Of a DNA stretch of 64,000 nucleotides, positions 1 through 64,000 are shown in pieces. The notes under the pieces are model-generated. The model was not told where the DNA came from. It made no database searches and saw nothing but the letters and a program-made list of their open reading frames with translations. The number at the start of each line of letters is the position of its first letter. The stretch's first letter is position 1. Origin of the DNA: Trichoplax sp. H2 (lineage: Eukaryota); NCBI GenBank assembly GCA_003344405.1, contig NOWV01000192.1, positions 1 through 64,000 on the forward strand. The letters run 5' to 3'. A program made the translations under genes and the position numbers.

Positions 1-1035
1 CCGTATCTATTTCATCATCTTAACTTTAGAATCTCTATTGATTTTTACATTGTCTTGTGTCAACAACTATTATAGATCGTTACACAAAAATTCGTTAACC
101 TCATTAAGTCCTGGAATGTTTCAAGGGTTACAAAATTTGCGTTACTTGTAAGCTACTATATATAGATAGATAGATACTAGCTAATTGAGAGTTCTTGGGC
201 AAGTCATTTTACATATATCTGTTAATCTTAATGTTGTCAATAACAATAATATTTTAGTTATTAGTTCTATATAAGATTTAATCCACTCATCTATGAGAAA
301 ACGTGTTTAGGCTTAATTATTACTAATTTAATAACCAACTACCTACGTCTAAACTACTTGTTAAAATAACGCTACGGATCTAAGTTATCCTTTATCAGCG
401 TTCAATCACTTTTCATAATAATACGCACAGTATATAGTTTTAATGTGATGCTTATCCTTCAATATGCAATATGGATTTAATTTAATTAATCGCTTAAGTC
501 ATCGAACAAATTAAAGTAAAGTGTATTGAAATTGTACTATATATAAAATATGGTATTGTATAAACATTATAAAGGTCTACCTTTATTTATTTAGGTATCT
601 ATACGAAAATAAAATAGAAAAGATTGCAGATGGAACTTTTACGCAACTGCCTATACTGTATCAAATGTAAATATTGAATTCTAGAAATCGCGGATATAAA
701 TTTAGACCGTATCTATTTCATCATCTTAACTTTAGAATCTCTATTGATTTTTACATTGTCTTGTGTCAACAACTATTATAGATCGTTACACAAAAATTCG
801 TTAACCTCATTAAGTCCTGGAATGTTTCAAGGGTTACAAAATTTGCGTTACTTGTAAGCTACTATATAGATAAATAGATACTAGCTAATTGAGAGTTCTT
901 GGGCAAGTCATTTTACATATAACTGTTAATCTTAATATCGTCAATAATTAATAGAAATGTTTATGAGAAAACGTGTTTTTAAGTTTAATCGTTTCTATTT
1001 TAATAACTAAGTACCTACATCTAAATTACTCATTA
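1..1035 (+). repeat. 706-bp-offset intragenic tandem duplication of an LRR exon-pair unit in gene 1
   Basis: 1-~160 is identical to 707-~866, including exons 76-147 and 782-853; similarity continues with more differences to ~355/~1035. Confidence 0.9.
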
Positions 1036-4000
1036 CAATTGCATTACTTGTAAGCTTCACGTGCGTATAAGAATAGAATTAGATAAGAAATGATCTTCAA
1101 ATCTATTAATTACTGAACATAACCAAAAATGAATTAGAAAATATTTGTGCTGTAATTACTGCCACCTGTGATATTTATATGGTCTTTTGAAAACTACCAA
1201 ATTAGTTAATAAGTCTAAGCTGCTGAATTTTAATTTCATGAATTTTAAAATATTAAAACTTTGATAAATAAATGTATCTCATTTTACAGATATAAACAGC
1301 TCGAGTGGATTGAATCTGTAGATAACTATTTTTGGGTGACTTATGAATTTTTATCTTTCATTCAGATACTTAGGCCAAAATAAGATAGAAAAGATAGCAG
1401 ACAGAACTTTCGCTAAACTCTACCATTTATACCACCTGTAAGTTATCATGTTATTTGATATTCAGTCTCAGTTATAAATTTGATGACTTTAAAGTAAATT
1501 GAAATCCCTTTGTAAATATATCTAGCGACTTGAAGTGCACATTTCAGAACAGATATTCGCTTTTTGATTTATGTTATCTAAATGATTAAAAATAATATTT
1601 CTATTCATATACTCGGGTAATATAGAAATTTAGAACAAAACTTGTTAACTGACTTAAATTCTCAGCAAATGTTCGATGGATTGTCATTTTTAAAGTATCT
1701 GTAAGTTAAATGCCTTAGGACTAGAAAATTTACCAATTAGAATCTAATCAAGCAGTCGATGTTAGCCTAGTTTATAAAATTTCATAATTTGTTTTTATTT
1801 TGACTTCTAAATAATATCAGCAACAATGCTGCTTTGATTTATATATTCTTTGCAATAAAATAATTGTGATAGGTTAGCGCGAGATAACAGAAGTAAAATT
1901 AACTCTATTCTTTCAGTTTGGTTTATTTGTCCAGGAACACTTTCATATCTACAGTTTAAAATATTGCTATTGCATTAAGGAGAAATATTAATGAAATTTA
2001 AGCACTTAATAAATGGCGATGCGATATATATTTACTAATCAAATGTTAATCTTATAATTTTAGTTACATGAGCGAAAATAAAATAAAAAGCATTAAAGAT
2101 GGACTTTTTTCAAGCTTTAAAGGGCTCAACTTACTGTACGTATAAAATAAAACGGCTTTAAATCATTTTAGTGATACAAAATTGCCAATATTTTAACTTG
2201 GAACTTATTCTCCATTTTCCTCTGATGATGTACGATACAGATGCTTGAAAGGAAATTTGATACAAACTTTCACGTCGCCAGGCGTATTTCAAGGATTGAC
2301 GAACTTGACAGATTTGTAAGTTATATTTAGATGTATGTCATCGACACAAAGCAGCTTGGCGACAAGATTTACGTAAAAACAATTTTAATTTCTAAAGTTT
2401 TCGGGATGCAGTATTGTCACAACCGAGATTGTAACACAAGAATTAAACGGGATTCTTTCCTCTAAAGTAGACTTAACTATCTAAGCAACTAACTCTAAGC
2501 ACTCTTTAATCAACCAAACTTAGATTCGAGTCTTAGACGATAGATTACTCACGTTAAGGATCAAAACTTTATTCTAGAAGCTATTTTATTAAAATGTCCG
2601 ATTGAACGCACAACTTACAATTACGACTAGCAACTGATAACCATCTGTCATCGACTAACGCAACTAACTCTCAATTAAGAACTTTGAGACTTTATATATC
2701 CTCACCAACCTCGTTGGTGCAAAAACAGTAATTAATTAATAACCCAGTCTACATACTTATTATAGCCAGAATCACAACACACTTTCTATGACATTTAATA
2801 TTAGTTAATTAGTAGCTAGGTGTCAACATATGATTCATCACACAACAAAATTATAATATTGATGATGCATTAATTAATGAATGTCACAAGTATCCTTTAA
2901 TTAATCACAAGAACTGAGACACCTTTACTTATGCGTTACAAAACTATAGAATTAATTTTATTCAATGACCTGTCGAAAGCTTAAATACCTTTTGGTAGTA
3001 GCTAACTTTGATGAATCGTCTCACAACAGTATTTATCGATAAGTACATTTAATGTCTGATTTTACCTAATCAGACAACAGTATATCCACTCTCGGAGTCT
3101 TTCAATACACCTATAATCTACCCTTAGTTAGAATTTCGATTAGAACAGCTTGTAATTTCTTCCAGTACTACATAAGAATTACATAATAATACAATATATA
3201 ATTTATTGTAACGCATTATAACTTCAGTAACTTTTACTGTGAGCAACTAATTGTAATCATCATATATGAATGTTATTAATTCAGTAAATTTAGTCATTTA
3301 ATTCTTCACGATAGTTTGTACAGCTACTGCCAATAAGTGTATATATTTGTTATATTAGTCGCACTCTATTTACATCTAAATGTTGATTTTTTTAAATGCA
3401 AAATGCATACTTATAAATATAAAAGTGATATTATTTGAAGAGAAGTGTTGTATGTTAAGGTGTAATATTCAGTGATTTTTAATGCTTGATAACAGATTCC
3501 GCTCAAATAAATGATAGCATTCAGCTAAACTTTCAATGTTTTTTTCGTAAGAAAAATGCGCTGACTTTCAAGAAATATAGAAAATCGTTATACCCACTAT
3601 GACATATTTTATTTCTAATCATATTCTGATCTGGTTAAAATCTAAAAAAGTTACAATTGAAATTTGTGTAGCAATATGACAGTGTTAAATACTGTATTAG
3701 AGTAGCAATATCTATGTTATGATAATTTTGTTAGCCTATCCTTATTTAGTTAACTTCTAATTTGGATATACTGTGTTTTAATATAGCACTGACTTTTTAT
3801 GACAGAGACACATATACACATACTGAAATTAATAGTTATAATAGGGAATGCAAATCGTCTACTTACAGTTCGAATCATTGTGATTGTAACTTACTTATGG
3901 TAGATTGTAAATTATCATGAAAATGTTTCGTGATAGGACATATCGTAATCTGACTATTTTGTATTAGTCATTACGTGTCTATGCTCGTAAATACTGTTGT

Positions 4001-7000
4001 CTGCATTAACGGAGCAGAAGCTAAAATTATAATCTAATTCAGTAAATGATTCCAATGTTAATTGTATTAACTATGACTCCCGAACTATTGAGGAATAGTA
4101 TATAAATGCAGTATATCGTGTGATAAAGAGGATTCTTAAACTTAGTATTTAACGTAAAATACGAGGCGTTTAAGTCTTTATGTAGTCTGCTAGTATAACA
4201 AAAGTGTTTCTGATAGTGCAGATATCGTTCCTTGATACGTGGTTCAAGGAAATGACTTATTGATCGTACACTGCATTATCTTGTTGCAAAGCTGTTTTGT
4301 GACAAGGAATAAACGTCTTATTGATATTTTCGTTATTTTAATGGATCAACTCATTATCTTCTTTTGTCGATTGATGGCGAATATTTTTAGAGAAGTCATA
4401 CGTAACTATTATCGACGCTGCAATGTAGAAGATAGTTAGAGCAAACTATATTCTTCTGATTATCTTATAGGAGACTGGACGGAAATAGAATATCGCTTAT
4501 TGCTGATGGAGTACTGGCACCACTTGGCAATTTAGAGTTTCTGTAAGTTGCTGTAAATCTTGATAAGTTTCTCATGTGGCTATTTTACTGCAATTAATTA
4601 TAATAGCTGCTCCTGAGAGTAATATTCCTTTAATAATAATATAATAAATTGAAGGTTGACTAAAGATCGATTTACTAACAAACTTTTACATGATTTAGCG
4701 CAATTTAAAAATCATATTCCTAATCTTTGTGATCTTATTTGTGACTGATAACGGTAGCAAATTCGGATTTCTGTTTGTGTAAACTAATCTTAATTGATTA
4801 ATTTACTTCGTAATAGCTGAGTAATTTTATTAAGTCCAATAAACCACGAGTATCCATCTTTAATCGCAAAATTTTCCATCAATAATTACGTTATTAAAGT
4901 ATTGTTTTCGCACCATTACGCAAGAGAAGTAAAATTTAAAGTTCATAGTAAAGCAATACTAAATATCGTACTTTACTTTAGCAAGCACTTTTAGAAATAT
5001 CTTTCTAAAGCAGAGAGTAAATTAAGGTCTATGTCTTTATACATACCTAATTTTGCATAATTGCTCTAACTTACTTAAACACTTAGAAATAAATGATAAA
5101 ATAAGCTAATTCATGATAGCTACTTAGAATAGCTTAATGTTTCTATTCGATATGGTAAAGTCCATACTTTTAATACTAAATATGATATTTATTGCTCCAA
5201 AATTACAAGTACTTTATAAGATAGCCAGTTTTATCTACATCAATATGGTATAGATTGCTATCATGTATGAGAAGTAATAAATGATTGTATTTTTATTCAA
5301 GTAACTGAGCAAGATTACGATTTTGATTAAATTAAAGATTACGTTATGAGTAACAGTACAAAAGTGTTCACTAATAAAACTGATTTCATAGGAACAATGC
5401 AGTCGAAGACATATTCTTAAGTTACGGATAATAAATTAACCAAAGTTATTTGTAAGATAGTTGTTATACAAATAAAGGCAATTTGAGTTATAAAAAGTTA
5501 TAATCAAATTTCTGTTTTGCGGTTCTTAGTTGTGGAAGTGAACGTGACCGTATGCGAAGTCGGTCATTTTGCAAACTGCCCTTGTAATTCAGATAATTTG
5601 TGACACATACACACTAATAACATACCTTGTAATTCAGAAGTTATTATAACTTATATATGAGGCCATTAAATACACATCATGAGATTCATGTTAGGAATAA
5701 ATCATCCGTTCTACCTAATATTATTTCATTGATCTATTTGCTATCTGGTAATATTTCTATAAAATTTTACGCCATCTTCACGTATAAATCAGGAAATATA
5801 CAATGAAAACGCTTATATTAGATGCAAAATTATCATAACTAATACTGATAGCAAAGGTACATTTCTAAACTTTGTTAGATTACCGCAATAGATAATTATG
5901 AACAGCGATTCTATAAGAAAGTGAAGATGGCTCTACGAACAATTTTATAGCCTTAAATATCAGAACTTAATTGTATAGCTGCTGATTAGTGTTTATTACT
6001 TTATAATATGAGTTGAACTGAACATTTTCTTGTAACGGAACTGATCAAATTTTAGCAATTTAGCAAACAATGGAATACAAGACTTGCGTTCTATGAGCTT
6101 TAGAGGTTTAACTAATTTGACTAATCTGTAAGTAATTAATGAAAATAACCTAGAGTACCTAAGACTTCTTATTTGTCATGTTTCAACTAACTATAGCATA
6201 CTGGCATCGATTATTGCTAATCAATTAAACTTATTAGAAATATTATACGGAACAAGATTACTGAAGTACCTCCCGGAATATTTAGAGATATGCCGAGACT
6301 AACAAAGCTGTTAGGATTCTATTGCTCACTGATTCTATATCGTAATATTAAGACTTATAATTTAAAATATCACTTCTGTACTACCAGTAAATCTGTAGAA
6401 TCTTCGTAAATACTTTCAATTATTTAATTATTTAGAATTTTTAAGAAAGTTTTTAAACGCTGAAGGATAAGATATTAAATGTATCTTTTCATATATTCTG
6501 TTAGATGGATGAACACAAATTTGATTAACAAAATTAGCCAAGAATCATGGGAAGGCATAAATCAACTAAAGTCGATGTAAGACATAATATTCTATAAATG
6601 AGGACCAGAAAAGAATAAGTTTTTACAAAATTTAATCTATTATGTTGTATGTTAAAGTGCATTAGGAGTACTACGATTATATAACACACAATGCGCGAGA
6701 AATTGACTATGATAAGGACTGACCATATTTGATCTTTGAGAAAGTTTTAAACTAGCTATCAAAAAATTGATGGTACCTGTGATTGAGGGTTCGATATCTC
6801 AGAGGATTGAGATTTAGTCGCCATTTACAATTATTACAACAAAGGGTTTATAAAAGTTATGCTTTATTGTAGGTTAGTAATGTGAAGTACAGTGAGGTAG
6901 TTACGGTAGATCAGCGTGCAGGCTGTCGTGAGTAACGAGTAGAAGTATTAGACTGTGAGAGACTAACTAGATGACTAACTGAGAGGCTAATGAACTCTGA

Positions 7001-10000
7001 GGTAGAAATCGCCGGTATTTATAGTTTTAAAGATAGAGCACATGCAGAGAATAGGATTGTGGAAATAGGTACAACGTATACCATAACAGGTTACAAAATA
7101 GCAGATAATTGTAGAAAACAGCGAGTACCGTAATAACTAAATACGGTAGTCTATATATGAATGTAGAGTAAGCGGACTGTAGATCTGTCTAAATATAAGA
7201 GCAATACAACATGTCTATATTTAAGAGTAGAATATAGTTACAGTATATTCTAAATACACTACAGTACCATTGCGAAGTTGACGTAATTTACAAGTCTTAC
7301 TGTTTAGATAACTTTTAAGATCGTCAAAAGCATATTCATGAGGATTAGTAGTTACTGAAAGCCGTTATTCGCTGACCTTACATGATAAAGTTATAGATAT
7401 ATACTATAATACTTAGATTATGCCCTTTTCATATTAATTCTATATGGTGCGCTTGTTACTGAGATATTGCCGATTTATCCATAGAGATCTCGCTATCAAT
7501 GCAATTGAAGAATTTGGTAGATCCGACTTTTCTTCGCTTACTCATTTGGAAGATTTGTTAGTAGTTGACATATCTGTATAAATATACCACCAAAAGCAGA
7601 CTATTTAATAATGTTAGTATAAAGTAGCGTAGTATTGTGATTGCAGACTATTAGCCATGCTAAGTATGAGTTACGGTAGTGTCGTTTCTATATTTATCTT
7701 ATGACGTATTTAGTAGCCCACAATTATAGACTGTAATAATAGACTCTATAATGGAGTATAGACGACTATATACAGTAAGATGTTGAGCTAGTAATAAGGT
7801 TAGAGATCAAGATAGAATTGTAAATCAGATAATAGGATATAGTTAGTTCATTGCAGTTTGAGTGGTAAGAGCAATGTCTACGCAAATACTGTAATCGTTC
7901 GCATATTGGATTAATGATGGTTCGCTATAAAATGTTGATACTAATAGTAACCTGAATATGTGTAAAATAAGGTAAAATGTTGCTATGCTGATTATAGCTG
8001 GGAAGGCTACGGGGATTATAAAAGCAAGCGAAATTAGATTTTTTGATTGCTATTTCTAGAAGTCTTTCAGTAGTAGTATTCGTCTAGAGTAGAGCTGTGC
8101 AGCTAATCTTTGTATTAGATCTAATAAAGTTCTAGTTTTCTACAAATTTTGAATTTTCGTGATTGGATTTTATGACAGCTAGTTAATTTTATAAACTCAT
8201 GATAACAATTATATACGATATCTACAGTAAATGAAGTCTTTCGGAGCCGTAACGAAAAAAATGCATTACGTTATAGGAGATTGAGCGTTAACTATTTGGT
8301 TGTCTTGGAAGATTATATATTTTCAAATCTGTCTAATCTCCAAATTCTGTACGTTAATTGTATTTATTTTCCGTCGTATATCTAGTTATGATAGTAAATA
8401 GTCGCCTATAGGACTTGTGGACTTGCTCTTGTTTGAAAGCTGTTTCCTTGTAACAAAATTTTTTCGAATTTTAGCGGGATACATGGCAATAGATTAGCTA
8501 TTATTAAATCTCAATCATTTTATGGACTCTGGAAATTAAAAACTCTGTATGTTACAATCATTTAATTTACTTACCCATAAGTAATTGTTAAGTAATTGTC
8601 ACTTACTTCAGATATATTTTGAAGTAAATATTTTTCAATCAATAATTTGATTCCCTGTTGAATTAGACTCATTTATAATAACGAAATCGAAGTAATCGAA
8701 CCTGGGTCTTTTTCCAATCTTACGGAACTTTCAACCATGTAAGTCTTTTCATTTAGACGAACTATCTAAAACTGTAATTGCATAGCAATGGTCTATTAGT
8801 TCTCAAAATAAAAGAATCCATTACTTAACATTAAAATAAGCTGTGTTAATCAAGGTAGTTAATATCATCAATGTTCTAATAAATATTTAAACAATCAATG
8901 ATATTAAGGAATTCATAACAGATAGTGGTTTGTTAACTGATATAAATATATTCTGTTTGTAGTTATTTTAATAATCAGAAATGTAATTTTAATATTATAA
9001 CAGTCACTAGAACATAATTACCAACCGTTCAGCTGCTATGAAGCTTTGTGTATTTTCATTTTACTAAAGGTTTTCCAAGCTATTTTTTGTGTTATTTTCC
9101 GCTGAAAATGTTATTATATCAATTGAAATCTCATTTTCTAGTATAAAAGGGTTGATTCTATTAAATAAAATTCAGTTGTGTTATTCACTTTTATAGCAGT
9201 TGCTCAGGCTGTATTAACGTGTAGTTAAGTTATAGTTATACACATTGAAGAAAACTTGTCTGTAAGATTAAGTTATATTATTTTAGTCACTACCATATAA
9301 TTGCAGAGCAGACATTAGAAAGACAATTTCACAGTGATTAATAGCTAGCAACAATTTCTTATCTAGTCGAGAGTATCATTTGATAAAGACTATGCTATCT
9401 TTGATACGCTCATGATTGGTTATTCCTGAACAGTATTTCCAAGTAAAAAACTTGCCATTTTCCCGTATGTCTTATTATTCAATTTGATGATAGCAAACTT
9501 CAAGCAGAAATAATTTATGTCAATTGAGTTATGAGTTCAGTTGAAGTAGCTAATGAAATATATTATGCACATAGATCAGAAGTTGTCCATAGGATAAATG
9601 GTAAAATAGCATTGATTATATCAATAGAGAAGCAATTATTGGGAGAGAGATTCTCCTTAATATCTTATTACGAAGTAGATTTACTGGATCATCAAAAGAA
9701 AAGCATACCTATTTTATATTAACTCCATGTATCGCAAACTTAGTACTGGCATTTATTGAAATCAATATTATTTATGTCAGTGATCAATTTTATATTACTT
9801 AAATTTTTACTTTGCTCACTTACACAATCCTTAGCCTAGTGCGTATTATAAAATTTTTTTATTTTTGTCTTCAATTAACAATAATATTTTTAATAAATTG
9901 TATACTTCAAGACGGTCTAACAGCTCCTATTATCTTTTAGTAATCTATCTTGGAACAAACTCGTATCTATCAGCAATAATATGTTTAGCAATATACCTTC

Positions 10001-13000
10001 ATTGACAGAATTGTAAGTAAAATTTGATTTTACATGGAGGAATTGGATTCTTATACTTTTGGATATGAATAGCTATTTATAACTGGAAGACTTAAAGATA
10101 AATTGTAATTCCTTTATTTTAGGTTGATCTTAAATAACTTTGTGATCAATATCAGCTCCAAAGCTTTCCGAAAATCAGCAAACATTCGCAAATTGTACGT
10201 CAAGTGATATATAATATTATGAAAGATATAATTAAATACTCATATAGTATTAACATTCAAATTGGAAGAGATTTGTCAGGAAATGGACTAAAAGTAATTT
10301 CAGAACAAACTTTCTCTGATTTAGTTAATATAAGAATCTTGTAAGTTAAGATTTTTCCGAATATGATTACATAACACTTGGCCTTGACTAATGCATTCTT
10401 TGCCTTACTCATATGGAATCATTTATAAATCTCCTTCATACTTAGAGAACTCAGAGTATGTTCCTTTACTGACATTGGTATATATTTGTTCTCTAATAGC
10501 ACTTTTCTTGAATATTTGTGAGTCTTTCTTGATATTTATGTACTCGTAATTGATTTCATTGATCAATATTCTATCAAAGAAAATTTAATGGACGTAAATC
10601 AATTATATTCATTTAATTAGAGATCTTGGAGGATGCAACATTAAAACTATTGCTTCTACAGCTTTTAGGAACTCCGTTTCGTTAAAAATAATGTAATATG
10701 ATTTACGACATTACATATCGCAATTATACTTATCAATTAGAGTAGTCGCTTCATACTGTTGGTCTATTCAAACTATATTCTACAAAATGATATCATATGC
10801 TTACCCATGAAAATTTAGCTTCTTTGCATTTGAAGAAATAGTCATTTTTTACATAATTGATACCCTACTTTTAATATTTCTAATTATTCGCTCTAGAACA
10901 TTCTAGAATTTAGTCAAGATACTTTACAGCGATGTGTATAGCATGAAGCAATTTGACACCGTTAAGAATTTAATTTCCTTAAACTATAGAAATTTATCAT
11001 CTACATCATTACGAAAATTACCATCCTATATATTTGGATCTAATAACAAGACAATCCTGAAAGAGTTGTAAGCATATGAAATAAGGCGTAAAGCTTAAAC
11101 AATTTTATATGAAATCACGAATTAACGAATAAATATAAACAAAATGACTACGAATTAATGTATAGAATTCTAATGTAATATCAATTGTACAAATTATGCA
11201 TCATAATTGCTAGCAAATTAATTAAATGGTAATGCATAGCAAGGCATGCCCATTTTTAACAAAATATTATTGTATATGACAGATTATGCTATTAAATCTT
11301 AAATATTCTCGACCAGGTACCTAAATAACAGCTTAATAGAAAGTATTGACGCAAAGTCATTTTATGGATTAAATCACTTGGAACTGCTGTAAGATTTTAA
11401 TTTTTATATTTATCTATTTTAGAACTAATTGTTACATAATTCAATCCTGAAATTTCAATTTAAAGAACTTGAATATTCCGATAGTTCATTTTTTGACATA
11501 ACGAAGCAAAGCAAATAGTTTCAAAAATTAAATTTTTCTACCACACCAGTCTCTAATGGATGGCCAAATAAATTAAATGCTCTTTTTCTTACTTAATATA
11601 TAAAATAGTAGAAGCTAGCCTACTTGTAGGTAGCGTGGTATGAACTCTGATTCAGTATTTACTCAACGTTGCAGATAAAATTTTTGAACAGTTAATAGTG
11701 CATTAAGTATCAATTGCATATGAAGTAGAGAGAAGAGTTTGTTTGCAAATCGGATGGCAAGAGTGTAATGTATTTAGTAATTAACATAGGTTACTATTAA
11801 GATTGATATTGAGCGTCACTTCCGATTTCTTTTATCGTTAATATCAACTGTTATTCTATTAGCCAGTTGTGACAGTGTTATATACTGTATTCGAGTAGAA
11901 ATATCTATGTTATGATAATTCTGTTAGCCTATCCTTATTTAGTTAACTTCTAATTTGGATATACTGTGTTTTAATGTAACACTGACTTTTTATGACAGTG
12001 ACACATATACACATACTGAAATTAATAGTTATAATAGGGAATGCAAATCATCTACTTACAGTTCGAATCATTGTGATTGTAACTTACTTATAGTAGATTG
12101 TAAATTATCATGGAAATGTTTCGTGATAGGACATATCGTAATCTGACTATTCTGTATTAGTCACTAGATGTCTATGTTCGTAAATACTGTTGTCTGCATT
12201 AAGGGAACAGTATCTATAATTAATATCTAATTCAGTAAATGATTTTAAAGTTAATCGTACTAAGTATAACTCATGAACTATTGAGGAATAGTATATAAAT
12301 TCAGTATATCGTACAATAAATTGGATTCTCAAATTTAGTATTTAACGTAAGATACTAGACGTTTAAGTCTTTGTATAGTCTGCTAGTAGAGCAAAAGTGA
12401 TTCTGATAATGCAGATATCGTTCCTTGATACGTGGTTCAAGGAATTGACTTATTGATCGTATATTACGTTATCTTGTTGCAAAGCTGTTTTGTGACGCAA
12501 GTATTTCTAAATTATTACTTATAATAGCAATAATTTGTTTGTAATACTTTGGAAACGCTGCAAACAATTATTTGAAACACCTCGAAATGAAGATTGCAGC
12601 TTAAATATACCTACAAAAGTATACTACTGCAAGTAATCCTAGTTTCTTTTCTAAAAGGACGACCTATAAGAGTTATCAATTTCTTATTGGACACCGTACT
12701 GTAATCTGCCTTAGTTCTCATCTACTTAAGATTAACTATTAAAAGGTGTCCATAATTGGTCACTAGTTGCTTTCTCCTAATGAAATAAAGAAGCCTTAAA
12801 CCCTAATAGAGGTTTCTTTACAGTTTTATTATTTGTAGCAAGCCTCGATTTGCAACAAATATAAATGAAACTTTATATATTAAATCAGCTACTATAATTA
12901 ATTCGTTAATTGAATGCAGATTATAAATATCATTTATGCTTTTAGGACATTAAGTACAAATAATATTCAGCATTTACCAGCGGACACTTTTCAATTTCTT

Positions 13001-16000
13001 TCTGCCTTGATTAAATTGTAAGTTTCATACAAGTACTTATATTGGAATTCATGTTTTTTTGATATCTTAGACTAAATCATATGTGAACAATGACATCAAT
13101 AGAATAAACACTCGCACATCTTTATGAAAATAGATACGATGTTAAAATCTTCTAATCAAATTGAAATTTCGTACTGCTGATCATAAAATTTTATTACATT
13201 TGTCCTTTAGGAATCTGAACGAAAATAAAATTAAAAATTTGAATGGCTATGGATTTATAGGGTTGCAAGCACTCAAGAATTTGTAAGTAGATATTGCATT
13301 GAAAATTGCAGCTTTTGCTAGAATCTATGTCGCTTATATCTCCTTTAAATTATGATAATTATGCTATAATTGCCTTAAATGGCCACTCAGAACACATATT
13401 AACAGAATGATCCTATATGGATTCGAAAGAATTTTCAGAAATGATCATTCAAATGTTTATTAACGCTTAAACAGCTAAATTTCCTTTTGTGACAATTTTA
13501 GATACTTATCTTCAAACGAAATCAAACACATCGACAATGAAGCTTTTATAGGCCTTATAGAACTAGCAAATCTGTATGTTAAAAAATAGCGCTGTCTACG
13601 CAAAATTAAGCTAGCAAAAAACCGGCTATAGTTATCACAGGGAGAGACAAAATTTAATTTTGATTACCTTAATATTCGCTTCTATTCCTGCGCAAATACA
13701 AACAAGATCAATAACTTTATTAGAGCTATCAGTTTTATCGACTCTGCTGTTTTCTTAAGAAGTCTATTCTATAACTACCAGGAATGAATAATTTAAAAAT
13801 AAATACTGAACTTAAATTTATGATGATGAATATGAGAACTGGCTTGAAAATTTTCTTTTAATGCCTGCATAATCTTTAATAGCGGAAATTGTAACATACT
13901 GAAAGCTTTTAATTTACGGTTTCTGATTGATCCTCATGTTTATGACATTCGTGGATCGCAACGCTAGTACATTTTGCAGGATGCTCTATAGAGCTAACAT
14001 CCATTCTTTATTGGCAACAACTGAGCTGATTAAAAGCATTTTAAATTATTTTAATATTTAGACATGTCAATAATAACTATCTGACTTCACTCAACCGAAC
14101 AATCTTTAACGGATTACGTAAATTAAATAATTTGTAAGTTTGAGAAGAAATATTAACTGAACTGTTTCCATATTATAGTATTAAACAACATGATCTGAGA
14201 ATAGCAAAATTATAAATGAATATTAGGCCTCATTAAAACGTTAATAGTGATTTAATCGTAATAATTAATACGATGCTATTCAACTCTGTAAATCAGCTTA
14301 GTTTTGTGATAGTAGACTATTAGCCATATTTAGTATGATACACGGTATTGCCGTTTCTATATTTATCTTATGATATATTTAGTAGCCCACAATTATAGTC
14401 TGTAATAGTAGACTCTATGCTAGAGCAAAGATGATTATATACAGCAAGATATTGAACTATTAATAATGATAGAGATTGTGACAGTGTTTTATACTGTATT
14501 AAAATCAGAAATATCTATATTAGGATAATTTTGTTAGCTTATCCTTATTTGGTCAACTTCTAATTTGGATATACTGTGTTTTAATATAACACTGCCTTTT
14601 TATGACAGAGACATATATACATATACTGAAATTAATAGTTATAGTAGAGCAAAAGTGTTCCCGATAGTGCAAAAACCATTCCCGGATACGTTGTTCAAGG
14701 AACTGGCTTTTAATCATACATTACATTATCTTGTTACAAAGCTGTTTTGTGACAGAGATATAAATAGAATTGTAAATCAGATATTAGGATATGTTTAGTT
14801 GATTGTACTTTAGATTATCTGGTTGTTATTTTTAGAAGTCTTTCAGTAGTAGTATTCAGCCAAAGTAGAGCTGTACGGAGCTAATCTTTGTCTTAGATCT
14901 AATAAAGTTCTAATTTTCTACCGATTTGAATTTTCATAATCAGATTTTATCACAAATTCTTATAGTCAATTTAATGCTATTTATGTTTCAAAATAAACCT
15001 CTTTTTGTCGATATTTGCTATAGGCTGATTGACGAAAATCAGTTAACCTTTATTCAGGATTTTCAATTTTCTGAGCTGAAAGCATTGCAAACTTTGTTAG
15101 TTATTTATTTATCTTTACTACATATCAAAAACATGACACAGGAATATTAAATAAAAATGGCTATAATTTGAATAAATATTAGATATTTAAGGTCAAATAA
15201 AATAGAACTTGTCCAACCTAAAGCTTTTGAAGGACTGGATAATATTAAGGAAATGTAAGTAGCTAGACTGATGTAAATAAAAATTTTTAATTCTAATGTA
15301 TGGCGATATTATAATCGGATGAAATTAGTCGTTGGCCAATGAATCAATGTGAAGCAAAGCATATACAATTTATAAATTTCTGACAATCTAAAACTTATAG
15401 CTTGCTAATATTTTATACTATCCTTTATAACCACTGTGATGGAAATGCAACAATCTATAGTTGGCTTGACGGCAATCCCCTCAATCATTTATTGGATTTA
15501 CCTTTTAACAGCTTCAAAAGTCTTAATTACATGTAAGAAATAGGAAAAATCAATTTTAATAATTCGATATGATTTAAATTTAAGGTCCTTAATGTAACAT
15601 ATTGTACATTATTTTTTAATATTAATAACTCGAATTATGCGAGATAAGCATTAACGAATTCTATAATTTAAAAACTCGTTAGAGGCTTATCCAAGACCAA
15701 ACTGCTTAGAATCAATATTTCTTGTGCAAACATTGATGTCTATAAAGTCAGTAAAATGTAAGTTTATATTTCTTTTTCTATTTTCAAGCATGAAACATTT
15801 CCAAAACAATTTTATTTATTCCACTTACGGCTATAATTGGCCATTAGCCATTCTGTAAATATTACTCTTGCAAATTATTTTGAACAGTGATAAGTATATA
15901 ATACCTTAATTTTTCAATACCTTATTGTCACAAAACAGCTTTGGAACAAGATAACGTAATGTACGATCAACAAGTTAATTTTTGAATACCACGTATCAAG

Positions 16001-19000
16001 GAACGATATCTGCACTATCAGAAACACTTTTGCTCTACTAATAGACTACACAAAGACTTAGACGCTGCGTATTTACGTTAAACACTAAGTTAAGAATCCG
16101 CTTTATTACACGATATGCTGCATTTACATACTATTACTCAAAAGTTCATAAGTCATAGTAAGATTAACTTTGGAATAATTCACTGAATTAGATATTAATT
16201 TTAGCTACTGCTTCCTAATGCAGACAATAGTATTTACGAACATAGACACCTGATGACTAATACAGAATAGTCAGATTACGATATGTCTTATCATGAGATA
16301 TTTCTACGATAATTCATAATCTACCATAAATAAGTTATAAACACAATGATTCAAAGAGTTAGTAGATAATCTGCATTCCCTAATATAACTATTAATTTCA
16401 GTATTTGTATAAATGTCACTGCCATAAAAAGCCAGTGCTACATTTAAAGACAGTATATCCAAACTAGAAGTTAACTAAATAAGGATAGGCTAACAGAATT
16501 ATCCTAACATAGATATTTCTACTCTAAAACAGTATATAACACTGCAATACTTATTTAACCGATTAAGTAGCAAGATTAAATAGAAGTAATTAGAAAAATA
16601 TATCCTATTTATAGAATTTCATACTTTAAGAATAGGGACTAAAAGGTAGTTATTACTCTTTATAGCCTTAGTTACTGATTTTATTGCTTTTCTTTGCATA
16701 GGGATTTATCGAACAACCTAATGAGTGAAATTAAAATTTTTGGATGTTTTCCTTGCTTGCAGCAAATGTAATTAAGTACTGAATAATAGTATCAATCTTA
16801 TTGTACTATTTATCAAAGACTGATTAGCTATTTTGTTAATTTTGATATAACGTCAGTCCACTTACTATGCTGCTGAAATATTCTTTCAATGTCATCAATA
16901 TACAGTACCTGAATTGATTAGCATTAATGACGCACTTGCTTCAATTTTCAGCAATATCTCAAGCAACAGATTTACTAGGGATGAAAGTCTATCTTTTCGT
17001 AACCTTTCTTGTATTTCATCATTGTAAGTAAATTGTTTACCTTTGAGTTTAATGGCTGTATGATATAAAGTGCATATTAGTATCATGATGATATCAATAC
17101 GTACTCCTTTGCTCTCTTCTAAACGATGCTCTTATGCATTTCAGCTACATATGATTACAATTTTATCAGTTAATATATTTATATATCGTAATAATTTAAA
17201 TTAAATAATATCTTAACTTGACCAAACATTATAAACCTGGAGTCTGTTTAATTAATCTATTAACAGCGTATTAACAATATAGCTTAAAGAGCATAATACA
17301 GACCACACTTTTATTTCAACAACATGTGAATTTGATTTTAGAGATGTTAGCAAAAATAGAATTTTGAAGTTATCTTCAGATGTTTTCTCCACTTTACAAG
17401 ATCCTACAAACCTTTCTACACTGTATGTATACATATGAAATTCTTAGTAAATGTTATATATATATATATATCAATCAATGTATTACATTTTAATGAAAGT
17501 ATTATAATTTTTCATGTCATTCTTTAATAACACATTTAAATGCAGAAATATATCTAGCAATCGGCTAGACTATATCCGAGCAGATATATTTTATCCAACA
17601 TCTGGTTTGAAAACGCTGTAAGAATTATTGCTATTACACAAATGAATATATTTGAGGTCCTAGTGATAAATGCCAGCTTTAATTCTTAGCGACATAACGG
17701 AATAATGCTATACAGTAAGACATAAATTATCGGAGAGTTACCACTACAATTTTGAAAAAGACTGCTTATGTAATTCTATAATCATTAGCTACCGATGTAC
17801 AATATTAGATATTGTGCACTGATTTACCTATTCATACATATTGCGCTCTAAATTAAAAACCCACGTCAATTCCAAACACAAAAATATGCTAATGATCTAT
17901 AATATATTGCAAAATATCACCTACTCAACAAAGATTTGAAATATATTGCTATCTTGGTTGTTTATAAGCAGAAATATTGAAAATAATCGTCTGGATACAT
18001 TGAATTTTATTCAGCCGTTGCATAAACTAAATACGTTGTAAGTAAATTTTTTGCTGTACAATTGAAATGATAAATAGAAATGTTAGTTGTATCTATGCCG
18101 TGTATTTTCGTTTTAACATATCTTTCATGAAACTCAGCTGCTTTTTGGCTCGAATTGCAATCAGTATCGAGAACAATGCGAGCAAGTTCATTTATTCACT
18201 TCCATTTACTAAATCGTTCTTCGTCTATCAATAAAATTTTACTAGATTGGGCTCCAAAAATCGAATAAGTACATTAAAGAGTGGCTATTTTAAAAATTTA
18301 ACAAATCTATTGCATCTGTAAGGAAATTAACTAAGGAGATCATTCTATAAAATAATCAATTTGAAGCCAATTTAAGGCATCAATACCAGCTAACCACTTT
18401 AAAATTAGCTAAAAATGATATTGCAAAATCTATGAATAAAATAACGATGACTTTTATCATAAATTCTATGAAAACGTTGTTAGGTATTTAAGTTTTAATG
18501 GAATTAAATCTATTAGAAATGGAATATTTGAAGGATGCAAAAGTATCATAAATATGTAAGTTTCGATAGAAATTAATGTAAAGGACAAGCCTTCCAAATT
18601 TTTGAAAAAAATCAATGCTGCTGTTACGGTGTTACCTTACCGTTACGATAGTTTAATACGTACAGTAGTAGACAATATAAAAAATATCCATATTTGTAGT
18701 GCTAGGTAAGATAAGTAATGCCTTAACGTTAATATTATTTGTGATAGTTTATTACATATATTTGATATTTATTGTTATTATGTGTATATATAGTAGCAAG
18801 ATAATTCAAGTTCTAGCGATTGATAGTTGAATTAGACAACATGCTTAGATTAAGATTAGGTATGAGTAAGAGATTAAAAATATTTGCTGATAGAAAAACT
18901 AAAGGAACATCTCATTTCGAGATGTCTCTCCTAGTATGGTATGATAATAATTCTTTGTTGTTTATAAATTATTCAGTTTCTATATCAATGGGAACGTTTT

Positions 19001-22000
19001 AGTTGAGTTTCGTGGTGAAAAGTTGTAGACGTGTCCATGCTAATAAAAGTTCTATCTTTATGGTACTATCTTGTGTGTGTTTAACGTATAGTAAAAGGCT
19101 GTTTCAGTCAATAGTTACTTATAGACTTTTACTGTATGTTTTCCTTGTCGTGAAGTTGAATTTATGACGGCTGCATTTTATAGAGTGCAAAGAATTACAT
19201 CTATTGCCACAATTCTTATTTGTAAATATTCAATATTTCTATTCTAGGAGGCTAGACCATAACAAAATCGCAACCATAGAGAATACTGCATTTCTTGGTT
19301 TATCAAATTTAAATTTGCTGTATGTTATTGAATTTTTCGTCTGAGAGTTATTTAATTTATTACAGTTTATACCGGAATTAATTACACAAGCAGAGTATTA
19401 GCTGACTGTTTTAAAATAGTTGTTTTTTACTACCTTAATTTTAATTTATTAGAGACATCAGTTATAATCGCATAATTTCATTGAAAGGAATATTTCTTCA
19501 AGATTTAAAAGAGTTAAATTCATTGTAAGTAGTTGATTCTCTATGTCTTGTACTATTATTTGTAAATCTATCCCTATCTAACTCTATGATATTTTCAGCC
19601 TTATAGACAATATTACTGTCTATAAACTGCTGTGGATATTTGTTTTAGAAAATAATCATTATTAAGATAACCAACAGGATTGGGTATTCTAAAAGAGGGC
19701 ATCTGCTCTGACATTACTAATTTATACGTTCTCTTGTTTATAATTCGCAGAAAATGTGATGGTAATCTAATCTCTTCGTTAGCGGGATCACCATTTTATA
19801 ATCTATCTAAAGTTACTCAACTGTAAGATTAATTAATATTCTTACTTAATATTAAATTTTAATCCAAAATAGAAAACATAAATTGCGAATATCAAATATG
19901 CTAAAACATCGGTTTCTTCATTCTAATATCAACTATTTTTTCGCAGATCTCTGGACCATAATCAAATTGTTGATATTGCTAACGATAGTTTTACTAACTT
20001 AAATAGTTTAAGTAAATTGTAAGTCAATCAAGCATTTTAAGTTTGCATTGTTTTAAAGAGTAGAGTAATGATATTGATTTAAAGAAAGTCATATTTGATT
20101 TACCTATTTCATAGATCGATTAATCATAATAGACTTTCTGGCTTATCGTGCAGTTCAATTTACAAAACTATTCAAGACTTGTACGTAAAAACGAAAAAAA
20201 CTGCAGAGCTATAAATCTGTCTATTTTACTAAAAGTTTTAGTCACTTTTCAATTAGTAATTCATTAAAAAATTAAAGTATTAATGCTTGGCAATTTCTTA
20301 TACCATTTATATCACAATCAAATTTGATTGTTTCCTATAGGAGTGTACACCATAACAATATATCTTATATCTCACCAAGTTGTAATGAAACGTTTGGGAG
20401 TTTAAAGAATAGCTTGTAAGAGGAATCTTGTTTGAAAAGTTTACATCATACTACAGAATTAGGGAAAAAAATTATACTAGCTGTGTATATTCTTACTATT
20501 GGCGTTTTATATATAAACTGTAAATTTCCACTTTATTTGTTATGATGGTTTGTTCTTTACTTTAAGACTTAAAGTAATAATTCTTCCATATTAATCACAA
20601 GGGATATGAGCTATAATGATCTTGAAGCAAATGGTATTAACATTTACGATCAAATCTTGATAAAACTAGCCAAGTTACCTCCTACTCTGTAAGTACCGTT
20701 GCACAACTTCAAGCAAGTAAATGAATAATGATAGTTGTCTTAAAATAGTAAATGTTATTTTGCCTAATGATATGAAACTTTAACGCCATTATTCACAAAT
20801 TTTTTGCTTAAATGTAATTAGACTACTGGCTGGCAATAATATTACATCACTACCACATTCCTTTATGAAATGGAATATATATCTTAGAACATTGTAAGTG
20901 TGTTAAAAGCTATAACTAAGCGATAAAGCCAATTAAGCGTAGAAATGTCTTCAATATCTATTTTAATTCGAAAATTATTAAATAACGATATATTTAAACG
21001 TTTAATTAGTTTCAGCATTTGATGTATAAACCTAATACATTTTTGGGCCTTTTGAGCTCTAATTATCCACCATTGAGTAAAATCTTACCAACTTATTGTA
21101 CAAATGAGGCTAACCAGGAACTTTCATCTGCGTGTAAATTACTATTTAAAGAGTGAATGATCTAATCAACAAAAGATTAAATAGTACTCCTGATCAGTTT
21201 GCCATAAGAACTTCGGCAAAGTTACTATGCAGTGGAGCTACAGCGTCCACATTAACTTGGTGATAGCAAACTCATGAGTTGAACTGGAATAGCTAATAAT
21301 AAAGTATCATATATACGTTAATCAAGAATATGTTATAGGTAGAGTAGTGCCGACTAAATTAGTGCAGAAACAATTATCATAGAAGTAATTTTACTATCTA
21401 TCGTGTTACTAAGTAATTTTGCTGGATCGATGTGAGTAAAGAATACCTGCTTTCTCTCATCTACTTGTTGTCGCAACCTCGGTCTTGTCAATTTATAAAA
21501 GGGTCTTTATCAATTCTCAGCGTTGCTAAGGATCTAGATTCGGTTTGTGTGTTAGGTGAAACATAACAGCAGTTAAATACGACAAGTGCTATTAATAGTT
21601 ATTGTCTTTTACTCCTTGGATTACTGGTGCACCATTCTAGACGATAGTTTCTCGGAAGGGTTTTATAAATTAATAACGTTATAAGCGTATCACCAATTTG
21701 TAATAAATTTATGTTTCTAACTAGCTACACTCACGCTTGCTATATTAAGATGTAACCAAATTAAAAGTTACATTTAAATTATGTTGAGGTTCGCATGCTA
21801 TACGTAAGATTATAAATAGATGAATTTCAGAATATTATCGATTTATCTGGAATTATATGCTATATGTAGCAACATGTATAACCATAATAGGCATGGAAAA
21901 TAGAGTATAAATCACGTAATTCATTTACTGTCGATTGACCTTGGCATATGCTACTGCTCAATCTAAAATAAATCAATTATCGGCTTACAATTAAATTTAT

Positions 22001-25000
22001 AGGTCTATTGGACATAACAAATTGGCGTTATCTGCCATCAAACGTATCATAAAAGGATTCTATATCACTAATTACTGCTTGCCACCAAGTATATCTACGA
22101 CAGCTAAATGTTTTATGTATTCTATGTAAGTTATGTACTTTGCCTAAATATGTTTTAATCGATTTATAAACAATTAATTTGTATTCAAAGAAGCCAAACA
22201 ATAGCAATTTGTCAATCGTTAATAGTGTATTTTTACCTATGCGAACTCATACTATCGAATTATTTAATTGGAGCAGAGATGCAAGCCATAGCAGGTTAAC
22301 AGAAATTCCATCCAATGTATTTGTTCATCTGAGAGGATTTTTGAAAGTCTTGTAAGTTATCTTTGCTAAATACCAAACGTAAATTAATCTTTATTTGAAA
22401 TTAAATAAAAAATGGGTAATAACCAGATAATTTACTTTATATCTATTGGTTTTATTGGAAGCATAAATAAAACAATTGTATAAATGCGGTTAATTAATAA
22501 CGTAAATCTAATAATTATATAGTAGATTGAGAAAAATGAGGTGCTTTTAATAGATAGTTACTAATAATGTAACGGCCCACTTATCATCATATGTTTAACA
22601 ATTTTACTTATACCAGATTCGCCTTAGATTTAAATTACAGTACTTTCTATATTCATTCACAATACAACATGATTACTATAATTCAATTTATAAAAGCCTC
22701 GGAAAATGCTCAACTGATTAATTAAGATTTCAGACACGATTCGATATTACGACGATGGTATTAAAATAGAAATACCCTTTGAGGCAATTATAGAAGTGTG
22801 ATAAAGTTTGCTCTCAAAAATACAGTTTCTTGCAAACTTCACTTTACGTAAGATTAGGTTCGTCTCATAGCTAACAAGGACTGTCTAACTGCAGTCAGAC
22901 TATCTCTGGAATATCTGAATTATCACAGCAATATTCACAATTGATATACAATTAGTTACTCAATGATTTTTTCAAGCACAATCTTGTCTTACCAATTAAG
23001 TTATAAGTTTATATCTAAATTTACTATCGCGCTATCAGTTCATAATTTGCGCTTCTAATTAAAACGTCGCAATACAAATCTTACAGTACTAACATAATTA
23101 ACGCTCTCTATTATTATCACAGAATCTTAATATAAGCATCTCAATACAATTACTACAATACGTACAACCAACATCTTCCTCGATTAGACACTTATGCAGT
23201 CTTACACCTTAGCGTACAATTTATCAATTTTCGTATTATTCCATAATCTTATTCTTAAGCTTATTTGGGGCTTCACTACATGAAGATACAAGTAACTATC
23301 TTTTTTTGACTATCGCATTAAATTTTGCATACGTATGTGTACTTGATGTCATTGCACTAATTCAGCGGTAGCAATTTTAATTAGTGTCTTTTTGATCAGT
23401 TCTCAAAATTGCTATAACAGCAAATTAATAAATTGAATATCGGACATTACCATTATGATTTAAGAATATCTTAAATTGGTTTTCTTTGTACTGTATGATA
23501 GAAATCTAAATTATAACGAGATAACACAGATCGACGCCTCGGCCATATTTCGAGATAGTGAAAGAAACTTGCAAGAGCTGTAAGTTAAAAATATTGCAAA
23601 AGCGCTTTTTATCACCTTTTCATATTTAATTAATAATAATCATTTATTGCGCTAAATTTCTCTATCTGAATACTATCTAGTACGGTACCTGATAACAATC
23701 TTGCATTTTTAGATCATATAATGTGGCAAATCCGATTATGTAGTTATGATAACTTTGATCTATTGATTTAGGCGTTTGGCTAATAATGCATTATCTAAAG
23801 TTACCAATCGTTACAATATTCAGTTTAATGCACTGAAGTTATTGTAAGAATAAGGCTTAATATAACGACTTTATTATTTAATAGTTATATGAAAAATATG
23901 CGTCTAAGATTTTCTTGTATATTATGAAATCTATGCAGGGATTTAAAACAAAACAGACTTTCTAACATTTGTGGAAGGTCTAGCGTATTAGGAATTGCGC
24001 CCAACCTTTTAGAATTGTAATAATAAAAGTTCTATTATCATATATTCTATGTTCACTATTATTGCGTACGCTTAACTCAGAGAATACTTATAAATACACC
24101 TATTCGCTCTTATATTCTCTTAGATATTTAGATTTCAATAAAGTCAGAATTTTAACAAGTAGGTGTTTCGGGACACTATTCAAACTACAACTATTGTAAG
24201 TTTAAAATTTTTTAAATTATCTGCTGCCTTAAATATCAAATTCTATCTCAGTTTCAATAAAGCTAGCATGTATTATAATAAGAAAGAGAACTTATTACGG
24301 CATGTTGATGTACAGATTTGTCTACCGTTGCCACTTTAGAGTTAGCTTAAGATAGTATTCTTTTACCGTGCTATTAGATCTATTAGGTCAAATCCTTTGG
24401 CACTGTTAAATGACATATCATTTTATGGTTCAGTATCCCTGAAAAATGTGTAAGTTAAAATATTTCTAGGTTCAAATCTATCTTACAGAAGATGTCTTTA
24501 ATAATTTTTAATGTCAATTTATCGTATTTTTAAATAATTAAACAAGATAAAATTCTTGATGGGAAATTTGAATTTATTACTCTCATCAAGTGTCTACTAA
24601 TATAGTTAATAATTTTAAGTATTAAAGAGGAAATTAAGGCTCAAAATTTACAGATTGCAGAATTATTGACGTTATATCTCTAAAATCTCTCGCTGGTTTG
24701 CATTTCCATAGAGTTACTCTCTTTCCATAGTCTAATCTTCATAACAATGCTTTATATTTCAATAATTAATATTAGCAGGCGTAATGTCAATCACTTTTAA
24801 TATCATCATTAAACTTAATCTCCCCTATTTTTGTCCAAGGCCTTCATATTTCATAATTGCTGTACGATGTCGAAAATTTCATTCAGATTTATCTGCTAAT
24901 TGATTTCTTAAATCTTCCATCTGTTTTTGTGAAAAACGTCCTTTAGAGCCTCCACACGTGCTTACTTATGCTGTATAGTTCCAGCCAAAATTACAACATG

Positions 25001-26702
25001 TTCACCAACTCCGGATTTAGATTCAGCCTCAAGCTGTGAAAATATACTTGCTCACATATCTTTACGTTTAGCTGTTTGGATTATGGGAATTGCATCATTT
25101 ATAGGAAATATACTTGTCGTTACCATGCATCACACCAATAACAATCAAAAGATGAGTAAAGCTACAGAACTTGTCTTCAGTAATTTAGCCTTGTCAGATT
25201 TTTTAATGTCAATCTATTTATTTATTATTGGTGTTGCCGATGTAATTTACCGAGATCGTTACTCTCAATATGCTGAAGAATGGCTCAGTAGTCCAGCATG
25301 TTTTATTGCATCGTTCTTAATATCTACATCAAGCTTGATGTCGGTTATTATGATGCTATTTATCAGCATCGACCGATATTTAATTACTGCTAATCCATTT
25401 GCATCATTGGATGGAAGATATAAACGGACTAAGATAGCATTAATAGTTGGATGGATATTGGCATGCACTTTTATTAGTATACCAGTTATAATGGGTACTA
25501 ATCAAATTGGAGATAGGCGATTACACGAATTCAGTTCTATTTGCTCTCCGAGTAATTTAAGTGATAAATTTTATGCTGGCTGGGTACTTGCTTTCGTTAT
25601 AATACAATTTTTATGTTGGGCTGCAACATTAATAGTCTATGTGTTGTTAATAATATCAGTTAGTAAAACACAGCAATCCGTTCGTAGTAGTGCTCAATCT
25701 CGCAATTTCACAATTGCGATTCGATTATCAATAATTTTAGTTACAGATTTGATTGCATGGCTACCAGTTTATGTTATTTCTGCAATGACTATAATTCAAG
25801 GCAAATTAAATATATTTACATTACAATTTGCGATCATCTTGGCTGTACCACTCAATTCAGCGATTAATCCGTATATTTATACAGCTACTGGAACAGCTTG
25901 CTTCAATCAATTGGTTTCTATGGGATCGAAAAGAAAGTCAGCACGATCTATGCTTAGTCGAGGTGCTGATATGAGTACATTTAGGAGTAATGCAAAGGCT
26001 ACAAAGCCCAGTAAGACAGGCACTGATCTTGCTCAAGTACAAATACAGAATCAAAATACTGTCTGCTCAACAATTATTGACCCTTATAGTTACATATACG
26101 ATGACGTTGATAATTGTTCGACAAAGCAAATTGTAAGTGAAGAAATCGATTCTGATGGAAAAGTTGCAATAGAATGCGATTTCGATCGCTGTGATACTAA
26201 TTCTCCATGGCGAAGGCATAAGGCACCTTTACGTTTATCTGATGATACTGCAATTGTAATTAATGACATCGATGCATCGAACAATGTCAATTATGAGAAT
26301 CTATTAATCGATGATAAAAGCGATCTTGTATGCCATAATGATATGGTTACTTGTCATTCTAATACTACCGATAACGTAGGTTCTATAAATCCTGCGTTTG
26401 ATGGTTATGAGAATCTAGATACTGAAGGAGCTGACCTTAATTGGCAAGAACTTTTTGGCAATAATGAGGGTAAAAAAAGTAAATTCATTACTGGTAACGA
26501 AGGCTCCAGAAAGACTTATTATAAACTCCTTCATAATCAACGGTTTGATACAAATACTTCAGGAATGAATATTTATAATAACACCCAATCGTACCATGAT
26601 GGCTTAAGGATATCTGATTTTGACGAAGGATTCCATTCTTTTCATCAAAAGTCTAAACTGAATAATCGCATGACAGGAATGAAACGGAGCAAGTCACACT
26701 AA
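76..26702 (+). CDS. Gene 1: giant LRR-containing rhodopsin-family GPCR (LGR-like), 5'-truncated by the window; 52 LRR exons + terminal hinge/7TM exon, ~1,860 aa visible
   Basis: AG/GT-bounded, stop-free phase-2 exons, each encoding xLxxN(x)nFxxLxxLxxL: 76-147, 595-666, 782-853, 1366-1437, 1626-1700, 2064-2135, 2241-2315, 4471-4542, 6056-6127, 6238-6309, 6505-6576, 7485-7556, 8277-8348, 8475-8546, 8667-8738, 9941-10012, 10123-10194, 10269-10340, 10446-10517, 10621-10692, 10990-11067, 11317-11388, 12946-13017, 13211-13282, 13502-13573, 14062-14133, 15024-15095, 15183-15254, 15461-15532, 15683-15757, 16702-16767, 16952-17023, 17342-17422, 17546-17617, 17972-18037, 18246-18317, 18484-18555, 19248-19319, 19453-19524, 19751-19822, 19947-20018, 20115-20180, 20341-20415, 20602-20688, 20822-20893, 22003-22125, 22277-22351, 23502-23579, 23772-23843, 23939-24016, 24124-24195, 24378-24449. 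Terminal exon 24947-26702 is in frame with ORF 25083..26702. Confidence 0.93.
2342..3328 (-). mobile_element. Old family E copy hosting a nested family F element
   Basis: 2342-2414 and 2894-3328 align to 47244-47812; ends are degenerate so boundaries are approximate; absent in gene 2 (~45110). Confidence 0.65.
2415..2888 (-). mobile_element. Solo-LTR-like element, family F (nested in E)
   Basis: tgtcaca..tgtcaca ends, perfect TSD agtat/agtat; a possible diverged relative ends near 21490. Confidence 0.8.
3675..4304 (+). mobile_element. Solo-LTR-like element, family A
   Basis: tatgacag..tttgtgaca ends, TSD agcaa/aggaa, TATATAAA at 4099; site is empty in gene 2 (~46510); 7 copies of the family in the window. 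Confidence 0.85.
6778..7263 (-). mobile_element. Solo-LTR-like element, family G
   Basis: tgtgattg..actaca ends, perfect TSD gtacc/gtacc, TATAAATA and AATAAA on the minus strand; empty site in gene 2 (~50768). Confidence 0.83.
7618..8177 (+). mobile_element. Solo-LTR-like element, family B
   Basis: tataaagt..tatgaca ends, TSD gttag/gctag, TATAAAA at 8017, AATAAA at 8123; empty site in gene 2 (~51112). Confidence 0.85.
9530..9751 (+). mobile_element. Old family I fragment, apparently shared with gene 2 (~53500-53691); left boundary unresolved
   Basis: 9580-9751 resembles 57575-57750 (e.g. ttactggatca..acct.ttttatatt); a similar end and the same right flank (tttattg) occur at the orthologous position in gene 2. 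Confidence 0.5.
11868..12497 (+). mobile_element. Solo-LTR-like element, family A
   Basis: tgtgacag..tgtgacg ends, TSD ccagt/caagt; empty site in gene 2 (~55860). Confidence 0.87.
14287..14954 (+). mobile_element. Family B element hosting a nested family A copy
   Basis: tgtaa..tatcaca ends, TSD aactc/aattc; aligns to 7618-8177 outside the nested insert; absent from the gene 2 intron 58113-58327. Confidence 0.82.
14477..14754 (+). mobile_element. Family A copy with internal deletion, nested in a family B element
   Basis: tgtgacag..tgtgaca ends, perfect TSD gagat/gagat; ~350 bp of the middle is missing relative to 11868-12497. Confidence 0.87.
15926..16549 (-). mobile_element. Solo-LTR-like element, family A (reverse)
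   Basis: Reverse complement of family A, perfect TSD cttat/cttat. Confidence 0.87.
18622..19169 (+). mobile_element. Solo-LTR-like element, family C
   Basis: tgttacg..tatgacg ends, perfect TSD gctgc/gctgc, AATAAA at 19042; empty site in gene 2 (~62182). Confidence 0.85.
22797..23280. mobile_element. Solo-LTR-like element, family D
   Basis: tgtgataa..cactaca ends, TSD agaag/tgaag; aligns to 60293-60792. Confidence 0.8.
24947..26702 (+). CDS. Terminal exon of gene 1: LGR hinge + 7TM domain + ~270-aa cytoplasmic tail
   Basis: Acceptor ctttag|a at 24946/24947. Translation ASTRAYLCCIVPAKITTCSPTPDLDSASSCENILAHISLRLAVWIMG (CC..C.P....SSCE hinge typical of type-C LGRs) runs into the 539-aa ORF, which has GN (TM1), NLALSD (TM2), SIDRY (TM3), TDLIAWLP (TM6) and PLNSAINPYIY (TM7). 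Stop TAA ends at 26702. Confidence 0.95.
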
Positions 26703-29619
26703 ATTTTTGGTAATAATTATACTAACATTCCTTATCAAATGTTTTTCGGCAGTATGACATCGTAAATGATAATAATCTTCATTATCTACCGAAGACTGTA
26801 ATTTGATAGACTAGTGAACACATAATATGAGCTGCGGATATATTCGTAGGTTATTTATTATCATTTTGCGGATAATAAGGATTATGTTAACCTTGCGTTT
26901 CCATCTCTAAATATAATCAATTGTAATTTGGTTATTTTATATGCCAAATAGTAGGCGTAGATCACTGTCATATAGTGCTATAGATAGTAAAGTAGTCATG
27001 AATTTAATAGTACGTCGACCTTGGACCCACACTTATTTGCAGGCAAGAATGATTTAGTATGTCATTGCTGTCATGTATTAGCAATTCATACACTCATTCA
27101 GTATGCTTTTACTTGCAATAATATATTTAAAGAAAATGAGTTAATCTTACAATTATGCAAAGTAATAAAGTACTGTAAAGGCATTTTTATATGCAGTAAG
27201 TAAATTTTGTAACCCTTTAGGTTTGGAATATGCTAATTAAAAATTCATATTATGTAAAGAGTTTGTGTGTCTAGTTTACCTTATAAAAACCTTTCTTTTA
27301 ATCCACTATTGTTTACAAGTACTTTGTTAAGCACAGTGACTAGCCTGCTTTACGAAGGGATTTATTACCCCCTATGAGCGCATTTTTAACACGTTTTAAT
27401 TCTGTAATTAGCTTAAATCACTATATTATTGTATTAATTTATTATTTTAACCATGGATTATTCTGAAAAAAATAAATATGTATTACATTTTCCCTTTTCG
27501 ATCCGGTATATGTACTTTGCAAAATGTTTAACTTAATAAATTTTATTATCTACATGCTTTAATTCATTTCTTTTATATTAAGTATTTCTTTACTTATATT
27601 AACAATGAATGCTGAAATAGCTTTTGCTTAATAACCGTCTATAACTGTTTGATAAAGTGTCTAACTGTAAGCAAAAACTTCCTTATGTTAAGAATAAATT
27701 ATATCTTCTACTAAGGACCGAATTAGCCACAACTAACTGAACGTCGGAGATGAAATCTTCTGCTTACATATACATTTGGTTACAGAGTATCGCCAGAATG
27801 CAAGGATCAATATCTATCTTAATTAGGCTAGCATTTCGTTACTAGCGTATCTCAAGGTATGAAAGTCATCTGATACAGCCTTTCTAACAACTACTACAAT
27901 CTGCACTGTAACTACCTACACGAATATTCAAGTATACAATGTTACTGTATTTATTAAAAAATCCGTCATTTTACAAAATCGCCAGGTATTTTGTAAAATC
28001 ACTTAGGTATCACTATTATCTTCAATCCATTTTATTATCGAATGCAAGATAAAGAGGAACTAAACTATCACTCATTGTCGCGGACTACTTCCTGACAAGT
28101 TTACTAGTCTAACGTAAAGCATATACTTTTAGTACCGATGATATGCTATTCTACAACCTTACTACGACTGTTTCGCGACGATGGAGTAGTAATGCCTCTT
28201 CTTTCTTTCGAGTAAGCATTTTTAACATAACAATTAATGTTTAATAAGAATATTTTATGCATCTTAACTAAGAAGAGCTATAGTTAACACTGCCTTATGA
28301 TTGTCTGAGAAATTAGCTTACTACATGGATATCATCAATAATAGTCATTGCTGATTGCTAGCAATGTTCTACTATCAGTATTCGGGGTCAGATCCACGTG
28401 AATAGCTGTACCATAATTAAGAGGATGTTTGACATCTTACGTTTTTAGATATTAACAAATCAGGAAACACATTTCAAGTAAATACATTCTACCAACAGAA
28501 AAAGTCGATTATTTATTTAGAGAACAGTATTCTATTCATTTTCTTTAATTCTGATTGTAGGTCATTTAGTTATGGTAAATAAATTAATCCTAAACTTTGT
28601 AAGAGCTACAGATATGAAGCTCGTAGTTTCTTCGAAGTTATTTTTAATAGCTAAACATTATTTTGCTATTCTATCAAGTTTACTGTAAAGCTTTTTTGAA
28701 TTCTGCCTTAACTTTGATTATTAAATTATGAGAATTTGGTTTTAAGATAGATAGAATAGTCGGATACTTTCATTACAATAGTAGTTTCAGTTCCTTATCA
28801 CAGACTAACATCATTACACACTTACAGGGTAGATGCTTTTTATTCAATATTTGAAACGTAGTTTTAAATCATCATCGTGTTCCACAATACAATTGTAGTT
28901 ATACAAAGCAATGTCATAACTGAGGTGAATTGATAGAGAGTAATGTTGCGTTCCGCTTTATGAATACGAACTTAATGAAAGCTACAATTATGAATCAGTT
29001 TCCTTTTATCACGTTTTTCGAGGATATTCACTCTGTAGTTCGTATTGATAACTTTGTTACCGTTCGCGCTGGAGAAAATTTGCGAAATAAATGCTAATAT
29101 TACTTGAATGGATATCATGGTGTAGTGTAGCAGCAGTGAAGTTTTTACACATGGATTAGTATTTGTTTATATGAACGCTTTCTCTGATGTTTTACATATT
29201 TGGATAGATAGCTGCTTAGTCATGTTATTTATGAATTGATATATGCGTACAGTAATTAACGCTTATGCAAACATACCATGAAACGATTGATTTATAAAAG
29301 GAATTGAGATCAGTTTTGCTTAAGAGAGTCAAAAGATATACTGACACCACTTAACAGAAGGCGAGATCGTTAATATTTACTGTCGTATTGCAGATAAATA
29401 TCGGGGAGCACTAAAATGATAGCACGTTTTTAGTTAGCAATTCCTTTTAGTAGTTTTGTGTTTCTTCTTATAAATTTAACAGAAACAGAATCTGCTTGCT
29501 GATTTTCTGTAACCGATTGTTTTCTAAATTCATCTATTTAATTTTCAACTATTCGAAAGAAATTTGATCACGAATTGGGTAAAAAGATAGTAAATGATAA
29601 CAGCAGGAAAAATTGATCA

Positions 29620-31050
29620 TTGTTTAAGACATTCTCAGAACATTCGGAACAGCATCTTCCAAGCAATGAAGATTTGTCTTGAGACTAGGAAAGCCATGGG
29701 GTAAACGGTGTTTTTGTGTAATAAGGATGTACGAATAGGCCAAGATTTTAATCGCAGTCTCAAAAATATCCTTACGCGACACGATAATATACCAAATGTC
29801 GATTGCGTATAAAATTTTTATTGAATTTATAATTTTACTTCCTTTAGATAACGCAAGCCAAGTTGCTATGAATAGGTTTTTATTGAGGGTCACAACCTAT
29901 AAACTCGAAAATTTAGTTATTAAAATAGAAGATTCTCTAATGTGATACAAATAGATGAGCTCTGCTTCTAACTTTAAAAATATCAATTATTGCAACTCTG
30001 TCAGAAAAGAACCAATTTTATTATTCTCAAATTAACTGTTCAATGGCTAAAGCAAACAGAGTAATCGACTTATTAAACTCTAGAACAACAATTCCTTACG
30101 ATTTAAGCACAGTCAAATACTCCTTTACAATGTTTTACTCAGAAATTAAAGATCACGGTAGTATACAAAAAACACAAATTTACATGGCTTTCAGGTAAAG
30201 CTTTTAATGTGCTTGGAGTAATAAATCTAAGTACACTTTTTCACCAAATCAGTCATCATTACAGTTACTTCGTTAAGCACAACGACTATTCTACGCTACT
30301 TAGTGCTTTACTTCTGTTACAAATCAAATACGTAACGAGAAAATTTAAAATATTACAGCAACTATAGCGCTACGAGTATACTATGAGATTTTTCCTCCCG
30401 ATATCTACCTCCATTATAGTACGACTTTAAATACTAATGATCACCTATCACCAGGAGGAATAATGCCACAAGTCTGTCGTAGGCAAAAATCAACCCAAAC
30501 TGTATTGAAAATTCAGTCAATTTCTAGTGTAGTCACAAGATTCTACTTTAGTTGCTACTACTTAAATAGTATTTTCAGACTACCTACTTATCGACTAAAA
30601 ATACGTAAATTATCATAGATAATCTAATATCAATACATTTCTAGATAAGCAATCTTATAAAAACTATGCTACCACTACTACGCCAAAGTTACTCCTTGAA
30701 CACCTCATATTACTCTTGCACTTTCAATAAAACTAATTTCTCCAGCGATAAGATGAATCACTGCAAAAATTTAATTACATTTCAAATCAAAGCTACAGAT
30801 CTAACGACAGAAATTTATTATAAAAAACGTATGTTTTCTCTTCTAAAAAATTTATCGCAAGAAGTTGCTTTACCATTATCTTCAATAATTAACAATATTG
30901 AGTTTGAAAAGCCATTAAAACATATGGTGCCTCCTATATATAATTTATAAAATTACAAAATTCCCGGCTACGTTACGATAAACCTTGTAGAATACTTGTA
31001 CTACGTGGTATTAAATCAATATATTATCTTCGGCAAGTTATTCCCATAGA
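29620..31050 (+). mobile_element. Fragmented CR1/L2-like LINE ORF2 remnants in the intergenic region
   Basis: Plus-strand fragments ICLETRKAM/VNGVF (cf. YLxxRxQxVxVNG), KANRVIDLLN..LLYNVLLR (cf. KANRxLG..LYKxLVR), IYMAFR/KAFNVL (cf. DFxKAFD) and LLKNLSQEVALPLSSIINN..MVPPIY (cf. LKxxAxxLAxPLxxIFN..VxPIY). Heavily decayed and not all in canonical order. Confidence 0.45.
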
Positions 31051-31545
31051 AAAGTATTTGCGAAGAATTGCTATTTCATTCTATTATAGATGACCAATGA
31101 TATGCACTATACCGAATACATAACACTCACTTAAAAGCTGTGCTTGTATTGTGTAGATATAATTTTATTTTCTCAGATCATTAAAATCAATTATTAAAAT
31201 GAGCCGTTATACAGCGCTCTATTCGCTTTCACGACAACGCTATTCATTTTCACTTAATTGCTTAATTGCATTACGAGATCAAAAATAACATCGCTGTAAT
31301 TGAATTATATCGGGTAGATTAAAATTAACTTTGTTATAAATATTAATATTGTTATATAAAATATTTACAAAATATAAAACCTTCGGTTGATCAATTTCTG
31401 TATAAGCTCTCGATATAAATTTGATAAATTCTTTCAAACGACAATTTAATGGCTATTTCTTCAATATCCGCATCACGTCAAAACAGTTAGTAATTGCATC
31501 CGTAATAAATACCATTACTAAATCATCAGCAATAGCTGGGTAATT

Positions 31546-31609
31546 ATGAAACTCTTTATCGTCTTATTTTGGTCAAACATATTCTTTGACTTCCTACTAC
31601 TGGCATCAG
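31546..31609 (+). CDS. Putative first coding exon of gene 2 (signal peptide)
   Basis: ATG..MKLFIVLFWSNIFFDFLLLAS then cag|gtaggg donor. Phase 1 matches the LRRNT exon, and the peptide is a hydrophobic stretch after MK. Confidence 0.7.
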
Positions 31610-34600
31610 GTAGGGATATTTTTCATTGGAATCGTGTCTAATTTTAACTGCTAAAAATTTAACTGTAAAATACCTTCCGTAATTTTGTTCAACGGGTGAT
31701 ATTACGAAAAAGCTTAACAGCATTGTTAATCGATTTTAAAACCATACGGCAATCATTTATTAATTTAACGAGCAAAATTTCTTGCTCTGTTAAAAGTTGA
31801 TAATGTTCTAAATTAGGGAGATTTTTCTTAATTTTTAGTATTGAATCACGAAAATGTAATAGGTTATTAGTGCAAACAGCCTTTCAAGAGGATAACATAT
31901 TGTGCGATCTGTAAATCGTGTTCTTGAATTATGTATCAGTTCCTAATAACTGTGCTATCTTGAATAACTTTCCTCTGCTGGTGGATAACAGAAAAGATTT
32001 AGATGCCTCGTATTTATGTTAAACGCTAATTTAAGAACTCTCCTTATTATACACTATGCCTAATTTTAATATACTTTTGCAACACTTATTGCTCGTGTGT
32101 TATAATTAGTATCTGAAGCTTTCTAAACAAATCAGATAGAGCATTTACGTGTAAAGACCTAACTACAGACAGCAACATCTACGAATACAGATATGCAATG
32201 ATTAATATAAAATGATTATTTTCGTAATATTTCCCAACAATCTAACGTAAAATGGATGCAATCACAACAGTTTGAATTGTAAACGACTAATTTTTATTGC
32301 TGTCCCTAAGTCTCTCTTGCTCAAATACCCTAGACTTTTATACCTTCAACGACGGATTGTACCGTAAAGTGTCTATAGAATCTAAATACGCCTTCCTAAT
32401 ATGACAAAATCTTAACTAGAGAGTCTGCAGAGTCTACTATAAGCCTTTTCAATACTTTAAAGTCCTTGATCATAGGGATTCTTAACTATACTCCTAACAC
32501 AGTTGTTATTGCAGTACTGATGCAATCATGCTTTTGCTCTATTTTGTATCACAGATGTTGTACTTATCGTAGCACTTTTAAAGTGTCAGTGCAAGCAGTA
32601 ACTGGGGTGCCTGTGAAATCTACGTTATTTCTTCCTTATGCTTGAAAGTCATAATTACAGAGATTCTAGCTTACACTGTCATGATTTTACTGTATCGCAA
32701 GTCTTAGCACTTTCGAAATATCAGGGCAAGCTCAGGTATACAGTACTAAGTCTGTTGATGCAGACTGGATGTACTAGTATATAATTCATTTCAACTTCAT
32801 TTGAACTGTTTAATAATTTATGTACTAAATCAAGGTTATTTTGATGACCATTATATCTAAATTAGAAGTTGTCTAAACGAGGTTAAGCTCTAAAAGTTAT
32901 CTTAACGAGTCCTTACTAATCTAAATTCTACAATGATCTATCACTGTAACACTTATTAAGCGTACAGTAAATTCTCCTTTATATCAAATCTTTGCTATCG
33001 CCATTTATAACTAATTCTTGCGAGGCCAACGTCAATCTTTAATGGTGTATACGTATACGCGTACGTATAAAATACCACGTCACCTTATCCGTCTTATGAT
33101 ACTACAATTAAGAAGTATTAGCCATAAATATGGCGGATCAAATATTATTATGGTGGTTGATTCAATTTCCTTGATACCGTAAAACTTCCTAATATTCGTA
33201 TAATCAACGCTGCATGTAATCTGATGCTCTGCCATGTTTCATAAATCTGGCTATTAGCACTTGCTCGTAAAGAAAAGAATTCTCCTTAAGCAACAAAAAT
33301 TTTCAAATAGGTCTAGATTTTCGACCAACGCAACTTGCGGTATCGTAGAGCTAGTCATCAGAGAAGATGTAATACTAGCTCACTACTTGATTGATGCGCA
33401 AAATATGCAGTAACTCCAGTTAGAGATTAGACCTTGTTGGAAACTTAACTGGAACAGAACGAAAACTTTATTTCACAACTAAAGCCTCAGTTTCTAGATG
33501 TTATTACGTATGATCAGGTCATGTAATAGAATAAATTTTAAAGATTTTACGGTAATAGGTTTCATATGCTAAACAGTAGACATTACTGTTTTAGACAAAC
33601 GTAAACTTCTGCACTAAATCCGTAGGCTAAGTTATGCTTTTTGCCGAAGTCAATAAGAACAAATATTTGATATCGATATGGACATATCACATTAAATGCA
33701 TGTAGCTTAGCTGGATGGTTGTATTAAATTGAGAACCAAGCAAACAAAATCAATGTTACATTGGTATTTCTTTATTTGTTTATAGTAAATTTTCAACCTA
33801 TTAATGAAAAACTTGTTAGGTAACTTGACATAATACAATAATATTGTTATGGCATTGTCTCACTGTAAAGGAATTAGCGAGGTTTAGCGATACAGCCTTA
33901 TTTAGGTTAGGAAATAGTTCATGATTTAGACCATTTATTTCTTGATATAGTAACTCGGTAACTGGGCATATTACAGCATTAGTGTCATGGTGTAGCCTCG
34001 CCCTAAAGAATTTAGTGACGAAGCATTATTTAGCTTAGGTGATGGTTCATAATTTAGATGATTTTTTCTTAAAATATTACATTATGGCTTGCTCCGGTGC
34101 AGCAAATTGATATATAGTTATGACTAATTCACATCAGATTGTACTTTGGTTTACTATGATATAGATGATTCCGCGAATGAGCATTTTGTAATCTAATTGA
34201 CTAGTGTAATTTAATTTATACTTAGTCTTCAGAAATCAATTCCCAGATATTGACTTATCAATTAAGCATTTATGTACGAATCCTCTAGATGGTTTATAGC
34301 GCTATTAGTACTAATTATAACTTTAAACTATAGTTGAAATATATAATCTTGACAATCGTGTAATAAAACTAGTAATTAGGTTCAATAATGAATACAAAGT
34401 GGAAGGTATATCAACCACTATGAATCGTTAAAATTACGTATAACTGCTCCAAGAGTTTCTTATAAAGGTTTATTACCTGACGTATACTGTAGTTCTAGGG
34501 TAAGATTTGTAGATTAGGCCTTCTTGTTATCTAGTTATATAACTTGTCTCTGACTGATATACTAGAAGATGCAACTTTAAATTGATTGCTGCATTAAATA

Positions 34601-37600
34601 TGGCTAAATCATTTTAGAAATATTTACTTTTCTTACTGCATAATAATAGCTTTACAATGTCCTCAAAGTTGCCAATGCACCAATGGTTCCACAATGAAAT
34701 GTCAAAACCCCCTAATGAGTACTTTTCCAGCTTTAATGGCAGATATGGTCAATATAACATACTTGTACGTATATTACCTAGCGCTCTTCTGTATAAAGTT
34801 CCAAATCTGTATAGATCTTAACTTTGGTCGAAATTTTTTGTGTTTACACATACGGCGCTTTATGCAAAATCCTACCGTTTGAACAAATACAGCATTTTTT
34901 AAGAATTATAATTTAATTTCATTATTATTCCAAAATATGGCCATCCACTTCTTGAAATAGACAAATTTCTGGCACAAGCATCCGACATATATATAAAAAT
35001 AATTTGTCTCATTATTCAAAGCTGACGTCACTGTAAGTTAAGAAATGTTATATTATCTACTGTGAAAATCGAAATGCCACATAAAAATAAAAAAATGTAG
35101 ATTTATAGTTTATGATAATATTTTGTTTCAATTCCTAAAAATATGAAGCACTACCTTAGGAATTGTTCTTGCTATTAATAAAGTAAATCCTTATCATATT
35201 ATGATGAAATAGTAAATATTCCAAGTAGGCATATGAAATATAGAAACTTGATAGAGCTCGTGATCGAGATAAACTTATGGAAGAAATTATTTGTTCCCTC
35301 GAATATCCGTATATGATAACTTAATCGTAATAATATATCACTGTCACTTAAAATATATTGATAGCGCAGTCAATATGCTTACTACGACAGATAGAGTATA
35401 TGGGTGAAATAGCAATCAATAAGAAGAGAAGAGAATTCTGTTTTATTTTGTTTTGTGTGTTAGAACGCGCTCTTTGCAAAGATTACAGTTACTATACCAT
35501 AGACTAGCGAAATAGTCATACGAATTAATGTAAATTTAACATAAGTGCAGTCTTGTTTCTGGTATTGCAAGGGTAGTTGTAACACATTTGTAACGTACCC
35601 TTAATTAATAAGCCGTGGATCGTAAATGGAGGTTATGCGATATCATATCTTTAAAAGTGAAATATATTGCTTGAATCAGATATTTATATAATAACAAGCT
35701 AGCGAGTGTTGATGACGGAGCATTTTCAAATTTGAATAAATTAAAAACCCTGTAAGTAAATTTTTAAGTAAGCCGCATATCGATAATAATTTAAAGTATA
35801 TGTTAATACAAAAAATAAATCACTTTTTGCTATTGTAATGAGTGCTTGGAATTCGTTATTATCTTAAATTTACGAGTTATATATTTCGATAAGTATTTTT
35901 TAATGATTTGAAATCGATTATCGCTTCAGATCCTTGAAAGAAAATCGATTGACGGTCTTAAATTCTTCTCAAATATTTGTCGGTTTGATAAGTTTGAATT
36001 ACTTGTAAGTTAGATAAAATTGAAGTTCTACAAGAAATTAATTCGTTTTTCCATTTATGGACAGTAGCTAAGCAAAATAGATAGCACTAACTTACTTTTT
36101 CTTTACCAATTTTAATTCTAATTAAGGGTTCCTTTAGTGCTTTTGCTTAAAATACTTACGGGCATTATTATATTTAATAGTTGGAGAGCAAAATAAAAGA
36201 TTGCTACTATTATATTACATCTTCTAATGAGGAGAGTTTTTAACAAAAGCTCTATATTTATGGATAATATCACTTTACAAAAATTACTGTGAAATTTAAA
36301 ATTGGTTCTTTGGGTACGACTCATAAATGTTATAAAACTAAGATGGTTAATTTTATTTCCATAGATATTTGCAAGATAATAAAATAAAAGCCATCGAAGA
36401 AGGCATATTTGCAAGCCTGAATAATTTACAAAAATTGTAAATTTTGGTAGTATGAAATAATGATATTGTGAGAATAAATAGTTGTTTAAAGTAATATAGC
36501 GAATTCAATTACCCTTATACATAAAATAGATATGTAAGAGAAGGCAATACGGTACTTATATCAACTGACGGGATGATACACTAACGTAAAATGTAACTTG
36601 TAAGAAGTTTATTCAGTCAGTTTTAGAATTTAGTCTGTATCTATTTAATAAATTATAACTCGACTAATTTGTAAAAAGTCTACTTTCTCTGCTGCATAAT
36701 TACTGCAATAATAGTTTGAATTATTATTCATAATTGATACAGGTATTTAAATGAAAATTTATTGAAGTCATTAAGTTCTTCCAGAATCTTTTATGGGCTA
36801 AACAAATTGAAGGAATTGTAAGTAAGATAGCTGTCAATAAATAAACAAGATCATGAAGATTCAGCGTATTTCATTTAAATTAGTTAAGCTACTACATCAC
36901 TATAACTGAATGACTATTATTATAAATATTCGCTAAATGTTTCATATGCATACGCATATATTTTATTTATGAGATATAATATCGAAAAGGATTACTCTAT
37001 AGTTAATGATCAATGGAATCAAAATTGGGCGATTGAAAGTCGATAATTTTAATAGCACGGCAAATACTAGTAAATTTATAATCTATAATCTTTAAAAGAG
37101 TTAAGATCGAATGGAGTGAAGGTAATATCTTCATTTAATTAGATACTTGAATAAAAATTATATCGAGCAAATTGAAGATGAAACATTTACAAGTTTGAAA
37201 ACCTTAAGAGTGCTGTAAGTTTTGTAAAGAGTAAAATGATCCCCGATGTCTTATTGGTTTAATTTAAAGATAATACATCAGATATGTTTGAAAATTTGGC
37301 GATTATTTATTGTGGCGACTATTTATTCATTAATCACATTTTTGATGTGATATTGACCGTTGAAAGAAATAATTAGCTTATTGCGTTCTTTCCAAAATGA
37401 TGCAGTGATTTGCGAGACAATTCCTTGAGCGAATTAAACTCTCCAAAGCTATTCAATGGAGTAAAAAACTTAAAATATTTGTAAGTCACTATTATGTATT
37501 CGGTATATGCATTTAAAGTACAGTTTTCATATCCAAAAAAGTAAATTTAAATATAATACCTTCAAGTTTGAGCTCTATTGTAATCTTCTAATGGTATCAT

Positions 37601-40600
37601 GTTACCTGACCTATTTCGGAGAGACTAGCAACATTTGTTGGGACAGTAATTTCGATACTTTCTTCATCACTACCAACTAATTGAGATTAGTATTTACTAT
37701 AATGTCACTAGGCGATCAGCTGTAGAGAATATCTGTTCTGTAGTCGATTAGTCTAGGCAATTAGTTATGCCTTCAACTTGGAACAAAATCACAAATCCAA
37801 TTTATTAACCAAATTGGCTAACGTTTAAATAGCTATTTTAATGGTGTATGACCGCTTGAACTATATCAATGCCTCTAAGGACTACAATATGATTATTCTA
37901 GGTGATATTTCACATAAAATCTTTCATTCAAGACTTCTGTATACTCTATTCTAGTCCTATTAAATATAGAATTAATATTGGAAATATTTATGATTGTCGT
38001 CATTTCTTATCGAGCACATTTAGTATAAGATTTTAAACTAGAATATTCAAATTTTACAAATCAAGTTTATAATATATCGGCATTTAAGGATAGTGTCGGC
38101 TAAACTTGTTCCCAACATCTATATCTGGGAATCTACTGCTAAATCTAAGCATTACTATCTAAACCTAATAACATCAATCCAGTTAAGGTTACATCTTTAT
38201 TAAGAAAACATAAATATGATCGATCTTGGTCCTACTGCGTGTATTTACACTATATTTAGTAATAAAATAGCCTAAGAACCTGAATGGCAGTTGTCATGCC
38301 CTAATATTATTCAAATCTACATACATATGCTATACATATAAGAGCTTGTTACGTTAATTTTGTGTCCTGATATAATAAAATATAGTTGCTATATAAACGC
38401 AGTGAAATTGAGAATTAAATTATAACTTCTTCTACAACTTGTCGCTTTGCTTCATTGAGCAGCATGTGCGGTAAAGGGGACTCTTAGTCATCGAATAAAT
38501 TGAAATAAAATATTTCTCAATCCTACCTTACGTAGAAAATGCTATTACATAAATACTACTAATGGTTTTTCTTTACTTATTTAGATACTTAAGCAACAAT
38601 AAAATAGGAAAAATTGCAGAAGGAACTTTTGCGCAATTACCTTTTTTGAACTTAATGTAAATATGAAAGTATTAAATCGTAGAACTTAATTAAGGCCGAA
38701 TGGCTGAATTTCATCATCTAAATTTTGGTACTACTATTGATTTTTGAAATTATTTTGCATTAATAACTAATATAGAACTTTACAAAAAAATTCATTGACC
38801 TCTTTAAGTTCCGGAATGTTTCTAGGGTTGCGAAATTTATATTACTTGTAAGTTATCATATATAAGTATTAATTCGTTTAAATATGTATAAAAGCTTTCA
38901 GAAAGACGTTAAATAAGTTATCTAGTAATGAATTATTATTCTTGAAGTTATGACTAATAGAAATATTAGGCTTATTGATATCATAACGTGGCAATAATGC
39001 AATAATTAGCGAATTCGCCTAAGAGAAAGGTGTTCTTATTTTTAGTAATCAGTAACTTAAGAACTATATTGCAACATCTAACCTACTTACTACAATAAAG
39101 CTAAGGGTTTAAATTATCCATTAATTATCAATGTACAGGCCTTTTCATAAGAACGCGGGCATTGTTTTAATTTTTAGTAATTTTTCGAATAAATGCGGGA
39201 TAAATCGCCGTAACTTAGTTGAAATAGATTAATATTAGCAACAAAAGGAAGCTAAACTGAAAGAGTAATCAGGAATGCTGAGATTACTATAGGTATAAAT
39301 TAAAAATAACTATCAACAATTCGTGCAAATATTCTCTGCTCTATGAGCTCAAGATGACTTCACACCAGAAAAAGAGAAAATTTAGTACAAGTAATGCAAG
39401 ATGCTCGAAATAAATCGTACCACATTATAACCAGTCAATATTAAAGAGATATTGCTAAAGCTAGTTGTTCTTGCACTTAATAACTTGAACGATATATCTT
39501 ATTCTACTATACTATCATACCTCACAATAAAGTCTAGCCAAGCCAAATTAAGATAAAAATCATGTTATTACTATTTATAGAAAGATAGTTCACGTATGCT
39601 GTTTATAATAGAAAAAAAATATTTCATTAAAAGAATCTAATTCTATTGCTCGAAAAGACTTTAAATCCACTTATTCCAATAACATATACACCATGTTCAC
39701 TTTTGGTCAAGTGATTTTTTTCTAGGTTTTCAAAGTCTTTTCTTTAATAAATTATTTATCTAAATACTTAACAGATCTACTGCTTCACTAAGACATTATA
39801 TCTATAATCTAATTTGTAGTTTATGGAATAGTTGATTTATTGATTGTTATCACTAGTATCAATCATGGCTCTAGTATACTTAATTAAATAGATTAATATG
39901 AGAGTTCACAAAAATTCGAAATAAAATAAAGATTACGGCTAATGTCTATAATTGGCCATTATAAATTCTATTATTACAGTATTTATCTCACAATCTATTT
40001 TACTTAGTACGTTTAAGTAAATAGTAATCTAGATATAATGCTAGAGCTAAATGAAATATAGCAGTAAGAATTATCAAGAAATGATGATTTATTGAATTAG
40101 AAGTTAAATGTTAGGTTTATAATATAGGATATAGCTGATCTGTTACATCTGCATATACGTAAATGTCCATATTTTATGCAATTAAGTTCTTACAAGACTT
40201 CAATAGATTCTCTTTATTGTAACTTTAGGTACTTAAACGATAATAAAATTGCTACCATCGAAAATGGAACTTTTGCGTCTTTGCAATATTTGTATTTGCT
40301 GTAAGTTACTTTGTAATTGTCACGAAAGCAATCGTCGTGACGTTTACTTTATTTTTATGTTACGTTCTGTATATGTTTATATCTCAAAAACGTTTTACGG
40401 TTTCCCTAATTGTAATTTTAGTCGTTAAGAGATGGTATCCTTAATTTAGGATAAGATAAACTAAAATAGTAATTGCCACCCAGCTAAACTGGATTGTATC
40501 TTTCGACTCCAAAGTTGTTAAGGTTCAAAGTACAATTCCTAAGTTTAGAGGAAATGTCTTAGTAGGATAGGTTTATATGTATCCGTTAAACTATTAGTAA

Positions 40601-43600
40601 GCAATGATTATCTTAATACTGCTACAATAAATTTAATAGGATTAGACTGTATCTAATCTGTACAGATAGAATCTCTTAAAGGTATCAATTTGGTCAATTT
40701 CTAATAGACGAGGCGACTTGTGTAGTTAAACCGGTTTTAGGTACTGAAATCTATGTAAACAGCGAGTTCGCCGACAATAAATTAGATTGAGATTTTCTAG
40801 TAAGTTTTGAAGGTCTGGCTGTGTTAAATTTTATCTGCCTTAGAATACCAATTGTCTGGTATTCCGAATAACAGTAGTATAGGAAAGAAATTACTCTTTC
40901 AATCCTTGTTGCTAGTTAGGGTTATTCCTAGCTTGTAACCGTGTCACAACCAGCTTCGTGACAAGGATAACGTAAAATAAATCTCTAAATCTCTAAAAAT
41001 CTACGGATTCAGTATCCCTACTTACAAGAATTTAGACGCCTTTGATTCTACGTTAAACTCAACTAGACAATTGAGAACTGCTTTATTCAACTATCTGACG
41101 GGCTTATATACCCTTCTACAGCAGCTAACATTCATGAGTCATCCTATAAAAATAGTTAGGTGAGAACATCTACTAACTAATTTTTCACAGTCGGACTACA
41201 ACATGTTCATTCACAGAATCATTTCAGTGCACATTACAGCATAGCATTAAATTTACAGTAACGCATTTATAATTAGAGTAATTCCTATTGTAAGTAACTA
41301 GTTGTAATATATTATCACTATATTGTATTAACCAAATTTAGGTAGCTATTTCTTCACGGTAGTTCGTACCGTGACTGACCGTAATTATTTCTTTATCTTC
41401 TATACGGAACAAATATAATGGTACAAAAAATCGTGTTTGTTTCATGGGCTTGCAGCAAATACAATACCTACGCTAGTCTATTTGGTCATCATAAATAAGT
41501 TATTGCAATATTATTTGAAGCTTTTCGATTAATGACAAATATAGGAGCTTGGAAAGAAATCTGATACGTGCTTTGGATTCTTCTAGGATGTTCGAGAAAT
41601 TAACAAGATTGCAATACTTGTGAGCAAAAAATAAAAGTGAATTTAGATAAGAAATCATCTACAATTCATTAATTACTGATACCGAAAATAGAAAAATTAG
41701 AAAAGATTCATCCGTAATTGCTACCATCTACAATATTTATATGGTCTCTTAAGAATTGCCAAATTAGTTAATAAGCCTAAGCTGACTATTTTTAATTTAT
41801 AAACTTTGAAATATGAAAAATTCGATGCATATGTATCTCATTTTATAGATACATATAAAGTGTTTTAACGAATTGAATTAGTACATAATTATCTTTGAAT
41901 GTCTATGGAATTGTTATTATTATTTCAGATATCTAGGCGAAAATAAGATAGAAAAAATTGCAGACGGAACTTTTGGAAGCCTATACTACTTATACGAGCT
42001 GTAAGTTATCAGATCATTTGATATATACTCTTAGTTATCAATTTGATGACTTTAAAGCATAATTTACGTCTTAATATGCAGTATGTGTCTACAGACATCA
42101 GGTATAAATTTCAGGTTAAAAATTGATTTTCTTCTTTGATTTACGTTACCTAAGTGACAAAAAAATAATTTTCATACATAATACAGAAATCTACAAAAAA
42201 ATTTGTTGAAAGATTTAAATTCTCCGAAAATCTTCGAAGGACTATGGTATTTACAGAATCTGTACGTTAAATGCTTTGTAATTAGCAACAATAAATAATT
42301 ATAGAAAAATGAAATAATTGACGCTAATCTAGTTTACAAAGTTTCATAAGTTGTTTTCATTTCGGCTTTAAAATGATATCAATAACAATACTGTGCTGTT
42401 TTTCCTACAGCTAGCTATACTTAAAACTAATTACTAATAATTAATTCCCCAGTATGTTTATTAAAATAATTTATTACTTATAATTTCTTGTTTAGTATCA
42501 TGGTGGAATAATACTTTTAGTGTTATGAAGTACAAATCTTATAATTTTGGACATAAATGTACTTAAATAGAAATAGATCTTAGAATAGGACATTTATGTT
42601 CATAGAAGATGGAAGTATTTAGTGATTACCCAATACCTTATTGTTACTCAATTTTTAGTAAAACTTTTATTAGAGTATTTTGATATAAGGATGATGATTA
42701 CATGTTTAATGTTATAGTTGCTATATGTTCCATTAGACAAGGATCTTGTAAATAGTGAAATAATGTGAGAAAACCTGTTTATATGTTTACTAGAGTGATG
42801 AACGCTAAATTGAGATATAGTAATAGCAATAAGAACTTGCTTACGACATACATTTTCTATATAACAAGAGTCAATCTCGAAATGAAAATAACTGTTCTTA
42901 ACAAATTTGATCCTAACTTGAGTTTGTGAGTAAATTATTTTATATTTTCCTTGTTCTAAACAGTAAGTTATAACCTGCATTGGTAAAACTTAGATTGAGT
43001 AATTATACACGGCTAATTCTTAGGTTATCGACCGACTTCCTTCTAAAGGAGTCGGCCTCTTGTATCCTTCGTAGTACGTTGACAAATATATTGGCAATAT
43101 TATTTTCCCTTGAAAGATCGTCTTTTAAACCTAATTCGACTTAGTATATAGTTTACCGCATAAAGTCCAGTACCTTGTAAGGTTCCTAAAAGTGCGAGAT
43201 CTTCACTAGAGAATGATTGTCACGAACCAGTAAATATACCGAAGACAATTTACCTTTTTCTAGAGTTTGCGATTTTCTTGACATAACTAGCCCACTCAGG
43301 TCTAACGTTGTCCTTTTAATTATGATTACCAAAGATTAAATTATAGAATCAATTTTTCTAGATGCTACTACTATTTACGATGTTTATATGGGCTCATAAG
43401 AATATTAAATTAATTAACATGCCAATGCTAACGATTTTTAATCAATGAACTTTAAATTTACAAATTTCAATATATAAATATAAACCATTTCACAGATAAG
43501 AATTGTTTAAATAAATTGAATTTATAGATAACTACCCTTGCATATCTATTGAATTGCTATCATTTATTCAGATATTTAGATCAAAATAAGATAGAAAAAA

Positions 43601-46600
43601 TTGCAGACAGAGCCTTTGCAAGCCTTTACAACTTATATGTACTGTAAGTAATCAGATCATTTGACAGATATATACTTTAAGTTATCAGATAGATAGCTTT
43701 GAAGTAAAGCTTAAATCTCAATATGAGTGTCTAGAGATATTATTGTAAATTTCAGGCTGACCATTTATATTCTTCTTTAATTTGTGTATCCTACATGATT
43801 AGAAAATATTTTTTATATAAATATTATAGAGGTTTAGGAAAAAATCTTTTAAATTACTTAAATTCTCCAAAAATGTTCGAAGGACCATCGTATTTAGGCT
43901 ATCTGTAAGTTGAATGCTTTATAATTAGCAAAAGTAAATAGCTACAGTCAAATTTAGTCGTCGATATTAACCAAGTTTTTAAAGTTTCATGAATTTCTTT
44001 GTTTTGAATTTAAATGAAATCAATAATAACACTGTGCTGATTTATGAGATATCGACAATAAGATCATTATGCGACAGATTAATTCAGAATAACAGAAGTG
44101 CAATATATATATATACCGATCACGAAATTCCAAATTTTAGAAAAATAAGGACTTTATTGAATCTTATACAAAGATTAACTACACACAGCTCTACTCTAGC
44201 CGAATACTACTACTAAAGACTTCTAGAACGAACTAACATAATAATCCAAGTTGCATGCTTTTATACTTTTCGTAGCATTCGCAGCTACAATCCGCACGAC
44301 AACATTTTACCTTATTTTACACATACTTAAATTATTCTTAGTAACACTATTCTACTGAGAACCATCATTAATCCGATTTGGATACGACTACAGTACTTAT
44401 GTCGGCATTATTCACACTAGCCAAAGTACAATGAATTAACCATATCCTAATATATGATTTATGGTTCTATTTTTACCTATAACCTTATTAGTAACTCAAC
44501 ACCTTGCTTTATATAGTCATCTATACTCTAGCATAGAGTCTATACCACTACAGTCTATAGTTATAGCTACCAAATATCTCTTAGAATAAATATAGAAGTT
44601 ACGCTACCGTACATTATACTAAACATGGCTAACAGTCTACAATCGCAGTACTAAGTTACATTACATACAATCATCATATTTCTTCAAGTTTTATTGTAGT
44701 GGCAAGGAGAGCTAGCATATTAATAGTTACAAAAAATTGCTATTTAATAAAGAAGAAATTAAACAAAATCCAACCACTTAATAAATGACAATGCAAGATA
44801 TTAATTAATAATAAAATATTAATCTTAACTAATTTTAGTTACATGGAAGAAAATAAAATAGAAAGAATTGAAGATAGCATATTTGCAAGCATCAAACGAC
44901 TCAAGACTTTGTACAAATAAAATAAAACGGCTTTAAATTACTTAACTGATTCAATATTATCAAAATTTTAACTAGCAACTTATTCTTCATTTTCCTATGA
45001 TGATGTACGATGCAGATATTTGAATGGAAATTTGATACAGACTCTCATTTCTCCAGGCATATTTAAAGGATTGACGCACTTGACAGAATTGTAAGATGTA
45101 TTTAGATATATTAGTCGTACTATCTTTATATCTAAATGTTGATTTTTACAAATATAAGAGGCATGACATGAATCGCACGAATATTGGAAATAGTTCATAT
45201 ATGTTATTGTCACAAAACAGCTTTACAACAAGATAGCGTAATGTACAATCAATCAGTCAATTCCCTGAACCACGTATCGGGGAGCAATATCTACTCTTTC
45301 AGGAACGCTTTTCCTATACTAGCTAACTACAAGAAGACTTAGATGTTTCGTTTTTTACGTTAAATACAAATCTTTAGAACTCTCTTTATTATACGATATA
45401 TTACATTTATATACTCTTTTACAATGGCAAAGACATACTAGTTAGTAATATTAACGTTGAAACCTTCTAATGAATCAAAAGCTAATTTTATCTACCGCTA
45501 CCCAATGAAGACAACAATATTTACGAACATAGCCATCGAATAACTAGTACAAATTTTGTCAAATTACAATATGTTTTATCACGAAACATTTCCACGATAA
45601 TCTATAATTTACCAAAATTAAATTACAATCACAGTGATTTGAATTGTAAGAAGTTATTTAGATTCCCTAATTAAACTACTAATTAACATAGATTTTTCTA
45701 CTATAATCTAGATATTGTAGTATATAACACTGTAAGAGCTATAGACTGATCAGTTAAACAGACGATCTTTTAGTTCCTTCATGATACCTTAACATAGTGT
45801 TGATATTTTATGAGGTTTTAATTAATGTTAGTATGTATAAAGCCTTATCAAAAAATCTAATTCCTCGATTTTGCTTGTTATATTCAGCACCAAATATCTG
45901 TGAATGTACTTTAATTTCGCAGTACTTCCCGAACTTTACATTGATTAAGACGAAGGATAACACTACAAAAAAATACGTCTGTTAAGATCATGGAATTATC
46001 GTACTTTTTTGAAACCTATATTCGCTTCATTTCATAAATTACACTACTATAGCTTTTATGTTCAGTTTAAAAATTTATAAACATGCCCGTAACCTATTTT
46101 TAGATAGCTAACTACGAAAAGGTTTGATAGCTTAGTGATTTTTCTACATCAAAAGATAATCAGAATGTGCATAATACAGTTTCATTATTTTCTCTACATT
46201 CTTCTTATAAATATAGGTGGTTTTTAAAAATACTTGACAAATTTTAATATTATATTCTTACTTATTAAGAATAGTTTATTAAGATAATTAGATAAGACAA
46301 ATGTTGCATATTAAACTACGGTATTAAGTAAATATTTAATGCTAGATAAATGTTAATGTTCGAATGCTTGGCTTAACTTTTGATGTCCTTTGATGAGAAA
46401 TGTATGCTTACCAGCAGAAAATGTAGTGAATCGTTGTAGCCAGAGTGGCATATCATACTCACTTTATGATCTGGTTAATGTCTATCTGAAATTATAATTG
46501 AAATTTGTGTAACGAAAAGTACGATATTGATATCATTGTTAAGATTCGGTTAGTTGTCGACTATCTTTGGTCGATGACTAATGTTTTAAAGTAGATGTAC

Positions 46601-49600
46601 AAGAGTATCATAGATACTATAATGCAGAAGATAGTAATAGCGAAGTATTTTCCTCCATTTATAGGAGACTGAACGAAAATAGAATATCTCTAATTGCCGA
46701 TGGAGTACTAGCCCCACTTGTCAGATTAATTTATTTGTAAGTTGCTATAAATCTTGAAATGCTTTCCTATGTAACTGTTATGGCATAAATAATTACAAAA
46801 GCTACTTCTGAGTGTAGTATTACTAATATAACTAACAATCAAAGACTGACTACTTCTGGTTTTGCAAATTTGCTGTCATATAATTTACGGCTATTTAACA
46901 ATCGTATTCCTAATTTTAGCGGTAATATTTCTGGCTGATAACCGACACGTACCTGTAATACCGTTGCTTGCCTGAACGAATGTTAATCAATTAATTTTAC
47001 TGCGTAATAGTTAAAATATTTTATCGAGTTCCATAAAACCACTAGTAAATACTCTTAGTTGCAAATTTCGACAGTAATTACATTATTAAAATATTAGTAG
47101 TGCAATGTAGCGAGTGTTTCCAAAATTGTTAGTCAGCGTGTACAGAGCAAAGCGCAAGTTATGATCGATTTCTTTATGTCATCAAAATTATGGGCATGAA
47201 CCATAGCTTACTATTACGACCTATGTTGACACACAAAGATATATGTCACAAACCAACTTCGTGACAAAGATAACGTAAAACAAATCTCTAAATTACTATA
47301 GTCTCCGGGATTAAGTATCTCTTAACTACCTCACAAGAATTTAGGCGCCTTTGCTTCTACGTTAAAACAACTATATAACTCTTTTTTTATTCAACTACCT
47401 GCCGAGCTTAAATACCCTTCGGCAGCAGCTACCATGTATGAGTCATAACAGTTCACAAAATTTAGGTCAAATTGGATAGCCAAGTTAATACAGACATTAT
47501 TCATAATTTTGGACTTTTACTGAACGATTCTAGATGATTAGACTACAGTATGTCCTCACGCAGAATTATTTATAGTATCAACTATAATTGAATATCTTCA
47601 GGATATTCATCACAAGCGTTACAAGACATAGTACTATAATCAATTAATATTAGTTACCTTGTGAAAACTCTTACTACAACATAGCATAATTTTCTGCAAC
47701 AAAATAATAACTACTGTAGTTGTTACTGTAAATCATTATTAGTTATCTCCATATGTAAATGTTAAACACTAAATTTAGTCATTTACTCTTCACTGTGGTT
47801 CGTACCGTGACAATATAATATAAAATGGGGATATTGTACCTTCGATGATCCAGTAAAACTGCCCCGTAGCTTAATATTGAGTAGAAGTTCTCCTCAATTA
47901 TTAGTCTCTGTATTAATATTATTGGTACTACTCTACCTTGTATCCTACAGAGAACTTTATGATCAACTTGTATACCGTGCTACTTTATTTTTGGCTTTTT
48001 AGTTCAATTTACGAAGTTAAGTACTACTCATCCAATCGGCTATTCAACTCCTAATTTTTTTGATGAACAAACTTTATTAGCTAATAAGTTTTGTGCTTTG
48101 AGTTTGCTATCGTTACTCTTATACACTCACAAAAATAAGATAAAAGAAAGCAGCTTAGAAAGCAGTATCTAACAGCTAAATCTCAACTCATCAAAACGGT
48201 TCCAATGTAACCTTAAAGCAATCTAGTAATAACTTACCGGTATACTTATATAATAACACAAAATTAAAGCAGTTCAGGAAATATTATTTAATAGTAAATA
48301 CTCACTAGCCAAAATGATTCTAATGCTACATTAATTTAATCTAGTTTTAACCTACATATACACTTAAAATAATAATATAAAATAAGAATGGTTCCAGAGG
48401 AATATTCATTAGCGAAATATCAACCCACTAAAAGTATTTCCATCCCAAAATTAATTCTGTCGATTGAGGCCTTTTAATTTACCAAGACTGTATAAAAATT
48501 GCTATGAATCAAAATAAGCCCTTTTATACTGTCTTTACTTCAGTAAAACACAAAATTATAGCTATTCGTAATATAGAAATTAACCTTAATCTTCTCGAAT
48601 ATTCGATAAGTAAAGTTCCATACTCCAAATAGTAGATACCATAGTTATTGCGTCAAGTTACTTCTTTAAGGTAGTCAGTTTTATCTATATCGAATTTGCT
48701 GTCGATAGCTGTTTTGAGCAGAAATTAATGAAATGACTGAATCTGCGAGCATAATAGGTAACTCAGATAACAATTTTGCTTCAACTAAGATAACTATATT
48801 GTATAAATGGGACTGTTAGAGTAACGGAAAATGACGAGTTTTACGATTCATAGTTTTGTGACTATTACGTAAGGTAAAGGGCATTTAGGTTACTAAGTAA
48901 TCTAGAAAAGATAGATTTGGGCAGTATCACAAAAAACAGCTTTGCAACAAGATAACGCAATGTACGGTCAATAAGTCAATTCCTTGAACCATGTATCAAG
49001 GAACAATATCTGCACTATCACAAATACTTTTGCTCTACTAGCAGACTACACAAAGACTTAGACGCCTCGTATTTACGTTAAATACTAAGTTTGAGAATAT
49101 ACTTTATTACACGATATGCTGCATTTATATACTCTTCCTCAATAGCACATGAGTCATAGTTAGTACGATTAACTTTGGAATCATTCACTGAATTAGACAT
49201 TAATTTTAGCTACTGCTTCCTAATGCAGACAACAGTATTTACGAACACAGACATCTGATGACTAATACAGAATAGTCAGATTACGATATGTCCTATCACA
49301 AGACATTTCCACGATAATTTACAATCTACCATAAGTAAGTTACAATCACAAAGATTCGAACTGTAAGTATATGATTTGCATTCACAAATAGAACTATTAA
49401 TTTCAGTATATATATATATATCACTGTCATATAAAGCCAGTGCTATATTAAAACACAGTATATCCAAATTAGAAGTTAACTAAACAAGGATAGGCTAACA
49501 AAATTATCCTAATAGAAATAATTCTACTCTAATACAGTACAGTATATAACACTGTAACAAGCAGTAATTTAACTATAGGGTTTTTACTCCATACCGCCTT

Positions 49601-52600
49601 GTCATTCAGATAACTTTTTATAACAAATGTGCGGTGATAATTTATAACTTAAATCGAAAATCATTATAACTTATACATAATACTCCTGAGTATACAGGTC
49701 CATTATGAGATTTAAATTAGTTTTTAAATTGTCTGGTCTATCGAGCATCATTATCTAGAGTTAATGTTTTACACAAATATTAATTAAGTTCACAGTAACG
49801 TTATTAAAACTAGCACTGGTAACAGAATAATACATTTGTACTATTTCTTAGCTTACAACATCATGCAATTATGAGCAATACTTCTAACATAACTTATAGA
49901 TGGCTCTAACAAGAAATTTATAACTTAATTAGTTTTAAGTATCGGGAAATTGGTTACATAGCTACGGATCAGTGTTCGATGTTTTACAATCTGAATTGAA
50001 CTTAACATTTCTTTCAATGGAACTGTTCAATTATTAGCCATTTGGATACTAATGGAATACGAGACTTGCGCTCCATAAGCTTCAGAGGTTTGACTACAGT
50101 GACCTATCTGTAAGTTATAAATGAAGACAGCAGAGTGTGTTCAAGTTTTTCCATTTGTTATGCTACATTTAGCTTTAACATTCTAGCATCAAAAAGTTAT
50201 TATTTATCTATTAAAATTATAGAAATCTTGCTAGGAACAGGATTACTGAATTAACTGCTGGAATATTTAGACAAATGCCTGCACTATCAAAATTGTTAGG
50301 AATCATTGTTTCGTGATACTATACCGTGATATTAACTCGTACAATTTAAACTATCATTACTGTATCACCAGCAAATTTGTAAATTCTTCGTAGATATTTT
50401 TCAATTCTTTAATTATTTCAAACCTTCATTAAATTTTTCAAATCTTATAGAATAAAATATTAAATATGATTATTTCATGTATTCCGTTAGGTCGATAAAC
50501 ACAAATTTAATTAACTCAATAAGCCGAGAATCCTGGCAAGGCATAAATAAATTAAAGGAATTGTAAGACAGAATATACAATAAGCTAGGACCTAATAGAA
50601 TGAAATCTATTTATATTTGAAATAATACATTGCAATTTAAATTCTATGAAGAATACTTAGAGTTATATAAACTATGAATTGCGTAAATATTGATTATGAT
50701 AAGGAATGACCATATTTTATTTTTGAGACGACATTTAGGGCAGTGACTAAATTAAAATTTTATGATACATTTGCAGAATTAACAAAATTTATAACCCTCA
50801 CAGTTTATATTTTTTCAAGATCATTACAAGCACATTTCATGCCTTTTAACGATTACTGAAAAACCATTAATCACTATCTTCTCATGACAAAGTTGCATAT
50901 TCATACTAAAATACTTACGATACATCTCTTCATTACTAAATTTATAAGATACCTATATCACTAAGATATTATTGATCCATCCATAGAGATCTTGCCATTA
51001 ATGCTATTGAAGATTTTGGCAAATACGATTTTTCTTCGCTTGCTTATTTGGAAGATTTGTTAGTAGTTATTGTACCTATATTGTATTAAAAATAGATTAC
51101 TTAATAACGATGAGTAAATTTATAAACACTCAATTGTAATGATACTAGAAATGCCATAGCAAAAGGAGGATTTCTTGGCAGTAATAACCCAAATTTTTAC
51201 TTTATAGGAGATTAAGTGTCAACAATTTGGTTTTCTTGGGAGATTTTATATTTTCAAATCTATCTAATGTTCATACACTGTAGGTTGATCATAATTTTAG
51301 GTCACATATCCAATTAAATTAATTATGAGTGTGTTTCATCTACTTACTGAACTTGTGTAGCAGATCGTGTTAAAATTTCTTCCTTAAACAAAATTTTTCA
51401 CCTCTAGCGGAATACATGGAAACAAATTAGCCAATATTAAAACTTATTCATTTTACGGCCTTTGGAAATTGAAAACTCTGTATGGCATAATCATTTAATT
51501 TAATGACCCACAAAAAAAAGACCGAAGCAATCTTCGTTTACTTCCTTTTATATTAAAATTAATATTTTAAATTTCTTAAATAGACTTATTTATAATAACG
51601 AAATTGAAATAATTCAGCCCCAGTCTTTTTCGAATCTAACGAAACTTTCATTCATGTAAGTCTTTTGATTTAGATAAAGTACCTTAAAACTGAATTGTAC
51701 AACAGTTTGCCTTCAGTTCTCTGTCCATAAGAATTCATAACTTAACTGTTACAATGCTATATAATGTAATATCGAGATTAGAATAGAATTATTTACGTTA
51801 GGATCATTTTGTTAGTTTACCCTTATTTAGTGAGTTTGTAATTTAGATATGCGATGTTTAAATAAAGCACTAGTTTTTATGGCAGTGATACATATAGATA
51901 CACCGCACTAAAATTGGTAGTTAAATTAGGGAGTGGCGAATAATCTTCTTACAATATAAATCACAGTGATTGTAACTTACTTATGGTAGATTGTAGATTA
52001 TCGTGGAAATGATCCGTGATAGAACATATTGTAATCTGTCTATTTTGTATTAGTCATTAAATGCCTATGTTCCTAAATACTTTTGTCTTCATTAGGTAGT
52101 AGTAGGTAAAATTAGATTTTGATTCATTAGAAGCTTCAACATTAATATTATTAACTAGGATGACTAAACTATTGTAAAAGAGTAAATAAATGCGGTATAT
52201 TGTAAAATAAAGTAAGTTCTTAAGAAATAGTGTTTAACGTAAAATAGGAGGCGTCTAAGTCTTTTTGTAGTTCACTAGTATAAGAAAAATGTTCCTGATG
52301 GGGTAGATATTGTTCCCTGATACGTTGTTCAGGGAATTAATTTATCGATCATACATTACGTTATCTTGTTGCAAAGCTGCTTTGTCACTGTGATAAAATC
52401 CAACCACGAAAATTCCAAAATTGTAGAAAATTAGAACTTTATTAGATCTAATACAAAGACTAGCCACACACAGCTGTACTCTAGCCGAATGAAACTACTG
52501 AAAAACTTCTAGAAAGAACAATCAGATAATCTAATATCTCCTGCTTTATGCTCTCCATAGCCTTTGCAGCTAAAGTCAGCATAACAGCATTCTAACACAT

Positions 52601-55600
52601 CTTATACGCATGCAGCTTACTATTGATTACAATGTTTTACAGCGAACCATCATTAATCCAACATGGAAATGATCACAGTATTTTCGTAGAAGTTATTCCT
52701 ACCACTCAAATTACAATAAAATGCGCATATTCTTATATATAATTTACAATTCTATTTCTACCTCTAACCTTATTAATAGCTCAACATCTTACTGTGTATA
52801 GAATCATCTGTACTCTAGCATATTACAGTCTACAATTATGGGCTACTAAATAAATATCATGAGATAAATATAGAAAGACACCAGCGTACATCACACTAAA
52901 CATGGAACAGTCTACAATCACAGTACTAGTTGCTTTACAGTAATAATAACGTAGAAGTAAGCTGTGCTGATAAAAATTACATAAAATTACCAATATTTAA
53001 GTAAATATCACAATAATCGATGACATTAACGAACTCATAGATAGCAGTTTTGTCAATTGATAAAATTATTTTCTGTTTGTAGACACTTTAAGAATCAAAG
53101 ACATTTATGAAGTATCGTAATAGCTACCACAATAAAAAAATCAACAGCTTAATTACTATGAAGCTTAGTATATTTTATTATTATTAGAGGTTTACAAAAT
53201 TATGGTTCATGCTAATTTCTGTAAAGAAAATTAATTGATCCTTCTATTAATTAAGGCAAATCTTTATATACTAGTGTAAGGGTTGGTTTTGTTAAATAAA
53301 AGCAAATGCGCTACACAAACTATCTTAGCTTTGATAAACTCATTGCTAATGATTCTTTAACGCTATTTATTCATAAAGATTTTTTTCATTTGTGCTGCAT
53401 ATGTTGCAATTCATTATGATGACAGCAAACTAAAGGCGTAAAATTTGTTAATACATTAATTTACGAATCAAGTTAAAATGCCTATAGTTTGGCTAATTAT
53501 ATGAGTTGATAAAAAGTGATCTGCAGGATATAAGGCAGAGAAGTAGCGGCACCAATTATATCAATACAGTGTCAATTACTAGAATAGCTGTTCTACTAAA
53601 TATCAAGTTCCGAAAAACATTTGCTGAATCAGCGTACGACAAGAAAAGCTGTATTTGATTTGCTCTTTGTTTCGTAGCTTTGTTCATGACATTTATTGCA
53701 ATCACTAGTATCTACGTTAGTGATCAATTTTATATTACTTGTACCTTACTTTGCTTACTTGCACTATTTTTATCACTATATCATAGAATTGTTTCTTATT
53801 TTTGTCAATATCTAAGAATAATTTTCAATTGATTGCATACTTAAAAACAGTCAGAAAATTCTTATTTCCTTTCAGTAATTTATCATGGAACAGGCTCACA
53901 TCGATCAGTAATCATATATTTAGCAATCTACCTTTATTGACAGAATTGTAAGTCAAATTTGAGTTTATATAGAGAATTCGATTCCTTATAATATCGGATT
54001 TGAGTAAATATTCATAAATGAAAGATTTTAAAGATAAGTTGTAATTCCTTCATTTTAGATTGCTGTTAAATAACTTTGTGAAAAATATTAGCTCGAAAGC
54101 TTTCCAAGAATCATCAAGAATTCGCAAATTGTACGTTAAGTGATATATTAAAAATGTGAAAGATGCGATTAAACGCTCTTATACGCTCCTTACATTCAAA
54201 TTGGCAGAGATTTATCAGGAAATGGAATTGACGTAATTTCGGAACAAACTTTCTCTGATTTGGTCGATATAAGAATCTTGTAAGTTAAAACCTATGTAAT
54301 TATTATCAAATATGATATGGTATTGACTATGTATTCTTTACTTTACTTCGTTAAAATCATTCATAAATCTCGCCTATAATCAGGGAACTCAGAGTATGTT
54401 CCTTTACTGAAATTGGCATTGATTTATTCTCTAAGAATAGTTTCCTTCAACGTTTGTAAGTCATTAATGATGTTAATGTAAATTAAGGTATAAATTTTAT
54501 TTCCACGTACATTTAAGCTAGCAAAGAAAAATCTAATGGACATAAATCAATTGTATTCATTATATTAGAGACCTTGGCGGATGCAATATTAAAACTATTG
54601 CTTCTACAGCTTTTAGGAACTCCAGTTCTTTAGAAATAATGTAAAATGATTTGCGTCATTATATCTTACAATTATCATTAATTAATTAAATGATGTAGTT
54701 AGCTCGTACCATGGGACTACCAAAACTTTATACAGTAAATTGATATAATATGAATAAAATTGAAAATCTCTCACCTCAAAATTGAAGAAATACTGTACTG
54801 AACTTTTGTTTTTTATGCATTATAATTGATACCTTACGTCAGTTGTTGCTTAATTCTATGTTCTCAAATATTTCAAAATTCAGTTAAGATGCTATTCAGC
54901 TAAGTGTATTTGATGGTACTTTTAGACTTCGTTAAAAATTGATTTTCTTTAAACTACAGAAATTTATCTTCTACATTATTACGAAAACTGCCACCCTATA
55001 TATTTGGATCTGATAAAAAGATAATACTGAGAGAGATGTAAGTATATGAAATAAAGAGTGAAGCTTAAATGATTTTGTACAAAATTACTAATTAATACTT
55101 TAATTTAAACGATGTAACCATGAATTGATTCGAGTAAAATAAATTGTGATACACCGTAAAATGATTACAACAATATTTTTAACAAATATTGTTGTATTTA
55201 GCCTATTTTGCACTATTAAAATCTTAAATGTCTTTGGTTAGGTATCTAAATAACAGCTTAATAGAAAGTATTGACGAAAAGTCATTTTATGGATTAAATC
55301 ATTTGGAACTGTTGTAAGATATTAATTGTAATCTTGCCTTATTTTAAAGTGAGTTTTTCCATTTATAGACTTAAATTTTGTTACTATTCACTTTACGATA
55401 GATTTACAAAAGTAAAAGTTTTATAAATTAAATCTTACTACGACCCTTATCTTCCATAAATGACCCAATCAGTTAAACACTCTTTACCTCACGTATTATA
55501 TAACAATAGCACAGTAGAAGCTAGTGTTATTGTAGTCAACCACTTGTTTAACGTATTGTAAGCCAGGTAGTATGATATGAACTTCGATTTTGTACCAGTA

Positions 55601-58600
55601 TTTACACGAAATTGGCAATATTTTTATACTGTTAATAGGGCATTACGTATCATGAGTATAGAGTGAGGATGCGGTCATCTAATATAAATAGAAATATTGT
55701 TGATCTGACAGCAAATTTGACAGTTCCTTTACTTGTCGAATCACGAATGTATCACAAGTTTGGTAATTAACATACTGTATACTGTAGGCCACTATTAAGA
55801 CCAACGTCGAAAGCCACTTTAGGGCTCTTTTATCGATAAAACAATAACTATTCTATCAGTTATCATTTCTAAGTTATTACTTATACTAACAGTAATCAGC
55901 TTCATCTTATACTATCTTTGCAAAAAGTACCTTACTATGAATAATCTTAGTTTTACTTTCTAAAAGATGCAACCTTTTGAGCAGATTTTACATACTGTCT
56001 GACTTGACTATTCTGAATCAAGATTAAATCATCTTTTTACCTTTTACAGATAGTAAAAATTCATAATAAATATAATATAAATACGATGTTGTGTATTAAA
56101 TTTGCTACTATAATTAGGCTAATATGATTTAGAAGTAACGCCATAATTAAATATAAATTACTAATCATATTTTTAGGACGTTAAGTACAAACAATATTCA
56201 AAATTTATCAAGTACTTTTCAGTTTCTGACTGGATTGATTGAATTGTATGTATTATATATATATATACATCTATATTTAAAATCATGTTCCGTAATATCT
56301 TAAATTATGTCATACACAAATGTTTATATGGCTATAATGAATACTTGTATATATTTGTGACGATAGATACGATCTTAAAATATACTGATCAAATCAAATA
56401 AAATCTTGTTATTGATGTTAATAGATGTCACCGCATTTGTCTTTTAGGAATCTGAACGAAAATAAAATTAAGCATTTGGATGGTTATAGATTTAATGGGT
56501 TAAAAGCACTTAAGCGCCTGTAAGTTATATCTTTCATAATAAAACGTAGCCCTAAAGACGTTTTTGCTAGGATTTATGCCTCTTATCAATTATCATTATT
56601 ATATTATAATAATTATAAATGACTACCTAAAATACTCTAGCGATAGCGAATACGGTACAAAGTATAAAACTTACTAACCAATTACCGCCGAAAGTTGGCA
56701 GGCAATGAACTAGTATTAATGTTTCGAGCTAAGAATAGCCCTAACTAGCAATAATAGTTGAGAGTATTTTCTAACATATATTGCTGTTACTTGGAATACC
56801 AGTCAGTTGGTATACTTAGGCAAATAGGATTCAACATTGAGAAACCTATATACTTTCTAAAAAATCACAATCTAATTTATTAGCGGCAAAGCTGTCTCTT
56901 ATATTGGTTTCAGTACCCGAAAACGACGTAATTACACAAGTTACTTCGTCTATTTGAAATTAAACAAATCAATACTCTGAAGAGCCTCTATCTGTATAAA
57001 TTAAACACAGTCTAATCCGATTAAACTTACGGCATCAGTGCAGTATTAAGTTAATCAATTCTTAATAATAGTTAAATTAACAAACCTATATTTGGCTATC
57101 TTACTAATATAATTCCTCCAAACTTAGGAATTGTATTTTTTGACTTAATAACTTTGGAGGAGATAGATATAATCCAGTTAAAGTAGTTGGCAATTACTAG
57201 CTTAGTCTTTCAAATCCTAAATTTAGGATAACTAACATATCAACTGTTAATCACTAAAGTTGCAATAAGACTTAAGTGCCCGTCACGAAAATTACTTAAG
57301 TGACATTTATAATTATGATAATGCAGCAGCTTTTGTGATTATTATAGAATATTAAATAATATATAATTATTTTTTTATTAAGGGACTTTCTAGAAGTATT
57401 ATCAAGTTATTATTACTGGAAATGCTGATTAATTTTTCATTAAATAACAAAGGAAAATCTCGATAACATAGAAGAGATTCTTCTTATAAAAAGTAATTTG
57501 AGTAGCCAATTAGATAGGTGATGTCGAGCTTAGCTAAAATAGCTAATAATATAGTAGAATAGAATACGCGTTGATCCAAAAGTTGAGAGTACGATAAAAG
57601 GTAGAGTGATAACGATTACATCATTACAGAGATTAATATTTGATAAGTATTTCTACTATATAACAAGTTAGGAACTAGTTTTACTGGATCAATGAGGGTG
57701 AAAAATACCTGTTTTATATTATCTTCTTTGCCACAACCTTGAAAGTGACAAATACTTATTAACAGAAACATTTGATAATAATTAAAAAATTTTACGCAGA
57801 TTTTAAATATATTTTAGCAATGGTTATTTATGTACCCGTATTAATGAACACCTCGAAATTTGATTTTTTTTTCGTAATAATTTTAGGTACTTATCTTCAA
57901 ATGAAATAAAATACATCGATAATGAAGCATTTACAGGCCTAATAAAACTAGTAAACTTGTATGTTCTGCAAAGCCAATAATGATTCTTTATTGGCAATAA
58001 CTAGGCTAATAAGGACTTTTTTAATTACTTTCATTTCCAGAAATATCAATAATAACTATCTGACTTCACTTAACCGAACAACCTTCCATGGATTACGCAG
58101 ATTAAATAATTTGTAAGTTTAAAAGAAGGTGTTAACTGGACTGTTTTCATATTTTAGTTTTAAACAATACGATCAAAGGTTGATAAAGATTGAAGTGATG
58201 CTTGACCACATGAATACTTTAATAGCAAATAGTGACAATAATTAGTATCATAACATTTAGTTACCATAGTAATTTTGATGTTATTTGTACTGCAAAGTAA
58301 ATCTCTACTCACTAATCTATTCGATAGGCTTCTGGATGAAAATCAGTTAACAATAATTCAGAATTTTCAATTTTCTGAACTACAAGCTTTGCAAACATTG
58401 TTAGTTATTTATTTTCATCTCTATAAGTCAGAAATATTACAGGATTATTAAATAAAAGCTGCTATAACTTGATTGAAATTAGATCTTTAAGATCAAATAA
58501 AATAGAAGTTGTCCAATCTGAAGCTTTTGAAGGTCTAGACTATATTAAAGAAATGTAAGGAGCTAGATTAATCTAAATTAGTTATTAAAATAACAAAAGA

Positions 58601-61600
58601 GAAATTTATTCGCCAAACAACTAAATCTAAAAGTGAAGTTTAATCCATAATATATACTTAAAATAATCTCAAACTTACAATAAACTAATATTTATGCTTT
58701 TATTTGTAATCACTGCTTCGTGTAACAATTTATAGTTGGCTGGATGGTAATCCCCTGTATCATTTATTAGATTTACCTATGAGCAGCTTCGAAAATCTTA
58801 ATTATTTGTAAGATATAAGAATTTTATTTTTATAATCTAGCATGACTTAAATTTAGGGTCTCAAAAGTAACGTTCTATATTATTTCATACTATAAAATGA
58901 TTGAATTCTCTATGTAATAAGCATTAACCCATTCATAATTTAAAACTCCTTAGAGGTTTATCCAAGACCAAAATGAGTAAAATTGATATGGCTTGTACAA
59001 ATACTAACAATTACAAAGTCAGCAGAATGTAAGTTATGTTATCTTTCATTTTCGAGCGAGAAATATTTATGAAACGATTTTACTTATTCCATTTTCGGTT
59101 ATAATTAGCCTTTATCAGACTAAAAACATTACTCTTGCAAATTATTACAATCAATTACATTGTAATGTAACTTAGTATTGTGATTGTAGACTGTTAGCCA
59201 TGTTTAGTATAATGTACGGTAGCGTAACTTCTATATTTATCCTAAGAGATATTTGGTAGCTATAACTATAGACTGTAGTGGTATAGACTCTATGCTAGAG
59301 TATAGATGACTATATACAGCAAGGTGTTGAGTTACTAATAAGATTATAGGTAAAAATAGAACTGTAAATCATATATTAGGATATGTTTAATTCATTGTAC
59401 TTTGGCTAGTGTGAATAATGTCTACGTAAGTACTGTAGTCGTATCCATATCGGATTAATGATGGTCCGCAGTAGAATAGTGCTACTAAGAATAATTTAAG
59501 TATGTTTAAAATAAGGTAAAAAGTTGCCATGCGGATTGTAGCTGCGAATGCTACGAAAAGTATAAAAGGATGCGACTTAGATTATTCTGTTAGTTCGTTC
59601 TAGAAGTCTTTAATAGTAGTATTCGGCAGCAGTAATAAACGGTTGTTCGCAAAGCAATACATTAAAAGAAAATTCGCAGCTTGATTATCAAGCTCTATTG
59701 CTTTCTTGGCCTAAATTGACTGTTTTATTTGTGATTTTTTGCTTAGGGATTTCTCAAACAACCTAATGCGCGAAATTAAAATTTCTGGATGTTTTAATTG
59801 CTTACAGCATATGTAATTTAAGAATTAATTAATATCAGCAATCATATCGTACTAGCTATCGAAAATAGATTATCAATTTTAATAAATTTTTTCTCTCACG
59901 TTAACCTAGTTGCTGTGATACCGAATGTTACCATTCAACGTCATTAGCTCACAGCGCTTGACCTGATTAATATTAGTTACATATTTGCTTTAATTTTTCA
60001 GCAATATCTCCAGCAACAGGTTCACTACTGATAAAAGCCTATCTTTTCGTAACCTTTCCTGTATTTCATTAATGTAAGTAAATTCTTTACCTCCGATTTT
60101 AATGATTGTATATTCATTCGTGTCATGAATTGGTTAGTTGCTTCATTGTTTTCTTCTAGTTGATGTTGTAATATATTTTATTTAGATATAATGACAAACA
60201 TATCAGTTTAATAGCTTTACTTGCCAAATTATTTAGATCAGACAATATCTTTTCTTGATCAAACATTATAAAGCGAGAGTCTATTTAGTTTATGTAATAA
60301 CGTGACTTCTAAAATATAAAACAAGGACTACAGTTTCATGCAAACTTCAGTTTATCACATAAAATATATTCGTCTCACTACTACTAAGGACTATCTAACT
60401 GCAATCAGACTATCTTCGTGCTTTCTAAATTATCATAGCAATATTCATGATATATATATAAAATTGTTACTCAATGATTTTCCTTCAAGCCCAATCACAT
60501 CTTACCCATTAAGTTACAAGTTCATATCTAAATTTACTATCGCACTATCAATTCATAATTTGCGCTTCTGATTAAAACTCCACAATACAAATCTCATAGT
60601 ACTACAATAATTAGTGCAATCTATTACTATCTCAGAATCTTAATATAAGCATCTCGATACAATTACTACAATACATCCTGTAAAAATCTTCCCCAATTAG
60701 ACACTTAAGGAATCTTTCAACAGAGTGTACAATTTATCTATTTCGCATTATTCCATAATCTTAGACTTAAGCTTATTTGGTGTTTCACTACAGCTTATTA
60801 ATAGAATATTAGAAACATAACTTACGCAAACTTTAACTTTATTCTAACATTACGTAAATATCATTTTAGAGATATTAGCAAAAACAGAATTCCTAAGCTG
60901 TCTTCCGATTTTTTCTCCACTTTACAAGATCCTACAGCACTTTTTGTACTGTATGTATACTTTTTAGTGTATATTAAAAATTTATATATATTTTAATCAG
61001 CATACTGTATTTTGATGAAAGTGTTCGTTATTTTCTTTCATCACTTTCTGTAACTACGCCTTAAAATTTAGAAATATATCTCGCAATCGGCTGGAGTATA
61101 TCCGATCTGATATTTTTTATCCAATAACCGATTTGAAACAGCTGTAAGGGTTTATATTTTATAAATTAATTTGTTTAAGGTCCTAAGGATTACTTATAGC
61201 TTAATTCTTAGCAACATAACCAGAACGATGCTATACAGCACTGTATACCATATTTGAGAGCCATTACTGTTCTACAACTTTTAAGAGGCCTAATTATATA
61301 ATTCTTTAATCACTAGCCTTAGATGGTCATTATTAATCATTGTTAATCGATTTGCTCTTTAATACACATTTCGCTCCAAACTTAAATTTGACATCAACGT
61401 AGTACTCGTAAATCATGCAAATGAGCTAAGTTACAAAATACCATTGACTAAAGAAAGATTAGAAAAATATTGTCATCTTGCTTGTTTGTAAGCAGAAATA
61501 TACAAGATAATCGCCTTGATAAATTGGATTTTATTCAACCTCTGTGTAAACTAAATACACTGTAAGTATATTGTCTACTATAAAGTTGAAATAAGAAAAA

Positions 61601-63420
61601 GAATAGATTTATTCATACACTTACAAACAGATATAGCTTAGTCAATAAGTTCTAAGTTAATTTCTATTCTATGCATGATATACGTAATAGAATTAACGAA
61701 TTTTTATCATAAACTCCTTCATGTCTTTGGCATGCGCTGTGTATTCAGTGTTGAGAACAATGCTAGCTTCTCCATTTATTTGCTGCTATATGTTATATAT
61801 TCTCTGTCCATAAAATTTTACTAGTTCAGCCTCCAAAAATCGGATATCTTCTTTGAAGAGTAGATATTTTCAAAATTTAACAAATCTGCTGAATCTGTAA
61901 GGAAATTAGCTAAAGAATCCATCTTATAAATAAATAAATGGAAGTCAACTTTAGATATCAGTAATTTACTTAAGCATTAGTTAGAAGTCATAATGCTAAA
62001 TTTTTAATTAATATGGCAATGAATTTGATCAAAATTCTATGAAAACATTGTTAGAGATTTTAGCTTTAACGAAATAGTATCTCTTAAAAATGGAATATTT
62101 GAAGGATGCAAAAGTATTGTGAATATGTAAGTCTAAATAATAATATACTTTAGACAATTAGATTTTCAAAAAAATCAATGCTACGTATCATAGAGAACAT
62201 ATAGTAGCATTTACTGTCAAGGTTCTTATTTTTAAAAACTAATAATTCTAAATTTAGGAACCTGAATCATAACAAAATTTCAACCATAGAAAATGAAACG
62301 TTTCGCGGTTTATCAAATTTATATTCGCTGTATGCTGTTGAATCCTTCTGTGCGATAATTATTTATCGCAGTATAAGATTAATAATACGAAAACAGTATA
62401 GGTTATTTGCGTTGAAATAATTATGTTCTGTTACGCTGATTTTAATCTATTAGAGACATCAGCTATAATCGCATGATTTCTTTAAAAGGAATATTTCTTC
62501 AAGATTTAAATCAGCTAAATTCATTGTAAGTAATCGACTCTTTATGTCTTATAATATTATTCATTTCTTTTTCGCTGCAGGGTCTGTTCAGTCTTATGAA
62601 ATTATCACTTCTTATAAGTTACTGCATACACTCATTAATAGTAAATAGTAATTTTTAAAATAACTAGCAGAATGACGTATTCTGAAAAAGGGTGTCCAGC
62701 TTAACAGTAGCAAGCTATATCGTTTCTAATTCTATAATTGACAGAAAATGCGATGGTAATCTAATCTCTTCCTTGGCAGGATCACCGTTTTATAATCTAA
62801 CTAAACTGACTCAATTGTAAGATTACGAGTAACTATAATCTATATTGAATGATTTGACGAATTGTAATCCATGATAGAAAACACATAATTGCAGATAAAA
62901 ATATACTAAGAGGCAATTTCATCACCCTTAAATTATTAATTTTCTATTAGATCTCTGGACTATAATCAAATCATAGATATTGCTAACGATAGTTTCACGA
63001 ATTTGAATATTTTAAGCGAATTGTAAGTTGATGGAACATTTCAAATTTACTTCATTTCATATAGCAGAGTAGTAAAATTAATGTCAAGGAAGTCATTTGT
63101 AATTTACTTATTTCTCAGATCGATTAATAACAATAAACTTTCTGGCTTGTCCTGCAGTTCAATTTACAAAACTATTCAAGATTTGTACGTGATAATGAAA
63201 TAAAAATACATAGTCATACATCAGTCTATTCTATGAAAATTTTTGGTCTTATTTTAATTAATTATTTGAATAATAATTCAAGTACTATTGCTGAGTAACA
63301 ATATGTAACGTAAAATTTGAAATTAAATTTGATTATATCGTTTAGGAAGATAAATCATAACAACATATCTTACATCTCGCCTAGTTGTAATGAAACATTT
63401 GCCAGTTTAAAGAATAGCTT
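31546..63420 (+). CDS. Gene 2: tandem paralogue of gene 1, giant LRR receptor (LGR-like), 3'-truncated by the window; signal peptide + LRRNT + 53 LRR exons (~1,340 aa visible)
   Basis: Exons: 31546-31609 (signal peptide), 34650-34764 (LRRNT), then LRR exons 34961-35032, 35680-35751, 35930-36004, 36365-36436, 36743-36817, 37143-37214, 37406-37480, 38585-38656, 38776-38847, 40229-40300, 41545-41619, 41929-42000, 42187-42261, 43572-43643, 43830-43904, 44839-44910, 45016-45090, 46665-46736, 50038-50109, 50223-50294, 50491-50562, 50987-51058, 51208-51279, 51408-51479, 51584-51655, 53876-53947, 54059-54130, 54208-54279, 54384-54455, 54569-54640, 54960-55037, 55242-55313, 56177-56245, 56448-56519, 57887-57958, 58041-58112, 58328-58399, 58483-58554, 58736-58807, 58954-59028, 59747-59812, 60002-60073, 60870-60950, 61072-61143, 61496-61561, 61825-61896, 62055-62126, 62258-62329, 62454-62525, 62745-62816, 62951-63022, 63119-63184, 63346-63420. 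Exons 44839..63420 match gene 1 exons 2064..20415 one-to-one (38 pairs). The 7TM is inferred, not seen. Confidence 0.9.
33120..33700 (-). mobile_element. Degenerate non-LTR retrotransposon (CR1/L2-like) reverse-transcriptase remnant in gene 2 intron 1
   Basis: Minus-strand motifs in the expected order and spacing: IFVLIDFGKK (~33637-33666, cf. DFSKAFD), SFQQGLI (~33425-33445, cf. GVPQGS), INQVVS*YYIFSDD (IFSDD at 33354-33368, cf. INDL..LFADD). Stops and frameshifts are present. Confidence 0.6.
33825..34090. repeat. Diverged two-copy direct repeat (~130 bp unit)
   Basis: gccttatttaggttaggaaatagttcatgatttagaccatttatttctt (~33895-33943) vs gcattatttagcttaggtgatggttcataatttagatgattttttctt (~34023-34070). 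Confidence 0.55.
34650..34764 (+). CDS. LRR N-terminal cysteine cap (LRRNT) exon of gene 2
   Basis: tag|ct acceptor; encodes (A)LQCPQSCQCTNGSTMKCQNPLMSTFPALMADMVNITYL (CPxxCxC..C motif); ends tt|gtacgt in phase 2. Confidence 0.9.
40318..41380. mobile_element. Family H element (E inserted at its right terminus)
   Basis: tgtcacgaaag start, ..ttgtaacc end, TSD gtaat (40313-17)/gtaat (41381-85); reverse-complement homologue at 56720-57305. Confidence 0.75.
40942..41376 (-). mobile_element. Family E, inserted at the terminus of a family H element
   Basis: tgtcacaacc..ccgtgact ends, TSD aaccg/gaccg. Confidence 0.8.
41800..44050 (+). repeat. Intragenic duplication of an LRR exon pair with flanking introns in gene 2 (~41800-42400 vs ~43440-44050)
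   Basis: Exons 41929/43572 and 42187/43830 and their introns align with each other and with the single gene 1 copy at ~1230-1840. Confidence 0.85.
44104..44665 (-). mobile_element. Family B (reverse)
   Basis: Ends ..gttacattaca, TSD tgcaa/tacaa; highly similar to the reverse complement of 59161-59625. Confidence 0.8.
45208..45737 (-). mobile_element. Family A (reverse, internally deleted)
   Basis: tgtcacaaaacagc..ctgtaaga ends, TSD gttat/gctat. Confidence 0.8.
47212..48060 (-). mobile_element. Family I (reverse), right boundary not resolved
   Basis: 47818-47970 aligns to the reverse complement of 57570-57722; interrupted by E at 47244-47812. Confidence 0.6.
47244..47812 (-). mobile_element. 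Family E, nested ~30 bp inside a family I element
   Basis: tgtcacaaacc..ccgtgaca ends, perfect TSD atata/atata. Confidence 0.85.
48925..49559 (-). mobile_element. Solo-LTR-like element, family A (reverse)
   Basis: tatcacaaaa..ctgtaaca ends, TSD ggcag/agcag; source of ORF 49276..49467, which mirrors ORF 11955..12146. Confidence 0.87.
51747..52945 (+). mobile_element. Family A copy with a family B element inserted in its terminal bases
   Basis: tgttacaatg start; A sequence to 52388, B at 52389-52939, residual gtaat+a, then TSD ttaac/ataac; empty site in gene 1 (~8830). Confidence 0.78.
52389..52939 (-). mobile_element. Family B (reverse), nested at the 3' terminus of a family A copy
   Basis: tgtgataaaatcc..ctttaca ends; reverse complement aligns to 7618-8177; degenerate TSD gtcac/gtaat. 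Confidence 0.8.
56636..57750 (+). mobile_element. Family I element hosting family H
   Basis: tctagcg..aagtgaca ends, perfect TSD aatac/aatac; absent from the gene 1 intron 13283-13501. Confidence 0.75.
56720..57305. mobile_element. Family H (opposite orientation to 40318), nested in family I
   Basis: tgtttcgagc..aagtgaca ends; e.g. 57121-57178 is the reverse complement of 40491-40545 with few mismatches. Confidence 0.75.
59161..59630 (+). mobile_element. Family B, 3'-truncated
   Basis: tgtaatgtaacttagtattgtg start; similarity to family B stops near 59630 before the AATAAA/terminal part. Confidence 0.8.
60293..60792. mobile_element. Solo-LTR-like element, family D
   Basis: tgtaataa..cactaca ends, TSD gttta/gctta; empty site in gene 1 (~17250). 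Confidence 0.82.
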
Positions 63421-63513
63421 GTAAGTGGAATTTCGTTTTAAAAGTTAACACCATACTACAGTACTAGCAAAAAAACATCATTTGCTAACTACTCTTTACC
63501 ATTGCTATTTTAC

Positions 63514-64000
63514 TGTTACGATGTTATCTTAACGTTAGAATAGTTTAATAAGTACATCAGTAGCTAATAAGAAAAATATTCATATTTGTAGTGCTAGGTA
63601 AGATAAGCAATGCCTTAACGTGGATATTATTTGTGACAGTTTATTACATAATTGATATTGATTATTATGCGTAGATAGTAGTAAGATGATTCAACTTCTA
63701 GCTATTGATAGTTGAATTAGACAGCACACGTGCTTAGATTAAGATTGAGTATGAGAAAAAGATTAAAAATATTTACTGATAGAAAAGCTAGAAAGGAGCA
63801 TCTCATTTTGAGATATCTTTCCTAGTAAGGTATAATAATAGTACTGTTGTTTATAAATAGGACGGTTTCTATATAAACGGGAAGTTTAAGTTGAGTTTTG
63901 TGGTGAAAAGTTGGTAGATTTATCTATGCTAATAAAAGTTCTAACTTTACGATACCATCCAATGCGTATTTATCGTTCAGTAAAAGGGCATTTAATTCTG
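63514..64000 (+). mobile_element. Family C copy running off the window end
   Basis: tgttacg start; aligns to 18622 onward; absent from the orthologous gene 1 intron 20416-20601. Confidence 0.82.

Follow-up and report, generated by a model that had tools for sequence, protein, structure and literature searches.

Two tandem genes of Trichoplax sp. H2 predicted to encode LGR-type receptors with about 60 LRRs

Introduction

Vertebrate glycoprotein hormone receptor genes carry one LRR per exon with phase-2 introns, an organisation that is also found at the locus described here. Their products (TSHR, LHCGR and FSHR) resemble the present receptors in that the segment before TM1 aligns with the end of the TSHR hinge, but their LRRs number 9 and their hinge is long and bears a sulfated-tyrosine loop, whereas the hinge here measures about 40 residues. 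Type C LGRs (RXFP1/2, invertebrate GRL101) include the best solved match for the 7TM and hinge, RXFP1 (8e-35), yet combine LDLa with about 9-10 LRRs, in contrast to the probable LRRNT start of gene 2 and the roughly 60 LRRs at this locus. Long mosaic LGR-like receptors from echinoderms, hemichordates, cnidarians and molluscs are of similar length (2000-3300 aa) and have a related 7TM at ~30% identity, but owe that length to LDLa, CUB, F5/8-C, Kringle, C-type lectin and EGF modules, with few LRR matches in all three that were scanned. TLRs have about 20-26 LRRs and Drosophila chaoptin about 41. Toll-like receptors share ~24-residue LRRs on an N-x-L consensus and, probably, an LRRNT cap with the genes reported here, but they signal through TIR instead of a 7TM and their array is two to three times shorter.

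The closest described systems are the placozoan-specific LGRs. In the sections of Hauser et al. 2022 (Hauser, Koch and Grimmelikhuijzen; PMC9545775) drawn on here, 46 LGRs are counted in T. adhaerens, 41 of them placozoan-specific, with a hinge of their own and 'an unusually high number' of LRRs; section 5 gives about 7-9 LRRs for LGR types A and C and about 14-18 for type B. Their LRR-only ectodomain, own cysteine-rich hinge and rhodopsin-type 7TM are all found again at the present locus. The example given, Tadh-LGR-15, has 34 LRRs, against at least 52 in gene 1 and about 62, by extrapolation, in gene 2, and the two loci are possibly among the 46. The original prediction of an undescribed receptor system does not hold against these excerpts: the family is already in print, and what is new is the number of about 60 LRRs and the corrected gene structure. 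We consider it likely that the locus comprises two tandem, recently duplicated genes, each encoding one ~60-LRR 7TM polypeptide that works as proposed below.

Results and Discussion

Exon chains of the two genes

The window is a 64,000-nt stretch of Trichoplax sp. H2 contig NOWV01000192.1. It was scanned for AG-(66-81 nt)-GT units that open in phase 2 and carry an LRR motif, giving 78 rows on the plus strand, part of them overlapping alternatives for one exon, against 1 on the minus strand as strand control. Curation relied on an exon HMM, a relaxed score and matching between the two paralogues. Divergent exons confirmed by RNA were missed by the HMM (15683-15757, 20602-20688, 22003-22125, 22277-22351), and a simple motif scan fails where the LRR motif straddles exon borders.

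Gene 1 consists of 52 single-LRR exons (76-24449) followed by a 7TM exon, in one open frame. Its 5' end lies beyond the window, which makes 52 a lower bound.

76-147, 595-666, 782-853, 1366-1437, 1626-1700, 2064-2135, 2241-2315, 4471-4542, 6056-6127, 6238-6309; plus strand; gene 1 LRR exons 1-10
6505-6576, 7485-7556, 8277-8348, 8475-8546, 8667-8738, 9941-10012, 10123-10194, 10269-10340, 10446-10517, 10621-10692; plus strand; gene 1 LRR exons 11-20
10990-11067, 11317-11388, 12946-13017, 13211-13282, 13502-13573, 14062-14133, 15024-15095, 15183-15254, 15461-15532, 15683-15757; plus strand; gene 1 LRR exons 21-30
16702-16767, 16952-17023, 17342-17422, 17546-17617, 17972-18037, 18246-18317, 18484-18555, 19248-19319, 19453-19524, 19751-19822; plus strand; gene 1 LRR exons 31-40
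19947-20018, 20115-20180, 20341-20415, 20602-20688, 20822-20893, 22003-22125, 22277-22351, 23502-23579, 23772-23843, 23939-24016, 24124-24195, 24378-24449; plus strand; gene 1 LRR exons 41-52
24947-26702; plus strand; gene 1 terminal exon with the end of the last LRR, Cys-rich hinge, rhodopsin-type 7TM, ~250-aa tail and stop (Pfam, RNA)
26703-27497; plus strand; probable 3' UTR of gene 1, end inferred

The 3' UTR is based on the 748 letters of X1 record 8, an RNA contig described below, that extend beyond 26749; an AATAAA at 27471 would suit a transcript end near 27497.

Gene 2, colinear with gene 1 by blastn and exon matching, starts with an LRRNT exon and continues with 53 LRR exons up to 63420, where it is cut by the window end.

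34618-34764; plus strand; gene 2 exon encoding the LRRNT cysteine cap, preceded by the last part of a hydrophobic leader (Pfam LRRNT match)
34961-35032, 35680-35751, 35930-36004, 36365-36436, 36743-36817, 37143-37214, 37406-37480, 38585-38656, 38776-38847, 40229-40300; plus strand; gene 2 LRR exons 1-10
41545-41619, 41929-42000, 42187-42261, 43572-43643, 43830-43904, 44839-44910, 45016-45090, 46665-46736, 50038-50109, 50223-50294; plus strand; gene 2 LRR exons 11-20
50491-50562, 50987-51058, 51208-51279, 51408-51479, 51584-51655, 53876-53947, 54059-54130, 54208-54279, 54384-54455, 54569-54640; plus strand; gene 2 LRR exons 21-30
54960-55037, 55242-55313, 56177-56245, 56448-56519, 57887-57958, 58041-58112, 58328-58399, 58483-58554, 58736-58807, 58954-59028; plus strand; gene 2 LRR exons 31-40
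59747-59812, 60002-60073, 60870-60950, 61072-61143, 61496-61561, 61825-61896, 62055-62126, 62258-62329, 62454-62525, 62745-62816, 62951-63022, 63119-63184, 63346-63420; plus strand; gene 2 LRR exons 41-53

All 106 acceptors are AG and all 106 donors GT, each in phase 2, and 76 of the 105 LRR exons measure 72 nt, a further 14 measuring 75 nt. The joined frames are open over 1862 aa in gene 1, up to its stop, and over 1327 aa in gene 2; as stops occur in the local DNA at 0.08 per codon, such lengths are not due to chance. Gene 1 continues past the position that corresponds to the cut in gene 2 with 9 further LRR exons (20602-24449). By extrapolation from gene 1, the full gene 2 would comprise about 62 LRR exons and code for about 2,160 aa, with its 7TM exon predicted outside the window. 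The original prediction, at least 52 and 53 LRR exons between 76 and 63420 and, with nine gene-1-type exons added, ~62 LRRs and ~2,170 aa for gene 2, is thereby reproduced exactly in its counts and outer coordinates and closely in its extrapolation.

The LRRNT match of gene 2 (Pfam E 1.4e-4) scores 21.8 bits, under the curated cut-off of 25.8. In its frame an upstream stop is reached before any ATG, and a short start-codon exon must therefore lie further upstream; none of 25 ATG-to-donor candidates was convincing. The ORFs of the intergenic region (26703-34617) held nothing recognisable, and none of at least 70 aa there contains an LDLa module, a small upstream exon being possible.

The long introns are accounted for by copies of an interspersed repeat, and a search in them for further conserved exons returned repeat-element matches only.

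3679-4301; no strand assigned; intronic interspersed repeat copy, one of several (blastn)

Other copies were located by blastn at 11867-12494, 15929-16547, 48930-49560, 51777-52388 and 45207-45684. Read depth was very high at bins 11419-12752 in all four sequencing runs, and a search for inverted repeats at the ends of the copies gave nothing clear.

Selection and repeat turnover

The paralogue pair is under purifying selection, with a dN/dS of 0.26 overall as compared to 1.04 and 1.31 in the wrong frames. By exon group the ratio is 0.28 for exons 2-15, 0.28 for exons 16-26 and 0.21 for exons 27-43. Within the repeat, pN exceeds pS at only 1 of 23 positions (position 13, 0.204 vs 0.076, from 32 codons and too noisy for positive selection).

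These values bear on the function of the family. Pattern-recognition or allorecognition sensors, whose LRRs would sense foreign or non-self molecules and signal via G proteins, could be imagined in place of hormone receptors. Such a role would suit a large, lineage-specific family (41 members in the cited sections of PMC9545775) whose genes are clustered in tandem and whose repeat units turn over. The turnover, part of the original prediction, is borne out by unit duplications within the genes (1-367 vs 707-1039 and 41721-42402 vs 43368-44043). Furthermore, the part of Kamm et al. 2019 (PMC6321704) drawn on here states that placozoans have no true Toll-like receptors and proposes other GPCRs as recognition receptors. 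We nevertheless regard this role as unlikely. Besides the purifying selection, measured on a single paralogue pair and thus with low power, the probable concave-face positions (22, 23, 1, 3, 4) are no more variable than the convex ones, and 41 exon pairs correspond one-to-one at equal length between the paralogues. Lacking a sign of diversifying selection, a pattern-recognition or allorecognition role is unsupported by the pair.

RNA and independent DNA support

Four public sequencing runs were compared with the gene 1 region from about position 7000 onward. X1 and X19, which stem from separate studies, both contain spliced contigs. X5 behaves as DNA, and the matches listed for X18 are all short and unspliced. 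With 15 of 47 joints listed, 12 GT..AG joints from X1 and X19 fit called exons exactly. Joints were seen at 14133>15024, 15095>15183, 15254>15461, 15532>15683, 15757>16702 and 16767>16952, and further downstream at 20415>20602, 20688>20822, 20893>22003, 22125>22277 and 22351>23502.

X1 record 8, a contig of 4481 nt, carries 26 LRR exons (27-52) joined to the 7TM exon. Its letters 1931-3733 map to 24947-26749, and its first 1930 letters equal the summed exons 27-52 (1950) minus 20 nt missing at the start, a gap read from 'side 52' at joint 15095>15183; because this length arithmetic fits, the remaining joints of exons 27-52 are taken as present. For the preceding exons we used the mean X1 depth of the five bins in 9418-11418 and 12753-14086 (1.65, 4.94, 2.58, 2.47 and 1.67), which equals 11.5 times the exonic fraction once the first bin also takes in the unspliced X1 record 5 (depth 3). 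The X1 contig with joint 14133>15024, which also spans position 10001, has this same depth of 11.5, and the arithmetic fits a second spliced contig over gene 1 exons 16-27. At least 26 and most likely 37 LRR exons are thus joined to the 7TM exon in RNA, although the two spliced contigs overlap by only about 30 nt (15044-15073) and do not prove a single molecule. The giant LRR-GPCRs in tandem that had been predicted are recovered as two colinear paralogues, and for the single transcript running from signal peptide to 7TM the downstream part stands with the 26 joined exons. RNA support was seen from exon 16 onward; exons 1-15 have sequence, frame and dN/dS as their basis, and gene 2 is read from sequence.

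This distribution would also suit a shorter receptor of about 37 LRRs or fewer, in which gene 1 exons 1-15 or more form a separate LRR-only transcript or belong to rare isoforms. The X1 contigs listed around exon 12 (records 2 and 3) are unspliced, and the database models and the published models of the family, as far as covered by the excerpts cited, top out at 34-36 LRRs. We consider a shorter receptor very unlikely, since exon 15 runs on into exon 16 without a stop, cap or membrane anchor, phase and frame are constant throughout the chain, and dN/dS is alike upstream (0.28) and downstream (0.21-0.28). In gene 2 the LRRNT cap stands at the array start, 53 exons before the window end, and the short database models are marked partial or visibly mis-joined.

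A third reading, in which the long arrays would be pseudogenes in decay or would result from misassembly of repeated LRR exons, is hardly credible. Gene 1 exons 1 and 3, which encode the same peptide and have flanks that are 84% alike, do mark a site prone to assembly error, but the other exons differ from one another, and independent X5 DNA contigs are colinear with the window at 8116-8982, 9443-10669, 12468-14034 and 14892-15665, as well as at 19107-21013, 21534-22386, 23856-24890 and 25326-26749. Decay is at odds with 0 stops in both joined frames, with the dN/dS given above, and with the expression and splicing of gene 1.

Terminal exon and receptor family

The terminal exon of gene 1, with its acceptor AG at 24945-24946 in phase 2, matches Pfam 7tm_1 at E 2e-25, in agreement with the rhodopsin-type 7TM predicted for it. 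Its best solved relatives are RXFP1, followed by TSHR, LHCGR and FSHR (1e-24 to 1e-26) and LGR4 (5e-12); these five receptors, together with the unnamed family-1 GPCR chain 8w1z_A, take up the first 18 places among distinct PDB sequences, ahead of other GPCRs. As in a signalling-competent class A GPCR, TM3 ends in a D/E-R-Y-type motif and TM7 contains N-P-x-x-Y; both can be read from the translation of 24933-26702 and align to RXFP1. Four cysteines lie within the first 35 residues of the exon. The hinge end C-x-P...C-E-[DN]-I-[LM] is kept, in a segment that aligns to TSHR 328-350 and RXFP1 382-405, and the hinge start Y-L-C-C-I-V-P is common to the database relatives P0005, P0007, P0009, P0010 and P0022.

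An LGR-like 7TM, an LRR ectodomain on the same polypeptide and a Cys-rich hinge place the product among rhodopsin-class LGRs, whereas its LRR exons, and those of gene 2, far exceed the 7-18 LRRs of classical LGRs. Both genes are accordingly predicted to encode LGR-type receptors, with a 7TM nearest to RXFP1 and the glycoprotein hormone receptors. All named database matches at 35% identity or more are Trichoplax proteins. The hinge type, the many LRRs and nearest relatives found only in Placozoa are those of placozoan-specific LGRs, to which the genes probably belong. A search with the 7TM region among proteins of 1032-2945 aa returned no placozoan sequence, only 3 distant LDLa-LRR-7TM proteins at 26-29% identity.

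Public gene models

Automated annotation had been expected to fragment these genes, which is what we found. TRIADDRAFT_33357 is a partial model of 337 aa that joins an LRR exon ~24 kb upstream straight to the 7TM exon, skipping about 50 exons. TRIADDRAFT_33361 was ruled out as gene 2, its LRR part matching the window at 67% at best; the literature search found no paper naming either model. The Trichoplax sp. H2 model P0009 (894 aa) is colinear with the gene 1 product over residues 902-1602, at 62% identity; a further database relative, P0029 (1270 aa), is so over residues 340-1595, at 32%. NCBI names for the H2 relatives are 'GRL101-like' and 'Relaxin receptor 2'.

Proposed receptor and its significance

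From its N-terminus, the predicted receptor would have a leader and an LRRNT cap, then ~60 LRRs without interruption, a short four-cysteine hinge, the 7TM and a long Ser/Thr/Asn-rich tail, with one LRR per 72-nt exon and every intron in phase 2. The long concave face of the LRR solenoid may bind a large, probably proteinaceous ligand. The hinge, which at its end aligns with the tethered agonist of the TSH receptor, would relay binding to the 7TM. By analogy with RXFP and the glycoprotein hormone receptors, relatives at ~30% identity, the 7TM may then couple to G proteins and arrestins. The array probably grew as two-exon units of 24+25 residues were duplicated, and tandem duplication would have multiplied the genes.

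With about 60 LRRs in an uninterrupted row ahead of a 7TM, this ectodomain would rank among the longest of LRR receptors. It raises the structural question of how a binding event is passed to a hinge of ~40 residues from a solenoid that, on geometric grounds, probably makes two turns. The correct full-length structure is a prerequisite for cloning, expressing and deorphanising these receptors, the public models of the locus being unusable. The locus also shows that genes of many small exons are under-represented in gene counts and domain statistics for early-branching animals. Humans have eight LGRs, as compared to 46 in T. adhaerens. To our knowledge placozoans have no neurons, and we know of no ligands for the 41 lineage-specific placozoan LGRs.

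A bolder and, in our view, quite doubtful idea is that the giant LGRs form the surface pattern-recognition system of an animal without Toll-like receptors, in which a two-turn spring of ~60 LRRs would capture large microbial, algal or conspecific surface molecules and signal via G proteins and an expanded arrestin set. If true, Trichoplax would possess an LRR-to-GPCR immune or food-sensing pathway without counterpart in Bilateria.

Two tandem giant receptor genes

The window is AT-rich (28-31 % GC) and its sole long ORF, 24933-26702 on the + strand, encodes a rhodopsin-family 7TM domain (Pfam, E 2e-25), in line with the original observation that the ORF track shows only the 7TM exon. The remaining coding sequence is divided into small units, already evident in the first 3 kb, each a 72-nt exon flanked by AG and GT whose first base is the third of one codon and whose last two bases open another. 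All introns are accordingly in phase 2, and the codon divided by each of them mostly encodes the conserved Leu/Ile of the following repeat. Scanning the window for AG..GT units with an N-x-L core returned 78 rows on the + strand vs 1 on the - strand. The exon list, curated by an exon HMM, a relaxed score and matching of gene 1 vs gene 2, comprises:

76-24449, + strand, 52 LRR exons of gene 1
24947-26702, + strand, terminal 7TM exon of gene 1
34618-34764, + strand, LRRNT exon of gene 2
up to 63420, + strand, 53 LRR exons of gene 2

AG and GT are present at 106/106 acceptors and 106/106 donors, and the 105 LRR exons mostly measure 72 nt (76) or 75 nt (14). When joined, the frames stay open over 1862 aa to the stop in gene 1 and over 1327 aa in gene 2, while stops account for 8 % of codons in window DNA. 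These LRR exon numbers and the end coordinates 76 and 63420 agree with those noted originally, as does the rhodopsin-type 7TM exon (24947-26702, Pfam E 2e-25) at the end of gene 1.

Both genes are paralogues: 9-20470 of gene 1 is colinear with 38486-63475 of gene 2 at 70-80 % identity including introns (blastn), with 41 exon pairs matching one-to-one at the same length. Gene 2 is cut by the window end at the counterpart of gene 1 exon 43; in gene 1, nine further LRR exons separate this point from the 7TM exon. Extrapolated to full length, gene 2 would comprise about 62 LRR exons and encode about 2,160 residues, close to the ~62 LRRs and ~2,170 aa proposed before. The start of gene 1 lies outside the window, and since its exons 2-3 correspond to exons 9-10 of gene 2, it is probably comparable in length. 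Given how known solenoids of 24-residue LRRs curve, 60 repeats would presumably form more than one superhelical turn.

Repeats of 24 and 25 residues alternate in the N-terminal half. Two-exon units have been duplicated together with their introns in gene 1 (1-367 vs 707-1039, 84 %) and in gene 2 (41721-42402 vs 43368-44043, 73 %); as such duplications in one paralogue are absent from the other, the repeat number is still changing. At least three genes make up the cluster, because TRIADDRAFT_33361 (370 aa, partial; 71 % identity in the 7TM part) is located on the same 553,957-nt scaffold with its LRR part outside the window. Two relatives among the database protein models of Trichoplax sp. H2, P0005 and P0007, likewise sit together on one contig.

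The long introns are due to insertion of several interspersed repeats:

3679-4301, 11867-12494, 15929-16547, 45207-45684, 48930-49560, 51777-52388, also 31874-32078, both orientations, repeat of about 620 nt (blastn)
7614-8178, 14263-14474, 44116-44663, 52388-52943, 59163-59625, second intronic family of about 560 nt, about 78 % between copies
18621-19098 with 63513-63987, repeat pair, 83 %
22821-23280 with 60329-60792, repeat pair, 82 %

Copies of the 620-nt repeat are 76-89 % alike and occur in introns of gene 1 and gene 2. Read depth over this repeat is hundreds to tens of thousands in all four public sequencing runs mapped on the window, which marks it as a high-copy element; a search for terminal inverted repeats gave nothing clear.

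Receptor type

The 7TM domain and hinge best match RXFP1 (8e-35), followed by TSHR, LHCGR and FSHR (1e-24 to 1e-26), then LGR4 (5e-12), with other class A receptors lower still. The terminal exon first completes the last LRR and then encodes a hinge with four cysteines, and its translation contains DRY-type and NPxxY-type motifs. Towards its end the hinge aligns with the stretch of TSHR immediately before TM1, which acts as a tethered agonist in that receptor. At the other end, exon 34618-34764, the first one recognisable in gene 2, encodes a cysteine cap resembling LRRNT (E 1.4e-4, under the Pfam threshold) together with the tail of a hydrophobic leader. This exon lacks a start codon; the 7.9-kb spacer 26703-34617 must contain the start-codon exon of gene 2, although no upstream start exon was identified and no ORF of at least 70 aa was recognisable there. 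No LDLa module was seen within the window. These receptors are LGRs by definition but fall outside the classical types A, B and C.

RNA support and selection

No run listed as containing this sequence is registered as RNA, but spliced contigs were found in two of the four runs, X1 and X19, which stem from different studies, and at least 12 of their GT..AG joints, among the 15 listed of 47 joints, agree with curated exon borders. The 4481-nt X1 record 8 (a single contig) places its letters 1931-3733 on 24947-26749. Gene 1 exons 27-52 total 1950 nt and the record begins 20 nt inside exon 27, an offset read from 'side 52' at joint 15095>15183; the remaining 1930 nt equal exactly the letters before the 7TM exon, so one RNA contig bears 26 LRR exons and the 7TM exon. 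It extends 748 letters past 26749, and an AATAAA at 27471 is compatible with an end near 27497.

A second X1 contig (depth 11.5) has joint 14133>15024, includes position 10001 and shares about 30 nt (15044-15073) with the first. Mean X1 depths in five bins covering 9418-11418 and 12753-14086 (1.65, 4.94, 2.58, 2.47 and 1.67) each equal the bin's exonic fraction multiplied by 11.5, the first after addition of the unspliced X1 record 5 (depth 3), as a spliced contig across exons 16-27 would give. Linkage to the 7TM exon is thus supported by RNA directly for 26 LRR exons and, by inference, for 37 of them; proof that all lie on one molecule is beyond what contigs can give. Among exons 1-15, the X1 pieces listed at exon 12 are unspliced. 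Unspliced X1 pieces of depth 3-5.5 cover 7271-7702 (exon 12 and both flanking introns) and 9185-9509 (intron before exon 16), and may represent pre-mRNA, intron retention or DNA carry-over.

Exons 1-15 would belong to gene 1 on the basis of the unbroken frame and selection. Between the paralogues, dN/dS is 0.28 (exons 2-15), 0.28 (exons 16-26) and 0.21 (exons 27-43), vs 1.04 and 1.31 in the wrong frames. Misassembly is argued against by run X5, which acts like genomic DNA and whose contigs are colinear with the window across eight long stretches. Across 32 pairs of 72-nt exons, LRR scaffold positions are almost invariant, variable positions reach a pN of up to 0.2-0.3 at a pS of about 0.4, and variability on the inferred concave face does not exceed that on the convex side. 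The pattern is one of purifying selection; with one paralogue pair compared, power is low.

Known family, fragmented gene models

The system had been put forward as a candidate for an undescribed one, but the family is in print: the accessible text of Hauser, Koch and Grimmelikhuijzen (2022, PMC9545775) counts 46 LGRs in T. adhaerens. Placozoan-specific receptors make up 41 of them; these have a hinge type to themselves and carry LRRs in 'an unusually high number', exemplified by the 34 LRRs of Tadh-LGR-15. An LRR maximum of 26, in a sponge LGR, is stated in the corresponding part of Roch and Sherwood (2014, PMC4079206). Our literature search on these two loci found no paper beyond that family description. 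Compared with the published description, as far as its accessible text goes and with the loci not matched to individual members of the 46, new are the repeat number of about 60, the complete exon structure, the supporting RNA and the error in the reference model.

A role in pattern recognition or allorecognition, also suggested originally, is conceivable but rather unlikely. The comparison of the 32 exon pairs served as a test of this idea and gave it no direct support. Placozoans are described as lacking true Toll-like receptors, and lectin-bearing adhesion GPCRs were proposed as their recognition receptors, with LGRs not discussed in the accessible sections of that paper (Kamm et al. 2019, PMC6321704).

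The nearest database protein, TRIADDRAFT_33357 of Trichoplax adhaerens (337 aa, marked partial, 99 % identity), is a wrong reference model: its residues 1-23 correspond to gene 1 exon 1 (76-147) or exon 3 (782-853), fused straight to the 7TM exon 24947-26702 about 24 kb downstream with omission of about 50 exons. Other relatives in T. adhaerens and Trichoplax sp. H2 exist as short or partial models, labelled 'GRL101-like' or 'Relaxin receptor 2'. From 1.84 billion representatives, HMMER retrieved 308 proteins with E-values of 1e-30 or lower. Among the 150 matches listed, the longest placozoan-type protein is the partial H2 model P0029 (1270 aa, 13 LRR_8 stretches), colinear with the gene 1 product at 32 % over 1285 columns; another H2 model, P0009, is colinear at 62 % over 703 columns. 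Proteins of 2000-3300 aa among the matches listed stem from a mollusc, echinoderms, a hemichordate and Nematostella, and the three scanned differ in being mosaics of LDLa, CUB, F5/8-C, Kringle and lectin domains with few LRRs. A word-based search found no placozoan protein of 1032-2945 aa. Annotation has indeed fragmented these giant tandem LGR-type receptors, and for genes of many small exons the gene counts and domain statistics of this genome are probably too low.
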